Shown here one piece after another: positions 1 through 64,000 of a stretch of 64,000 bases of DNA. How positions within the stretch are numbered: position 1 is the stretch's first letter; the number at the start of each line of letters is the position of its first letter. The DNA is from Convolutriloba macropyga (lineage: Eukaryota). A program made the translations under genes and the position numbers. The DNA is taken from contig NC_134481.1 in the NCBI RefSeq assembly GCF_964194025.1, forward strand, positions 46,004,001-46,068,000. The letters run 5' to 3'. The notes beneath the pieces are model-generated. The model was not told the origin of the DNA and made no database searches. It saw only the letters and a program-made list of their open reading frames with translations.

Positions 1-331
1 ATCCGGTGTTCTGTACAGCAATGATCCTCTTGAATGTGCGGAAATCGATTCTTGGTTAACCATTGCCGATGATATTGCGGAAGGAAAATTAACTAATTTT
101 GAAGCAGTTGATAAACGAATTTCGACTCTTACCTATTTGGTAGGGCACCGTTTCACAGTGGCCGACGTGTCATTGGCCAACGCTTTGTATTTTTGCAAAG
201 TTGACATTGAAAAGTTCACTCACATAAAACGCTGGCAGAAATTGATGATGACCGAAATCAGTATGCCGACAAACTTGCCTCAAATGAAAAGTGGTGCTTC
301 AGTAGAAGGTAGTCCAAAATTTGCCGATTAG
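1..331 (+). pseudogene. Partial duplicate of the EPRS 5' coding region (GST-like domain), truncated, ending SPKFAD-stop
   Basis: 1-319 is identical to 1315-1633; the frame then runs into unrelated sequence and stops at 329-331. The 5' part lies outside the window. Confidence 0.8.
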
Positions 332-405
332 AAAGCTGTGAAACCTATATTGAGAGAGGGAGAGAGAGAAAAGTAGTATGCCATTGATTGTGGTACACCA
401 ATTAT

Positions 406-528
406 GGGTCTTTCCCATTATTGCCCCCCCCCCCCCCCAGCTTAGTGGTCAGATAACTCATGTCCCCCCAATCATGTTAAACATACCATAATGGTGTGGG
501 GGGAGGGGGGTTATAATAGGAAAGACCT
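406..528. mobile_element. MITE with TIRs and 8-bp TSD (related to the GGATC family)
   Basis: TIR GGTCTTTCCCATTAT / ATAATAGGAAAGACC; flanked by CCAATTAT on both sides; shares the CAGCTTAGTGG motif with the GGATC MITEs. Confidence 0.7.
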
Positions 529-990
529 CCAATTATTTGCATTGAAAAAGCTCTCATGAAGTGACAGCTCTCATGGCTGTCCGGCTAACAGGAGTCATTT
601 TGGAACAAAATAGTTTTAGCGGCGTGAAATTGTCAGACTAGTACACATTGACGTCCTTGAATGAGAATGGAACCTAAATGAATATCCGCGCAGTTGTGAT
701 CTATGGAAATAATTCTCTGAATGCTCTATGAATTGGATGGCTGAAATCAATAACAATTGTTTTTCCCCTTCTTCCGAAACAAATAATGGCTAATCAAGAT
801 TCCATGGCGCCCCGCATTCAGTTGTGCGTTTTACACCCCGCTACAAGAGATTGATCTATCATTTTGTAATCGCTTTCATTGCCATAGCTTTCAGAAATGC
901 CGGACTGTCTTGTGTAAGCTGTAGGTCTCTCTTACTTCGCTTTCTTGACTGCTATCTAGTTCGGCAATAGTTGAGTCTTACTTTCTATGT

Positions 991-999
991 ATTGCATCA
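991..999. promoter_or_regulatory. C/EBP-ATF (amino-acid response) element upstream of EPRS
   Basis: ATTGCATCA (= TGATGCAAT) about 160 bp before the EPRS ATG; TGACGTTA CRE-like sites at 1021 and 1045. Confidence 0.4.
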
Positions 1000-1159
1000 G
1001 ACGGCAACAAATGTACCGAATGACGTTAGCGCCACATTTAGATATGACGTTATTCAGAGGTGATACATTTAGACTCTCTGGTAGTTTTTTGTTAAGAATC
1101 ATTTGAAGCGTAGACTTAAAAGCTTACGGTTGTATACAAAGAATTCGTTTTTTTCAGAG

Positions 1160-4100
1160 ATGTTGTCATTGTTACCTTTGTTAAGTCAATATTCACAGTC
1201 GCATGGACTCTCGTTCGACGCAAAATTAGAGGGTGATAGCGTTGTTCTGAATGGAACAAAATTTGAGAAACTTAGTTGCTCGAGCTTAATGCGTTACTAT
1301 GGTCGGTTTGTATCATCCGGTGTTCTGTACAGCAATGATCCTCTTGAATGTGCGGAAATCGATTCTTGGTTAACCATTGCCGATGATATTGCGGAAGGAA
1401 AATTAACTAATTTTGAAGCAGTTGATAAACGAATTTCGACTCTTACCTATTTGGTAGGGCACCGTTTCACAGTGGCCGACGTGTCATTGGCCAACGCTTT
1501 GTATTTTTGCAAAGTTGACATTGAAAAGTTCACTCACATAAAACGCTGGCAGAAATTGATGATGACCGAAATCAGTATGCCGACAAACTTGCCTCAAATG
1601 AAAAGTGGTGCTTCAGTAGAAGGTAGTCCAAAAAAGAAAGCAAAGCAGGAGGACGTTGGTAAATTTGTGGATCTTCCTGGGGCTGAAATGGGAAAGGTGG
1701 TTGTTCGATTCCCGCCAGAGGCTAGTGGATACCTTCATGTTGGCCATGCCAAAGCCGCACTAGTCAACCAATACTATCAGCAGACTTTCCAAGGAAAATT
1801 GATTCTACGATTTGACGATACAAATCCTGCCAAGGAGAATGAGCACTTTGAGAACGTGATTAGAAAGGATCTGGAAATGCTGGAAGTTAAACCAGATTGC
1901 GAAACCAGAACATCGGACTACTTCGACGTTATGCTTGATTTATGTGAGAAAATGATAAAAGACGCGAACGCTTATGCTGACGATACCGATGCTGACACAA
2001 TGAAGAAAGAACGCGAAGCTAGAACTGAAAGTAAAAACAGGAGCAACAGTGTCGAGAAAAATCTTGCCATGTGGCGCGAAATGGTGAAAGGTACTGATTA
2101 TGGTCAACAATGTTGCATACGTGCCAAAGTCGACATGAACTCAAACAATGGATGTATGAGGGACCCAACCCTTTACAGGTGTAAGAACGAAAGTCATGTC
2201 GCGACTGGTGACAAGTACAAAGCATATCCAACTTATGATTTCGCGTGTCCAATAGTCGACAGTATTGAAGGTGTAACCCATGCATTAAGGACGACAGAAT
2301 ATCACGACAGGGATGAGCAGTATTACTGGTTAATTGAAAAATTGCAACTCAGGAAGCCTTACATTTGGGAGTACGCTAGATTAAATCTGCAAAACACCGT
2401 TTTGTCCAAACGAAAGCTGACCTGGTTGGTCAATCAAGGAGTTGTTGATTCCTGGGAAGATCCGAGGTTCCCAACAGTTCGTGGAATTTTGAGACATGGA
2501 ATGACTGTGCAGGGTCTGAAAGATTTTATCGCAGCGCAGGGAGGTTCAAAATCGATTGTGCAAATGGAATGGGATAAAATTTGGGCTTTTAATAAGAAAA
2601 TCATTGATCCGATTGCGCCCAGATACACGGCACTCAGCGAGGAAAAATTGGTACCTGTAACTCTCTCAGGAATTGATTGTGAAGAAATGAAGGAGCAGCA
2701 ACTACATCCCAAAAACAAAGAGGTTGGTACTAAACAGGTGGCTTACTGTAAGGTTATATTAATTGAACAACAAGATGCAGTTTTGCTCAAAGAAGACGAA
2801 AGTGTGACTTTAATCAACTGGGGAAATTGCATTATCAAGAAAATTGAGAGATCCGATGATGGGAACGAAGTTACCAGTATCCAAGGACAGTTGAATCTGG
2901 AGGATACGAACTTCAAAGCTACTAAACACAAACTAACTTGGCTCCCAGAAAAACACTCACAAGTCAACTCTATTCCAATAATTGCCAGAACCTATTCACA
3001 TCTGATTTCAAAGCCTGTCTTAGGCAAAGACGAAGAAATGAAAGACTTTGTAAACTGGGATTCCTTAAAAGAGGAAAACTTGCTGGGAGATCATAACATG
3101 GCAAGCGTGAAATTAAGAGACATCATTCAAATTCAGAGGAAAGGGTTCTTTATCTGTGATCGCCCGTACGAACCCTTCAACCCTGTTATTGGGAAAGACC
3201 TCCCTGCAATCTTTATTTATATCCCAGACGGGCACAAGTCCCAAGAAGACCAGGAAAAACAACAAGTTCAAGTCACTTCAAAGAGTTCGAAGCAAAACAA
3301 AGAGTTGAATGATTCGAAGAAACAAAAGCAGAACCCTAAAACAGCGGAATCGGGCGATTCCAAATCAAATCAAAGCTTGGATTTGACGGCTGTTAGGAAA
3401 CTATTTGAATCTATTTCAGCTCAAGGCGATGAAGTGAGAAAATTGAAGACAGAGAAAAAGCCACAAGAGGAAGTCAAACCAGCAGTTGATAGATTGCTTG
3501 CCTTGAAAGTCGAGTTCAAAGCAATGACAGGGATTGATCATTCTCCAAAAGCTATGGAAAAACTCTCAGCAGGAGGTGTTGAAGGCTCTGAAAATCAGGA
3601 AAAGCCGAAGGAAAAGGAAGCGAAGAAGCAGAAAGATAACAAAACAGTAGAATTGGGTGACACAAATTTGGTGAAAAATATTGATTTAACTGCTGTGAAA
3701 AAACTGGTCGACAGCATTACTGAACAAGGCAATTTAGTCCGAGAGTTAAAGACTGCGAAGAAACCACAAGACGAAGTAAAACCAGCTGTTGACAAGTTGC
3801 TAGCGTTAAAGGCTGAGTTCAAGACTTTAACTGGATCTGATTATAATCCCCAAGTTGCTGAGAAATTGCTAGCTTCTAAAGCCGAAACTACCCAATCGAA
3901 TAACACTGATGTTAACATTGACGACCTTGACCAGAAGATTTCAGCTCAAGGTGAGAAAATCAGAGCTCTGAAGGCCCAAAAAGCTTCAAAAGACGAAGTT
4001 CAACCCGAGGTAAATATTCTATTGGAACTGAAAACACAGTTTAAGAATTCAACTGGCAATGATTGGAAACCGAAAGCAGCAGCAGGCGGAGATGGTGGTG

Positions 4101-5758
4101 ATAAGAAATCTACCCCAGCTAAGGAACATGATAAAGAGAACGCGAAAGGGTCGAAAAAGCAAGAGAAAAAGAAAGGCCAAGATAAGCCGAAGGAAAAGCA
4201 ACAAGGTGGCAATGATGGTGATGGTGGCGACGGTGGGTATAAAAAGAAGGAAACGAAATTGGGTTTGGGAATCACAATGGAAGATAATTACTCGGAGTGG
4301 TATACGCAAGTTATCACGAAAGCTGAAATGATTGAGTATTATGACGTATCTGGGTGTTACGTGTTGCGACCTCTTTCATACGCAATTTGGGAAAAGATTC
4401 AAAGTTTCTTTGACGGAGAGATTAAAAAGCTGGACGTTGAGAATGTTTACTTTCCAATGTTTGTTTCAAAGTCTGCCCTGGAACGTGAGAAAGATCACAT
4501 TGCCGATTTTGCCCCAGAGGTTGCGTGGGTGACGCGGTCGGGTAAAAGTGAGTTAGCCGAGCCGATTGCAATTCGACCCACGAGTGAAACTGTGATGTAC
4601 CCTTCTTATGCTAAATGGATTCAAAGTCATCGAGATTTGCCCTTAAAGTTGAACCAGTGGAACAATGTTGTGAGGTGGGAGTTTAAGAACCCAACGCCTT
4701 TCTTGAGAACTCGCGAGTTTCTGTGGCAGGAAGGTCACACCGCATTTGCAACTCGAGAGGAGGCCGTTGAAGAAGTGCACGCAATTTTGGACCTGTACGC
4801 ACGCGTGTACGAGGAACTTCTGGCGATTCCCGTGATCAAAGGTAGGAAAACTGAGAAGGAAAAATTCCCTGGCGCTGATTTTACGACAACAGTTGAAGCT
4901 TTCATATCTCAATGTGGACGAGGAATACAAGGAGCGACTAGTCACCATTTGGGACAGAATTTCTCGAAGATGTTCAACATTGTGTTTGAAAATCCAGATA
5001 AGCCAGGCGAGCAATGTTTTGCGCATCAGAACTCCTGGGGGTTGTCAACGCGAACTATCGGAACTATGGTTATGGCTCATAGCGATAACAAAGGGTTGGT
5101 TTTACCTCCTAAAGTTGCTCATTTCAAACTGGTTGTGGTTCCCTGTGGTATCACAGATCAAACAAACGAAAAGGAATTGTTCGACAACTGCTCTAAGATG
5201 TGCCAGGAGCTAAATGATCATGGTCTCAAAGCGAAGACAGATCTGCGCCCGAATTACAGCCCTGGGTGGAAGTTCAACCACTGGGAGTTGAAAGGGGTTC
5301 CAATCCGAGTTGAAATTGGTCCCAAAGATCTCCAGAAAGGTCAAGTCACCATGGTCCGGCGAGATACTGGCGAACGGTCCTTTGTCAAACGTGATCAAGT
5401 TATCACAGCGGTCGAGGAAATGCTGGATGTTATCCAGAAAAACTTGCTGGAGAGGGCGAAGACTAACTTGAGCACGCATTTGAAGGTCACAAAGAGTTTT
5501 GACGAGTTTTGCTCGTTGCTGGATCAGAAGAATATTTTACTGGCACCGTTCTGTGGTGATAAAGATTGCGAAGGCGAAATCAAGGAAGAAAGTGCCAAAG
5601 GTCGAGATCTGGACGCTAATGCTCCGTCTATGGGAGCCAAGAGTCTGTGTATCCCATTCGAACAGCCAGAGGGTGAAGACGTGACCAAGTGCGCTTGTAT
5701 CAAACCAGGGTGCAAAAATGCGCCAAAGAAGTTTACTTTGTTCGGTCGGAGCTATTAA
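1160..5758 (+). CDS. EPRS: Bifunctional glutamyl-prolyl-tRNA synthetase, 1532 aa, single coding exon
   Basis: N-terminal GST-like domain; GluRS with RFPPEASGYLHVGH, YPTYDFACP and VLSKR; three WHEP repeats (~3410-3550, 3713-3850, 3935-4075); ProRS with IRPTSET, REFLWQEGH, QGATSHHLGQNFS and C-terminal FGRSY. ATG 1160 follows a TTTTCAG acceptor; the ORF-track TTG start at 1103 is unlikely. Confidence 0.97.
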   Translation: MLSLLPLLSQYSQSHGLSFDAKLEGDSVVLNGTKFEKLSCSSLMRYYGRFVSSGVLYSNDPLECAEIDSWLTIADDIAEGKLTNFEAVDKRISTLTYLVGHRFTVADVSLANALYFCKVDIEKFTHIKRWQKLMMTEISMPTNLPQMKSGASVEGSPKKKAKQEDVGKFVDLPGAEMGKVVVRFPPEASGYLHVGHAKAALVNQYYQQTFQGKLILRFDDTNPAKENEHFENVIRKDLEMLEVKPDCETRTSDYFDVMLDLCEKMIKDANAYADDTDADTMKKEREARTESKNRSNSVEKNLAMWREMVKGTDYGQQCCIRAKVDMNSNNGCMRDPTLYRCKNESHVATGDKYKAYPTYDFACPIVDSIEGVTHALRTTEYHDRDEQYYWLIEKLQLRKPYIWEYARLNLQNTVLSKRKLTWLVNQGVVDSWEDPRFPTVRGILRHGMTVQGLKDFIAAQGGSKSIVQMEWDKIWAFNKKIIDPIAPRYTALSEEKLVPVTLSGIDCEEMKEQQLHPKNKEVGTKQVAYCKVILIEQQDAVLLKEDESVTLINWGNCIIKKIERSDDGNEVTSIQGQLNLEDTNFKATKHKLTWLPEKHSQVNSIPIIARTYSHLISKPVLGKDEEMKDFVNWDSLKEENLLGDHNMASVKLRDIIQIQRKGFFICDRPYEPFNPVIGKDLPAIFIYIPDGHKSQEDQEKQQVQVTSKSSKQNKELNDSKKQKQNPKTAESGDSKSNQSLDLTAVRKLFESISAQGDEVRKLKTEKKPQEEVKPAVDRLLALKVEFKAMTGIDHSPKAMEKLSAGGVEGSENQEKPKEKEAKKQKDNKTVELGDTNLVKNIDLTAVKKLVDSITEQGNLVRELKTAKKPQDEVKPAVDKLLALKAEFKTLTGSDYNPQVAEKLLASKAETTQSNNTDVNIDDLDQKISAQGEKIRALKAQKASKDEVQPEVNILLELKTQFKNSTGNDWKPKAAAGGDGGDKKSTPAKEHDKENAKGSKKQEKKKGQDKPKEKQQGGNDGDGGDGGYKKKETKLGLGITMEDNYSEWYTQVITKAEMIEYYDVSGCYVLRPLSYAIWEKIQSFFDGEIKKLDVENVYFPMFVSKSALEREKDHIADFAPEVAWVTRSGKSELAEPIAIRPTSETVMYPSYAKWIQSHRDLPLKLNQWNNVVRWEFKNPTPFLRTREFLWQEGHTAFATREEAVEEVHAILDLYARVYEELLAIPVIKGRKTEKEKFPGADFTTTVEAFISQCGRGIQGATSHHLGQNFSKMFNIVFENPDKPGEQCFAHQNSWGLSTRTIGTMVMAHSDNKGLVLPPKVAHFKLVVVPCGITDQTNEKELFDNCSKMCQELNDHGLKAKTDLRPNYSPGWKFNHWELKGVPIRVEIGPKDLQKGQVTMVRRDTGERSFVKRDQVITAVEEMLDVIQKNLLERAKTNLSTHLKVTKSFDEFCSLLDQKNILLAPFCGDKDCEGEIKEESAKGRDLDANAPSMGAKSLCIPFEQPEGEDVTKCACIKPGCKNAPKKFTLFGRSY

Positions 5759-6700
5759 TGAATTAAAGCAATTGATATCAATTTAATTAAATTGATAAAG
5801 CTGTAAATTATTTGTTACTCTGTGTTTGTCCTGAATGTCGGAGGGGATTGGTACCAGAGAATCTGAACTGCTTTAATTTGTTTTAAAGAAGTTAAAAAGT
5901 CATCAAATTTAATAATTACGCTTTGTATATTTAATAAAGGTTGCTTTTTCCGCTTAGTTCTTTGTGTCTTCTAAAAAGCACCAGATTTATTATATTCATT
6001 GCAATGACCAATTTTTGAGTTCTGATCTGAGAGCAATTGATAATTAATTATTACTGAATAGCTTTCGATGTTCGACCCTCCTCATGTTTTAATGACCGGC
6101 TTTCATTTCAGTTTTCCATCAAAATTTATTTAAATGGCTTCAGTTTTCACCTTATTTTAGCCTCACTTTCTGTTCGATGCCGTTTTCTATGTCAATAAAC
6201 CTCCACAGTGCGTTTTTTTAAATCTTGAAGTGCTATATTATATAGGGAATTATTGGAAGAAGTGTTTGGGGGATCTAAAGCATTTCAACTACTGTGAAAG
6301 TGGAACGGTACTGGATACGAAACAACACCTGTTACTTGCAAGCTTAGTGTGCTAATGATTACACCACTATTAATCTTGTCTTAATCTCTCGGACTTGGGT
6401 ATCCCTAGTAATCTATTCTCTTGTTGCTCGAGTCTTTATTTCTCTAGCCAATTATACGTTAAACCCAAGTAGAGCTCATTGTCAAGCTGTGTCAACCCTT
6501 ATCTTATGCCCAATTTAATCAGATTTTATCTATCGGCCTTCTAACAAGGAACGTTCCTCGTTCCTTATCTATGGAAATTATGTCAAAACACTAGGCTACC
6601 GCAAATTCTTTTTCAATTTTTATGGCTCAGTTAACGTTGTTGCAGTGGTAGAACATTTAAATATTAACTAATATGATTTTGGATTTCGAAATGGAAGAGT

Positions 6701-6934
6701 CTAGCATTCTTCCCCCTCCATATCTGCTGTGTCTATCGTGACCTCCTCGTAATCCTGTTCCAGGGCAGCCAGATCTTCCCTGGCTTCTGAGAACTCCCCC
6801 TCCTCCATCCCCTCCCCCACATACCAATGCACAAATGCCCGTTTTGAGTACATCAAGTCGAACTTGTAGTCCAGTCTAGCCCAGGCTTCTGCGATAGCTG
6901 AGGTGTTTGTTAGCATGCAGACTGCTCTCAATAC
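6701..6934 (-). CDS. TUBA: Alpha-tubulin exon 2 (VLRAVCML...MEGEEC-stop); spliced protein 444 aa
   Basis: Acceptor TTACAG at 6935; continues AK|[36 protein letters not shown]; intron 6935-9197. Confidence 0.95.
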
Positions 6935-7092
6935 CTGTAACTTATGGTATCGTGAACTTTACTTTACTTCAACTTACATTTTAAATGCGTGGATATCGCG
7001 CCTTTTTTTTGCTTTTCATCTAATGAAATTTTCTGGCATGCATGCTGTGGGTGGCTTTTTTCAGGCCAAAAGATAAATTTTGAAAAGCCTTG

Positions 7093-7460
7093 AATTGCTT
7101 CCAAATGAAGTTGGAAGCAATTATTGTCGTGCTTTTGGATAAATTTTCAAAGATTTTCGATTGCCTCTTTTCGTTCATGACTTTTTGGGTGTCTGAATTG
7201 CTCCTTCATTCGCATTAATAAGCAGCTGAACTCAATTTACTCAATTGTTAATAACTAAAAAGTCAAGTGAGAAGTGCACTGAATTTGATTTCATTCTCTC
7301 AATTTAAATCACCGTTATGGTCGACAAAAAGTTCTTTAAAAAATATTCGCAAAGCATCAGAAATTATGCCCCCGGCTGAAGCGAGCTGCAGTATTAACTT
7401 CGATTTAAGGCTTCAATTTAAGGAATTGGCTAGCAATTCTTCTGATGTTATTCGGCCACA
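7093..7460 (+). mobile_element. HINE/DINE-like family C copy in the tubulin intron
   Basis: Perfect 5' stem-loop AATTGCTTCCAA-atgaag-TTGGAAGCAATT; internal AAGCAGCTGAACTCA shared with the copies at 26196 and 46453; degenerate 3' subTIR near 7425-7455. Confidence 0.55.
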
Positions 7461-8147
7461 AGATTTAGCTGACATTTTTTGAGCGCAGCATTTGCAAATT
7501 CCACAAAAAATTAAAGAAAAGGCGGAGTTGAGAATGGAAATTGAAAAGGCGGATCTAAGAATGCGGAAAGCTTTACGAGTTTTGCTCTTGGCTAGAGATG
7601 ACTTTTTGCGTGATCATACACAATGGGTGGAGCCGTATTCAAGTTTTTTTTGTTACAACTTTTTGGGCGATTGATTTTTTTGGTATAAAAATTTATCAAT
7701 CGAAAAACAATTTTCAAGTGAGACAAAAAATGAGATAGCCTTTTTGAAATCTGAAAATTTTGTAATTCCTTAGAAAAAAGCAAGGGTTTTATGATTTTCA
7801 GCTTTCGAAATTCTACTTGCCAGCAAAAATATGCGAATACCGAAACCAGTTAGCATAACACCATTGTTAGTTTCAGCTATGAAAGTTTGAGAATCAGCGT
7901 TATTTTAATAGATGAGGAACTAATAGCTGATGGAAACTTAAGAATGATGTTTATTATAAAAGATTACCAACTAATATCATTTGATTTTTTCCTCAAAAAA
8001 CGGGTTCCGAATAGGTTTCAGCTGAGTTTTGCTTCTTATTTGTTTTTGTGTATGGAATGGAAACGTTGTTTTGCCAAAACGTTGACTTACAGCTTATATG
8101 AAAGCTTTGTACAAAATTCAATAATGAAATTGAAACAAATAGTTACG

Positions 8148-8528
8148 TATGCCCTTGAACGAAGTTTAAAGCAATTACTGTAAACGTGTGTGTCTTTGTG
8201 AAAAATTTTTGCTTGACCGTTTATGTATTTCTGTTCAAGAGCAAACTTCGATTTCAAGTTTCATTCAATTTTTTTTCTTGAGTGATTGCAATTGCTCTCA
8301 TTCCAAAATAAAGTTTTTATTAAAATAAAAGCGATTGTGAGCAAGTGATTAGCAAAACCGTTACAGCTTAGTTGTTATGATGTCACACTGATGTTTGGAG
8401 GCTGAGGGTTGAAACCCTAATGGGGCGCGCTTTTAAACTTATAAAAAATTTTTAAGCTACACCCCCTAAATTAAATAGCCTCTCCACGAATGTTGTTTGA
8501 GATTAATTCATTGGACGTTTGCTATTAT
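8148..8528 (+). mobile_element. HINE-like family C copy with internal tRNA-like segment
   Basis: Alignable to 17982-18341 (gaacgaagttt..gcaatta.tgtaaacg, aaaatttttgcttgaccgttt, aaaagcgattgtgagc); B-box-like GGGTTGAAACCC at 8406. Confidence 0.6.
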
Positions 8529-9197
8529 TTGGTATACTAGTTTATTTGATTTAATTTTTCAGCAGAAACCTATACTTTAAACAGTAGCAATTGGAGCTGA
8601 TGGTTTTACTCTGTACATCTGAGTTTTGGCTTAAATGTTTTCTTGCATGTTCTTTTTTGATCTCATCTGATATTTGGTTTTTGTCAAAAAAAAGGATAGT
8701 TTCCGAGGTGTTGTTTTTCTCTCAATTTTGTGGTGTTGTAATGCCAAGTGTCTTTTTAATCTTCTATCTTAGGCCCATAGTTTTAATACAGATCTTTCGC
8801 CTCGTTAGCTGTAGTATTAGTAGACCTGGATTTGGTTTGAACCACGGGATTCAGAACCTTCAGTTTCCGGTGTCAGTTTCAAGCCGTCAGAATATTTGTT
8901 TAGTTTTTGAAGTTCATTACAGTGTTTACAGGTGCATTTTAGTTGTCATGTACTCTTTTGTATTACAACGGTCGTGTAACTTTTCGTCGCACGTGTCTTT
9001 ACATAGTAGTGTGCCATTTTATAAATGTATCTAGAACCAAAGTTGACTGGATCTCAAAAATATTGCCCGGCATCTCCGAATTTGTTGCGAAATCCTCGCC
9101 CTTCCAAGCAACGTAAAGTTATGGAATGGCGGCCAATAGCTGCACTGGGGAGGTGGGCAAGAATATTATAAATTAAGATTTTGTTTGACTATCTAAC

Positions 9198-10298
9198 CTT
9201 TGCTAAGTCTCCGCCTGGTACAACCGTCGGTGGCTGGTAGTTGATGCCGACTTTGAACCCGGTAGGACACCAGTCCACAAAATTGATAGCTTTCTTAGAC
9301 TTGATATTTGCAATGGCGTAGTTCACGTCTTTGGGAGTGACAGCTCCTCTGTATAACAAACACACTGACATGTATTTACCCTGTCTGGGGTCACATTTCA
9401 CCATCTGAGCTGCTGGTTCAAAACACTGGTTCGTAATTTCAGCCGTTGTTAATTGTTCGTGGTATGCTTTTTCTGCCGAAATAATCGGCGCGTACGTGAC
9501 CAAAGGGAAGTGTATTCTTGGATATGGAACCAAATTTGTCTGGAATTCGGTCAAGTCGACGTTTAACGCACCATCGAAGCGAAGCGATGCCGTGATCGCA
9601 GAAACTACTTGACCTATCAACCGGTTTAAGTTTGTGTATGTTGGTCTGTCTACGTCAATATACCTTGCGCAAATATCATAAATAGCTTCGTTGTCAACTA
9701 GAAAGCAAACGTCAGATTGTTCCAAGCTACAGTGAGTGGTGAGAACCGCGTTATATGGCTCCACGACTGCTGTTGAGATTTGCGGAGCCGGGTAAACCGC
9801 GAACTCGAGTTTACTTCGCCTGCCGTAATCAGCGCTTAGTCTTTCCATAAGCAAAGATGTGAAACCGGATCCGGTTCCCCCACCGAATGAGTGGAAGAGT
9901 AGAAATCCTTGCAGACCATCGCAAATGTCCGCAAGACGTCGGATTCTGTCCAGAACGAGGTCAACTATTTCTTTTCCCACTGTGTAATGACCTCTGGCGT
10001 AGTTGTTTGCGGCATCTTCTTTACCAGTTATCAGCTGTTCGGGGTGAAATAATTGTCGATAAGTACCTGTTCTGACTTCGTCAACCACGGTGGGCTCAAG
10101 GTCGAACAGAATGGCCCTGGGTACGTGCTTTCCAGCCCCTGTATTGCTGAAAAATGTCAGAAATGAGTCATCCGTGGGCCAACTTGTAGCCATGAATCCA
10201 TCGGGGGCTATTCCGTGCTCTAAACAGTACAATTCCCAGCATGCGTTAGCTATTTGAACTCCCGCTTGGCCGATGTGAATTGAAATAACTTCTCTCAT
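9198..10298 (-). CDS. TUBA: Alpha-tubulin (divergent isotype), exon 1
   Basis: [64 protein letters not shown]; phase-0 donor AAG|GTTAGA at 9197. Confidence 0.95.
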
Positions 10299-10338
10299 TA
10301 TGTTGACAACTTTCAATGTTTCAACTGGTTGGTTTACT

Positions 10339-10386
10339 GTTGCCTTGACAATGATATTTAGTCTTCGGTGTATGTAACTTGGTTAC
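10339..10386. promoter_or_regulatory. Two RFX X-box-like motifs upstream of the alpha-tubulin ATG
   Basis: GTTGCCTTGACAAT (10339-10352) and GTAACTTGGTTAC (10374-10386), 40-90 bp upstream of ATG 10298. Confidence 0.4.
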
Positions 10387-10704
10387 TTAAAGACTTCAAC
10401 GCGTAATTCCTAAATCAATGATCCGAGTTGGGTGTTTATTTAGATCGAATTATTCAACATCTAGAATTGTATCTTATGTGAAAGAAATGTGTGAACTTTG
10501 GCAATGTATTGATTAGCTGATTTAATGGTGGTTACGTTGGTTTTTAATGAAGTACTGTGGGATACAGCTGTTGAAAATGGCACGTGCGCTGTTACGATAA
10601 AGACCCTTTATTAGTTAAACGCCATTTTGTTTCCGTACTTTTTAATTCTCAGTAGGGTATTTGTCGACTGTCACCACCCTTAATTGATTAGATGATTAAA
10701 ATTT

Positions 10705-10832
10705 GGATCTATTCTGTTTCGCAAACACCCCCGCCCCCGCAGTGTTTTTTACGCCCCCCAGTTACAATAGCACGTGCGCCTGGGGGCGTAAAAAATATAA
10801 GCTCACTAAGCTTCGCAAAACAGAATAGATCC
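10705..10832. mobile_element. GGATC-family MITE
   Basis: TIR GGATCTATTCTGTTT / AAACAGAATAGATCC; 8-bp TSD TAAAATTT. Confidence 0.85.
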
Positions 10833-11349
10833 TAAAATTTAATGATTTCCCATTCCTGGAAGTCAAAATGAGGTTTTTGTCTGATGCTAACGATTTTTGG
10901 ATCTAGTGCCAGACCTCTTAGCTTTGTGGGTTTCTAACTTCTGCGCTTCCCACGCGGACCTTCATTTTTTGTGCTAAATAAAGGGCATGACTTTCGAATC
11001 CTGTATTGGTGGAATTATTTTTAAACTGATTTTATCGACAACACAGACACAAGGGGTGCATTAGTTTTATTGACTAATAACGCTATAAAGATCCCCCTCC
11101 CCCTCCTCTGAGATTATTGGTGATATATCTTTCCGGGGGGGGGGGGGGGGGGCATAAAAGCTGAAGCAGATAAGATCCAGCTATAATTATTCTCTGTACT
11201 TGTGACCGAAGATAATCAGAGAGGCTCGGTTCGTTGCATATAATTAATTTCAGTCCCTGTTTGAGTTTTCACGTCTTGAACTCAGATGTATTTCCGAGAA
11301 ATTACTCAAGTGACTCATGCTCCATAATAATTAAGTATCGTGGGAAAAT

Positions 11350-11514
11350 GGATCTTTTCCGTTTCTGCCCCCCCAGTACGTTATGCTCCCCCCAGTGACA
11401 GAGCACGTGTCATTACATAATAAATCATTATGTAAAAATATTGCACGTGCGTCTGGGGGTTGCAAATAATATGCACCCACTAAGCTGGGGGGGGGGCACA
11501 AACGGAAAAGATCC
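11350..11514. mobile_element. GGATC-family MITE
   Basis: TIR GGATCTTTTCCGTTT / AAACGGAAAAGATCC; 8-bp TSD GGGAAAAT. Confidence 0.85.
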
Positions 11515-11634
11515 GGGAAAATATCTAGATTTTCTAATTCGGAGCGTCAAACGGCTTGGTTGAGTACAATCTTGGCCATTTCTGAGATATTTCAATTTCA
11601 ACTTTTCGAGAAAGGCAGAATTTTTGGCGAAGCA

Positions 11635-11709
11635 ATGTTTTGTATTGTTTGTGGCAAAGACAACGCGAAAGCCTGCGGAGGCTGTAAAACGTCCCACTAC
11701 TGCTCTAAG
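11635..11709 (+). CDS. MYND-finger protein copy 1, exon 1 (MFCIVCGKDNAKACGGCKTSHYCSK)
   Basis: CxxC-x7-CxxC-x4-YCS, the first part of a MYND finger; phase-0 donor AAG|GTCAGA. Confidence 0.85.
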
Positions 11710-12227
11710 GTCAGAATTTTTCAAGATAGCAGGAATTTCGACTGCGGACTTTTGTTTCTGGGTTAAGTTGATGAAAGCGTTTTCTTGATAGAGCTTAGCA
11801 AGTTACTTAAACGATAAATTGAATGTTAAATCCTAGTTTGAATGGTTGGCGTTTTGAAAAAAGCATTCTTCAATTGTTATCCTAACGTTTTCGAAACATG
11901 TTTGCATGTTGGGGGGGGGGGGGGGGGGGTTATAGCAGGCACAACTACTGTAAATGGACCAGTACTGCATTTGAACCAGGGTTTCACTGGCAAGCCTAAC
12001 GTTCAAACCAGTACACTAACTGGTCGTAAGCTCTCGAACTTAGGCATATCTTATAACCCGTTTTCTTGTTCCTCGAGGCTTCAACTCTCTAGCCAAGTGT
12101 ACATTGAACAACTAGAGCGTCTTGTCAAGCTTAATTTATACCCAATTTTCAATAGGTTGTTTCCTCTACTTTGTAAAAGTTACCCCTGCTATACCACATT
12201 TGTGTATACATTTTTTGCTTTGTCAAG

Positions 12228-14006
12228 GCATGTCAAAAGAAAGACTGGAAGCTACACAAATTAGTTTGAATTCCCCAAGTGAAACCGGAGCATCCGGACT
12301 ACCGAAGTTGCGACCCAGTCGTTGAACGTTCACCAGCTTCGCGACTTAAGAAACGAGGCGAAGTCTCAGAAACTTTGATAAATAAATGGTTCCGAAGTAA
12401 CGAAATTATTCCTGATTTTGCTGCCGAGTACAGAAAAGTATACCCGAATGATGTCGATCATTTCATACGTCTAACGGCTGAGCGGATTTCCATTGTTGAA
12501 ACTCTCGGAGTGCTCGAGAGAGGATACGAAGCATTCTCGGACGAAGATTTTTTGCCGGATCTACTTGCAATGCGCTGGAAAACATCGGATCCGCAAAGTT
12601 TGAAAGCGTTCCTAGGACGAAAAAAATTGAAAGACGGCGACATTTTTGACTGCAACGTAGTACCATACTTGAGTGACTGTGCAGGCAATAATGACGTCAT
12701 GGTCAATTACCAGCAGGTCTTCAGAAACACTCCAAGTGTTCCTTTAGGGTATGAATTTGGAAAGACCTACGTGGGGATCGGGTTCGTCGACTTGAGCCAG
12801 CTGCTCTGGGGAGAATACCAGAATGAAGGAGGAACCCTGCGTTTCTATGGTTACGACCAGGCGGAGGTGACAGTTGGGAGGAGTGTGTTGATGTATGAGA
12901 TGATGAAGGCAGAAGAGAGAGAAGTGAGTGAGAAGACGATTCTGCAGGTCTGGTTCTCATCCTGTTGGGACAGAGAGACACAAGAACAGTTCTTCTCATT
13001 TCTGGACAAACATGTACCCAAAATAAACAACCATCTCCTGTCTAAATACGCCCCCATTTGGAAAGCGAAGAAGGGAATGACTGCCAAACAGGCTCAGCAT
13101 GCTTTTCAGGAAAAGATAAGATCTGTGGACTTCGTGACCTTAAGCAACCTGAGAAAGAAGCAAGATCGCGTTGCATACGCTCGCTTCTTGTTTACAGGAT
13201 ACGTCTCATGGGAAGGTCTCGAAGCATTAGACGATTTAGAGGCAGTTTGTGCAAATGTTACTATGTTCCCGGGGCATGACGAAGATTGGTGTAAAGCAAA
13301 GTTTGAAAATTTTTATGCAACTATTGACATGACTAAATTGTCCCCAATGATTCGGGCGTCTGACAGTTCGATCATATCCTTTCTGCTCGGAGCAACTATG
13401 GAAAGATTTAACAGGTTGAGAAACTGGGTTCAAGAAGAGAAAGTTGTTTGCGAGCTTCAGCTTAAAAGTGTCAAGCTAGATGATGCCAAATTTGCCCAAA
13501 TGATCGGACAGCTGAATCCATATTTGATTGACTGGAGCAATATTCCGGACTACTTGCCAAGGTTAGATTTCATTGACTATGCTATGAAATGTAGTGGACC
13601 TGATACAGTGCATAACTTTCACACGATGAACTGGGTTTATTATGTGTTTGGTTCTGTTTATTTGGACTTCATGGGACGACGTGAACTCCTGGAATCAATC
13701 TATCAATCCTACCGTTCTGCTTTACAAGCACGCGCAAAAGCACGAGAGTGGTGCATACCGCATTTTTGCCGACTTGTTCGTCATCCAGCTTTGTCTCTAC
13801 CTTCTAATGAGTTCACGACCATGTCTATTGGGAAATATGGCGACAAATACTTGCGACATTTCTTAACGGACAGAAACGGGAAAGTCGCGAACCACGTGAA
13901 GTCTGTCGAATTGCAACCTCATCAAGTGTTTGCAAATTGCTCGTCTACAATTTTCTGCGCGTTCTCATTCGATGATGAAATTGTTTTCTGCAACTACCGA
14001 ATGTAA
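12228..14006 (+). CDS. MYND-finger protein copy 1, exon 2; in-frame TGA at 12267-12269 (possible pseudogene or recoded codon)
   Basis: Acceptor TGTCAAG; reads ACQKKDWKLHKLV*IPQVKPEH... then an intact ORF paralogous to copies 2 and 3; AATAAA at ~14260. Confidence 0.8.
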
Positions 14007-14344
14007 ATCTTGATCTGAATTTGGATGACTTCAGTAAAGTACAAACTGAGATCTGGAGAGATTTTGCTTGAGCGCCTTGATGACTCATTAAATTCTCTGG
14101 TTCTGAGACTTCTTCAATTTGTTTTTGCTTTTCATTTAGATATGATATTTCGACTATTGATGTTTTTGATGCTGTGTTATTTATGATTTTTGATATTGAG
14201 GTATTAAATGAATTCTGGAAACTTGAAACTTTGTTTGCCCAATGCAGCTTGTGTATTCGAATAAACACATTTTAAATGGGCTTTATCGGCATTCATTTTG
14301 AATTACTTCCTAATTTGATTAGTTACTTCTGGTTTTTGAGCGCG

Positions 14345-16379
14345 TAAAATGTGAATCACGTATTGTGGTCGGCGTTCGTTTCTACGGCCCAAAAGAGAGG
14401 AATGTTGGTTTTATACAGGTTTATTGCAAACCAAAGGTGAGTATTGGTTTTCCATAGGATTTTACAACTCGAAGGGAGTATTCGTGAAGCGTCCTTTTTG
14501 ATCAATAATGTTGATGGGAGTAAGTGTATTTGAAACAGGAAAAAATTTTGCGGAGGGAATTAAATTTTTGATTACGTGCGGTTTTTTAAAGCAGTTTTTA
14601 TTAGTTTTAACTTTTCATCCAAAGTGGTTTTTTCTCAATTGTTTTGAACAGTTTATATACGTTTGGGATCATTCTTGAACATCTGTTACACCAAATGTTA
14701 GACTTTTAGAAGCAGTTTTGAGGTTTTTTGAAACCAATTTGCCGGTTTAGGCGATTTTATTGCAGGTTTTTGTATCATTCTTCAAATTTACATAGGATTT
14801 GGGGTGGTTTGGTTTAAGTTTTTTTTCAAATGGATTGAGTTATTTTTTATTTGATTGATAATAATTTTGAGCTGTTCTTGTTAAAGAAGGTTAAGTCAAA
14901 TTGTCCTAATTTTGTTGCTATTCTTTCCTGTTAATTTTGTTGCTATTTTTTTAAGTTGAAGCATAGCTGTCGATGACTTGAGCATTGAGTTTTCTTCGTA
15001 CGTTGATTTGTTGTCTAACGTTGGGCATTAATGTTGAAAATATTTGATATATTTCTGATGATCAGTTGAGACTACCACTGGTAAGTAATGTTCAAGGTCG
15101 GAAGGTCATATTATGAGAAGTCATGATCTCAAAACAGTCCCTCTTCTCTATATCCAAACTATTCCCCATATCTAGACCTCCCCCTAAGCCGCCGGCGCCA
15201 CCCAACTACCCATCCCACCTACCCTCCAACTACCTCGCCGCCTAAAAATTTTGTCTCAATTTTCAGAAAGACTTTCTTCAGTTTTACTTGGCAATTATTT
15301 TTCACTTTTGTTATTTTTTTCTGATTTATGTAAGGTTAGAATAGTGTTCATATTGTTTTCGATAAAATGTGAATCACGTATTGTGGTCGGCGTTCGTTTC
15401 TACGGCCCAAAAGAGAGGAATGCTGGTTTTATACAGGTTTATTGCAAACCAAAGGTGAGTATTGGTTTTCCATAGGATTTTACAACTCGAAGGGAGTATT
15501 CGTGAAGCGTCCTTTTTGATCAATAATGTTGATGGGAGTAAGTGTATTTGAAACAGGAAAAAATTTTGCGGAGGGAATTAAATTTTTGATTACGTGCGGT
15601 TTTTAAAGCAGTTTTTATTAGTTTTAACTTTTCATCCAAAGTGGTTTTTTCTCAATTGTTTTGAACAGTTTATATACGTTTGGGATCATTCTTGAACATC
15701 TGTTACACCAAATGTTAGACTTTTAGAAGCAGTTTTGAGGTTTTTTGAAACCAATTTGCCGGTTTAGGCGATTTTATTGCACGTTTTTGTATCATTCTTC
15801 AAATTTACATAGGATTTGGGGTGGTTTGGTTTAAGTTTTTTTTCAACTGGATTGAGTTATTTTTTATTCGATTGATAATAATTTTGAGCTGTTCTTGTTA
15901 AAGAAGGTTAAGTCAAATTGTCCTAATTTTGTTGCTATTCTTTCCTGTTAATTTTGTTGCTATTTTTTTAAGTTGAAGCATAGCTGTCGATGACTTGAGC
16001 ATTGAGTTTTCTTCGTACGTTGATTTGTTGTCTAACGTTGGGCATTAATGTTGAAAATATTTGATATTTTTCTGATGATCAGTTGAGACTACCACTGGTA
16101 AGTAATGTTCAAGGTCGGAAGGTCATATTATGAGAAGTCATGATCTCAAAACAGTCCCTCTTCTCTATATCCAAACTATTCCCCATATCTAGACCTCCCC
16201 CTAAGCCGCCGGCGCCACCCAACTACCCATCCCACCTACCCTCCAACTACCTCCCCGCCTAAAAATTTTGTCTCAATTTTCAGAAAGACTTTCTTCAGTT
16301 TTACTTGGCAATTATTTTTCACTTTTGTTATTTTTTTCTGATTTATGTAAGGTTAGAATAGTGTTCATATTGCTTTCGA
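14345..16379 (+). repeat. Tandem duplication of a ~1017-bp unit derived from HINE family A
   Basis: 14345-15362 and 15363-16379 differ at about ten positions; the unit is similar to 41430-41570 (aatttgaattgtattgg..., ttac.actcgaag.g.gtatt); degenerate family-A 3' end near 16395-16430. Confidence 0.85.
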
Positions 16380-17981
16380 TATTTTATTCTTCGAGCTGTT
16401 TCTGGTCTTCTAGCGGGTATGTTTTTTCTGCTACACTTCATGGCAGAAAAACCTAGTGTTAAAATGAGTAATTTTTCTGTTCGCAGTGCTTCTACTGCGT
16501 TTAACAAGCAACTTATACTTGCAGATTAACCGCCATTAGTTTTTTTTACAACATAACGTAGACTTTGTTCTACTATTGGTATGAGATTTGTGTTTGTACA
16601 AAGGGAAACACAATTATAAAATGTTTAAAACGCTTAATTCGCGTTTTTTTTATGTGAAAATTTATTACGATTTTATCTTGTGCTGCATTTAGCACTTTAA
16701 ATCGATGTTTCAATGGGCTGGCAAAATGTTTAAAAATTAATGGAGAAACCTTGAATTTTACATTGTTTTTTATTCATCTGATCAGTTCGGTTACCTGTTT
16801 GAAATAGTGGTCTGGCTGTATTATATCCTCAGTTCACTTTGTTCTTCAAAGTTCTCATCATTTCTTATAGGATAAATCCTATAGTGCCTAATTAGGAGAT
16901 TTTAAGTGATTTAAAAATATGCGTATTTTGTAGCCAATTAGACTTTAAACTTACCATATAATTGGGGTGTCGAGAATGTGATTTGTTTTCACGAGAAATA
17001 TAGGTTTATTTGGAATGTTATGATCGGCTTGTTTGTATAAGCAATTTAAATCAATGGAGTTTTGATCTGCTTTAATTAAGAAAGAAAATCATGTCCGAAA
17101 GAATGCTCATTATTTGTGTTAGTTGTTTTTGGTTCAATATATCTGATTCATTTTTTTCGTCCCGATCTGACGTCACTCTGAAATCAGTTTTTGGTAATTT
17201 TTTCGGGTAATGTTTGACAGTGATGTGCGTAGGGTTTTTTCAACTCCTACGGTCTTAATTCTATGTTACGAGCTTGAATAGTTTCTTAGAATCGCAGATC
17301 GAAACTACCTGTCTACATCGCAAATATCGTCTGGTAATCTTCAATCTATGTTTCCACTTGAAATATGTTAGATTCAACATAGAAATTTTATGGAGTTTTA
17401 AAGAACTTAAAGATAAAGTGATTTTGTGAAATGGTTCATCCCTAGCTTCAATATTTTGATGAAATTTTTTACGATGAGTTTTTAGATTGTCTAGATTTGT
17501 GATAAAATTATACATTTTGATGCGATTGTTTTCTATTGTTATGGAGAGATTAAATGTAATATGGCATTTGGTGCATGAAAAATGTTTATTTTTAGTATAC
17601 TGGTCAAAAGCAGATATGAACTGCTGTGAATTTAGACCAGTTAAGAAACAAATGGAAAAGTTTTTGTTTTTGCAGCTTTTTTTAAAATTATTATTCTGCG
17701 AGTTTCTTGCCATAAATGCCACATGCATGAACAATCCAAAGTCCTTTTTTATATCACCCGACTCATAATAAGCAGAATTGTGCCTTTCTTTGATTGCGTC
17801 TCTGAAAATGGACCAATGCACTTAACTCTATGAATGGCTGGCGTTGTTCAAATTTCAAAGTTTTATTAGTTCATGGTAAAGAATGCTACACCATACTCCT
17901 TCGCAAAATCAGACATTAAAATCACTCTTTTAAAGAACTGCTTGTTCTCACGGTAACAATAAGCTCAGCAATCTTTTCTAG

Positions 17982-18341
17982 TTGCTCTCGAACGAAGTTT
18001 GAGGCAATTATTGTAAACGTTTTAGTATTTCATGCAAAAATTTTTGCTTGACCGTTTTCGCTCTAAAACATTTTGTTTTCACAAGTTACTTTGTCACGCT
18101 TCACATCTTAATTTTTGAGTGATCTCAATTGCTCTCAGTGTTTGGAGCTTACATAAAAGCGATTGTGAGCGGTAAGAGATCAAAGCCATTCTTGCTGAGT
18201 AGTTATGATGTTACACTGCTATCCTCGAGGTCACGGGTTCGAACCCCTGAGGTCGGACTTTTGCACCCATAAAAATTTCCCTCCTGCCCCCACCCCATGC
18301 TTGTTCGAGAGAAATTCTTCCGACGTTATAGGGTTATGATT
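17982..18341 (+). mobile_element. HINE-like family C copy with internal tRNA-like segment
   Basis: 5' subTIR TTGCTCTCGAAC in a stem-loop; 3' subTIR GTTCGAGAGAAA at 18303; B-box GGTTCGAACCC at 18236-18246. Confidence 0.7.
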
Positions 18342-18559
18342 TTTATTGACTCAATTTTCTAGAAGTTTAATTTCTGCAAAATCCACGAAACTGGTTTCTA
18401 TCCTAAGCAACGAAAACGAGTCAGCTCTTCTTTATAATTAGAAGCTTGATGTTGGTACCTTTTGAAATATCTATATTTGATTATATAGTTCTCAAATTTT
18501 CAGTACGTTTGTTAAGCTGATGTCTGGATAATTAACTCAGTTCAATTTCACCCTTAGCC

Positions 18560-18836
18560 GGGGGCATTTCAGATGGACGACACCAAAATTCTGTATTAAA
18601 TGAACGACAAAAATTAATACACGCAAAATCTCAATATACGCTGATAATTTATTACTAGTTGACGTGCCAGTTGTAATAGATTGGGGCGCGCTCACACGTT
18701 AGGTTGTGATAGATTCTTATCAAGTCCCACGGGCCGCTGAGGAATGGACACATGCGGAAAATGTATTTCTCCTTTTTTTTCGTTTAAACTAGTCATTATG
18801 GATGCTTTGCAGTGTCGTCCATTTGAAACGTTGTCC
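18560..18836. mobile_element. MITE-like element
   Basis: Inverted repeats TTTCAGATGGACGACAC (18567-18583) / GTGTCGTCCATTTGAAA (18812-18828). Confidence 0.6.
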
Positions 18837-19313
18837 TGTTGATCCCCCATTGCCATTATACCCAACTTGCCATTTTACCCAACGTCGTTCTAACCAATGC
18901 TAACTTTACGCAATTGTTAAAATTACCAGAACGACAATTAAATTTTCCGAAGGACTTGATGTGAAACTATCTTTACCAAACATGAGATTAAAATTTCCGT
19001 TTAACTATGTTAAAACATGCTGGTAAAAGCGATCGCTAATCTGTAATAACGTAATTGAACAAAAAGATATGATGGAATTGGATAAATTGTCATGTAAGCT
19101 GTGTGGCTAAATTTGGAAAATGATATCGTTAAAAAGGATTATTTAACATGCTACACTTTTCAGAGCTGCTCAAGAATAATTGAACTGTTTTTAGTTTTCG
19201 GTTAGTAGGTGGTCCGGTTTCATAGATATTGTAGCCATTAAATCTCGAGTGATTGTGATGAGATAAAACGATATCATGATCGGGTTGGAAAATTTTGATC
19301 AGACGACCTTTCG

Positions 19314-19613
19314 AACGACCTTTCAAACGACCTTACAGTCCATAATGTAAAATGGCGAGTTGTACGGTTCAAAAAACGACCTTTCAAACGACCTTACAGT
19401 CCATAATGTAAAATGGCGAGTTGTACGGTTCAAAAAACGACCTTTCAAACGACCTTACAGTCCATAATGTAAAATGGCGAGTTGTACGGTTCAAAAAACG
19501 ACCTTTCAAACGACCTTACAGTCCATAATGTAAAATGGCGAGTTGTACGGTTCAAAAAATGACCTTTCAAACGACCTTACAGTCCATAATGTAAAATGGC
19601 GAGTTGTACGGTT
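19314..19613. repeat. 61-bp minisatellite, about 5 copies
   Basis: Near-perfect copies of AACGACCTTTCAAACGACCTTACAGTCCATAATGTAAAATGGCGAGTTGTACGGTTCAAAA with no spacers. Confidence 0.95.
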
Positions 19614-20409
19614 GCTTTTGTTATTGCGTACAATTCAGGAACTTGTTATCTATTAAACAAATGAAACGTGAGATAACAAATTGCTACTTTTGAATAATTG
19701 TTATTTTTTGTTATTTTATTTTTGTGCGCTTGTTTTCTTAAATCGAACTTGAAGGATTGGAGATCTTAGATATTGAATTTATTCGTTTAAACTAAACTGC
19801 AGTTTAACATGTAAAACGGTGATTTTAAACGTTCTGTTTTTGCTAACGAATGTCGAAAAATTTATTGCTTTAATATGGCCACTTCGTTTTGAGGTGATCC
19901 TTTGCGGGCTTATTAAGACTTTGCTGCCATCATGTTCTCAGACAATAAAAGTTTCCTTTTGACTTTTCACTCAACCAAATTTCATACTGGTGTTTCAAGC
20001 ATAAACGTTTTGTTTCTGGTATAAGTTTACTTTTTGGAGCTTCCATTTATGCTCTCTGAACTTTCTGTCAATTGAGATCTGCTCTGATTGGTTAGTTATG
20101 CATGACGTCATTGTTGTTGTTATTGGCGCCGTCTCTCAGAACAACAATTTTAGTCCCTCGACGTCTGCTTAGCTGTAGGCTTCAAACTATTTCTCAGAAA
20201 TTGAAAGAATTGTTTATCGCAAATATCGTCCTAACGTTATATAGCAAAAATTTGTACATTTGTGCATAATTTCAGCATATCTTATCCACTGAGCATAATA
20301 ACGTGCTCTCGTTTTACCACCAGAAGAGTTTTTTTATTGTGTGAAGCAATTAATAACTTTTGTTATACTGCTGTTTTTGTTATACTGTGGTGTGCGTTTT
20401 AACGAGTTA

Positions 20410-20487
20410 ATGGCTGTTTGTCGAGTGTGTTCTAAACAAGATGCTAAGGCATGTACGGGTTGCAGATCGGTCCATTATTGCTCTAAG
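20410..20487 (+). CDS. MYND-finger protein copy 2, exon 1 (MAVCRVCSKQDAKACTGCRSVHYCSK)
   Basis: Homologous to the copy 1 first exon; same phase-0 donor position AAG|GTTCGT; too short for the ORF track. Confidence 0.85.
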
Positions 20488-20780
20488 GTTCGTTGATATA
20501 ATCCAACTTTCTTTTCTTGAGTAAATATTTCAACTGAGAAATTTGGGTTCAGAGGAAGCTAACGTTAACGATAGGGAAAATGCTTAAACTTATGAAACTT
20601 ATGATTGTTGAAAGATACCATTTTTTAACAAATTTTGTTGATGGTTGTTTTCTGATTTCGGTGCACTGCTTTCTATACTTGAGAAATGAAGGAAATGAAA
20701 TATGAAAAATAAGGTTTGAATTTTACCTTCATGATTGAGAAGCAAATACAGCAAATAATTTGAAACTGAAAAGCTGATCA

Positions 20781-23589
20781 TTTTTGTTCCGACCCCACTT
20801 GTGGGGGGAGGAACTATATACTCACATGGGTTTTTTTTGTTTAGTCAATTTTTGCCGATCGATATATTCATCGTAGAGAATTGTGAGTGGTATCATTAAA
20901 AAGCTCGTCCAGCGTCGAATTCAAAATTAAAAAGATTTTTTTTAATTTCCTTTTTTTCGAGGAGTTATCGAGGATTGAAGTTTTGTGTGAACATGTGATA
21001 TTTTGTTCACTTTTAGTGTAATTTATGTGTAATTTTAATTCTTCAAATTTAGATAATTTTTAAATAAAAGCTTGATTCAAAATTACATTTCAAGCCACAA
21101 AAAGATTCAATATAGAGTTCCTAATAGACGAAAGGCGATAAAAAAGACTTTTTCTGGTCTCATAGGGAAGTTCACTATCAAAAAAAATTATCGAATTCTA
21201 TTTGAGAGCTTTTTTTTTGAAAAAAAAATCATTTTTATTCGTTTTCTTGTGTCAGATAGAGACTAGTCACTTTTCATTCCAAGGTTCCGTTAATGATAAA
21301 TCTGATTCACAGTCTAATGACGCCCAATGAATAAAAAATTCGTTTTTAAAGAATCGCTCGTATATTTTTTTTGGCTACGACTCTGAATTTTAAATGAAAT
21401 TTTGATTTTTTTTGAGGTTTAACTGAATTTTTGGAGTCCTATGGCATAAACTCGTTGCCTAAAAGTGCAGTAGGTTTCATGATGAGCATTAAGAGAACCT
21501 ATCTAGAGCTTTGAGTGGACAGGAGAAAATTTTTATCATTAACCATCATAAACTTTTCGTGAATTGTAGGTCAACTTCAGTAATGACACAACCACCTTAC
21601 TTTCTACTGCAACCAAAATTAATCTGGTTAGCGGTTTTATTTTGTTATTATTTGTTATCTGACTTCAATGATACAAAATTTCGAAACTTAAAAAAAATTC
21701 GGATTTTTTCGTTTTATTGGTCCCTCTTGAAATCTTAACAAATTCTCCTGATATTAATATCTCCCATTGGCTTTGAGAATTTTTTCAATGGATCTTGGAC
21801 AGAGTTTTCAGAGAAAAATTTATGGTTTAAATGGCTTCGACACTTTCTTCGCGCACTTTCCCACAATTTTTTTCTTTTCGCCGGTATTTGATGTTGTTTC
21901 CATTGTCATAAGACTTATTGTGATGTCTTATCGATTACATATGCATGAAAATTACCGTTTTTTGTCCAATCGACGCACAACTGAGCGTATTTATTGCCTT
22001 CCGTTGAAAGCTATTGGATTTAATGATGATTAAACTTTAAAAAAGGTTTTCCGAGAAATTTTTAACATTAAACAATCTTAGCCCTTAGTTCGTGAACTGT
22101 AAGTCAGTCTCAGTAATGACCGGACCTTTTTTTGTTATTCAACCAAAATAATATAGTCAGCGGTTTTATGTTCTAACTATTCGTGTTATGACTTCGATGC
22201 ACAAGTTTTCATAACTTTTTTAAAAATTTTTGATCTCTTTTTCTTAATTCTGGTTCCTTTTGGAATCTTAACACATTACCCTAATAATGATAGTTTCATG
22301 GGCTTGGAGATTACAACGTTTAATGGATCATACAAAAAGTTTTCAGAGAAAAGCTGATGGTTTAAAGGGCTTTTTAAAGGGAAAAATTTTAACTGAAAAG
22401 TTCATTTTTTAATGGCCTCGACACTTTCCTCGCTCATTATTTTTTTTAATTTGCTGCTATGTTAGCCTGTTTTTTATTCTTTAGGTAGCCGTTAAAGCTG
22501 ACCGGTCTCATAAGTTTTTAAGTGAGGATTGATTGAATAATGTTACCCGAAGGAGACTGTTTATAGCCATTAGTCTTCAAGTTTTTAATATTATACATTT
22601 TTGAGATTTTAAGGAATTTTTATTTTTTTTAGTTTTTGTTGTTGTTTTTATTTACTGGTAACGTGTTCTCATCATTGAGAGGTCCCATGTATTTTAAAAA
22701 TTCACAGGTTTACTGATATTATGAGGTAGCTAATGATTTGTTTGTTGGAGCATGTGTTTTCATAAAAAGTTATGTGAGTGGTGTATTTGTGATTCTTTTT
22801 CTCTTCCTTTAGCACAATCGCGTAATAACAGATCCCAATGATTTTCAAATGTGGCCGAATTAAACTTATTTATTCATTCATTATATATTTAGCTGAACTG
22901 AATTAGTATAAATGGAAATTGAAATAAAAATACATAATATTCAGATAATAGCTAATGATTTTAATGGCTTCACTGATTTGTGTTTTCGCATTGTTTTTAA
23001 TTTTTCTGCATCTATAGTCGGTTCCTATGGCTTAGTCTAACCAAACACAGGTGCTATTGGTTTCATTATGACTCTTTTGAAAATTTATTGAGAATTATTT
23101 CGTTGAAAGCTATTGATTTTTGAGACTTAAAATTTTTCGGTTTAAAAAATGTGGATTGATTTTTGAATTTCGCCTAATTTTTTTTTGTAGAAATGTTACC
23201 TAGTCTCTTTAAGATAAAATCCTGCCTGCTGTGTAGTTAGGAAAATTAAATTCATGTAGTTAGGTTTTTGTCTAATTATAATGTGACGTTGTTACTAGGT
23301 GCTTTTGAAATTAGTTATTGCATTTTTGACGTGAAACTTATTTATCTGCTTTTTTGTAGTTGTTGTTTTTTTCTCGTAGTCTTTTCAATGCAGATATCGT
23401 TGTAATGAGGCATGGCATCATTTAATTCAATTATGAGTTTGGTTGTGTAACGGTTTTTTTGAACTCAAACATCTACTTTTGATTATCGCGTTGTCAAAAA
23501 TGTAAGTCAAAAGACAGTTAATTCAAAAATGTAGATCAGCGCGGGTCGGAACATCATGTGCGAACGCACATCAACGAGGCGCCTTGTTA
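20781..23589 (+). mobile_element. HINE/Helentron-like family B element filling the copy 2 intron
   Basis: 5' subTIR TGTTCCGACCC with adjacent partial inverted copy (GGAAC); 3' subTIR GGGTCGGAACA (23543-23553) followed by hairpins ATGTGCG-aa-CGCACAT and AACGAGG-cg-CCTTGTT; internal ~530-bp duplication (21560/22092). Confidence 0.7.
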
Positions 23590-23939
23590 TAATATCTATT
23601 TAAAAGTTTTTAGCTATCTTTGCTCAATTAATTTCAGCATATTTTCCATAATTCTTGTGATAAGGGTACGTGCTAGCGGTTAACAAATTGTGGCAACAAA
23701 TATCTTTCATGAGCATGCTTAAACAATCTAATGCTTTGTTTTTTTGATAATATTTTCCATCGCTTGATATTAGGTAAAACTATAGATTACAATCTTTATA
23801 TACCATTATAAACGCGCAAAATGTCAATAGCACAAACCGTTCATAATTTATCGTTGGAGGATATCCACCTGTGATGACAGTAAAAAATATTCTAAAATCG
23901 GGCTAGTTTGAGCAGTTGAGTGTGATGTCTTGTAATTAG

Positions 23940-25733
23940 GAGTGTCAAAAACGGGACTGGAATGAACACAAAAAGTCTTGTAACAAAACAACTCAAGTTG
24001 TGAAACCTAAGAACGAAGCGGCTAAACCCTCTGCTAAGAATAGCCCAAATGACATCGTGAAAGTACCCAAAAGACTGAATCCTTCTGATTATCTCATCAT
24101 CATGGAGCGAAACAAGTCCATGATAACTGATTACGCCATGGAGTACAGGAAAAGGTTCCCGAATGAATTTAACCGGGTTGCAACTTTGGCAATGGAGCGT
24201 ATGCAGACGCTTGTAACAATGGCCTCCATTGAGGAGGGTTTTGAGGCGTTTGCTGACGAGGACTTTGCTCCCGAAAGGTTTATGCAGCGTTGGAACACTT
24301 CAGACATTGAAGGTCTTACGGCATTTCTTAAGAGACCTGATTTGAAAGATGGTGATATCTGGAGCTACGATACGTTGCCTTACTTGACTAGCAACCTTGT
24401 TCAGTCGAGAAGTCAACAAATTGTGAGGAACACAATTAACCATCAGCAAATATTACGTAACACTCCTTGTCCTCAATTAATTTTCGATTTTGGAAAGACC
24501 TACGTGGGAATCGGATATGTAGATCTGTGTCAACTGCTCTGGGGCGAATACCAAAATGAAGGTGGAGGAACCCTGCGTTTCTATGGTTACGACCAGGCAG
24601 AAGTGACAGTTGGGAGGAGTGTGTTGATGTATGAGATGATGAAGGCAGAAGAGAGAGAAGTGAGTGAGAAGACGATTCTGCAGGTCTGGTTCTCATCCTG
24701 TTGGGACAGAGAGACACAAGAACAGTTCTTCTCATTTCTGGACAAACATGTACCCAAAATAAACAACCATCTCCTGTCTAAATACGCCCCCATTTGGAAA
24801 GCGAAGAAGGGAATGACTGCCAGACAGGCTCAGGATGCATTCACAAAACATCGCAGGTCCTGTGATTTTATGCCCATCAATAATCTCTTGGCTGTAGACG
24901 ATCAAATTCATTTTGCAAATTACCTATTCACTGGAGCTTTGTTCATGGACAAAAACCGCCCTATTGATTCTCTATGTGCGAATGTAACTATGTTTCCTGG
25001 TTCTTCGGAAGATTGGATTAAAGTTAAGTTCGAAGACTTCTTCAATACAATTGATATGAACACTCTATGTCAACAATTTGGACCATCGAGCAGATCGGTG
25101 ATTGAATTGATTTTGAAATCGACAGAGAGCAAGTTGAAAAAACTGAGGAGTTTTGTAAGAGAAGGCAAAATGCTTTGCAAGTTAAATGTCAAACAGGTCG
25201 CGACCGACGATTCTAAGTTTGCGAAAGAAGTTAGGAGCTTAGATCCTTATTTTATAGACTGGAGCAACATTCCGGACTATTATTCGAGGCTGGACTTCAT
25301 CGAATTGGCGCGAAAATGCAGCGGTCCAGACACTCTCCATCATTTTCATACCATGAACTGGGTCTACAAAGTTTTCGGAGCTTCGTTCTACGATTTCGTC
25401 GATCGCCGTGAGGTGATTGAAAGCATTTACAAGAAGCACAAGAAAGTTATGGAACCGGTAAACCAGATGTTACGAATGACGTCGCCTGATTTAACAAGAT
25501 TGGTCCGAGTTCCAAAGCTGAACCTCCCTGTCAATGAGTTCTCAGCTTTGGCAGTTCAAATTCATGGCGAAAAGTATCTCAAGCATATTATGACTGATAA
25601 AAAGGGGAAAGTCTTGAACTTTGTCAAAACTCCATTCAATCACTACTGGCAAATATTTGGAGACAATGACACGCTTATGATATGTGCCTTCTCTTTTAAC
25701 GATGAGTTGGAGTTGGGTCTGAAATATGTTTAA
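23940..25733 (+). CDS. MYND-finger protein copy 2, exon 2; spliced protein 623 aa
   Basis: Acceptor TAATTAG; ECQKRDWNEHKKSC completes the finger; long ORF with YVGIGYVDL, QVWFSSCW, IDWSNIPDY, HTMNW; AATAAA at ~26010. Confidence 0.9.
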   Translation, partial: ECQKRDWNEHKKSCNKTTQVVKPKNEAAKPSAKNSPNDIVKVPKRLNPSDYLIIMERNKSMITDYAMEYRKRFPNEFNRVATLAMERMQTLVTMASIEEGFEAFADEDFAPERFMQRWNTSDIEGLTAFLKRPDLKDGDIWSYDTLPYLTSNLVQSRSQQIVRNTINHQQILRNTPCPQLIFDFGKTYVGIGYVDLCQLLWGEYQNEGGGTLRFYGYDQAEVTVGRSVLMYEMMKAEEREVSEKTILQVWFSSCWDRETQEQFFSFLDKHVPKINNHLLSKYAPIWKAKKGMTARQAQDAFTKHRRSCDFMPINNLLAVDDQIHFANYLFTGALFMDKNRPIDSLCANVTMFPGSSEDWIKVKFEDFFNTIDMNTLCQQFGPSSRSVIELILKSTESKLKKLRSFVREGKMLCKLNVKQVATDDSKFAKEVRSLDPYFIDWSNIPDYYSRLDFIELARKCSGPDTLHHFHTMNWVYKVFGASFYDFVDRREVIESIYKKHKKVMEPVNQMLRMTSPDLTRLVRVPKLNLPVNEFSALAVQIHGEKYLKHIMTDKKGKVLNFVKTPFNHYWQIFGDNDTLMICAFSFNDELELGLKYV

Positions 25734-26043
25734 TTCACCTGAAAGATCAATCAGCAGACTGAACTGGACATTAAGTTATGGCGAACTACTCTTATAGACT
25801 CTCAAAGACCTTGTTGTTTTACCTGATTTATATTGCTGTTTATTTCCTTTCAGATCATGTATAGCGAGCTCCTGGTTTCTTCAGTTCACTATCAATTTTT
25901 AGGCATTTTGTATTGGTGAAATTGCAGTATCAGTTGATAGAACAGGAACTGATTGAGATTTTGGTATTTCTTTTCATGCTTTCCTCGTTTTATTCAAGCT
26001 CTATTGAACAATAAAGCCTCAAACGCCGTCGTGATATTATTAA

Positions 26044-26437
26044 TTGCTCCTGAACAAGTTCAGCAATTATTGTAAACGTGTGTCTTCTTTTTATACAAAA
26101 TTTTCGCTTGACCGTTTTGACTTTTCGAGTAACTTTTACGCCCTTTGACTTTTTGCGTTTCGCGTGATCTAAAATTCTCTCTCAATCACAATTTCAAGCA
26201 GCTGAACTCAATTGGCGGCAAAGGTCAAATGGAAAGTGCGTCCAAACTGGTGCCGTTTTTAACTTTAAATCTGAATAGTGGTATATGTTAACCTGTAATG
26301 TGCTTATTTGAAGCCCAATATTGAACTTCTTAGTCTCGTTTAGACTCCCTCTCCCCCCGACTGAAGCAGGCTGCAGTTGATTAGAGCTCCCACTAGTGCT
26401 CCCACCAGAGCAACTCCGACGATTAGTCGGTTATGTT
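26044..26437 (+). mobile_element. HINE-like family C copy
   Basis: 5' TTGCTCCTGAAC-aa-GTTCAGCAATT; 3' AGAGCAA then hairpin CCGAC-gatta-GTCGG then TTATGTT. Confidence 0.65.
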
Positions 26438-28099
26438 AAACGTTGATTTTGAGGTACGCCATGTACTAGCTGGAATACAGACTGATGAATATCGGTCGGA
26501 ACGTGCGAGTTAACATTAAAAGCTTTTTTAATCTCTTAAGAATTTTTTAGAGTAAGAGCCAATCAAGATAATCAAAGTAGTTTGAATTCTAATTTAAAAA
26601 CTTTCCTCCCTTACAGAATTTGTTTTTCATAAAATACTGTGCTCTTAGCATGTGGGTATTTTGTTTTGCTGTGTTGACTTTACTATAATGGAAACTGACA
26701 TGACATGGAGTTAGCTAATTTATCGGACGATAAAATTGGCTGCCGACAAAAGTGGCCTGATAGTATGTAAAAACTGAAGGCGCAATAATTATAACATTTT
26801 TGAAAATGACCATTTAATTTTTTTTTACCGAAAATGAATTCTGCATGGATCCTATTCAAAGCCTTATTTGCCGCCCAGTCTTAGGATCCGTGGCCATTTC
26901 TGATAGTTTCTTGCGTTGGTGATATTAAATATTAGTTTTCTTAACAAATTTTTGGTTGATAAAGTTTCTAAGAAAAGCAATTGTGCCGTTTGTCATCTAA
27001 ATTTTGTAATCGTTTTAATTTGCCTTCTGCTTGGGCTTCAAAATCAATCAGCTTTGATTGTACTTATCGTCAGATAGACAATAAAGGTTTAGCAAGATAG
27101 TCGGAGATTAAAAGATAATTGTTTTTGGTCAAAATAAAACTAGGAGGATTGATAATGTGGAATATTTGCAGCACTTAAATGGGCATTATATTCCTGCCGC
27201 CGGTCCTTTTCAAAGGAGCAGAGACTTCAAACTTCATTCAATAAATAATTCATTAATGAGCCTAATGCCGTGGATATAATGACGCAGAACATTCGCTTTC
27301 TTGCCTAAATTTCAAAAAAGGCAGTCAACACTGAAGTTGTGGAAGTGAAGAAAATCAGGGGAAAAATGCCGATTTTCTCCTGAAAACTGAAGTGAGATGT
27401 TGTGATTACACTGGATCAAAAGCAAAAATACATTTTTTTAAAACAGTTAAATACAGTTTAAAACTGAGCTAAATGGATGTCTCCGAACGAGGGTTTCAAA
27501 ATAGTTTCACGAAATTTGAATAAGATCCCGAAACTGCTTTATTGACTAAGGTTGTTTTAGGTGCTAAGCATTACAGCAAAAAATCGAAACTGCATCCAGT
27601 TTAATTAATTTGAATCTTAAAACGAAATAAATTGAGAAAAAAAAATAACGACGAATAAGGAAAAATTAATTTTTTCATTACATTTTAAATTCAAGAAGTT
27701 ATATCAAAAATGCATTATCTGGCTAGCAGAGCGCTCAATTTGCTGAAAAAGGAAAATGTTAATGCAAGTTTCTGACTCTCTGTCGGAAACGTTGTGATCA
27801 TTAGAAATTTTGTTACTTAGATTCACCAAAAATCAACGTACCCTTAACGAATTTTCAAAAAGTGCCTTGAATATCTGAAACATTTTGAATTCAAATCAGG
27901 TCTCAAGTTAGAATGCATTATGCCTGCAGTTTTTTTGACAATTAGTAGAGGGTTCGTATAGTTGTCACAAATTTTGCTAATGAAGTCTGCAATAATTTCG
28001 TTGCAAAATTCTGACACCTAATTTTTCTGAAAAACTCTCTTTTTAGCCTTTAATTTTTCAGTTACTTTAAAATCTGGATTAAAGATGAACCATTCCAGT

Positions 28100-28299
28100 N
28101 NNNNNNNNNNNNNNNNNNNNNNNNNNNNNNNNNNNNNNNNNNNNNNNNNNNNNNNNNNNNNNNNNNNNNNNNNNNNNNNNNNNNNNNNNNNNNNNNNNNN
28201 NNNNNNNNNNNNNNNNNNNNNNNNNNNNNNNNNNNNNNNNNNNNNNNNNNNNNNNNNNNNNNNNNNNNNNNNNNNNNNNNNNNNNNNNNNNNNNNNNNN
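28100..28299. other. Assembly gap (200 N)
   Basis: Run of N. Confidence 1.
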
Positions 28300-31200
28300 C
28301 CTGTCGGTTAATGGGAACGCAGAGACAAATCTTGTAATCGAATAGTTAAATTAGAAATAATGGTTGACAACTGTGGCGATTGACACGAAATTCAGTCCAT
28401 ATTTATTACCCCAAATTACCGCACTTTTACATTCATGGTGATCACCTTTAATTTATCACTTCCTTGACTTCTTATGACATCCGATCTTAACTAGCTATTT
28501 ACTCTGATAATTTACTTCTCTAAAAGATCAAGGGTCATCATATCACACATAACAATATGAAAAGTTGGGGACAAATCCAGTATAAATAGCACGTGTTAGC
28601 TCCTTGTTGCATTCACTCATTTCATAAATAACCAAGATGTAAATCAGCACGTGGATGAGGTACGTATATCTTTCCATACTTTAAACAATTAACATTATAC
28701 TTTCAACAAAATGTATACGCTTAAGATGTATGTTTTTGTTCCATGGATTTACGTATCTATTTTCATTTCTGTTTGCAACTTCACCTCTGACTGCTTCATC
28801 GATCATAACAGAATGTCTTTTCTGTAACATTTCCGTTACTTGTCTCAATCTTGCTATTCGTAAAAACCTGGTAGTGAATATGGCTATCCATGGTCTACCT
28901 TTTATCCTTCTAAACATTTGTATCTAATTTTTTCGAATACTTCTGCTAAAAGATATTGCCTTATTTAGAGTACTTTTATGTATATTTACCTACCCTTGTG
29001 AAATCGTTCGGTGCTATATTAAACGAATAGCATGTCATGTGTCTTCTTTTTAATGTTTGAGTTTCTTGACTTAAACATGATATTTGTGTAAACCTGGAAG
29101 CGAATGTTTATCCAGGGTCTAGGTTTTGAAATTTCCTTCTAAACATTAATGTTTTGGAATACCTCTGCTAAAAGGTTATTGTCTTATTCAAAGTATTTTA
29201 ATGTATGCTTTCTTAATCTGGTGAAATTTTTCGCTGCTATTTTATAAGCATCTTCTGATATGTATTCTTGTTTAAGATTTCAATGGAATGCTCCAATTGG
29301 AGTTAATTTTTTCCTTGGTCCTTTTACCAATTATCCTCTTTGCTTTCCTATATTCTTTTTGACAGCGGTGCTGCGTTCTAAATTGTCTTGTTTTATGTAT
29401 TGGTGACAAACAACATCATAGTAAGTGAGTGGACCTAAGAATCTAAGTATGTCATTTTTTAAACAAACTTCTGAAAAGATTTCCGTAGTTCCTGTTACTG
29501 TTTTATTTTGTTTCAGCTAGTTAATGAATAGGTTGAAGTCATAATTTTACCCATTTTAGACGTATAATAGTGCAAATGTTGGTTTCTTTGCGTTCAAATT
29601 TCGTTTAGTATGCTAATAACCTCTAATATTTACTATTGAGATGAGATTGATGTCTTATATATTTAGTGTTTATTGGTTTGTTACAGTAAATACCTAACAT
29701 AATAACTCAACTTCCCCTTTAATCGCTAAGTTTAATGAAAATTATTCGCTTTGTTGAAATGAAATTTCCGTTCCTGTTTCTGACCTCCTCATTTTTATGA
29801 TTCCGTTATGATTCCGTTTCCGCTTCATGGTTCTAACTTACATTCTCATGATTCCCTAATATTTGTTCTGAGGAGTATCTTAATAAGTAATGAAGACTGA
29901 TATGATTTGTTATGTGACCTTTAAAATAGTTAACATATTAGTGCAATATTCGAATTGACCTTAATCTGGCATTAAATTACTTAATCAGGCATTTGATTGA
30001 ATGTATTTGAGTGATTTTGATAGTGTTTCTATTTTTCATTTTTCAAAATGCTGAAATCTGTTTTGATCCTCTTAGATAGCTTTCATTTTTGTTGAGTGCA
30101 TGGGAAATTAGATTTAGGAAATAAAATCTTAACATCATCAAAATATTTTGGCTTTCTTTGTTTTTTTTTCAGGTTGTAGGGAACATGTAAGCTGACAACC
30201 TCTATATTAAACAAAAATTATCAATGTTTAATATAACCGGTTTCTACGTTTTTAAATAAAATATATAGAAATTTGAATTTTAGTTCTATAAGAGATCCAC
30301 GAACTGAGCTGTAGTTTGCAAGGTGAAGTGTTCTTGTTGGTCTTTTTCGAATCATCCTTTCACGTTCTCTCATCTTATTGCTCAGACAATTTACTTCTTG
30401 TTGACCAGCTTGACTGCAAACACTAGGTTTTGTTGGTTGTATCTGCATAGATAAAATCTGTTTCTTGTGTTGTACTTCTTCGGGAAAGGGAAAAGTTTTT
30501 TTTATAGGTTCGTTAAGTGTTAATTCAAATGTGTCAGCCTATTAATCTTCTTGTTTTAATTTGGTCCTTATTGATATTTTTGCGTTGTTAAAACTTGATA
30601 CTGTGATAGATATCGCTTAAGTTTGTTCATCTGAGTCATCTTTGAACTTGCTTTTGAATTATGAATTTTAGTTGTATAATGTTCTTTTTTTAAGACTTTG
30701 AGTTTTCCCAAAGTCTTGGTCTCAAGTATCACCATTGTTTTGCAATCTACCCTTTTTAAATTTTTATGATGTGCATATTAATCTTTATTATTAATAAGAA
30801 TTACTCTTCAACTCTCACTCAAATAAAAATTAGAACAACTCTTTTACCTAATCTTATCTTTAAGTGTAATTAATCTCTAACTTTAAGACTCTACTTAATC
30901 TTTCACTTTAAAAACAAGTTTCTCTTTACTTTAAAATAATTTGGTAAAAAGTAGCTACACAGTAAAGTTAATCTTAACTATTCTTTCTAGTTTATGGACT
31001 TTAAATTATTTTGTTGAATTAGAAAGAAAACTTAAAGTTACTCTCTAACTCATTGCAAAAGTAAAGTTCTTCGTTATAATTTGTCTGTGAAGCACACTGA
31101 TATATTAAATTTTTTTAATTTAGTTTTTAATGTATAATCTGTTACGCGTACATATAAAATAAATTTTATTAATCTAGAAGGCAATTTTTTTAATTCTCAT

Positions 31201-32594
31201 TTAAATTGTAGAAACGAAGATGTCCTAAATTGTTGAAACGAAGATGTCTTAAATAAAGTTAATCTTTTGCAAATAAGTATAATTAATCGTCATCTCTTAA
31301 GTTAATTGTGTAATTATTCGGTAATTATTTTACTCTCTTCATATAAATTATTTTGTTGAATTTCATTAAAGAAAATTTTATTTTATACTTATTATTCAGA
31401 TTATTTTCTTTAAATTTTTATAGCCTTCTTAGGTATTTTGAAAACGAAAGTTGAAAATCTTACACTATTTAGACCTTTTATTATTAAAAGGAAAATTGGA
31501 AATAAGCTATTGTTGACTTTTTTTAGTTGATGATCAGGAGTAATAGTGAGTAGAGGAATTGAGCAAAGCAAGCTGAGCTCGTTTCCTGTTTTTACAGCTA
31601 CTCCCAAAAAGTTTAACCTTGTTCGATTATTAAAAAGTTAATGTAAGGCCAGGACATTATTTCTTTGAATCTGATTAGTTCAGAAATATGGACAGGAATG
31701 CAACAGGAATAATTAATAGTTCTGCTCTCTCTCACTCGCTAATAGGAGCTATGAAAAGTGAAAAATTTCTACATGTCCAACTCGTGGAATACGTAAACTA
31801 GCAGCTGAAACTGCTGGAAATGATAGCAAAAGTTGAAGTTGTTCAGCGTTTTTCCGATTTTCGTGAATATGCTGTAACAGCTAGCTATCTCTGCGGGATA
31901 TTGAAGACAGCAACTATTGACAAGCAGTTTCTTCCTAAGAAACTATACAATAACTATTATAAAATTGTGGTTGAAATAGGAAATTGCCATTTTGAACATT
32001 TACGTTCAAATTTTTTGGAAACACATTTGAGCGTGCGTTATTGATATTCGAAGATTTTTTTTCCTTAGCGCAACAAATTGTTTACGTGACTTAAAACTTT
32101 GTTAAACAGCAAATTCATTTGTTACAATAAATGCGGAGTTGTTGTTGAGTAAATGTAGTCAAACAAAGAATTAATTTTAGTCATATAGAAGGAGAATCAA
32201 GAATAGCGACTTTGGAAACTAGCCAAATAATACAAAGGCGGTTGCAATCGTCGAATTTCTCTTATTGTTGGAGCAATAGATAAGAAAAAGCTGTCCTCAG
32301 TCTGACACGATTCTACAACAGCACACGTCTCAAGTTCCTCTTTGAAACTTATTTGTATTTCATTTTAAAAAAACTAGAGAAAATGTTTTTAATGAAACAG
32401 TCTTGTTGATCTAAACGAAAAATTGCCAGGAGAAGGAAATCGTGTATGTAAAAGTCCAAAAAGGTATAGCCGTTTTGATTTCAAAAATTAACAAGACAAA
32501 CTAATTCTCGTTTCTGTGCCATTTATTTTATTGGGGCTTCTAATTTCAAGTTTAATTATTGCTAGTCGAGGTCAAGTTTTATGGTTTTAAATAG

Positions 32595-34403
32595 GAGTGT
32601 CAGCGGAAAGACTGGAAAGAGCACAAGAAATTGTGTGGCAAAACTGTTTCCACACCTGTGAAAACAAAGGAACTCACACGTAAAGCTGCTACGAGTAATG
32701 CTGATAAAACCTCTCTCCCTAAAAAGGTGAAGAAATCCGACACGAGAGGCATTCTTGAGCGCAACCAATCGCTGATAGCCGATTACGCAACCGAGTACAA
32801 AAGTAAGTTCCCAAGAGAAAGAGGTCATGTTGAAAGATTGGCGGTAGAGCGCACACAAGCGCTGGTCCGCTTGGCTGCCATCGAAGAGGGTTTCGAAGCT
32901 TATACCGACGATGATTTTACTCCTGAATTTGGGGTTTTTATGAAGCGCTGGAACACAGTCGAGCTTGAAAGCTTGCAAGCGTTTCTGCGACGTCCCGACA
33001 AGAAAGATGGTGATATCTGGGATTTTGATTCAATGTCTTATTCATCTGCTTATATACTGGAGCAAGAATTCAAAGTAAATTATCAACAGATTTTGCGTAA
33101 CACTCCTTGTTCCGAAAAATTGTTTCATTTTGGAAGTAACTATATTGGCATTGGGTATGTGGATTTATGCCAACTGCTCTGGGGCGTATACCATAATGAA
33201 AGTGGAGGAACTCTGCGTTTCTATGGTTACGATCAGGCAGAAGTGACAGTTGGGAGGAGTGTGTTGATGTATGAGATGATGAAGGCAGAAGAGAGAGAAG
33301 TGAGTGAGAAGACGATTCTGCAGGTCTGGTTCTCATCCTGTTGGGACAGAGAGACACAAGAACAGTTCTTCTCATTTCTGGACAAACAGGTACCCAGAAT
33401 AAACAACCATCTCCTGTCTAAATATGCTCCCATTTGGAAAGCGAAGAAGGGAATGACTGTCAAACAGGCTCAGGATGCTTTTACTGCGCATTTGAGATCA
33501 TGCGATTTCATGCCCCTTAATAATCTACTTGTCGCGAACGATCGCATTATGTTTGCAAAATATTTGTTCACTGGTTGTGTTTTCGTTGACTTCAATCGAC
33601 CTGATGACGTTATATGTGGAAACGTTACTATGTTCCCGGGAGCCTCGGAGAGCTGGGTCAAAGTTAGACGCGAAGATTTCTTTAACACCGTTGATATGAG
33701 TGCGATTCTTCGTAGCTCTGGTTCGGAAAATAACGAGTGTAAATCTGTGATCTCAAAAATCCTGAATATAACTACATCTAAGCTGAAAATTTTCAGGTCT
33801 TTGGTACAGGACAAGAAAATTGTTTGTAAATTTGCTCTGAAAGAAGTTCGAACGGACGATTCGACATTTGCTAGAGATATGAAAAGGTTGGATCCCCATT
33901 TCATAGACTGGAGCAACATTCCGGACTATTATTCCAGGTTGGAATTCATTGAACTGGCACGAAAATGCAGTGGTCCGGATACCCAGCATAGTTTTCATAC
34001 AATGAATTGGGTCTGCAAAGTTTACGGTGCTTCGTTTTTCGATTTTATTGATCGACGCGAGTTGCTTGAAGACATGTACAGTCGTTTCAGACTGTCGGCT
34101 CGATTTTTAAGTCAATTCAGTCAAGCTATGTCATCGCAAAGTTTAGAGGGTCTAGTCAGGAGCCCCAAATTTGATCTCCCCCTCAATGAATTTTCATCTA
34201 TGGCAATTGAGCTACACGGAGACAATTATCTCAAGCATCTAATGACTGACAAAAAGGGGAAAGTTCTGAACTTCGTCAGAAATTCATTCAATCACTACTG
34301 GCAAATCTTTGGAGATAATGACACTGTGATGTCAGTAACATTCTCTTTTAATGATGAGATAATGTTGAGGTTGGCAGACTTTGCCAAGTTAAAGTTGTGG
34401 TGA
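32595..34403 (+). CDS. MYND-finger protein copy 3, exon 2 (first exon not found)
   Basis: Acceptor AAATAG; ECQRKDWKEHKKLC; intact ORF paralogous to copies 1 and 2. Confidence 0.88.
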   Translation, partial: ECQRKDWKEHKKLCGKTVSTPVKTKELTRKAATSNADKTSLPKKVKKSDTRGILERNQSLIADYATEYKSKFPRERGHVERLAVERTQALVRLAAIEEGFEAYTDDDFTPEFGVFMKRWNTVELESLQAFLRRPDKKDGDIWDFDSMSYSSAYILEQEFKVNYQQILRNTPCSEKLFHFGSNYIGIGYVDLCQLLWGVYHNESGGTLRFYGYDQAEVTVGRSVLMYEMMKAEEREVSEKTILQVWFSSCWDRETQEQFFSFLDKQVPRINNHLLSKYAPIWKAKKGMTVKQAQDAFTAHLRSCDFMPLNNLLVANDRIMFAKYLFTGCVFVDFNRPDDVICGNVTMFPGASESWVKVRREDFFNTVDMSAILRSSGSENNECKSVISKILNITTSKLKIFRSLVQDKKIVCKFALKEVRTDDSTFARDMKRLDPHFIDWSNIPDYYSRLEFIELARKCSGPDTQHSFHTMNWVCKVYGASFFDFIDRRELLEDMYSRFRLSARFLSQFSQAMSSQSLEGLVRSPKFDLPLNEFSSMAIELHGDNYLKHLMTDKKGKVLNFVRNSFNHYWQIFGDNDTVMSVTFSFNDEIMLRLADFAKLKLW

Positions 34404-35076
34404 ATGTATTAACTGATAAATCGGTAATTTTCTTTTAAAAAAAAATCAGCGAGAAATATATGTAGAGTAGTCTTGTGTTTCCATTTTTTGGGCTTTTGAT
34501 AAACCATTTAAATAGCGAAGCATTTATTTGCTCTGATAACCAGAAAAAGTTTTTCTTACGGTGTTGACATGTGTCATTTTTATTAGTGTAAAGTTAATAA
34601 TCTTGTTAATACCTTCAGTATATGCGCAAATGTACAAGTTTCGTTGTGTGTCGAAACAGTGCGATTTACGCTTTATTCAGTATCTTTCATGAACCACAAT
34701 CTCTTGGTGTTCAGTTCCACGACAAATTTTTTAGTTTCATGACCTAGCCTGATAAGTCGCCCGGTAATTCTACGCCAATTAAATTTTAAATTGATTTTTC
34801 GAAAAAAATCATTTATATAAAATGATGTGTGATACTTAAGCCCATAGCAACTTATCTATGGACAATTAACAGTAAATACCCTCTGAAACAGCTGTTTAAT
34901 TGCGTCAAGTGCATTCTTCAATAAAAAAGGTGACAGTTTTTTCTTTCCTCAAATATGACTACCTCAGTTTTTTTATTTGTAATAAAAAGTGTAATTTGTA
35001 ATCTCAGTGTAATGGAAAAGAAAACACTGAAAGTACCGGCTCGTAACATAACTTTCAAATGCTCAACATTTTGTTT

Positions 35077-35350
35077 AATTGGTCTGAAACAAATTTGTAG
35101 CAATTATATTACTCCTGTTGTCTTTGCATTTTTTTGCTTGACCCTTTTGTCTGACCGTTTCTTGATTTTCTGTCTGGCCCTTTTTAAATTTTCGTCCTCA
35201 AAATCGGGATAAACTGGTAAATTACGGAGGGCATTAAATCGCTGAGCAGCTCTCATTGAGCCTCAAAATATGTGGTTTACCGAATCTGTTCAGGAGACAT
35301 AAATTCTTGGTTATTTGAGAGCAGTTCGCCAGACGTTAGTTGGTTTATGT
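35077..35350 (+). mobile_element. Degenerate HINE-like family C copy
   Basis: gcaatta..., ttttttgcttgacc, and 3' ttgagagcag..ccagacgttagttggtttatgt match the family C ends. Confidence 0.5.
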
Positions 35351-36149
35351 ACTATTTTTGTAATAAGGTGCTTTCGAAAAGAAGTCAAAAGACCTTATGT
35401 TTTAATTCAACTGTTTTTTCCCGACTGTGGCATTCATGACCTCCAAATTGTTTGCTATTTGTTTTAGCTTGGATGGGTTTTTGCACTTTTTGAGATTTTC
35501 AAATATGAGATATCGTCTTTGGTTAGAACGTTGTTTTTAAAATGCTTTTGAGGTTGAATTCCGTTTTTTTTATAGGCGTGAGAAATTGGATTTAAACTGC
35601 AAATAGAATCTTGCCACAATCTACGCAAAGTTAAGTTCAGATTTTAGTCAGCAGTAATCTATGGCATGAAAGCTAAAAAGAATGAATACTGCTATCGGTC
35701 AATATAATTTTCTATTTTTAAATTGACTTGCTACCAGCGATACATGAATCACTTTGTTCATTAATTACAAAAACAAGACCAATTTACAGGATACTGATAG
35801 TATTTAAAGTGCACAGCCGTTAATTTCAAAAGATTTCAACTGTTTCTGAAATAACACTGTTGGACATATCCAGTCAAAAGTTCAGATGTCATTTCGCTGT
35901 GTGAGGACATTCGCAAATTTTACAACTCTCAAAACAAAATGTACTTTCAATTTGACTGATTTCGTCCAATTAAAATTTGTCCTCGAATTTTTTTTTTTGC
36001 TACAGAACGATTAATGCCTTGTCCCTTGAAGACTTTCCAATAATCATCAAACTTAAGGGTAGTATCAAAGTTGTAAATTTTGTTCAGCATAAGATCGTTT
36101 CGAACCAAAAGAAAACTGATTGGAAACAAATTGTGGTAAATGAGGCTCT

Positions 36150-37680
36150 GATTGTAGTCACTCGGTAAAAAATCTCTTATTCAAAGCGCACTTCAACGCT
36201 CGTCTTTGCATCTTTTCTAGTTTTCTGCAATTCGGCCAATTCGAGAACCATACATTTGACGCGTAAAAAAGAATTGATAAAATGTAGCATTTGTATAAAC
36301 TTAGCTTTCGTATTTGTAGAAAAGAGAACGTTTCTCTTCAGGAAAAAATGCTCTTGTTGTGCCTTCGATAGCCGCTGATTGGTATGACTCCCATTTCAAA
36401 TTTTTAGTAATAATTATACCAAGATCTTTCACCGAAGATTTGCATATAATTTCTGTTCATCTGGATACAAGTGGACATTACACTGATCTAACTTTTTCAC
36501 ATCAAAACATAAAGCTTCTAACTTTGCCATGTTGAATTCCAACCTGTTTTTTTTGACCATTTGATAGCTTTGTTTACATCAATTTGTAGCGTAAATTCAT
36601 TTGACTTTCAATGATTTTTGTGTCATCGGCAGAAAGATTTGTCCTGTTCTCTATTGGAGATAGAAGGTCGTTAATGTACACAGAGAACACTAAAACTGCA
36701 AACCCTGAACACTGTGGAGCACCACTCGTAACAGTTAACTCTGACGAATACTCATCTACGCAGTGCGTTCTATTTGATGAATAACTTGCACAAAACTTGA
36801 GAAATTGGTTATCAAATCCAAAATGCATAAGCTTTAACAAAATTGAATTGTGATTTTTTTTATCGAACGTTTTTGCAGTATCGAGTTTAATGCTTAGTGC
36901 AGACTTTAGCATTTAAACAACGAAAAACTTTTCCTCCGTACTCGAGCATTTGAGTGATTATAGAATGCTTAGGCCTAAAACTATGCTGTCGTTTCTTTTA
37001 TGCTGAAGTTTTTTAACAAACGATCCCTAAGTTTTCGTTACAATAACTTCTCGAAAATCAAGGAAAACGTGCACAAGATTGACACTGGTCTGTAATTTTT
37101 TATGTCAATTCTCGACTCCTTTTTATGCAGAGGTTTCATTATTAATTTCTTCCAGCTCTCTGGAAACGCTTGCTCATCTATAATTTTGTTAAGTACCTCA
37201 GTAACATCTTCAAATTTGGCTGCAATTTATTGTTTGACTCAGAACCCGAATGACAACTTAGGTTTATTGACTTTATTTCACTTTTAGTGAAATACATATC
37301 TTCTAGACAAATTGTGGGGTCTGCTGAAGCAAGTGGCTCTGTAAGAGGCCTCGTGTCTTTGAAAACAGATGCAAAGTTTTGATTGAAAGCATTGGCAATT
37401 TCCAACGCTCAAGAAATATTGTTTTCACCAAAGTTCATCTTAGTGGGCAGATCAGGAATGAGATGAAAGCTATTAATGTTTTGAACAACTTCTGTCCGAA
37501 TTTGCAAATTCAACAGGAAATTTAGCTTGGATTGTTTCACTGTGAACATTAATTTCTGTTTTCAAGCCAATTACAACTCCTCCATGGCAACCATTGCATC
37601 GATCATTTCTACTTACTACGCTATAACTTTTTGAAATAAAGACACAGGTGTGATCAACTCTTGAATCAAATTGTGTTTAT
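36150..37680 (-). mobile_element. Decayed non-LTR retrotransposon (CR1/L2-like LINE) ORF2 fragment
   Basis: ANAFNQNFASVF, NYRPVSIL, AKTFDK..H..LLKL, VTSGAPQ, YINDL, ADDTKI motifs; frameshifts and stops. Confidence 0.85.
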
Positions 37681-38984
37681 TGAATTTAGCGACGGTTTGG
37701 AGATATTATGAGAAGTACTCATCTTCAATTGTACTGTACTTCTATATGTTAGAGAAAAATGTACGTGTACCGCAGTTTTTTCTCTTTGATCAAGTTTTGT
37801 TAATTACGTCCTGAAGAATACCAATTGTTTTAGTGACGCAAACTGAAAAGGAAAAAAAGAATGAATATTTTAATGAAACTCCAAGCCGCTCTTTTGTATA
37901 GTTCTTCTTTTTTCCACTTGAAAAGTGAAACAAAGTTTTCATAATTAATTGAAAAGATGAGAACATTGAATCTGGACAAGAAAATTGAAATTGTTACATT
38001 TCTCTTTTCATAGCTTTAAGAGCGTAGCTATATAAGCTACTCTTTGTTAATTTGTTTGGTCGTCTGTTGCCCAATTTTGCAATCTAACTTTTGTCAAATA
38101 AAGAGTATAGCTATTGAAATTTTCATCTTTCTATCACCTTCTCTGACTGCTTTTTGGTGCTTGAAGTTTGGTTATCCTCTATAACCGTTAGTTTTCAGAT
38201 TAATTGCGCAATTAATTTGGTCCTAGATGTCTACCCTCAATGTCAAATTACTTTTAACATAAATGTCATTTTCTGAATGAAGCCAGTAATAGTAATGCTT
38301 GCCCACAGCACTTCGACGGCTTTGTGTTTCCCTGAAGTGTGTGATCAAATATGATGTTTATTTACATGGCTGAAACAAAAATTCACATCACACATAGATG
38401 TTTGTGAAATATAGAAAACTGAAAGCAAAGTTTGAAGGCAACAGTGGAGAAAGTTTAGAACGAAATTTCATTAACATTTGACTTTCGTCTGAATCCATCT
38501 TTTTCCCTTTCTCTGAGTTTCCATATTGTTTTTGATCACAAAGCTCTCCAATTGATGGGAAATTTAAACGAGCCCATCGTGATTGTAACAGAATAGGAAC
38601 ATGTTTTTTTTTCTCGAATACTTAGAATAAACTGAAGAATCAAATCTTTAATGTAAGTGGGTAAGAGGTTGTTATAACTGGGAACATAAAAGGTTGACCA
38701 AATCTGGAAACTATATTTCCAGAATTTCCAAACTATTTTGCCAGAATGGAAAGAAAAGAATGGAGAAACAAAGAGTAGAAAAAATTTTATTGTTTCACTT
38801 TCTCTAAATGTCGAAGCTAGCAGTAAAAGCGATGACTCAAGTTTCACCTCAGTTTCTTGTATTGAAAAAAAACGTACCAAAACTTTCTCCGAGAACAATG
38901 TGTTCGCTATCCGAGGAAGAAGTTGCGATGGTCAACAGAGTTGAAAAAGATTTTTTTTTCAGATTATTTGGTATTTTACTCAAA

Positions 38985-40157
38985 ATGAACGGTGGTTGCT
39001 CCTCTCGATGTTCTGGCTCACGGTCGGTTTTGAGGAGTCTTGATAACGTATCAAGAAGGATTGTTGGCGGCAATGAGACATCGACGTCAAGTTCGACGCC
39101 TGTCCAGAACCGCAATTGCAGGATAATCTCAAGGAGCACCTCGCGTAGAGACCTGAACGGACAATGCAGTCCTATAAGTAGGAATGGGAATCGAGTTGCG
39201 GCTGTACATTCTGCGGGAGTACAATCTGCGGTTAAGAAAACGGTGAATTCTATATCCAGACTTGCAAATTTATCTCCCAGAAGAAATGGAAACAGTGGAC
39301 AAATCCCTGGGAATCAAGCACAGTCAGGGGTACAGGATGAAAAATCTCCAGTTTTAGCTGCGCGTGTAGAAATAGATAACGCACAAGCTCGTGGACAATC
39401 TGAACAAGTTGTGCATCCGACCTCGGGTGCTTCACATGTCGAAGCAGTCCCGGATCCGAATCCTGCCGTGGTGGGTGAAAATCCACCTCCTTATAATTAT
39501 TTTGACTGGCTTAGTTTGAACGATACGTTTGATCTTCTTGAGCGTTCCAATGACTCCCGTGATGATAATGACGATGATTCCGATAGTAGCGGAAGTTATT
39601 ACCGTGGCTTTTCCTCCGTAAACAGAAGTATTGTCTCTTCTCCGAGACCAACTTCGAACAGAAGACGCCCCTTTTGGCCTTACTTTGCACCCGGATGGGC
39701 GTCTCGCCAATCTTCAAACAATGCGAGGCTACCGATTCCCAGTTTGCAACCGCGCACTAGCCCCCAGGATGGCAACAGATGTCTTGATTACTATGAGCCT
39801 GCGCCCTGGGCCCTTGACCCTGTGTCCTCGGTCCCTGGAATCAATCGGAGGAATTTGAACAGACGCCTCATCCAGTTGTCCCCTTATCGATCGCGAGAGT
39901 ATTATTGGCGACCTATGGACTCTCGAACACCTCCTCGACAAACTCGACATCCTCTCGTTATTCCCGGAACGCCTTCCCGAAGGTCGCGGCTAGCTGGCGT
40001 TTCACGGCGGTTTGAAGATGAGCCTGCCCGGTCAGTGGCTCCAGCGTTTTCGAGATCGGAGGAACGCAGGTCGCGTCGCCCTGTTGATCACGAGTCGCGA
40101 GTTCGACCTCAGAAAACCGACCAATCTTGTGAACATGATGATGAACATGCCTTCTAA
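38985..40157 (+). CDS. Hypothetical R/S/P-rich, probably disordered protein (~390 aa), single coding exon
   Basis: Long, GC-richer ORF in an AT-rich background; ATG 38985 lies just downstream of a T-rich CAG acceptor at 38962; PPPY motif; no recognisable domain. Confidence 0.65.
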   Translation: MNGGCSSRCSGSRSVLRSLDNVSRRIVGGNETSTSSSTPVQNRNCRIISRSTSRRDLNGQCSPISRNGNRVAAVHSAGVQSAVKKTVNSISRLANLSPRRNGNSGQIPGNQAQSGVQDEKSPVLAARVEIDNAQARGQSEQVVHPTSGASHVEAVPDPNPAVVGENPPPYNYFDWLSLNDTFDLLERSNDSRDDNDDDSDSSGSYYRGFSSVNRSIVSSPRPTSNRRRPFWPYFAPGWASRQSSNNARLPIPSLQPRTSPQDGNRCLDYYEPAPWALDPVSSVPGINRRNLNRRLIQLSPYRSREYYWRPMDSRTPPRQTRHPLVIPGTPSRRSRLAGVSRRFEDEPARSVAPAFSRSEERRSRRPVDHESRVRPQKTDQSCEHDDEHAF

Positions 40158-40943
40158 TTGGAATAGTTTTTTTCTGGCTGATTGTTTTTTCTGTGATTTG
40201 TGTTTTACCTTTGTCTTTTTAAATGCTGATCTTGTCCTATTGGATTGGTGAGTGATATTTGATAGATATGGTTGTTGATGATATTCTGGTTTTTGTACAG
40301 GTATATCAGCTATTGTTGAACATATCAATGAGCTTCTTTTCCTTACATTACGTTACATTATCAGGGTCAAATTGGCGCATTTAATAGTAAATTCTGATAC
40401 TCTAAATGTGCGAATTCGAACCTGTTGATGTTAAGTAATGTAGTAGTGACAGAAATTGTTTTTATCTCTTAATTCAAATATTTTATGCTTCGATTTTCTT
40501 TCGTATATTAAAAATGGAAGATGCGGCTTGAGCATCAGTGCTTTCGCACAGCTAGGTCTGTCTTTCAATGATAGATTCAAAATTATAGTCACAGTATGGA
40601 TCAGCGGAATTAAGAAAATTGAAGGACTTAAAATCAAAATTTCCGTGATAATGTGAGGAAAGTTTTAAAATTTTGATAAGTTTTCCAGAAAATTTTTGTA
40701 AAGATAAAAGGAACAAAAATAATTTTGCCTTTTAACAACAGGACGAGAATGTAGTGTTTTTGAACCTTTATTATGCCAATATTTCCAATTTATTTCTTGT
40801 CTTGCTCCGAAAAAGTTATCCACGGTTCAGATTTGCCAAGAAGATCGCCTAATTTCCTAACAATGAACCTGTCTTGCTTATTGTTGCTCTACTCAATAAT
40901 TGAAAAAATAGTTTCGGAAAAGGAAAGAGAATAAAGATTTACC

Positions 40944-40969
40944 ATTTATTTATTTATTTATTTATTAAT

Positions 40970-41008
<39 letters not shown>
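40944..41008. repeat. (ATTT)n microsatellite
   Basis: About 16 units, ~85 bp upstream of the THUMPD3 ATG. Confidence 0.95.
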
Positions 41009-41093
41009 TAGATTTATTGCATGTTTGTTTGTGTTCTGTTGACGCGTGCTACACTTCGCATTTTGAAAGTTAACCTGATGTTATTTTCATCAA

Positions 41094-41304
41094 ATGTCTG
41101 ATTACAAATTTGGATGTTCAGTTGTGACTGGTCTTGAGAAAATTACAGTCGAAGAGCTGCAGGAGAAATTGGATATTGTGGCTGAAAGCGACACGAGAAG
41201 AGGCAAATTGTTCTTCAAATTGTCTTCACTTGAACGAGTGCACGAACTGACCCAGCTGAGAAGTGTAGAACATGTATTTGCTGTGGTGGATGTTTTGAAT
41301 TCAG
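41094..41304 (+). CDS. THUMPD3: THUMP-domain tRNA m2G methyltransferase, exon 1 (donor at 41305 GC or 41320 GT)
   Basis: VVTGLE..EEL.EKL..RGKLFF..LRSVEHVF resembles the THUMPD3 N-terminus; two phase-1 donor candidates. Confidence 0.75.
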
Positions 41305-41366
41305 GCACGGATTCGTTGCGTAACAAAAAACACGAGCAAAATTGAAGTTTTTAATTGTTTTGGTGA

Positions 41367-43419
41367 TTAATAGCCGCACAGCGATAGCTGGGGCTATTAT
41401 TGGCCTTCTCTTGGTTTTTCACAATTCAAAGAATTTGAATTGTATTGGGGCGCTGTCTTTTTACGACTCGAAGAGGGGTATTGGAGAAGTCCTTTTTTTT
41501 AAATCAATTTTATTGGAGTGATTTTTGAAGCGGGAAATGAAACGCGTGAAAAAATTTGGAGTGATTTTGGTGCTGAACAAAAGTGAAGAGCGGAGCGAAA
41601 AGAGAGTGGTTTTTGTTCATACCGCTGTTTTTGAGAGACCGAGAAATTGATGTGTGAAAAAATTTTCTCTAAGCGAGCGAAATTTTTTTGTTTTTGTGCG
41701 GCATTTTAAAGCCGTTTTTTTTTCATTTTTTTTGGTTAAGAGGTTTGGCTATGATTTTGTTTTAATTTTAGGCTGGTTTCGGTAGTGGATTGAAGGTTTC
41801 TGGAAATTCATATGAATTTTATGATAATTCGGAGGTTTTTAATGTTTTTTGCTGATTTTCGGGCTAATTTTTGCGTTTTTTCGACGATGATTTTGTTTTA
41901 CTGGCTCAAATGGATATTGAAGAAACCCCTTCTACTTGAGCAAATTTATGATAACACATGGTTACAGTTTTGTGGGTAAGAATCTTGTTTTTAAGAGCTT
42001 TTTCATAATTTAGCGTAAAGTATTTTTTTAAATATTTACTTAAGTGGTTTATTTTAAATAGTAGTTGTTTTGATAAAGTTATTTTGGCAGAGATAGTTTT
42101 TTCGGGATCTCAATTTATAACAAAATTTGATCAGATTTTTTATCATATTTTAACAGAATTGATTTTATTGTTTTTACTTTTTTGTTTCATGACTTTGTTT
42201 CAAGATAGTCATAAATTAGTGAAGGCACGTTTTGTTTGATGAGTAGTTGGATGGCGTTTAAATGGATTTTTACTTCGAGTCGTTTCCGGAATTCTTCCGG
42301 CTATGTTTTTTTAAGATCTGTTCACACATATTCATGATTTTTGAAGTCAAGTTGGAGTAGTGATTTTGGTCACGCCGAAACAGGAACTGGAGCGAGAAAG
42401 CGAGTGGTTTTGCGGCGTGAATTTTTTTCGCTCGAATTTTAAAGTAGAGTGAGAAAACGGTGTTTGAACAAAAATTCGGTTTCTCGGTATTGGTTTTTTG
42501 TTCACATGTGGCAATTTCACTCTGATTTTTACTGTTTTTTCGATTTTTTGGATCGGATTTTTTTCTAAATGGTTTTCCCAATCTATTCACAGCTCATTCT
42601 AGGCCTAGTTTTTTGTTTGAATTAAATTTTCATTTCTCGCTAGTGTTTTTTTGTTCACATGCGGCAATTTCACTCTGATTTTTACTGTTTTTTCGGTTTT
42701 TTGGATCGGACTTTTTTCTAACTGGTTTTCCCAATCCATTCACAGCTCATTCTAGGCCTAGTTTTTTGTTTGAATTAAATTTTCATTTCTCGGTAGGGGT
42801 TTTTTTGTTCACATGCGGCATTTTGATAATGATTTTGTTTTTTTTTCTAATTTTTTTGTTCTGATTTTTTTAAATGGTTTTCTGAATTCACTCATAGTCC
42901 ATTCTAGGTCTAGTTTTTCTGTTTAGTCAATGAAAATTCTTTGAATTGTACGTCAGGACTTGTCCTGCTATGTTTTTTTATTTCGTCATGATTTTTGTTA
43001 CGACCATATGACGTCACAGCCACTTTTTGTTCATTTGTTCATGCAATTTCAACTGAAGTGCGTGTGTGACGTCATTTTTCGCTCTTAGTGGAGCGAGTTT
43101 TTTTGTTCATTCGCGTGATTGAATTTTGGTCACACTTGACTTAACACACTCTCAAAAATGACTTCCTCACTTTGAAATTACTTTGATTTACTTTAATTCA
43201 AAGAGATAAGGTCAAATGGGCGTGTGTCACTCTAAATGAAGGTTATTTGAGATCAGCTAATAGAGGCAGCAATAACTTATACAGATTTTTAATCAAAATA
43301 TAACTGATCAGCCTTCAATGAAAAGACGAGTTTTTTGTCTGTCTTTTTTACTGTTTTTTTAGACTGCCGATCTACGAATCTATTGCGGCTATTGTCTGGC
43401 AATCTGCTAGCTATGTTTT
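41367..43419 (+). mobile_element. HINE/Helentron-like family A element in the THUMPD3 intron
   Basis: 5' TTAATAGCCGC with stem-loop partner GGCTATTA; 3' subTIR GCGGCTATT (43385-43393), hairpin CTGGCA-atc-TGCTAG, then CTATGTTTT; internal ~153-bp tandem x3 (42493-42925). Confidence 0.75.
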
Positions 43420-43427
43420 GTAACTTC

Positions 43428-43636
43428 AGTAGTGTAGGTACACGGCTAGTACATAGTGCATGGGGAGGGAGGGGGGACACTTTGAAATTTCACAACCCGG
43501 AAAATACTTAAACAAACAAACATGACAATGGCCAGAGACCTGATCATGAAACAAGGGGGGACAAATTTGTACTGGGTTTGAAATTTCAAAGTGTCACCCC
43601 CCTTGTAATATGTACTAGCCGTGTACCTATACTACT
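43428..43636. mobile_element. Palindromic MITE
   Basis: 28-bp TIR AGTAGTGTAGGTACACGGCTAGTACATA / TATGTACTAGCCGTGTACCTATACTACT plus inner IR GACACTTTGAAATTTCA / TGAAATTTCAAAGTGTC. Confidence 0.8.
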
Positions 43637-43899
43637 AATTTCCCTATTGAAAATTTCAGCGCCGGCGTTTGTGTGGCGTTTCAGCGCCGGCGAATATAGG
43701 CCACTGTCTCATCCCCCTTTTTTGCACCAAAAATAATGCGCTCTTTTTTACTGACAATGATTTGCAGTGCCTCATAAAAGGTCCATTGCAGAATATAACC
43801 GTCTTTGTCAATTATAGATGGTTATATTTCATTGTGGGAACATTTCTGAATAATTTGAATTTGAAAAAGCTTCAAAAATTGCTACTGTAAGAGATGTAC

Positions 43900-44570
43900 A
43901 ATCATGCAAGCAGCTTTCCAAGAACTTGAACTCTTGTTCAAGAAGGCATACAATTTAGGAACTCTTGTTCAAGAAGGCATACAATTTAGGAACTCTTGTT
44001 CAAGAAGGCATTCATATTAGAAGGCATACAATTTATAATAGTCTGCCTTCTAATATTAGACTGAGAACAACATAGAAAGCTTCCTTAAAAAAGAACTGAA
44101 AGAATATTTTTGGAAAGAATTTTTGAAGGACCCAAAAGGAACTGATATGAAAGATGACATTGAGAGCATTAGATTGTAATTTTTTTAAATCTTCATGATG
44201 TACATATATAATTGTGAGAACATTTTATGCTCGCATTTTAGGCCATTTTTTACTAATGTAAGGTCAAATTTTTAGTTAAGTAATTTATTGATTTTATAAT
44301 TTTACATAATGTTATATTCTTAACTTTACATTGCCTCTTTTACAATTGCATCTTATATGTATCAGTGGTAATTAACAATGTTTTTTTCTTGTGAATTTCT
44401 CAAAATTCGACTGTAACATTTTATGAAATTGCTGTTCTTAACCCGGGTTGCAAGTTTTTGAAAAAATGAGTCTGTCTCAAAACATATATGAGCTGATTAT
44501 AATCTAATCTCACGGACTTTTATTATAATCGGATAATACTTCTGTCAAATAAAAAAACATTGAATTATAA
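43900..44570 (+). mobile_element. Probable 3' end of a 5'-truncated LINE with a 31-bp tandem repeat
   Basis: YNSLPSNIR and LKKELKEY remnants typical of the LINE ORF2 C-terminus; ACTCTTGTTCAAGAAGGCATACAATTTAGGA x2.6; AATAAA-containing tail. Confidence 0.4.
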
Positions 44571-44684
44571 TATGACATATTGAATTTAGTAGCGGTATCT
44601 AAACGTTATAAATCTAGATCTTATTTCATTGTCATAATTTTTTTCATGGTTTGTTACGAAATGTGTATTAACGCGGACCCACAG

Positions 44685-45937
44685 ACGAAGTGTACGAAAC
44701 TACTGAACTTGCCGAGAGGTTTTTCATGCGGCTTCCCGAATCCATTGACTGGACTAACGGTCTCAAATCTTGGTCTGCCTATTACAACAAAAGTGGGTAC
44801 GATGTAGAAAAACTGAAACAGAAATCCATTTTACCCGATGATTATAAACCACAGTTTACAAATGGAAGGAAGCGAAAAATACCGGGTATTCCCGCTTTCA
44901 GAGTAACAGCTACCAGAACTGGCGAAAGGGAGGGCGCGGAAAACGGCGACAAAAATTCAAGTTCCACTGAAGATGTACACAAACATAGTTTTACTTCTGA
45001 TCAAGCTGCTAAATGGTTCGGTGCAGCTGTGAACAATAAATTCGGTTGGCAACCCAATATGAAGAATTTTGATATGGAGGTCGTTTTGTACGTTAATGAA
45101 TCGCGAATTCTAGTCGGGTTGCTTCTGACTCACGAGGCGTTGCATAAACGAAATATAACTGCTTTTGGTCACACGACGCTAAACAGTACAATAGCATTCG
45201 GTATGGCCCGTATGTGTAATATTAAAACGGGAGATATAGTAATTGATCCAATGTGCGGCACGGGAGCAATACCAATCGAATGCTGTGCTTATCGAAGTAA
45301 TGACATTTATGCTATCGGTTCTGAATTGTCACACAATCCTGCCGAAAAAGCGAGAACAAATCAAGAAAAATATCCCAGTCTTTTTGGTCTTAAAACTTCA
45401 CTCTCAATGGACGTCGGAAGATTTGACGTAACACATCTTCCGTTAAAAATGGCATCGGTTGACGTTGTTTTATCAGACCTCCCATTTGGCGTTCGAGTTG
45501 GATCCAAGAAGAACAACCAAGAGCTTTACCCGAAAATTTTACTCGAGTGTGCAAGGATCGCCAGACCTAAATCGGGAAGAGCGGCCTTCTTGACACAAGA
45601 TAAATGTAACTTCATCAAAGCATTGGCCCTTAGTAAACAGTATTGGTTTGTTGCTAACAATCCGCATATCAATATGGGCGGTATGACCGCAGCTATATTT
45701 GTTTTAACTCGAAGTGAAGCCAGATTCAACGAAAGTTCAGAAAAGAAAAATGTAGAAAGTTCAGACTCAAATAATGGTCAAATAAGTTCAGACAATGGTT
45801 ATTTGGCTGATGTTGCGAGTTCATGTGCGACTAGTGATATTGAAAAAGAAACGATTTCTCAAGTTAGCTCAGCGCCTGAGGTTCCAAGTTTAATCAGCGG
45901 AGCCGATTCTGTTTTCTCAAATGGAGCGAAGACTTAA
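44685..45937 (+). CDS. THUMPD3: THUMP-domain tRNA m2G methyltransferase, exon 2
   Basis: FRVTATRTG, HSFTS..AA..FG, LHKRNITAFGHTTL, DPMCGTGAIPIE, SDLPFG; an in-frame TAA at 44669 forces an acceptor, CACAG at 44684. Confidence 0.92.
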
Positions 45938-46330
45938 GCAGTTTCCTTGGAATCATCTTTCTCTGTTTGAAACAGAATCGGAGAATAGCCAATTAGATGC
46001 CATTGATTAATCACGTTGAATATTTGAAATAAATGTACTGTAATGTCTTGAGTTCTTACAAACAATTTGTTTACAAAGTTTTTAAAGTTGCGTTTTGATT
46101 TCTTTTTATTAGTGTCTTCAATTTTGATTACATAGATTTGACTGAAGAGTTGATTGCTTTTTAAAAATGACGGTTGAGTTAGAACTATATTCCGCGATTG
46201 CAGCTAGCCGTCGTGATGTTTATTAAAATGAAAAAATCAGCCAAAATCGTTTCTTGGGTTAATTAAGATTAAATATCGTTGTGCTGTTTACATCGTGATA
46301 AAGCGCTCAGGCGCATTTATAGAATCGTTA

Positions 46331-46645
46331 TTACTCTCGAGGGCAAATTGAAACATTTATTCTAGTCATCTCTGTTGTCTGACTGTTTTGACTCTTTGAG
46401 CTGGAACTTTTTAAATTTCCTGCTGATCTAAATAGCTTTCTTTCAAAATTTTAAGCAGCTGAACTCATTTGGTGTTGTCGAGTTCACTATAAAAAATTTT
46501 GCCTCAGCTCATAATAGTGGTCTGCATTTAGGTTTCTTGACGTCATTTGAAGCTCGTAATATCGAAATCCCACGTCTAAAGCTGGCTACAAAGGCATTGA
46601 GCACCTGACTGGCATTTGTTCAAAAGAATTTGGTCGGACAGTTTT
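46331..46645 (+). mobile_element. Degenerate HINE-like family C copy
   Basis: TTACTCTCGA..GGCAAATT 5' end, AAGCAGCTGAACTCA core, GTTCAAAAGAA 3' end. Confidence 0.45.
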
Positions 46646-47808
46646 TTTTTCTTGTTAATGCGATTTTTGTCCGACTGTTTTTTGCGTATCAACATATATA
46701 GCATTTCAAATCGTCATCATATATAACATTTCAAACCTTCAAGCTATAGGTCTTCCAAAAAAATTAGGCATAAAACTTGCTATTTTTGATGTTACCGCAA
46801 TCAGAACAGATGGAAACTGCTAATTAAATACCCGGAGGTTTGCTTGCCTTTTCCGTGATTCTAAAATTTTTGTCATGGATTAGAATGGTTGCATAGTGAA
46901 TTGGGGATGATTTTCCCATTATTTTTGCCCATGAATAGCCAATATTTGAAGAAATATTAATTTTTAAGTTGCCATATTTGCGCTGGTAACGGGATGAAGT
47001 GTTCTTCTGATGCGTTAAAATAAATATATATTTGTCAGGTACGCACTATAAGTGTTTTTTCTCTCAAACTACAAATGCATTTCTTATTACAACTGGTTTT
47101 TTGGTATATTAAGCGAAACCGTTATAATACTTAGAATACCTTCAAATTTGTTGTCGGTAGTTTGTCGCTCATTCCGGCTGGTAAATTTTTGTTAACCACC
47201 AATTTTTTTCAGTTAATATATCAGAGAAATTGTTTTTTTTTCAAAGAAGGTGACTGCTCTTCAATAAAGAAATTATATTTTAGCTCTGATTGTTACCTTT
47301 ATTCGATTCAACGAGTGTATTCAATTTTCAGTCTGAAGTCCTAGCAATTTATTTGACCCATTTTTGGGCTATTCTGTAACTAACTTGAGATTTTTTATTT
47401 GTGACATTAGTTGGAGAAGAATTCATCCCATTTCTTTCCGCAAAAACTCTTGATTTTCCATGCGCACAAAATTGCGCTTTGGCTTTAAAATTGGAATCAA
47501 TATTTTGGTTTTTATTTTCCTTTTAAATACGTTTTTGACTAAAACTTGGTTGTTATTAATTGAGTCTTCAACCACTTAATTAAAATGTGTATGAGATGCA
47601 CGAGCCGATATATGAGTAACAGCTTGTCAGCAATTAGTCTCCAGATCCCTTCAATTAGTAAACCTTCAGGTCTTTTTGCATTTATAATCTACCCCCAGAA
47701 GGTTTTTGTTCAGTTGCGCCTACTTAAAATGTATCGTGGAAAACAGTAACAAGCGCGATTATATATTCATTTATATGTAAATATTTACACACACACACCA
47801 TATATATC

Positions 47809-47970
47809 NNNNNNNNNNNNNNNNNNNNNNNNNNNNNNNNNNNNNNNNNNNNNNNNNNNNNNNNNNNNNNNNNNNNNNNNNNNNNNNNNNNNNNNNNNNN
47901 NNNNNNNNNNNNNNNNNNNNNNNNNNNNNNNNNNNNNNNNNNNNNNNNNNNNNNNNNNNNNNNNNNNNNN
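47809..47970. other. Assembly gap (162 N)
   Basis: Run of N. Confidence 1.
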
Positions 47971-48732
47971 TTTTTTTAGGCGGGAATGAATTAATTTTTT
48001 ATGGGTAAATCTTTGCAGTTCCGGGTTGCTCTTTGCAGTTCAAATGATTCATTGCTGGCTAGCTGTTAATCATGTCTGGTCTCATTTAAGTTTTTACTGG
48101 AGCCCCTTACAAGAAACAATTTTAGTCTAAATAAACTTATTTAAGTGGAAGAGAACCAAATTCTAATTTTGCTAATTCAAATGCCAGAGCGCTGTTTTGT
48201 TCGTAATGGATATTAAAGTACTTTTTGTGGAGAAAAATGGATTTATTTTTGTGGCACCTCCTGTCACTAATTTTGTTTCCCACGAAGATAGTCTCAGAAT
48301 AGGCCTGAGAAGCGGTCATAAAATCGGTCATTGCTAAGACTTTAGAGACTGAAAGTCGAATAAACGAAGGTCTCAAAATTTTTATAGAAAGCGATTAGAG
48401 CTGTAATTTCCTCAAAAACTACCCAAAAAAATTTTCATATTCTCGTCGAAGTTTTAAAGCAGAACTTTTTGGATAACAGGTAAAGCATCTTAGATAGGAA
48501 ATCTAGATATATTTAACCAGTTAGATGTTGAACCAATTGCATACTCTCTTCGATTTTTCAGCCCTTCGAGTTTTCCAGTAAAATATTAGTTATGCCAGGA
48601 AAACATTAACTACTTCTTTAACGAAGAGCAGTGGATAGCGTTTTGGCAAAATTTCTAAGGAAAAAAGTTTACAAAATGTTTTGATTTTAAAAAAAATTAA
48701 ATTTAAAAAGCTAGAAATTAATTTTCAGAAAA

Positions 48733-49299
48733 ATGGGAGACATTGAAAAATCTTTCTTGTTCTCGGTTGGATCATTCCTTCAGAAGTCTAGCCCGAGTTT
48801 ACTTCCCTTCGCTCAAACCGCGTTGGACAAGGTGGAGCTGATTGGTGAACATTATAGCACGACGACCAGTCGCGATTCGAAATTTGTTTCAAAATCTGCC
48901 AAACATGACTGTGCCGGACTCGATGTAAAACTGGTTAAACGTCCACAATGTGCTAAATGCTTCTGTCTTCTGGAGTTTGGCATAAATTGTAAAATTCGAG
49001 AAGAATCTGACACGAGTAATGTTGTCATTATCCGTTGTAATATTTGCGGTTTTGAGTTGCGAGAAAATGTAAATGTTTGCTTTAAGAACAAACAAATCAA
49101 CCCGTGTAGTGAGACGTCGTCTTTTCAATTCAAGGAGGAATCTCGACTAATGGGCACACGCACGTCAGTGAAACAGCAGTTGAAAGATATTCAGAAAGAG
49201 AGTAATCGGTACAATTACGCAGGTGGTGTTACGAAGAAATCAGCGCTTAGTAAGGAGAAATCTAATCAGAAGTTATCGCTCAAAAATTTGTTCGAGTAA
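48733..49299 (+). CDS. Rpr2/Rpp21/SNM1-family zinc-ribbon protein (RNase P or RNase MRP subunit)
   Basis: VKRPQCAKC..L..G.NCKIR..VIIRCNICG matches the Rpr2 pattern; ATG preceded by TTTTCAG. Confidence 0.7.
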   Translation: MGDIEKSFLFSVGSFLQKSSPSLLPFAQTALDKVELIGEHYSTTTSRDSKFVSKSAKHDCAGLDVKLVKRPQCAKCFCLLEFGINCKIREESDTSNVVIIRCNICGFELRENVNVCFKNKQINPCSETSSFQFKEESRLMGTRTSVKQQLKDIQKESNRYNYAGGVTKKSALSKEKSNQKLSLKNLFE

Positions 49300-49559
49300 A
49301 TTTGCTGCGCTCTTTTATCGATTATTTATTGATTAATGTAACTACAACGTTTCCACCAGAACGAGGGGAAGGCATGGAGCAGGGTTTGAGTTTTGACGTA
49401 TTAGCAACGTGATTGTCGCAGCTGTACAACTGAGGGATTGAAAGAGTGTTAGGAGCTCCTTTTGAAAGCGAGGATTAAAAGAACTTGTGAAATTGAATCT
49501 GTTTCTGTATCATTGGGATTGAACGACTGTACGAAAGAAAACGAAAAAGAAATTTGAAT

Positions 49560-52500
49560 TCTGTAGTAAGCGATGTAACGTTCAAGTGCTTTGTGGCTGT
49601 TGGACTCTGCGGATGTTTCCTTTTGCAACCTGTAGATTCTGACTTTTTGTAATTATTTTTTGTGCGACTTTATTGGTATAATGTTAATTGTTATACTATG
49701 CAAACCCTTATCATGTAAACCATTATCATAGGAAATTATGGTTCAAAAACAGACGTTTGCTCATGTATTGTGTTGAAATTGTTCATAGGGTTCGTTAATA
49801 GTTGCAGTTCTTGATAGCATTATTAACTAAATGTTGAACTTACTGTATCATTTTAGTCCTTATATAAGTTCAACATCACCAGACGAACTCGCCTCTCTAT
49901 CGTGAAAGACATTAGTTTACGGTGTTTTCAATGTCATTAGTTACCATGCTGAATTGAGCTTTGATCTTTTTTTCAGAAGCAGTCTCTCGTCAGGGGGTTT
50001 GCGTTCAAGCGACTACGCCACCACAGTAGAAGCTCAGAAAAAAATGTTGGACCAGTTTTTAAAGATTACTTTTCTTTATGAAGAGACTTTGTTATGGTGA
50101 AGCTGTAGATATTGTTTCCTTCGGTCTTTGTAAAGTTAGTGTGATTTGCAAAGTTCATTTTTCTGACCACGTTTTGGGGGGAAAATGAACAGATAAATGC
50201 AATTATAATTGCTATCAATAAGATTTGGAAGTTTGTTTCGTTGCAATGGAGTCTGCCATTCAAGCATTATTAATAAAACAAGAAGACACCTGTTAGCAGG
50301 ATTAAAGACACGGTAGCGCAAAAACCCCTATGAGGCACGACGAGTTTTGGCATGTTTGAGATTGAAGCTGTTTAAGCTCAAAAGATATTAGAGATAATAA
50401 GATAAATAAATTTTAGGAAATTCAAAAGAATAAAAAAGTGAAGTTTTTAACAAAATTCAGTCGTAGATATAGTCTGAAATATATTTAAAATATTTACAGT
50501 TTTTATTTGTCAAAAGTCGACTTTGAGGCCTGTGAGTGGGTGTTATTTCAGAATGACATGCAAAACTTTACTTTACTTGAGGGCGTTCACCAGGTTGCAT
50601 TTACCATTCAATATTAGCAGATAAATATCATTATTTGACAAACATACAGTTTCAAATTTGATTAACATTCATTTTCTAAATTGTTATATGCAATTGTCGT
50701 TATACATCTGGTAGTTTTGGTTGTCTTTCTGACTTTTTTAACATACGTTTCTAAGCTCTTAGATATTTTTCATGTTCTTTTCTGTGATTCAATACCCCCA
50801 CTCAGATTGTTGCTGCTAGGTTAGAATCTGGACTCGCGCAATTGGTGCGCTCGAGGTTGTGTCAGAAGATCTGCGGCCATTTCATCTGTTGGAGTGTAGA
50901 TCAATTTGATTGAGTTGTCATCAACTCGTTCTCGGATGAAATGATATTTCGTGTCGATGTGCCTTGATCGTTTGTGCAGCACCGGGTTAGTTACAAGCTT
51001 TATGCAACTCTGTTTGTCCTCTCCTTTGGTTGTGGGCTCACACTGTTCGTAACCCAGTTCTCTAAAAAGACCATGCAAGAAGATGGCTTCTTCAACCGCG
51101 GCAGCTAAACCCTAGTATTAAGATGAGAGTGACACTGTTGGTCGTTTCTTCACTTGCCAGCTGACAGATCCTCCACATTCCCAGCTTGAAATAGTATCAT
51201 GTGGTTGATCGTCTATCATTGACGTCTCCACTCTAGTCTGCACCTGTTTCGCCAACTAGAGTGCTGTTGCTTGTTGGTGGGAGAAAGAGTCTAAGGGATT
51301 TAGTTTGTTGTACGTATCTCAACACTCGCTTGCCAGCATTGAAATGCTCAACAGTTGGATCATTCATGAAGCGTGGTAAGAAATTTTTGGTCTACATATC
51401 TGGTCTAGTTTTCTTAGCTAGGTAAAGTAATAAACCTTCTAGACTTCTAAACTCGTGTGAATCTACTCTTACTGAATCTTCTTGAGCTACTTCAATTTAT
51501 ACATTTTTCTGCTGATGTTTTGCTTGGTTTGCAGTCTTGCATATTGAACTGTTCTAAAATGTTTTGAGTGTACTTTTGAGTGCATTGTTTTCAGTGCGAA
51601 TTCTGAAAACAAAAAAGAATAACTTTAGATCAAGTTATTCCTTTTTCGGTTTCAGAATTCGCATTCCTAGAAACCATTCTAGATCTCCTCTGTCGTCCAT
51701 TTTGACCTTGGATTTTCGGGAGCTTTTCAATTTGTTGATCTCTGTTTGACTATTTCCCGCTATGAATTAAGTCATCAACCCAGTGTAGAACCACCAATTT
51801 TTCATCTTAGTTTTTAAGAAAACGGCGGTAATCGTGTTTATTTCTCTCAAAATCTCGCTGAAGTACAAAAATGAAAGCTCCTGATATTTGGCTGCTTGTT
51901 CCAGTCCTATTTTGATTTTTAAGCTTACAAACTAACTTGTTGCCATTGCTGTCTAATTTTTTGAAACCTTTTGGTTGCTCTAGATAAACTTCTTCGTCTA
52001 TTTTAGGATGCAAATAAGCTGCTTTTACATCCCTTTATTAAAAGACGTTTTCGATAACTGATAAAGCTAGTAAATTTTTGAAGGTTTCAGGTTTGCTTGC
52101 TGGAGCAAAAGCATCTGAATTTTGGATTCCCTCATTGTGTTTAAAACCTTCTGCCACATAACGAGCTTTAAGTTTTTCAATATTTCCGTATGGGTTTAAT
52201 TGTGTACACCCAACGGCCAGGATTAATATTTTTTCCTTTTTCTTTTTGAACTAAGTCCCAAGTTTATGTTTCATTTAAACTTTCTATCTCTGCTTTCATT
52301 GCTTCAAGCCATGTCTTTGTACCGAATTGATAGTGTTTTTGAAATTTTCAAGCTCATCGAAACTTTATTGTGCTGTGTACAGCATGAGAGTAGCTTTTAC
52401 CAAAGCATTCCGGACGTGCTCTAGACCTATCACTTCGCTTAAGCGCTCTATCTTGTGCTGCTTCCCTCCTCAATCTTTTCATTTCATCGTACTCTGTCCA

Positions 52501-55500
52501 AAGTTGTATAGTCTTTTCGTCTACTGATGGAATTGCTGTTTGACATAGTTTACCTCTAATTTGCAGTCTTGAGGGTGGCTTTAGTTTTTTTCTGTTGTAA
52601 GTTTTTGACAGGTACCGTTATTTTTGAAGGCTTTCTATGTTTTTCACTGCGACTTTTGGATTAAACTATACATTAATTTTGGTTTGACGCTTGAACTTGG
52701 TCTTTCCTCTTTAATTTTTCAACTTCATTTTCTCTTTTTTCATTTTCCTGAACACTGTTTGTTTGAGTTGTGTCACCATGTGAACTTAACTCAATTGAGT
52801 TGCTTGTATCCTGAAGTTCTTCAGGTAGTTCGTGAAGTTCTTCTTCCAATAGATCGTTTTCATTTAACCTAACGTTTCAAGAAGTAAAAATTTGCCTACT
52901 TTTATGTTTTGCAACAAATAAGCTAATGTGTTATCAGAGTAACCAACCTCTACTACTGCTCTGGTAAAACGTTCTGCAAGACCTTTTTGCTCAGGTTTTT
53001 CAGGAACTGTGAATTCACGAGCTATTTCTTTGCTTATGCAAAATTTTTGAAAGGCTTTGTTTTTATTCTGTGCCATTATCAGTTCGCAAAATTTTTGGTG
53101 GGGCATATAAGGCAAAAAACTCTTTGAAAGCTTGCTTGCAATTCTTGCGTTTTGTATTTCATAGGTTTTACTGCGGAGCCACTGAATTCATCTATGAAAC
53201 TAACAGCATAAATGTTGCCTCCTATACTTGATGGACTCACTATAATCAGAAGTGCAATAACTTCAGAGTAAACTCTTTCTAGTTTTTGATTTCCGTTGTT
53301 ATCGCTCACTTTTCGAACAGTCTTTTAGAATTTCTTTCTAAAGCTCAAATTTTACAAAAATCTTTAGCTTTGGAAACATTATCTGTTGTATTTGCTACAT
53401 CTCTAAAGTTCAAATGTCAAGTTCTTTTGTGACCAAGTTGTGCTTGGCACGTGCCCTCACTTAAGTTTGACAAGTGGTGCTTTGTATTCTTTTCTGTATG
53501 GTAAGAACAACAATTTGCATCTTCTTATCAGTCTAATTTTTTTTGTTTTTTAGCACTGACTTAGATTTGTGTGAAATAAATCGTGTTGCTTTGAACTGAA
53601 CTGGAAACTAAAATTAAATTTGTTTTGTGCTCTGGTACATGCAGAGGTTTTTCAAAAGTCAATTTATGTAGCACAACTTTAGTGTCTCGTGCTTCTACAT
53701 CTACCTCTCCTATTCCTTCAACTTTTGTTTTCCCTCCATCTGGATTGTGAACTGTGGTTTCTAGTTTGTGATATTTTTTAAACCAGGTTTTATATATTAT
53801 GTTATCAGCGCTGCCTGAATCTACTACTAAATCAGTTTTTGAAACTTCAAATGAGCTTTCAGCGCTTAAACTAGATGCCAAATTTTTAGAGGACTTCTTG
53901 TTGATTTTTAGATGTACTTGCTAGATGGCCTTGCATATACTACGTTCGGCAGTGTCCTTTCTGTAACTATTATCTGCTAAATGTCCAGGTATGTTACATA
54001 CAAAGCGCAATCTAGAATTTTTGGAACTACCAGGCTTAGAAAAAATCTATCTAGGAGCTGATTTGAATGAAGATTGTATACCAATTTGATGAAGCTTTCT
54101 TTGCTGTCATTGCAACGTTTTGATTCTCCTCCACATCTTTGTCTGCGGCTCTCCTCGAAGTTGTGGAGACGCTTCCTCAGTTTCACAAATTTATCCGCAG
54201 GAGTGAAGCTCTCCTGCACCACAAAATGCTCTCATCGTTGTGGAAGACCGCTCAATACAATTGCATTAAACAGCGTCTCAGAAAGCTCGTCACCAGCATG
54301 ATGCAAGCGGGTGACCAATTTTGCGCTCTGAAGAAGTACTGGTGGATGGCTTTGTGCTGGCGAATTTGTTGTCTGCCCCACTGCGTCATCAGACTTATGA
54401 CTGTGGCTGTCTCGTCGCTTCCGAACCGTTGCTGGAGAAGTAGCCAGGCTTTCTGACAATAACCGAGACCTTTGCTGTTCACACAGGCATGCCGAATGAG
54501 CATGAGGCTTCTGGCGTCTAGTGTCATTGCCAGGTGGCACCAAATTTGGTTTTTGCGGTTCGCATTCTCTTGTACAGCTGTAGCTCTAACTTGAGTCTAT
54601 ACCTCGCATTCTCGCGTTTGCGTGTCATTGGCATTTTTGCCTCAGTATTACTGGCCTGTCAGATAGGTCAACTGTGTGTGTGTGAACGGTTCGAAGAGGT
54701 CCTTGGTTTGTGCAAAGGCAGAGAAACATATCCTCCATGTTTGGTAGTCCTCTGCTAATCCACTGAGTGTCATCCAGTTAAAGCTCTCATCCAGTTCTGA
54801 TTAAGCTTTTATATAAGAGGGAAATCTCAACTTTAACTCGTCAATCTCGGAGAGCTAAAACTGCCAACACTGACACTACAATCTCAACCAAATTTGCTAT
54901 TGGCGTATCAGCGGGCTTATTGCCCGCCCCATAAACTGTTTTCAAGATTAAGGACACTAGCGCAACCCCGATAAGGCAGGGCGAGTTTGAGCAAGTTTGA
55001 GTTTGAAACTGTTTAAGCTCAAAAGATATTAGAGAGAACGAGATAAATTGATTTTAGGAGACGAAAAGAGAAGAAAAGAGTAAAGATTCAACCAAAAATC
55101 AGTCGTAGATAGTCTGAAATATATTTACAATATTTACAGTTTACATTTGTCAAAAGGTTTATGTATCAAAAAACCGGCGATTTTGAGGCGTGTGAGTGGA
55201 TGTCATTTCAGAATTATATGCAAAACTTTACTTCACTCGAGAGCGTTCACCAGGTTGCATTTACCATTCAATATTAGCAGATCAATGTCAATATTTGACA
55301 AACATACAGTTTCAAAAGTGATTCACATTCATTTTCTATATTTTTATCTGCAGTTGTCGTTATACATCTGGTAGTTTTGGTTTTCTTTCTGCCTTTTTTA
55401 AAACTTTTTTTTAAGTTTTTAAGCTCGAAGATTGTCTAAGTTCTTTTCTGGGATTCAATAGCACCAAATTTTGGCAAGATTTGTTTTCTATGAGCATTTA

Positions 55501-56420
55501 ACTACTTTGCGTCGCATATTTGACTTGATAGAGACAGTCGATTTCTCCCTGTGATGTCAAGGAGATTCTTTGTGCAAGGAAACCAATTTATTTGTTGACG
55601 AAACACTGCTTTTTGTCTGTTGAACTCTTCATGTGTATCTTTCTACAACCTGTAGATTCTGATTGTATTAATATCTATTTTCTGCACTTTTATTGGTAAA
55701 GTAGTAATTTTTAGACTATTCAATCATTATCATATCAAGCCTTCATCATTGATAACCATAGTGCAAACAATACAGACATTTTTTCATGGATTGTGTTGAA
55801 ATTGTGTTCATAGGGTTTTTTAATTGTATCCCTGCTGAATTGTGCCTAGACATGTATTCACAGAAGCAGTCTCGCATTGAATTACGCGAACCTTTATCAT
55901 AGCAAACCGGGGAGCAAAAGGAGGCGTCTGATCATGCATCGTGTTGAAATTCTGTTTATGGGTATCCTAAAGATTTGAACTTCTGGTTAGCATTATGAGC
56001 TAAATTGTGAATTTTCTGTATAATATTGGTCTTTATACGACGTGAGCAGGCGAACTCGCCTCTCTATCTTTAAGGAACTTAGTTTATAATGTTTTCAATG
56101 CAATTAGTTTTCCTGCTGAGTTGTGCCTAGACATGTATTCGCAGAAGCAGTCTCTCATTGATTTGCGTAGAAGGGGATGGCGTTCAAGCGACTACGCAAT
56201 CATCATAGAAGTTAAGAGAAAAATGTTATTTGAGCAGTTTTCGAAATATAATTTTCATCAAAAAACGCTATTGTTATGTAATGGTGAACCTTGCTTTGCA
56301 CATTGCTTCCTTTGGTCTCTGTAAATTGTGAATAGTAAAACTATTTCCGAAAGAGAATGGTTAAACTCTTTGTGAAAGATGCACAGATGAAATAAATTAC
56401 CATGACTATCAAGCAGGTAG
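49560..56420. repeat. Degenerate tandem repeat region (49560-50290 similar to ~55610-56420) interrupted by the copia element
   Basis: Shared blocks CAACCTGTAGATTCTGA, CGAACTCGCCTCTCTATC, CAGAAGCAGTCTC and GCGTTCAAGCGACTACGC on both sides of the insertion. Confidence 0.7.
50291..55460 (-). mobile_element. Full-length decayed Ty1/copia LTR retrotransposon
   Basis: LTRs 50291-50794 and 54937-55460; TSD ACACC/GCACC; PBS-like GTTTATGGGGC; PPT CTGAGTGGGGG; domain order gag-PR(VDSGS)-INT(FIDEFS, PEQKGLAER)-RT(KARYVA, YLEQPKGF, WVDD)-RH(KRSRHIDTKYHFIRE, MAADLLT); many stops and frameshifts. Confidence 0.93.
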
Positions 56421-57843
56421 AAGTTTCAAAATTTCAACTTGAAATTTTTTCTGAAGGCTTTGTTGCTTGCCAATAAGGAATTTTCCATCTAAACAACACC
56501 CTCGAAAAAACAATTAAGGCTTCGTGAAATACAATAAAGGATGATAGTGCAAACCACATTTTTTGTCTTTTCACGTAATCTGACTGCTTGATAAATGTTT
56601 TTATTTATTAGTTTTCCCTAAATCACTAAGCAAAAGTTTGTTTTTCATAAAGATCTGTTGATTTCAGGTGATTTGTTTTTGACAGCATTGAAAGAACCTT
56701 GCCGTCGAAAGAAACGACTGATCATAAAATTGTGAAAACATTTTTTTTACAAAATATGTGCATTGATATCTGTTCTTCAGTTATAGCAATATGAATTTTA
56801 TGTCAGCATGAACATGCATTCCTATAAGCTGATAAAATGCTTGAGTCTAAATGAGGATTCAATAAGCAGCAATAACTGATCGTTTTTTTATTGGCAGAAA
56901 GCTCTCAACCCTTATTTTTGTTGTATTTATTTTGTTAACATACAGCTTTCTAGGAGTTGGAAACTTGTTTAGTTCAATTGTACACAATGAAAGACAAAGT
57001 AAGTATATATGAAACACTATTTGAAAAATACTTCTTAATAGACATATTGGTGCCTTGAAATCTATTTTTTTTGATAGGATCGGATAAAAACAGCCTCAGT
57101 TGGATCACTATATTTAATATATAAATAAAAGTAACACATGATGATTGATAATTTGATTTTCTTAACTTGTAAGTATTTAACCTAACGGCTATGATTTTCT
57201 AATTTGCACAAATTTTGGGTCACTAAAAGATTGAAATAAAACCCATTTCACGTATTTCAGCTCACTGTTTGCTCTGCAGTACTAATTTGTCATTTGTTCG
57301 ATCATTTTGTTTCATTTTATTTACAAGTAATACAAATTTATCAGCCAGTGAAATGCTGCTGCAAGCCTGATAGTGCTTGTCGTGGAAGCCCAATAGTCGG
57401 TTGGAGAAATTGAGTAACCGTTGAAAGAATTTTATTAAATCATGGCTTAGCTACCGAATCAAATCTTCGTTACTATCACGTGTGTTTCTTTCCATTTTCG
57501 TCATTGTCGATTTTGCGGGAGTTTTTAAAGGCACGATTTTGTTGGTATCACTAACCTCAAACACTTTCTCATTCAGTTCGTTTTTGGATCATTTAATTTT
57601 CCACTTCTGTAGATATAGATTGTTTCTGTTTGTTACCGGGCAGAGTCAAAATATTTATTTATTTCAGCATTGTCTGCAAAAAATTACACATTATCTACTG
57701 TTTCTGAGGACAAAATTTGAGTTACAAATAATTTTAGAGCAAACTTTTGGATAGATGGTTACATATGTTAGCGGTTATTTTTCAGATGGTATGATTGAGT
57801 TGCCTTAACAGCTGAAGAAAGAACTCTCAAAAGTGGTGACAGG

Positions 57844-58017
57844 ATGGCAGTGTGGATATTGATAGGAGAGATGCTACTGGTGTTAGGTCTGACCACTTCT
57901 CTCCTCCACAAGTATGGTGACTGGAGACGACAGCACTTCGTGGTATCGGCTGCTACTTTGGTAGCTTGGTACTTCTCATTCAGCATTGTAGCCATTCTGC
58001 CTATTGATGTGGTCCAG
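57844..58017 (+). CDS. LMBRD2: LMBR1-domain protein 2, coding exon 1
   Basis: LLHKYGDWRRQH..TLVAWYFSF.IV.ILPIDV; donor CAG|GTCAGT. Confidence 0.88.
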
Positions 58018-58137
58018 GTCAGTGCCCAAACATAAAGTTGCAAAAGGATCATATGCTCAAGCGATTTTACTCGAATTTGGCGCTGGTCTCCACAATCGCT
58101 GCGGAACAACGCGTCAATTAGAAATGAAAGAAGGCTG

Positions 58138-58947
58138 GGATCTATTCTGCCCCCCCCCCCCCGCAGCTTAGTGGACTTATATCTTTTACGCCCCTTGGGT
58201 GCATATGTGATATTTTTTTACCTAGTAAGGTGCTATATAACATAATTAATAGCCGCCCTCATCTTCTCAGCCCGCTATTATAGCGCTCCTATTTTTTTTA
58301 CAATTCAAAGAATTTGAATTGTATTGGGGCGCTGTCTTTTTTACGACTCGACTTTTTTTTACTTTTCATTGTATTTCAGGACTTGTCCTGCTATGTTTTT
58401 TTTCGTCGAACAAAAAAATATGTCGCTTTACCTCATTTTGCCCCTTTTTCAACATTTTGCGTGAAATCTTTTTGACTTTTCTAGGCTAGTTTCTCTCATT
58501 CTGCTAAAGTGATGATTTTGAACATCAGTTGCTCAGCAAAGCAATTCAAAATGAACAGCGTCAGTATTAAAAAATTAATGTCAGAAATAGAAACGGGATA
58601 AACCCATAAAAGCCCAATTTTAGATGCCCGCTATTTGAACGTCGTTCCTATAAGTTTTAGTTACCATCTCTAATGCTTATTGGTATTTACAGTAGTTCCT
58701 GTAGCCTCCTCTCTCTAAGAAACAGAAGTATGTTCAACTACGAAATGCCATCAGAGTAAATCGGACTTAAAAAATGTTTTTGTTCAAAAATCTTTTTTTT
58801 TCAATATCCTCTATTCTTTCAATTCCAATCATGCTTATTGGAATCAACGGCGGCTTTTTTCCGGCAATCTGTCGGGTATGTTTTGTGACTGGGGCGTAAA
58901 AAACACGGGGGATGGATTTCCTGAACAAAAATCTGCATAATAGATCC
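58138..58947. mobile_element. GGATC-family MITE split by a nested HINE
   Basis: GGATCTATTCTG ... AATAGATCC termini; the two halves match the reverse complement of 62296-62460. Confidence 0.75.
58246..58884 (+). mobile_element. HINE family A short copy nested in a MITE
   Basis: TTAATAGCCGC 5' end; GCGGCTTTT, hairpin CCGGCA-atc-TGTCGG, then GTATGTTTT at the 3' end; core shared with 41367 and 62784. Confidence 0.75.
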
Positions 58948-59884
58948 GAAAGCCTTATCCATTACTAATTGCATGTAAGGTACTCATATTACTAATTGCG
59001 GATTAAGAAGACAAATTTAACGATGAGACGGTTCTTGGGACAATTTGATTTTGTGGTTTCTGAAGTTATTCCGAAAGTTATTTCTGAAGTAATTAACAAA
59101 AGAAATACAAGAAGTGAATTTTAGGCCAATTGAAGCCTTTGTCACTTTTGTTTACAAAAGTCTCAAAATGTACATTTTGCAGCGTAATAAACTTGTTTCT
59201 GACTCTGTCGAGGTAGCTATTTAACAGCTACAGTCACTCTCTGTCAAAAGTGACTTCATTCAATGGTTTCTTTTTAAAGCTCAATGCTTTCCATGCTTTT
59301 TAAAGCTCAATTCTGTGATGACATTGGAAAAAAAAAGAAGTTTTGTGTTTTTTGTGTAGAAAATGGAAATAGTTTGTTCATGGTTTTGTGCTTTTTCCAA
59401 ACATCAGCTCTCAAATGTCTTTGACTTTCAACTGTACACAAAGGAATCCAAATTAAAACTTTTTTGTCAAATATTTAAGGTGAGCTACTGTTATCTATCG
59501 GTTTGGAAAACGATTGAATTTGTAGTTGAATAAATGAAAAAAGTTGTATGTATAAATTTTTCCCTCATCATTACTTGGAATAGCTGGAATTTAAATAATG
59601 GTATCATTCTTTAGCTTTTGATTGGTTGATAAAAATAGAAAATGGAAAGATATTACCCGCAGTAAAATTGTATAATTTCAGTTACTACCACTACCGCCCC
59701 TGCGTTCAGTCGCTTGTATTAAGCACCCCTATTAACTTAGCAGAAATCAGAACGTTTTTACCTTGTACCCCGCACTTGGAAAAACTTAGCAAAATACTGA
59801 ATGAAAACCGTACTAGAATAATAACTCCATAGCGAAACCTCCTTAAATAAGGGAGAATGCCACTAATGGCTATGTTTTTTTCAG

Positions 59885-60145
59885 ACTAACTACAAGCAGT
59901 GTCTCTCCAACCACAATATCTCCCTCGCAAGACGCAGTGCTGTCCTGGAGCAGTCTCCTTCTGATCTCTCGCAGTCAGTTGACATGCCAGATTCCAATCC
60001 AGGATCATCTGAATCTTCGCAATCACCATCTCCGATTGGAACCACAAACAACAGTTCTAAACCGACGGTTGCTCCAACTTCTGCGCCCCCTGTACCGTCT
60101 CCTTGTGCGGAGCCAATCACGAATGTAGATGATGATATTATTAAA
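59885..60145 (+). CDS. LMBRD2: LMBRD2 coding exon 2
   Basis: TTTTCAG acceptor; TNYKQC..S/P/T-rich loop..PCAEP..DDIIK; donor AAA|GTGAGT, phase 0. Confidence 0.8.
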
Positions 60146-60726
60146 GTGAGTTATAGAGAATGTTATAGTGAGTTATGGCAATAGTTAGTTATTATAACTC
60201 AGCAGAGTTGACTAGATTTGAATTTTCGAGTGCTGCGTTAATTCTATGGATATATTCGGACCGTGCCAATGATTTTTATACGCTAAATCAGCCTGGTTGA
60301 ATAACAGCACGTTATGTGTAAAAAAAAACGCGTCTGTTTCCAAAGGGGGAGGTGAGAGTTAAATGTTGTAATTATAACTACGGTATAGTTTCAATTGGAA
60401 AAATGATTTAGTACGTACCAAGTGATTGAGTGGTTGATGTTAATTGCTCTCGAACTAAGTCTTGCACGAATTGAGCGATTTTTGCATGGTTGCAAATTTT
60501 TGAGGCACATAAGAGAATGACGGAAAAGAAGAAACGAATGCAAAAAATGCAAAGTATTCCAATTGGACGAAAGTTTCGAAAGTTTTCAAATACATACAAT
60601 TGATCGTATTTTTATTGAATTTTAATGGGAACTGCGATTGTAAGACAGTCACCATGATTGAAAAAGAACCAAGACCTTATTGGAACAAGTTTATGACATT
60701 GGGTAACTTTCCTGTACCTATTTCAG

Positions 60727-60938
60727 GCAATGTGGTTAGTAGTGTACTGGTCATCATTCTTGCTGACGTGGTTGATTTTGCCTTTCATGCAGTCATACAG
60801 TATGGCTGGAGAATTCACAGTCCTTGGGAAGATGAAGCGATCTCTGATTGAGAATGCAATATTCTATGCCAGCTACTTGGCTATTGTCATTGCACTGGCT
60901 ATCTATTTACTAGCCAGGGGTGACCTCAGTTTTGACAG
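60727..60938 (+). CDS. LMBRD2: LMBRD2 coding exon 3
   Basis: W.VVYWSS.LLTWLILPFMQSY..G.F...KMK.SLIENAI.Y; donor AG|GTAACT, phase 2. Confidence 0.92.
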
Positions 60939-61869
60939 GTAACTTGTATTTTCTTTCAATATGTACTTTTTAAAATTTAATCAACCGAAACAGGACTGCA
61001 TTATCGCGCAAAGAGATTTTAGATAATTTGATGACAATACATCAAATTTTGTCCCCGTACTATGTTGTATCAAATATTTTTATTTTGTAAAAACATATTT
61101 GATATACGCCTCGTGTAAGAATACATCAATTTTTTCGCCATTTAGGAGTACGTCTAATTTTGCCTTTTAGCAATACAATAGAAATTGTCATTGGTTTAGA
61201 GTACATCCGATATTTTAATTTAGGAATGCATCAGTTCTTTTATTGTGCCCGTAACAAGTCTTGAGTTATTAAATTCGGAGATCTAATTTCTGAAACTTGG
61301 TTCTAAGCCATTCGCTATGTCAGACAATTGATATTGGAGGAAAACACCTGAAACAATGCTTTAATCAATTCTCGTTGCAATAACAACATCTGCATAGCTT
61401 ATCGATGAACTAACTTGCTATCGCCCGATTAATACTAAGAAAGTCTGCAAGATTGGCGAAACTCTGCTTTGTGATTAGACCATCTTTTTCCGCAACTCTT
61501 TTCTCGTCTATATTGCTGTGTAAAGACTAGAAGAGAAAAAGTTCTAGAAAATCAGCAAAACACTGGAGAAAATCAGCAAAACATCGCAATCCAACTTGTA
61601 ATTGCGATGATAGTTGATTAAAACCATTATCCCCCTCTAGAGGCCGTTCAATTATTCGGCATCGCTTCGGATGTTGATGGTGATAACAACCATTCGGTAA
61701 TACTCATTAATCAACTCTTTATGCGATAACAACCGGTGCATAACCTGCCAATAAAAATAACTTGCTAACGCTCGAGGAATACAACGAAAATCTGATGCAG
61801 ATCTTTTTCCGCCAGTTTTTCTACTTTGAACTTCTACTGGGAACAGTTTTCAGGTTGCATTTTTTTACG

Positions 61870-62295
61870 TGATTTAAGTTGTGCTCATCGAGAAATCAGG
61901 TCGTAGTAGTTGCTAAAACAAAAGCGATTGCAAGATCTGAAGGCTCTGATATCCGAGTGGTTAATGCTTCAGTGAAACATGTGGTAGCTTATCGGTGTGA
62001 AACCCTCACTAGTCGGAGTTTTGTTGGCACCAATAAAAATTTTTTGATATATTCTGTTTTGCCCCCCACCCATTGTTTTTTTTACGCCCCCCAGTTACAA
62101 ATTATATGTTGTTATACAACACGTTACTATGTTAAAAAAATAGCACGTGCGCCTGGGGGCGTAAAAATATAAACCCACAAAGCTGCGGGGGGCAAAATAG
62201 AATAAATTTAAATTTTTCTAGGTTACAGCCCCCTCTGAGTTTAAATACCGCACCTGGCGTTCGAGAGCAATCTGTCCGACGTTAGTGGGTTTTTG
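61870..62295 (+). mobile_element. HINE-like family C copy (5' end unclear) with tRNA-like segment and nested MITE
   Basis: AAAGCGATTG, A-box-like TATCCGAGTGG, GAAACCC, and 3' subTIR GTTCGAGAGCAA at 62259-62270. Confidence 0.55.
62045..62209. mobile_element. GGATC-family MITE (degenerate ends)
   Basis: TATTCTGTTTTGCCCCC / GGGGGCAAAATAGAATA; TSD AAATTTTT. Confidence 0.7.
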
Positions 62296-62460
62296 GGATC
62301 TATTCTGTTCCCCCCACCCAGTTTTTTTTTATGACCCCCAGTTACAAATTTTATGTTGTTATATAGCACGTTACTATGTAAGAAAATAGCACGTGCGCCT
62401 GGGGTTCATAAAAGGGGGTTCATTTATACTCACTAAGCTATGACGAAACAGAATAGATCC
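62296..62460. mobile_element. GGATC-family MITE
   Basis: TIR GGATCTATTCTGTT / AACAGAATAGATCC; 8-bp TSD GGTTTTTG. Confidence 0.88.
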
Positions 62461-62498
62461 GGTTTTTGTTTTTTAAAGAGATGTCTGTGTTTGTTTAG

Positions 62499-62709
62499 AG
62501 AGTCTCTGAAGACACTGGTGACCACTGCGAGTAACACGTGGGGTCTGTTCTTCATGGTGTTATTGATGGGCTATGGTTTGGTAGAAGTGCCCAGATACGT
62601 GTGGGATCTGTCTCGCAGGGAGCACAGACTCAGGAGGACTTACTTCCAAGTGGCTAAACTCCACTCTGAAAAGAGTGATGCTACCGAAACACTCGAAGAC
62701 ATTCTAGAC
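62499..62709 (+). CDS. LMBRD2: LMBRD2 coding exon 4 (gene continues beyond the window)
   Basis: LKTL..TASNTWGLF..VLLMGYGLVEVPR..W..YF..AKL..EK.DA.E.LED; donor GAC|GTATGT. Confidence 0.92.
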
Positions 62710-62783
62710 GTATGTCCTATTTCACTTGTTCCGTCTCGTTTCTAATCCGCCAATCGAATTTTTGTTTCCTTTTCAATTCTTTA

Positions 62784-64000
62784 TTAATAGCCGCTCAGCT
62801 ATAGCTGGGGCTATTATTGGCCTTCTCTTGGTTTTTTACAATTCAAAGAATTTGAATTGTATTGGGGCGCTGTCTTTTTTACAATTCAAAGAATTTGAAT
62901 TGTATTGGTGCGCTGTGTTTTTTTTTTTTTAAGATGTGTTCACACGTTTTTCAATGACTTTGATCTTTCGAAACGGGATAAACAGGTAAAGCCCAGCGGG
63001 CATTAAGTTTCATTAGAGGCCCAAAGTGGGCTTTAGTAGTCCTTCAAGTGCGTATCGTGGTGCAGCTGCTGGGATGGCTTTAATTAAAGGTTAAAAGGTC
63101 ATTTTTAGGAGTTTTTCGTCTCAAAATGGTGCAATTTTTCGTGTTTTTTGTGATTTTTTTGAGATTTTTGTTTGATTAGTCTAAGATTGAAGTTTTAAAA
63201 GCTGATGAAGGTCTTTTGCGAGACAAAATTGCTTGTTATGACCATTTTATGGGCTATATGTCGTGGTACTACAAACACAAACACACAAAATGATACTCAT
63301 TTTTGCAATTTTTTTCAGGTTTTTTGAAAATTTTTGTCATTTTTTGAGTTTTTTAGCCCTAGGTGTCACGAAACCTCATCTACGGTTTGATAAAGGTTTG
63401 GATGATAGGTTACTGCACAGTTTCTAGTGGCAATGGAACGGTTTTCAACTTTTTGACATCATGAATTTTAGCATTTTTTGACAAAAGTTGCAAATTTTTC
63501 ATGTTTTTTGACATATTTATTGTCATCCTTCAAGTTGTTTGAGTCCCAGGGGCAAGAAACCCATATTAGGGGTTGGATAATAAGTTACTGAAAAATTTTT
63601 AGTTGCCATGGAATAAATTTCAACTTTTGAATATCACAAATTTTAGCAATTTTTTTTTTAACAAATTTGCATTTTTTTCAGGTTTTTGAAAATGTTCATC
63701 ATTTTGTCAGTTTTTCGAGTTTCAGGGACCAGGCAATCTCCGTTGAGGTTTGTTAATAGGGAACTGCATAGTTTCTAGTAACAATGGAATGCTTTTTAAC
63801 TTTTTAATGTCTCGAATTTTAGCATTTTTTTGATAAGATCTGCAATTTTTTTAATGTTTCCTAAAGTTTTTGTCAGTTTTTGATATTCGTCGATTCTCAA
63901 GTGCAAGAAAACCTATTCCGCGTTTTCATAAAAAAGTTACTGCATGGTTTTTAGTTTCATTGGATTTGTTTTCAACAATTTAACCTTTCGTCTTTTAGAA
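62784..64000 (+). mobile_element. HINE family A copy (5' end) followed by a ~180-bp tandem array
   Basis: Nearly identical to 41367-41460 at the start; about four degenerate ~180-bp units from ~63300 to the window end. Confidence 0.7.

Follow-up and report, generated by a model that had tools for sequence, protein, structure and literature searches.

The window, a 64,000-nucleotide stretch of Convolutriloba macropyga DNA (contig NC_134481.1, positions 46,004,001 to 46,068,000), contains three paralogous genes, arranged in tandem, that combine a MYND zinc finger with a methyltransferase-like domain. Three long open frames on the + strand (12279-14006, 24000-25733 and 32631-34403) belong to copies 1, 2 and 3, respectively, and the encoded proteins are 52-63% identical in pairwise comparisons. 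The neighbouring genes are animal genes, one encoding a WHEP-domain EPRS and another a tubulin. Each paralogue appears to be built on the same plan, in which a short exon 1 would provide the first half of the MYND finger and a long exon 2 the second half, followed by a helical region and a fold of ~450 residues. The finger is split by a phase-0 intron located between YCSK and xCQ, which is observed in copies 1 and 2, in other paralogues and in Symsagittifera.

All exons and introns of the three copies lie on the + strand. In copy 1, exon 1 (11635..11709) comprises 25 codons of the first MYND half, ending in ...HYCSK and followed directly by the GT of a 518-nt GT..AG phase-0 intron (11710..12227), which splits the finger. 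Exon 2 (12228..14006) encodes the second MYND half, a helical N-domain and the methyltransferase-fold domain, and contains a TGA at exon codon 14. Copy 2 is intact. Its exon 1 (20410..20487; 26 codons, first MYND half) corresponds to residues 1-26 of XP_075262157.1, its phase-0 GT..AG intron (20488..23939) is 3452 nt long, and its exon 2 (23940..25733; 597 codons and a stop) encodes the second MYND half, the helical region and the class I methyltransferase-fold domain, which begins at ~24354. This splice is exactly that of the C. macropyga RefSeq protein XP_075262157.1 (623 aa, “uncharacterized”), in which Pfam zf-MYND (PF01753) matches residues 4-40 with an E-value of 6e-10 and 39.4 bits, against a cut-off of 22.7 bits, and the C4-C2HC ligand pattern is complete. 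In copy 3, exon 2 (32595..34403; 602 codons and a stop) is preceded by an AG acceptor and encodes the second MYND half and the full domain. Its exon 1 is absent from the read letters 25734-32594, as judged by regex and permissive tblastn searches, and the RefSeq model of this copy begins at an internal Met at window position 32940. An assembly gap (N, 28100..28299) is located between the stop of copy 2 (25733) and exon 2 of copy 3 and could be the place of the missing exon; no family reading frame adjoins it. Thus, the original prediction of three ~620-aa paralogues with a split MYND finger stands for the intron of copies 1 and 2 and for the 623-aa length of copy 2, but not for copy 3, where only the second MYND half is observed, nor for copy 1, which is interrupted by the TGA.

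The motifs listed in that prediction, NxQQ(I/V)xRNTP, Y(V/I)GIG(F/Y)VDL, FYGYDQ, QVWFSSCW, NVTMFPG, IDWSNIPDY and HTMNW, are all found in the translations, and its proposal of a Rossmann methyltransferase-like fold, to be checked with AlphaFold and Foldseek, was borne out by structure prediction. Confident AF2 models were obtained for full-length copy 2 (pLDDT 83, pTM 0.82) and for the domain alone (pLDDT 94.4, pTM 0.93). When 48,161 PDB representatives were screened by structure in an unbiased manner, the 50 best matches were all class I SAM-dependent methyltransferases, with Z-scores of 8.5-10.3, and 100 chains were found at Z ≥ 8, whereas the background at rank 50 is stated by the tool to be Z 4-5. 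Among solved structures, 6ulo, an uncharacterised protein from Leptospira, matches best (Z 10.3, 227 residues aligned, rmsd 4.2). In Foldseek, its two chains were the only matches at E < 0.001 (E 2e-5), with methyltransferases coming next. A sequence-profile search of the PDB returned a single chance-level match (E 0.62). The seven-stranded α/β fold that characterises class I methyltransferases is observed both in the PDB search and in the pLDDT 94.4 model. The ~450-residue domain is modelled as a SAM-methyltransferase fold of class I (Rossmann) in which strand 2 is followed by a large helical insertion. It is not the SET domain of SMYD proteins, as had been anticipated from the sequence: Pfam identified no SET domain in any of the copies or in 74 diverse relatives, and membership of the SET/SMYD family was rejected. 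SMYD proteins (SET + MYND) likewise combine a MYND finger with a methyltransferase-type domain, but their catalytic fold is SET while that of the copies is class I Rossmann, and the likeness is one of analogy, not of homology.

We then examined conservation around the predicted cofactor site, counted over the 74 diverse family members. The original prediction had pointed to a glycine-rich strand and an acidic second strand. Across these members, the acidic end of strand 2 is conserved, and the loop after strand 1 mostly keeps a small-x-Gly pattern but is degenerate as a Gly-rich loop. Position 216 is Ala, Ser or Gly in 60/74, G218 is present in 69/74 and D221 in all 74. In the copies, the loop after strand 1 reads G216-I-G218 (G-I-G-Y-V-D) and not the canonical GxGxG, G218 being the sole near-invariant glycine. 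The acidic residue that ends strand 2, a hallmark of class I methyltransferases, is present at position 244 (Asp in 40 and Glu in 33 members, i.e. acidic in 73/74), and in the model D244 closes strand 238-244. W467, H493 and S278 are invariant in the 74 members, and the invariant polar residues around the predicted cleft comprise D221, S278, W467, N469, D472, H493 and N499.

Part of this region is also where the three copies are most alike at the nucleotide level, a finding that is new to the present analysis. Copies 1 (12867..13086) and 2 (24603..24822) share an identical run of 220 nt, and copy 3 (33234..33482) matches them with identical runs of 146-155 nt and about 97% identity over 228 nt. 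In copy 1, this core encodes strand 2 with its conserved acidic residue, the next helix and the ILQVWFSSCW motif. Among the copies, synonymous differences (pS) amount to 0.04-0.13 in the core versus 0.72-0.91 in the flanks, and pS between the core and that of unlinked or foreign copies is 0.33-0.85. The tandem copies thus undergo gene conversion, which has kept a stretch of about 220-255 nt within the cofactor-binding core near-identical.

To place the copies within known families, we used an ESM Atlas fold search, for which TM values are given as pairs, alongside a language-model feature search. A likeness to DUF4470/DNAAF3 and DUF3419 proteins had been suggested from the sequence, and it was recovered in the Atlas in the order MYND+DUF4470 (0.64/0.64), DUF4470-only (0.57/0.68), DNAAF3 (0.47/0.49) and DUF3419 (0.35/0.72); the feature search agreed, with a score of 0.97 for MYND+DUF4470. 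The best structural match, over 482 residues, is to uncharacterised fungal MYND+DUF4470 proteins (PF01753 + PF14737), which resemble the copies in these fold and feature searches and have, in the same order, an N-terminal MYND finger, a helical region and a Rossmann-like domain; the acoel genes differ in carrying the intron that splits the finger. A profile search yielded 1123 representatives (at 50% identity) at E ≤ 1e-3, of which 364 were at E ≤ 1e-30. Some members of this wider family carry fused TPR repeats or a fused RdRP and, among the 74 diverse relatives, zf-MYND is found in 28 and TPR in several. Pfam DUF4470 was detected in 15 of the 74 (E ≤ 0.1), at sub-threshold to marginal level (best E 9e-6) and falling on the region from strand 1 to strand 2. 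The gathering cut-off of PF14737, 25 bits, was not reached by a close relative (P0009, 13.4 bits) or by more distant members (13-20 bits), and none of the three window proteins has a Pfam DUF4470 match at E ≤ 1. We conclude that the copies are members of a large family in eukaryotes, sister to Pfam DUF4470 but divergent from it, and that their closest named relatives are the fungal MYND+DUF4470 proteins.

The relation to DNAAF3/PF22 (DUF4470 + DUF4471) is more distant. DNAAF3 shares the class I Rossmann fold, the acidic end of strand 2, the large helical subdomain inserted behind that strand and a variable Gly loop, but has no MYND finger, while the window proteins have no Pfam match to DUF4471. 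A profile-profile alignment to DNAAF3 (hhalign) was not significant (E 0.27) and HMM cross-searches between both families were empty. Moreover, the true DNAAF3 orthologue of C. macropyga is located elsewhere in its genome (C2:80084120), in a frame of 439 aa that has 70% identity to a Symsagittifera protein with the annotation dynein axonemal assembly factor 3-like. Orthology of the copies to DNAAF3 was rejected on these grounds. DNAAF3/PF22 has been reported to be a relative of Rossmann-fold SAM methyltransferases with a variable Gly loop, and the pf22 null lacks Lys/Arg methylation of dynein heavy chains (PMC10835030). DNAAF3 was proposed in 2024 to be a SAM-dependent methyltransferase (PMC10835030), and the evidence for this is of a structural and genetic kind. 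For DUF3419 (PF11899; BtaA-like, SAM-using), the likeness is structural, the TM of 0.72 being normalised by the match. Both DUF3419 and 6ulo are bacterial, of about 270-310 residues, and lack the MYND finger and the N-terminal helical region; no Pfam DUF3419 match was found in the copies or in the 74 relatives, and no sequence-level match to 6ulo.

The gene structures, fold, family relations and conservation described above are shown by the data, as are the conversion tract and the nonsense change. We consider, with somewhat more confidence than doubt, that the locus is best explained as a tandem array of DUF4470-sister genes with a putative role in SAM-dependent, MYND-directed protein methylation, whose copies differ in state and whose core is homogenised by conversion. 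That the copies bind SAM, are catalytic and act on a protein is what we infer. The domain would bind S-adenosylmethionine via the small-x-Gly loop that follows strand 1, together with the Asp/Glu ending strand 2, and the bound domain would methylate a protein recruited by the MYND finger or, in longer relatives, by TPR repeats. Such a design would represent the class I counterpart of the SET+MYND arrangement of SMYD proteins.

An alternative is that the domain is a pseudoenzyme or scaffold, its fold serving as a structural platform for a MYND-mediated adaptor or co-chaperone, with neither SAM binding nor catalysis. The degenerate Gly loop, near-invariant across the family at G218 only, is consistent with this, as are the distance to proven enzymes (no PDB sequence match, and Z-scores of about 9-10, not above 15) and the fact that DNAAF3 was long seen as an assembly factor without known activity (PMC8565470). 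However, the invariant polar residues of the cleft named above are more typical of a ligand site, and the loop of DNAAF3 is even more variable, yet methylation depends on this protein (PMC10835030). We regard a scaffold as unlikely. The fold would also be compatible with SAM-dependent activity on a lipid or another small molecule, or with the transfer of some group that is not methyl, in the manner of bacterial and algal DUF3419/BtaA-type proteins: the best solved match, 6ulo, comes from a bacterium and is uncharacterised, the Rossmann core is well covered by models of bacterial DUF3419, and many of the leading structural matches methylate small molecules or lipids. Indeed, small-molecule methyltransferases are as many as protein methyltransferases among the structural matches, so that only the MYND and TPR modules point to a protein substrate. 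Against a small-molecule substrate are the family-wide fusion of the domain to these protein-protein interaction modules, the link between protein methylation and DNAAF3, the nearest family with functional data, and the lack of a sequence-level match to Pfam DUF3419, and we consider this reading quite improbable.

The family was also predicted to be expanded in this lineage, and this is what we observe: the C. macropyga genome contains at least 6 full-length copies as well as fragments, on at least 3 chromosomes or contigs, and several copies are present in Symsagittifera roscoffensis. Horizontal transfer into acoels, with a fungus or a protist as donor and expansion afterwards, would fit the findings that the named relatives outside acoels are only fungal (Atlas clusters) and that the named animal proteins obtained in word-based searches all come from Convolutriloba or Symsagittifera; a second search of this type, made with the broad alignment, yielded no further named proteins. 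However, the MYND intron is at one phase-0 position in all checked copies, including those of Symsagittifera, and because it is common to two acoel genera and the copies are spread over several chromosomes, a recent transfer is disfavoured. In addition, exon GC (0.40-0.44) is in line with that of the neighbouring EPRS exon, the paralogues are 40-60% diverged, and the sisters of the acoel clade in the tree are metagenomic sequences, and so point to no donor. Overall, we judge such a transfer very unlikely.

Finally, we return to the in-frame TGA of copy 1 (12267..12269), which replaces the codon of the last zinc-ligand Cys of the MYND finger. It is common to copy 1 and to its 99.8% identical twin upstream, part of a 31-kb duplicate that may be genuine or a haplotype left uncollapsed, and the frame remains open for 578 codons beyond the TGA. 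In a related assembly, the syntenic orthologue of copy 1 has TGC at this site, and the two genes differ by a dS of 0.056 with a dN/dS of 0.23 (0.29 for copy 2). Because the relative has TGC and dN/dS is 0.23, the TGA is a recent TGC-to-TGA nonsense change, and copy 1, as it stands, encodes no ~620-aa protein. Inspection by eye of two nearby AGs as alternative acceptors that would skip the TGA gave reads that are out of frame or run into a stop, and this possibility was rejected. Recoding as selenocysteine or by read-through, such that the full-length protein would still be made, is extremely improbable in spite of the TGA lying exactly at a Cys position in both twins, upstream of 578 open codons under purifying selection against the orthologue, as Rfam detected no SECIS either in the window (at gathering score) or in 3 kb of downstream sequence (at E ≤ 10), the plain TGC of the close relative means that one recent point change is enough, and copies 2 and 3 have NCBI proteins while copy 1 has none on record.

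The nonsense allele, recent in origin and carried by a gene that is otherwise constrained by purifying selection, helps the annotation of the C. macropyga genome, and the cluster itself provides a clean small case of concerted evolution limited to a functional core. Fungi have many MYND+DUF4470 proteins, to which a large and divergent sister branch in acoels and other eukaryotes can now be added. In the literature, DNAAF3 is the only member of the superfamily for which we found a function to have been studied; with its proposal as a methyltransferase in 2024, all members of the superfamily become candidate protein-modifying enzymes. Tentatively, and going further than the locus itself, we suggest that a eukaryote-wide branch missed by Pfam, with more than 1,100 representatives and some fusions to TPR or RNA-dependent RNA polymerase, might consist of MYND-directed class I protein methyltransferases, sister to DUF4470/DNAAF3 and counterpart to SMYD, which expanded in acoels with a core evolving in concert. 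Because their models are very confident and the cleft residues conserved, the acoel proteins offer a tractable entry for tests of SAM binding and of substrate choice by the MYND finger.

The window DNA is animal and maps to contig C15 of the Convolutriloba macropyga assembly. The two exons of copy 2, the second of three tandem plus-strand paralogues that pair a MYND finger with a methyltransferase-fold domain, translate exactly into XP_075262157.1 (623 aa), the RefSeq “uncharacterized protein LOC142353711” of this acoel, and that protein was taken as the spliced form of copy 2. A frame scan placed the long open frames, all on the plus strand, at 12279-14006 (copy 1), 24000-25733 (copy 2) and 32631-34403 (copy 3), and their proteins are 54% (copies 1/2), 52% (1/3) and 63% (2/3) identical. 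All seven motifs quoted in the original prediction are present in the translations of window frames. The cluster is preceded by a tubulin gene and a bifunctional Glu/Pro-tRNA synthetase (1103-5758: GST-like region, GluRS, three WHEP domains, ProRS), which is a single unbroken 1551-codon frame and thus appears intronless throughout. Downstream lie a 449-aa frame without a Pfam match (38808-40157) and a 415-aa frame with an RMKL-like/UPF0020 methyltransferase domain (44690-45937, E 1e-29), neither of which shows kinship to the family by tblastn.

Three paralogues had been predicted, each with its finger split by a phase-0 intron. This is the case for copies 1 and 2, where the intron measures 518 nt and 3452 nt, respectively: exon 1 (11635-11709 and 20410-20487, plus strand) encodes the first half of the finger and ends ...HYCSK before a GT, and exon 2 (starting at 12228 and 23940, plus strand) follows directly after AG and carries xCQ(K/R)(K/R)DW..H...C. 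A tandem repeat of a 61-nt unit (19314-19613; 4.9 copies, 99% matches) lies about 0.8 kb upstream of copy 2 exon 1. The acceptor is found at the same position in copy 3 (32595), in the unlinked paralogues on contigs C9 and C1135 and in one Symsagittifera roscoffensis homologue, and the finger is complete across the exon junction in the RefSeq proteins of the C9, C1135 and Symsagittifera genes. The prediction was not confirmed for exon 1 of copy 3: regex and permissive tblastn searches, the latter with queries that did recover exon 1 of both other copies, found none in the read letters from the copy 2 stop to 32594, and the RefSeq model begins at an internal Met (32940). An assembly gap (28100-28299) lies 2.4 kb past the copy 2 stop and 4.3 kb ahead of copy 3 exon 2, and no family frame abuts it; copy 3 exon 1 may lie within this gap or may have been lost.

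No Pfam family matches the three large exons, and a SET domain turned up nowhere, in agreement with the claim that these are not SET enzymes. AlphaFold2 models were computed for full-length copy 2 (23-row alignment; pLDDT 83, pTM 0.82, with low values confined to the finger and linker) and for the domain alone, residues 165-623 (119-row alignment; pLDDT 94.4, pTM 0.93). Foldseek against the PDB returned only 6ulo, two chains of an uncharacterised Leptospira protein, at E < 0.001, followed by class I methyltransferases. In an unbiased VIA-align search of 48,161 representatives, 100 chains reached Z >= 8 and the top 50 of 50 were class I SAM-dependent methyltransferases (Z 8.5-10.3, against a background at rank 50 that the tool states as Z 4-5), bearing out the predicted Rossmann methyltransferase-like fold. 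The elements run strand 1, loop, helix, strand 2, helix, a helical insertion of ~150 residues and strands 4-7, an order that matches the plan described for DNAAF3 (PMC10835030).

The suggested resemblance to DUF4470/DNAAF3 and DUF3419 proteins was recovered in a fold search of the ESM Atlas. Rank 1 was a fungal “MYND-type domain-containing protein” cluster (TM 0.64/0.64 over 482 residues; zf-MYND 84%, DUF4470 59%) aligned to model residues 76-615, and DUF4470-only proteins (0.57/0.68), DNAAF3 (0.47/0.49) and bacterial DUF3419 (0.35/0.72) came next; a language-model search was concordant (0.97, 232/256 features). Only 20 relatives came from a word-based protein search; with a full HMMER profile search, 1123 representatives passed E <= 1e-3 and 364 passed E <= 1e-30. 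Among 74 diverse members, Pfam assigns a MYND finger to 28 and TPR repeats to several, and 15 match DUF4470 at E <= 0.1 (best 9e-6); the matches inspected individually fall within the stretch from strand 1 to strand 2 and score 13-20 bits, where the cut-off is 25. DNAAF3 is more remote from the window proteins than DUF4470 proteins are. That the window proteins are DNAAF3 itself was rejected, since C. macropyga has a separate DNAAF3 orthologue on contig C2, hhalign against a 16-row DNAAF3 alignment was collinear but not significant (E 0.27), and HMM cross-searches were empty. Together, these fold, profile and Pfam comparisons place the window proteins, with high confidence, in the class I methyltransferase fold and in a sister branch of DUF4470 divergent enough to be missed by the Pfam model.

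The 74-member alignment shows conservation at the predicted cofactor site. The loop after strand 1 is small-x-Gly (copy 2 numbering: position 216 Ala/Ser/Gly in 60/74, G218 in 69/74), with an invariant Asp221 after it; the last residue of strand 2 is Asp or Glu in 73/74. S278, W467 and H493 are also invariant, and N469, D472, Y473, N499 and W500 nearly so. A Gly-containing loop and an acidic end of strand 2 are the features from which SAM binding by DNAAF3 has been argued, in a paper that also records variation of the loop among DNAAF3 orthologues (PMC10835030). We read the conserved residues as a ligand cleft, and infer SAM binding. The domain would then act as a SAM-dependent methyltransferase to which the MYND finger (TPR in relatives) would bring a protein substrate or partner, the best-supported reading and a reasonably probable one. 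A catalytically dead scaffold, which would share the fold, is unlikely; a DUF3419-like SAM enzyme acting on a small molecule or performing non-methyl transfer is distinctly less likely still.

The family in C. macropyga comprises the three window copies, a twin of copy 1 on C15, full-length copies on C9 (XP_075253587.1, 622 aa) and C1135 (XP_075263919.1, 603 aa), and fragments on C9 (47475404-47476295 and 47503039-47503746) and C1842 (16235-16927). One of these partial copies has an internal TAG, and they are probably broken or multi-exon paralogues. At least two homologues are annotated in S. roscoffensis (XP_063723210.1 and XP_063717255.1). In a FastTree tree of 119 domains, whose non-acoel rows are metagenome or assembly proteins, the 13 acoel-type sequences group as a single clade (support 92) inside a larger one of 45 rows, mostly MYND-first proteins of ~600 aa; most long TPR forms fall in a 74-row clade. 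Horizontal acquisition by acoels is unlikely: the MYND intron common to the copies and Symsagittifera, the scatter of copies across several chromosomes and an exon composition that is nothing unusual all speak against recent transfer.

In copy 1, codon 14 of exon 2 is a TGA (12267-12269) at the site of the last zinc-ligand Cys, so that the finger ends HKLV* where the other copies read HKKSC and HKKLC. The same TGA is present in the twin, 31.4 kb upstream, within a duplicated stretch of 14 kb or more that is 99.8% identical to window 2396-16381 (counterpart C15:45975001-45988974) and takes in the tubulin gene, copy 1 and a portion of EPRS; either a segmental duplication of very recent date or a haplotype left uncollapsed in the assembly would account for it. 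Just 3’ of copy 1, a repeat of ~1 kb period (14345-16381) has segments 99% identical to each other and to the upstream duplicate. A syntenic locus in a related public assembly (ENA ERZ25071359, ctg36763_54x_l, 9450-11731 and 18404-20932) has the order EPRS, tubulin, copy 1, copy 2, mostly at 94-98% nucleotide identity, with intergenic blocks as low as ~85%. Its copy 1 has TGC at this codon and an intact finger, and against it the 578 codons past the window's stop give dS 0.056 and dN/dS 0.23, the latter much like copy 2 against its orthologue (dN/dS 0.29). Copy 1 was thus constrained until a recent single-base change, and these data indicate a nonsense mutation of recent origin. Recoding of the TGA is very improbable given that Rfam detected no SECIS element in the window (gathering score) or in the 3 kb downstream (E <= 10), that the related locus has TGC and that NCBI lists no protein for copy 1.

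For most of the exon the copies are ~40-65% identical in nucleotide sequence, climbing to 97-100% across ~85 codons, a gene-conversion tract. Copies 1 and 2 share the longest identical run, 220 nt (12867-13086 and 24603-24822, plus strand), which is also identical in the two corresponding copies at the related locus; with copy 3, either shares at most 146-155 nt. Within the core, the proportion of synonymous differences is 0.04-0.13, versus 0.72-0.91 in both flanks. Against the unlinked C9 copy, the C1135 copy and a Symsagittifera-type homologue, the core differs by 0.33-0.37, 0.65-0.69 and 0.83-0.85, respectively, and codon-level constraint therefore fails to explain its identity. Strand 2 with Asp244, the helix after it, the ILQVWFSSCW motif and the first insertion helices are all encoded by the tract, which corresponds to the family’s most conserved and DUF4470-matching part. 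A 101-codon antisense frame over the copy 3 core (33070-33375, minus strand) is most likely a chance frame.

The original prediction was real as a finding and accurate in its inference; to it are added here the recent nonsense allele, the absence of the copy 3 first exon from the read letters, the conversion tract, and the wider family’s size and domain fusions. The window genes are divergent members of a known, functionally unexplored domain family, one distant member of which (P0113, 1898 aa, from a JGI metagenome) joins a cellular RNA-dependent RNA polymerase (PF05183) to TPR, MYND and the methyltransferase-fold domain, a fusion suggestive of a connection with RNA silencing in some eukaryote.

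Follow-up and report, generated by a model that had tools for sequence, protein, structure and literature searches.

The two described systems closest to the present locus both involve gene conversion acting on only part of a duplicated sequence. The HMA4 genes of Arabidopsis halleri are three tandem paralogs built as mosaics of homogenized and diverged segments, with polymorphisms shared between loci and an effective conversion rate that varies along the gene (bioRxiv 10.1101/2025.10.29.685298). In paralogs retained from the yeast whole-genome duplication, purifying selection keeps one part similar enough for continued conversion and the rest has escaped, as expected from theory in which purifying selection preserves similarity and so lets conversion last in part of a duplicated region (PMC3924837). 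We analysed a stretch of 64,000 nt from Convolutriloba macropyga (the window), in which three neighbouring tandem MYND-finger paralogs, c1, c2, and c3, resemble both systems. They share a nearly identical block within otherwise diverged exons, and we consider it probable (about 0.8), judging from the sequences, that this block results from interlocus gene conversion that has recurred only within a homology island of 300 bp.

Gene structure and protein family

All three paralogs lie on the plus strand and have a predicted two-exon architecture. In c1, exon 1 (11635-11709) carries the ATG and the first half of the MYND finger and is followed by a GT donor (11710); exon 2 (12228-14006) follows an AG acceptor and encodes the second half of the finger and a DUF4470-like, methyltransferase-like body. 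In c2, exon 1 (20410-20487, GT donor at 20488) likewise holds the ATG and the first half of the finger, and exon 2 (23940-25733) follows an AG acceptor and is intact, with its stop at 25733. Exon 2 of c3 (32595-34403) also has an AG acceptor and is intact; searches by regular expression, tblastn, and blastn-short found nothing credible as its exon 1 in the read sequence from 25800 to 32650. An assembly gap (28100-28299) between the c2 stop and c3 exon 2 could hide this exon. The gap overlaps no ORF and no part of the homogenized tracts, and because of it the 8640-nt spacing from copy 2 to copy 3 is an estimate. Exon 2 of c1 has an in-frame TGA (12267-12269) in the sequenced haplotype and TGC (Cys) in the other haplotype; no Rfam match, including any SECIS-like element that might serve this TGA, was found over 11000-36000.

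The c1 gene lies, with an EPRS ORF and a tubulin gene, in the distal copy of a 30.7-kb tandem duplication whose copies are 99.87% identical; this copy starts 14.3 kb before the window and occupies positions 1-16381 within it. A fourth gene, c0, in the proximal copy, is 100% identical to c1 and lies 31.4 kb upstream of it, outside the window. We regard c0 as a very recent duplicate of c1, and c1, c2, and c3 as old tandem paralogs.

The spliced N-terminus of c2 contains a complete MYND finger (PF01753: 46.5 bits, gathering cut-off 22.7), as does that of c1 when the TGA is replaced by X (47.2 bits). For the body that follows, about 550 residues long, Pfam searches with the three exon-2 ORFs returned no family and no sequence-level methyltransferase match. 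PF14737 (DUF4470) gave weak matches in 10 of 21 family members (best 23.2 bits vs. a gathering score of 25) and no hit in c1, c2, or c3. The c2 structure model (pLDDT 82, pTM 0.84) gave no Foldseek match in the PDB at E ≤ 0.001. Against AlphaFold clusters named as DUF4470 or MYND-type proteins, the body reached TM scores of 0.74-0.78, and nearly all of the best 50 structural matches found by VIA-align were SAM methyltransferases (Z = 8.8-10.9, 157-228 residues aligned). On the strength of the model, the family combines a MYND finger with a divergent DUF4470 domain of predicted class I methyltransferase-like fold. The homogenized block encodes the predicted strand β2, with the family-invariant Asp198, and the next five helices; in methyltransferases, the Asp at the end of this strand is where the SAM ribose is bound.

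Extent and divergence of the homogenized block

The 270-nt tracts at 12828-13097, 24564-24833, and 33204-33473 align without gaps, with 259 of 270 columns invariant. The differences given in the original prediction were reproduced (three nucleotides between copies 1 and 2, eight between copies 2 and 3), and copies 1 and 3 differ at nine. Near-identity reaches 30 nt farther in the 5′ direction than the tract start given there, so that the block measures about 300 nt: 12801-13097 in c1 (297 nt), 24534-24833 in c2 (300 nt, residues 179-278 of the exon-2 ORF), and 33174-33473 in c3 (300 nt), the most diverged copy, with 8-9 differences in the 270-nt tract. The first coordinate of each pair is the 5′ edge; the 3′ edge is abrupt and falls exactly after the last. 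The shorter length in c1 reflects one GGT codon, present in c2 and c3, that is missing immediately 5′ of 12828. Identity among the three genes is ~50-65% outside the block vs. 97-100% inside it, and the rise is confined to the block. The exon-2 flanks show 40-59% protein identity with many residue changes and indels, which bears out the earlier description of diverged flanks within the same exon.

Synonymous divergence follows the same boundaries. Tract dS is 0.04 for c1-c2, 0.08 for c2-c3, and 0.12 for c1-c3, and in both flanks pS is 0.72-0.90, corresponding to a dS above 2.5 or undefined (dN = 0.24-0.58); dS thus falls in the block alone, between saturated flanks. Third-position identity between c1 and c2 is 0.98 in the tract vs. 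0.34 and 0.32 in the flanks. In a run-length permutation test modelled on GENECONV, the longest identical runs were 220 nt for c1-c2, 155 nt for c2-c3, and 146 nt for c1-c3, and shuffling the mismatch positions 10,000 times gave at most 29, 48, and 41 nt, respectively, with 0 of 10,000 shuffles as extreme as the observed value. Within the protein family, conservation peaks in the 5′ half of the block, as would be expected if protein-level purifying selection alone kept the copies alike, but a dS of 0.04 beside saturated flanks is not achievable by protein constraint, and we give this explanation practically no credence.

The block and its flanks also differ in genealogy. In the flank tree, c2, c3, and C9a, a paralog on a different chromosome, form a clade that excludes c1; in the block, c1 is closest to c2. 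Given the block data, the AU test rejected the flank tree (P = 0.0018), and given the flank data it rejected the block tree (P = 6e-93). Protein identity between c1 and c2 in the flanks (44%) is no higher than that between c1 and homologues from other species (42-44%). Together, the block dS, the run lengths, and the conflict between trees support the proposal that one module has been converted repeatedly within sharp bounds as the rest diverged. Divergence in the block is graded, being least for c1-c2, greater for c3, and greater again for C9a, in which block dS is 0.5 and the flanks are saturated. For a further paralog, on contig C1135, block dS is about 2, and its identity to c2 in the 3′ half of the block (43 residues) is 0.65 vs. 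0.35-0.53 between species, which is suggestive only of an old participant in the exchange. In the converting copies, tract GC3 is 0.53-0.59 vs. 0.41-0.47 in their own flanks and 0.42-0.47 in nonconverting homologues; this increase of ~0.1 over 90 codons is compatible with GC-biased conversion, again only as a suggestion.

Shared polymorphism, authenticity, and alternative readings

A second haplotype or individual (L008), taken from a separate metagenome-type assembly, has the block present alike in both genes (hA-hB tract dS = 0.04). Comparison of the two haplotypes revealed a few polymorphisms shared between loci: A and C segregate at both loci at c2 position 24545, the c1 base segregates at the c2 locus at 24554 and 24602, hA carries the GGT codon that c1 lacks, and T at 24572 is common to hA and c3. 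On crossing the 5′ edge of the block, allelic divergence at the c2 locus drops from ~9% to 0.3%, and allelic diversity is at its minimum within the block. This switch gives a weak hint that the block may be a recombination hotspot shuffling paralog halves.

The 30.7-kb duplication and the assembly gap are the kind of setting in which assembly, polishing, or collapse could produce spurious identity. The separate assembly, however, carries the block in both genes on the other haplotype, and k-mer contigs built from DNA data of three samples from two studies place the core (24603-24784) in a unitig of its own at depths of 144, 208, and 120, vs. 24, 41, and 51-58 for the unique flanks. The core is thus at two to six times the depth of the flanks in the three samples, with correct links to them, and the c2-specific G at 24823 is linked to the c2 flank. 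These results confirm that the block is real and effectively refute an artefact, to which we assign a negligible probability.

Could a single recent patch have been copied once into each gene, with no long-running process? Differences between c1 and c2 at only three sites, and edges common to the copies, are what one donor would leave. Against a single event stand a divergence that rises from 0.04 (c1-c2) through 0.08-0.12 (c3) to 0.5 (C9a) and the polymorphisms that the loci still have in common in two haplotypes. A one-off exchange between genes with flanks ~50% identical is also hard to explain mechanistically unless similarity in the island came first. We regard this scenario as quite improbable.

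We place at the same low level a functional nucleic-acid element in the coding sequence (a small-RNA target, structured RNA, antisense transcript, enhancer, or splicing element), held by purifying selection on nucleotides, with or without conversion as its means of spreading. Such an element would fit the sharp edges common to all copies, the minimum of allelic diversity within the block, and a 3′ half that is under no strong protein constraint between species. Neither strand of the block has an Rfam match at E ≤ 1, however, and its folding is no better than that of shuffled sequences (z = +0.54 for sense and +0.89 for antisense). A search of the 1.18-Gb genome found the tract in the paralogs and nowhere else. 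Synonymous divergence of the block in C9a and C1135, and its saturation in homologues from other, deeply diverged species (pS = 0.78-0.84), argue against nucleotide constraint across the family, and constraint alone leaves the shared polymorphisms and tree incongruence unexplained. The suggestion of an embedded DNA or RNA element is consequently unsupported: there is no Rfam match, no excess folding, and no distant synonymous conservation.

Within the range of deeply diverged species compared, similarity of the block is specific to this genome. Its 3′ half is 91-98% identical among c1-c3 vs. 35-53% between species. Residues 150-178 are conserved and lie outside the homogenized stretch, and residues 236-278 are homogenized and poorly conserved between species; the block is offset in the 3′ direction from the peak of protein constraint, so that a homology island accounts for its edges only in part. 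The loci compared from other species (L020-L023) each contain one family gene, and where a single sample yielded two homologues, the pair showed no block-specific homogenization, so that the phenomenon has no independent replicate among them.

Proposed mechanism and comparison with known systems

Under repeated conversion, a 300-bp segment of exon 2 would have been overwritten again and again between paralogs by nonreciprocal homologous repair. Such exchange would explain why the block is 97-99% identical, synonymous sites included, while the rest of the gene is saturated. We infer that strong protein constraint on the 5′ half of the block would keep DNA identity sufficient for heteroduplex formation, that each conversion would renew this identity, and that extension of the heteroduplex would be blocked in flanks only ~50% identical. 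Later events would stop at the same sharp edges, making the island self-maintaining, and the less constrained 3′ half would be carried along.

Selection, or a sequence element at which the endpoints are fixed, could also explain why three genes share both edges. It is unlikely, though less so than the single patch or the nucleic-acid element, that conversion is itself a maintained, adaptive feature, with the block kept alike not by chance homology alone but also by selection on its helical sub-domain or by a break-prone site. The favoured sub-domain may be, for example, a shared surface for partner binding or paralog pairing beside the cofactor-site strand, with the N-terminal and C-terminal parts free to diversify; a break-prone site may act both as a conversion hotspot and as a point at which haplotypes and paralog halves are reshuffled.

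A length of 300 bp is near the minimum homology usually considered necessary for recombination. The locus bears on how long conversion can persist, as the island is probably still exchanged between genes otherwise as unlike as homologues from other species (44% protein identity, saturated dS), and it could serve to calibrate models of conversion limited by divergence. It also carries a warning for annotation and phylogeny, since trees or dS values based on the block would misdate the paralogs by orders of magnitude. The genes themselves are described here for the first time, as an uncharacterized animal family with a predicted order of MYND finger, then DUF4470-like domain of methyltransferase-like fold.

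The family is like known MYND/DUF4470 proteins (PF01753, PF14737; DUF4470 is annotated also in DNAAF3) in its full MYND finger and its predicted fold, and differs in that all its members fall short of the Pfam gathering cut-off for DUF4470, the likeness being at the level of fold. With class I SAM methyltransferases it shares, in the predicted model, a Rossmann-type fold and the invariant Asp ending β2, and it differs from them in large helical insertions and in having no sequence-level match.

Gene conversion itself is well known, and this locus is probably an unusually clean example of it. In the HMA4 cluster the copies are young and alike throughout (bioRxiv 10.1101/2025.10.29.685298), whereas here the flanks are saturated at synonymous sites, with protein identity of only 40-59%, and probably a single 300-bp island is still exchanged. 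In the yeast paralogs the boundary of conversion is that between coding and noncoding sequence (PMC3924837), whereas here it falls within one exon, at some remove from where protein constraint is strongest.

Extent and reality of the shared block

The 270-nt tract aligned without gaps among the neighbouring MYND-finger paralogs c1 (12828-13097), c2 (24564-24833), and c3 (33204-33473), with 3 differences between c1 and c2, 8 between c2 and c3, and 9 between c1 and c3; the original prediction of a near-identical tract in three paralogs with diverged surroundings was borne out. In a three-way gene alignment with 2.5 kb added on each side, identity was ~30-45% beyond the ORFs and 40-70% within their limits, and values of 92-100% were limited to 12803-13099, 24536-24835, and 33176-33475. 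Base-level inspection placed the 5′ edge 30 nt before the tract (c1: 12801; c2: 24534; c3: 33174) and the 3′ edge exactly at the tract end, with c1 and c2 mismatched at 22 of the 40 positions just past it. We refer to these ~300 nt as the block, and to the rest of the same exon as the flanks. The longest identical run between c1 and c2 was 220 nt, compared with at most 29 nt in 10,000 shuffles of mismatch positions, and the test had the same outcome for c2-c3 and c1-c3.

An assembly artefact was ruled out by an independent assembly and by depth and links in k-mer contigs. The block was reproduced in L008, an independently assembled ENA contig. Logan contigs came from four DNA runs, which cover three samples of two studies (2016 and 2024). 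There, the core (24603-24784) stood as a separate unitig free of differences, at depths of 144, 208, and 120, compared with 24, 41, and 51-58 for the c2-specific contigs next to it, and a contig starting at 24793 tied G at 24823, which is c2-specific, to the unique c2 3′ flank. A k-mer graph takes this form when an identical core is truly present in several copies. The ratio of core to unique-flank depth was ~5-6 in the 2024 samples and ~2.2 in the 2016 sample, which suggests that cluster copy number differs between individuals.

The tract-bearing ORFs (ORF scan, plus strand) span 12279-14006 (c1), 24000-25733 (c2), and 32631-34403 (c3). The second half of a MYND zinc finger, (E/A)CQxxDWxxHKxxC, lies in frame just 5′ of each, after a canonical AG, and small upstream plus-strand exons with an ATG, the first half of the finger, and a GT donor were located at 11635-11709 (c1) and 20410-20487 (c2); with exons 1 and 2 joined, both genes match Pfam zf-MYND (46-47 bits, cut-off 22.7). 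The c1 intron is only ~520 nt, and c2 intron 1 (20594-23745) is full of very high-copy repeats (k-mer depth up to ~2 million). Exon 1 of c3 was not found in the assembled sequence between c2 and c3, and may be absent or hidden in an assembly gap (28100-28299). This gap, between the c2 stop codon (25733) and c3 exon 2 (32595), cuts no tract and no ORF, and its sole effect is an uncertain c2-c3 spacing. L008 ends ~340 nt short of it (region about 27763-28299); that both assemblies break at one place suggests that the region is hard to assemble.

Synonymous divergence and conflicting trees

The dS comparison proposed with the original prediction gave a drop restricted to the tract (Nei-Gojobori dS: c1-c2, 0.04; c2-c3, 0.08; c1-c3, 0.12). 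Both flanks were saturated in c1, c2, and c3 (pS = 0.72-0.90, dN = 0.24-0.58), so that flank dS is >2.5 or undefined, and c1-c2 third-position identity was 0.98 within the tract vs. 0.34 and 0.32 outside it. Low dS across the entire genes is ruled out by the saturated flanks and the third-position contrast, and protein constraint alone is ruled out by a tract dS of 0.04-0.12 beside such flanks. Flank protein identity was 44% for c1-c2 and 59% for c2-c3, and other-species homologues shared 42-49% with c1 and c2; thus, c1 is as distant from c2 as are the genes of other species.

Flank trees placed c1 outside a clade of c2, c3, and C9a, a paralog on another chromosome (bootstrap of the split 99-100%), and in the block the nearest relative of c1 was c2. 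Each partition rejected the topology of the other (AU tests: P = 0.0018 for the flank tree with block data, P = 6e-93 for the block tree with flank data). The predicted repeated, sharply bounded gene conversion is supported by dS, by the AU tests, and by polymorphism shared between loci.

Haplotypes, copies, and other species

L008 aligns across the c1-c2 interval with 82-97% identity, and a companion contig of that assembly matches the C9a locus at 100%; L008 therefore belongs to the same species, as a second haplotype or a second individual. It carries two genes, hA (allelic to c1) and hB (allelic to c2), with an allelic dS of 0.01-0.11, and both have the same block (hA-hB tract dS = 0.04). 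In these two haplotypes, A and C segregate at block site 24545 at both loci, and the c2 locus segregates for the c1-locus base at 24554 and 24602; a GGT codon absent from c1 is present in hA, and T at 24572 is common to hA and c3. Population genetics treats polymorphism shared between loci as the hallmark of interlocus conversion (PMC3924837), and the two haplotypes point to such conversion between c1 and c2. Tract GC3 in the converting copies was ~0.1 above the flanks, a nonsignificant rise that other homologues lacked and that would be compatible with GC-biased conversion.

Between the reference and L008 at c2 (23589-26288), divergence was ~9% up to ~24600 and 0.3% over the next 1.65 kb, the switch being located at the block's 5′ edge. 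This single observation hints that the block is recombinationally active, although a switch between haplotypes by the L008 assembler could look the same. In X5, an independent sample from 2016, differences were more numerous 5′ than 3′ of the block. A ~61-nt minisatellite (19314-19613; L008:7231-9582) is present at far higher copy number in the other haplotype. An in-frame TGA (12267-12269) occupies the codon of the final zinc-ligand Cys in the c1 finger, and occurs in c0, an upstream duplicate of c1, as well; L008 has TGC (Cys), so the TGA is a segregating nonsense allele, not a fixed pseudogene. It has no SECIS-like Rfam match, and an allelic dN/dS of ~0.2 suggests that c1 was functional until recently.

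A search of the 1.18-Gb assembly found the tract in paralogs only: c0-c3, C9a (86% identical), a copy on contig C1135 (72%), and broken fragments. c0 lies 31.4 kb upstream of c1, with 100% identity across the whole ORF, in a 30.7-kb tandem segmental duplication (window 1-16381 and G000:C15:45958310-45988974; 99.87% identical) that contains an EPRS ORF, a tubulin gene, and c1/c0, and that is either very recent or a false duplication of the assembly. Its distal end lies inside a 1018-bp tandem repeat (14345-15364 / 15363-16381). A bifunctional Glu-Pro tRNA synthetase is encoded at full length (1551 aa, with three WHEP repeats) and without interruption by the EPRS ORF (1103-5758), an unusual arrangement in a eukaryotic genome of 1.18 Gb; within this ORF, window 1-319 is exactly repeated 1314 nt downstream (1315-1633). 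The window also holds a two-copy 153-nt tandem repeat (42461-42766, 91% identical) and a 449-aa ORF (38808-40157) with no Pfam match.

Block dS was 0.04-0.12 among members of the chromosome-15 cluster, 0.5 between the cluster and C9a, and ~2 between the cluster and C1135, and in their flanks C9a and c3 are equally close to c2. This gradation fits repeated exchange that ended earlier for copies gone from the cluster. Block pS was saturated (0.78-0.84) in comparisons with P0005-P0008, homologues that come from two other samples. Over residues 236-278, the 3′ half of the block, identity is 91-98% among c1-c3, 88% to C9a, and only 35-53% between species, the last no better than in the flanks. Relative to these deeply diverged species, homogenisation is species-specific, the signature that had been predicted for conversion. 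A tubulin gene lies upstream at the P0007 and P0008 loci, as at c1 (tubulin at 9189-10316), and contigs of another species (L021:2154-3371, L022:1612-2871) have an opposite-strand tubulin gene upstream of a MYND/DUF4470-like gene; the window order matches theirs, and this shared neighbourhood is therefore old.

Protein constraint and the edges of the block

A DNA or RNA element within the CDS, such as a small-RNA target, had been offered as another way of holding the block sequence. This is very improbable: Rfam gave no match on either strand (E ≤ 1), folding was no better than in dinucleotide shuffles (z = +0.54 and +0.89 for the two strands), the sequence is absent from the rest of the 1.18-Gb assembly beyond the paralogs, its synonymous sites vary freely in C9a, C1135, and other species, and no observation calls for a small-RNA target.

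Pfam matched nothing in the 550-residue body itself, but 10 of 21 homologues match DUF4470 just below threshold (best 23.2 bits vs. 25), over a region ending in the block's 5′ half. An AlphaFold2 model of c2 on 21 homologues was confident (pLDDT 82, pTM 0.84); it matched proteins named DUF4470 or MYND-type among AlphaFold clusters (TM 0.74-0.78) and, among solved structures, almost only class I SAM methyltransferases (Z = 8.8-10.9, 157-228 residues aligned). In this model, the block product (residues 179-278) forms a strand (192-198) and five helices, and it contains 9 of 30 family-invariant columns (D198, L227, Q228, W230, F231, S232, W235, F243, and W266).

Constraint alone fails to explain the exact edges, because c2 residues 150-178 are conserved and not homogenised, and residues 236-278 are homogenised and not conserved between species. 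The block's 5′ half is the most constrained part of the protein, and under interlocus gene conversion this constraint may have preserved DNA identity sufficient for heteroduplex formation. Every conversion would renew identity across a defined patch, and the flanks, diverging unchecked, would now stop heteroduplex extension, so that all later events would end at the same edges. With a probability of roughly 0.8, we regard the block as an extreme, tidy case of this known process and not a new type of element. Conversion sustained by constraint is known in other duplicates (PMC3924837), and the cluster resembles a tandem-paralog model in its mosaic conversion pattern (10.1101/2025.10.29.685298).

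Follow-up and report, generated by a model that had tools for sequence, protein, structure and literature searches.

A premature TGA at the last zinc-ligand codon of a MYND-finger gene in the acoel Convolutriloba macropyga is very probably a young heterozygous nonsense allele

How should an in-frame TGA be read when it takes the place of the last zinc-binding cysteine of a MYND finger and is followed by a long open frame? The question is raised by a tandem gene family of the acoel Convolutriloba macropyga, found in the stretch of 64,000 nucleotides that was analysed (C15:46004001-46068000 of the 1.176-Gb assembly; hereafter the window, to whose first letter positions refer unless stated otherwise). 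The window holds three two-exon genes of this family, each coding for a MYND zinc finger followed by a C-terminal domain of about 575 aa. A first reading of this DNA, made from the sequence only, had pointed out the TGA in copy 1 and left three explanations side by side: a zinc finger made through selenocysteine insertion or readthrough, a null allele of recent origin, or a wrong base. As reported below, the evidence supports the young null allele, and neither the recoded finger nor the base error held up. The features of the three genes are the following.

11635-11709, + strand: copy 1 exon 1, starting with ATG, 25 codons (MFCIVCGKDNAKACGGCKTSHYCSK), coding for Cys ligands one to five of the MYND finger
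11710-12227, + strand: copy 1 intron, GT..AG, acceptor AG at 12226-12227
12228-14006, + strand: copy 1 exon 2, with the end of the MYND finger, the DUF4470-like domain of about 575 aa and a TAA stop
12267-12269, + strand: copy 1 premature TGA at codon 39, where the eighth zinc ligand belongs, with A at 12269 against C (TGC) on the alternate haplotype
14007-14290, + strand: copy 1 probable 3'UTR, with AATAAA at 14261-14266
20410-20487 (exon 1) and 23940-25733 (exon 2), + strand: copy 2, with TGT (Cys) at 23979-23981 at the homologous codon
32595-34403, + strand: copy 3 exon 2, with TGT (Cys) at 32634-32636 at the homologous codon; the gene ends naturally on TGA, with A as the next base

The intact parts of copy 1 on which the sequence-only reading relied were all recovered from the sequence, namely exon 1, both splice sites (the donor reads AAG followed by GTCAGA, with its GT at 11710) and the codons behind the TGA. 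Exon 2 opens with A-C-Q-K-K-D-W-K-L-H-K-L-V-TGA(12267-12269)-I-P-Q-V, so that the TGA does stand at the last zinc-ligand cysteine, where copies 2 and 3 have TGT; 578 sense codons follow (12270-14003), up to the TAA at 14004-14006. Copy 2 corresponds to the C. macropyga protein XP_075262157.1. For copy 3, the exon coding for the N-terminal part of the finger was sought between 26000 and 32594 and was not found; it may lie inside the N gap at 28100-28299. Genome-wide, the family comprises about six full-length members, plus fragments, and a homologue search found no orthologue of copy 1 in a sister species. Elsewhere in the window, a 415-aa ORF with an RMKL-like (UPF0020) methyltransferase domain was noted at 44690-45937, and a 449-aa Ser/Arg/Pro-rich ORF with no Pfam match at 38808-40157. 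The copy 1 intron contains a poly-G run (about 11906-11930) whose length varies between copies and haplotypes, and a dispersed repeat of about 240 bp (11925-12167) present in more than 50 genomic copies of 74-81% identity, some of them in short tandem arrays.

Once spliced, the finger of copy 1 reads C3-x2-C6-x7-C14-x2-C17-x5-C23-x3-C27-x7-H35-x3-[codon 39], the intron splitting it between 'YCSK' and 'xCQ'. With the TGC allele described below, the spliced N-terminus matched the Pfam zf-MYND family (PF01753) over the whole profile (1-39/39, 48.3 bits), all eight ligands being present in the canonical C4-C2HC spacing and residue 39 falling on the final profile position. With X in place of the stop codon, the allele of the window matched profile positions 1-37 only, and it lacks the eighth ligand. 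A cysteine occupies the codon-39 column in 6/6 homologues that include the finger.

The C-terminal domain of copy 1 gave no Pfam match at E values up to 1, DUF4470 (PF14737) included. Weak PF14737 matches were obtained with 11/19 relatives (best E 7.5e-5), and a language-model search linked the domain to DUF4470 and MYND-DUF4470 clusters with a feature score of 0.95. An AlphaFold model (pLDDT 82.6, pTM 0.84) aligned with a MYND/DUF4470 cluster at TM 0.69/0.64 over 474 residues, with DNAAF3 at TM 0.49/0.61, and weakly with class-I methyltransferases of the PDB. The family resembles the MYND + DUF4470 proteins, which are mostly fungal, and DNAAF3 (DUF4470 + DUF4471), in what appears to be a DUF4470-like, methyltransferase-like fold behind a MYND finger, but its sequence is very divergent. 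Within this domain, a tract of about 300 bp (12800-13092, + strand) is 93-100% identical in DNA between copies 1-3, against 35-70% elsewhere, which indicates gene conversion. Across 12837-13204, not a single SNP separates the two haplotypes of copy 1.

The A at 12269 is very unlikely to be a mistake. Contigs of X1, X2 and X4, three runs made on three different samples, have it at a depth of up to 96, and so do a contig of a separately built assembly (L002, 107x) and the second genomic copy of the gene (L004). The PacBio library was of the amplified ultra-low-input type (PMC13650328), which could be held in favour of a sequencing or assembly error hiding a true C or T, but with the same A in independent runs and assemblies and in both tandem copies, such an error has a practically negligible probability.

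A second version of copy 1 was found in contig L001 (267,860 bp, 54x) of ENA assembly ERZ25071359, which comes from the same project. Codon 39 is TGC in this contig, and its copy 1 frame of 618 codons is uninterrupted. The upstream neighbour in L001 is the same tubulin gene as in the window, and the contig also holds an allele of copy 2 that is 97% identical. Compared with the window, L001 differs in exon 2 by 38 SNPs and one codon indel (2.1%), and by several indels in the intron. When the primary assembly was searched with the L001 protein, no place closer than 97% was found; we conclude that L001 represents the alternate haplotype rather than a paralog. The same version was met in a 2016 run from a different study (X5), where the sole contig over 12269 reads C, at a depth of 20.2/20.2, and has the intron indels of L001 at 12094 and 12140. 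Moreover, contigs of X2 and X4 contain clusters of L001-type SNPs (13256-13315, 13526-13585 and 13709-13760) at 26-32% of the local depth. Both haplotypes are therefore present in the animals of the genome project. All samples may derive from a single laboratory culture.

The C at 12269 itself was not seen in the contigs of X1, X2 and X4. The evidence from runs consists of assembled contigs, and contigs drop minor variants, so that a missing C at this position is no evidence of its absence. No joint spliced across 11709/12228 was seen in them. Isolated SNPs of the L001 type are all missing from these contigs, and the clustered ones survive; the C is most likely missing because bubbles at isolated SNPs were removed during contig building, which is an argument and not a read count. 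The UGA is in any case not common to both alleles: L001 and X5 read TGC, and the TGA is polymorphic, an outcome that the sequence-only reading had named in advance as speaking against a novel decoding.

The reference haplotype holds two copies of the TGA allele. A tandem duplication of 31.39 kb was found, with units at C15:45958310-45989700 and C15:45989701-46020381 that are 99.8-99.94% identical. Its features within the window are the following.

1-16381, no strand: right-hand duplication unit, counterpart of G000:C15:45972610-45988974, carrying EPRS, the tubulin gene and copy 1
1103-5758: ORF of EPRS (glutamyl-prolyl-tRNA synthetase), intronless, 1551 aa, inside the duplication
9189-10316, - strand: tubulin ORF, inside the duplication

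The junction of the duplication lies in a repeat of about 1 kb (14345-16381) that starts directly after copy 1. From BLAST offsets, this repeat has a period of about 1018 bp, too long for the settings of Tandem Repeats Finder, and consists of two to three units that are 99% identical. In the upstream unit, the gene (L004) is the same as the window copy, TGA included, except for eight G in the intronic poly-G run. In the ENA assembly, the contig with the TGA (L002) has 31,403 bp, is flagged as circular, and reaches 107x, against 54x for the TGC contig L001; the duplication was collapsed there into a 'circular' contig at double depth. A similar relation was observed in X2, in which the depth was 88 for sequence common to both duplicates, and 38-40 for stretches peculiar to a single duplicate or to L001. 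These ratios of about 2:1 fit two TGA copies and one TGC copy. They would be equally compatible with triploidy (AAB) in place of a tandem duplication. The primary assembly amounts to 1176 Mb (1175.98 Mb), the size estimated from k-mers being 867 Mb (PMC13650328), and retained haplotypic or recent duplications may be common in it.

We then considered the direction and the age of the change. TGA is the derived state, because all paralogs and all homologues bearing the finger have Cys at this codon; and since both tandem duplicates have it, it either arose before the duplication or was copied along with it. A comparison of the two alleles gave a dS of 0.053 and a dN of 0.013 (19.5 synonymous and 18.5 non-synonymous differences). 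The resulting dN/dS, a check that had been proposed along with the first reading, was 0.24. The amino-acid differences, for example L118, Y389 and W534 on the TGA haplotype against F118, F389 and L534, fall at variable columns, neither allele being systematically deviant, and no second stop or frameshift was found in either of them. A dN/dS of 0.24 together with the lack of any further lesion points to purifying selection during most of the separation of the haplotypes, and to a young stop. An old pseudogene would be expected to show several lesions and a dN/dS near 1; here, there is a single lesion, and a dN/dS of 0.24 relative to the intact allele.

From these results, the TGA of copy 1 is very probably a young heterozygous nonsense allele (TGC>TGA) in a member of a tandem family, located in a duplicated segment of the reference haplotype and facing an intact allele. 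The sequence of events would have been as follows. A single C-to-A change would have turned the TGC of the last zinc-ligand cysteine, codon 39, into TGA on the reference haplotype. The 31.4-kb segment carrying the gene would then have been duplicated in tandem, giving two TGA copies on that haplotype, while the other haplotype of the same animals retains TGC and the full frame of 618 codons. The sequenced animals would thus be heterozygous, with about two TGA copies for one TGC copy. Translation of the TGA allele would end after 38 residues, and the allele is probably null, as the whole C-terminal domain of about 575 aa would be lost. The mutation is presumably young, as no further lesion is found in the frame behind it, and it could be tolerated given that an intact allele and paralogs remain, and that the culture also reproduces asexually. 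Segregating nonsense alleles in tandem paralog families, or young undegraded pseudogene alleles, share all these traits: one base is changed (TGC>TGA), the other allele is intact, any other lesion is lacking, and the gene lies among redundant paralogs and on a recent segmental duplication. Nothing of substance sets copy 1 apart from them; it is the fact that the change struck a zinc-ligand cysteine that gives it the look of a selenocysteine codon.

Several ways in which the TGA allele might still yield a product were weighed against this nonsense allele. Translation could start at a downstream AUG and produce the DUF4470-like domain without its MYND finger. The first in-frame AUG past the stop, at 12570, opens a frame of 478 codons. 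A premature stop in the last exon is not expected to trigger exon-junction-dependent mRNA decay, and the TGA of copy 1 is in the last exon. Three out-of-frame AUGs (12386, 12448 and 12451) nevertheless precede the one at 12570, and a start at this site would lose about 100 conserved residues of the domain. No database protein begins at 12570, 12699 or 12891, and no NCBI protein model of copy 1 with a downstream Met start was found. We consider a finger-less product improbable.

Alternatively, a near-cognate Trp, Cys or Arg tRNA could read the UGA at a useful rate and give a full-length protein. These tRNAs are known to decode UGA at low frequency (PMC4150775, PMC4748822), and the long intact frame behind the stop is what such a readthrough would call for, but this frame is equally well explained by a young mutation. 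The context is moreover unfavourable: in yeast UGA-C is leaky, whereas UGA-A is not, and favours Trp over Cys (PMC4748822). Copy 1 has UGA-A (UGA-AUU), not the leaky UGA-C or UGA-CUAG, and UGA-A is the normal terminator of its paralog copy 3. Judged by the MFE z-score only, there is no stable structure downstream of the TGA. Genes with programmed UGA readthrough, of the MDH1 type (PMC5133446), likewise have a UGA followed by a long open frame; they differ from copy 1 by their UGA-CUA(G) context, by conservation, which is lacking here, and by the nature of the extension, which is a short functional tail in their case and would be the whole protein in that of copy 1. Useful readthrough by a near-cognate tRNA thus appears quite improbable. 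If selenocysteine and near-cognate Cys or Trp tRNAs are taken together, a useful decoding of the UGA of the duplicated reference copies, despite the missing SECIS and the TGC partner, is highly improbable; were it true, the last zinc ligand of the MYND finger made by the animal would be recoded or a residue other than Cys.

A further proposal was that the UGA is decoded as selenocysteine (Sec), so that a selenolate would serve as the last zinc ligand of the MYND finger. The TGA aligns exactly with the Cys of every homologue, 578 open codons stand behind it, and the genome does have means for Sec insertion, as judged from a check that covered tRNA-Sec and one selenoprotein, a glutathione peroxidase (GPx). 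The tRNA-Sec scored 77.4 bits (cut-off 47), and was called SeC by ARAGORN, with anticodon tca. The GPx gene (L020, G000:C5:60998082-61001399) has a TGA in its NTASK-U-GKAT site (NTASK*GKAT). About 90 nt after its stop lies a SECIS (L020:2059-2112) with an AUGA core, a 9-bp helix 2, an apical AAA and a 3'-side GA, whose fold had a z of -2.79, none of 200 shuffles (0/200) being as stable. A second probable SECIS was noticed behind another GPx (L023:3042-3090). As for further selenoprotein controls, PF10262 gave no match, and PF08806 gave a match without SECIS in the fetched flank.

No such element was found at copy 1. The pattern scanner that recovers the GPx SECIS was applied to 12228-17000, and reported no SECIS-like element in the probable 3'UTR (14007-14290), in agreement with the first reading, which had seen no canonical SECIS there. 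Its sole strict match in 12228-17000 was a GUGA/CC with a 55-nt apical region, in a satellite repeat (14437, repeated at 15455), for a background of about five or six strict matches per 64 kb per strand in the window. A relaxed match was obtained inside the coding region, at 13480. All candidate regions, including that at 13480 and the ATGA at 14025, to which the first reading had given only a short helix, were no more stably folded than their shuffled counterparts (z +0.28 to +1.13). Rfam models run over 10000-17000 (E up to 10) gave no SECIS either, a weak negative since the SECIS models of Rfam release 15 failed to report that of GPx as well (E up to 1); a whole-genome search with RF00031 was empty everywhere, controls included, and is uninformative. 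That Rfam SECIS_1 missed a textbook SECIS means that Rfam screens of this acoel will give false negatives, and that surveys of its selenoproteome need a dedicated SECIS tool.

With neither its 3'UTR nor its coding region holding a SECIS, copy 1 differs from eukaryotic selenoprotein genes such as the GPx gene of the same genome, which it resembles by an in-frame TGA at the Cys of homologues and by a genomic background of tRNA-Sec and SECIS elements. It also differs in that the TGA is absent from the other allele, and in that the site is a structural metal ligand and not a redox-active residue. To our knowledge, Sec has not been described as a structural zinc ligand. The TGC of the allelic partner marks the TGA as a recent single-base change, and a newly arisen UGA can be read as Sec only where a SECIS is already in place. 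The TGC partner and the missing SECIS together make a Sec zinc finger very unlikely, to the point of being scarcely tenable, and this part of the sequence-only reading has to be given up.

Three further escapes were discarded. A cryptic 3' splice site skipping the stop is available at AG 12278-12279, but an exon starting at 12280 is out of frame and opens with TGA. A variant genetic code in which TGA is Cys or Trp does not agree with copy 3, which terminates on TGA, nor with GPx, whose TGA is a Sec site with a SECIS. A-to-I editing of the UGA was judged unlikely, as it gives UGG (Trp) and not Cys. In sum, rescue of the TGA allele by readthrough, a downstream start, a cryptic acceptor or a variant code is not supported.

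For annotation, it follows that gene predictors should not treat the copy 1 locus as a selenoprotein. The primary assembly contains the putative null allele twice, the intact allele being on the alternate haplotype, and an annotation based on the primary assembly only will call copy 1 broken. The heterozygous premature stop described here is of an ordinary kind. The C. macropyga genome has a heterozygosity of 3.65%, and the Bergen culture buds asexually (PMC13650328); at such a heterozygosity, it is commonplace for one member of a redundant tandem family to have a premature stop in the heterozygous state, and the case matters little in itself.
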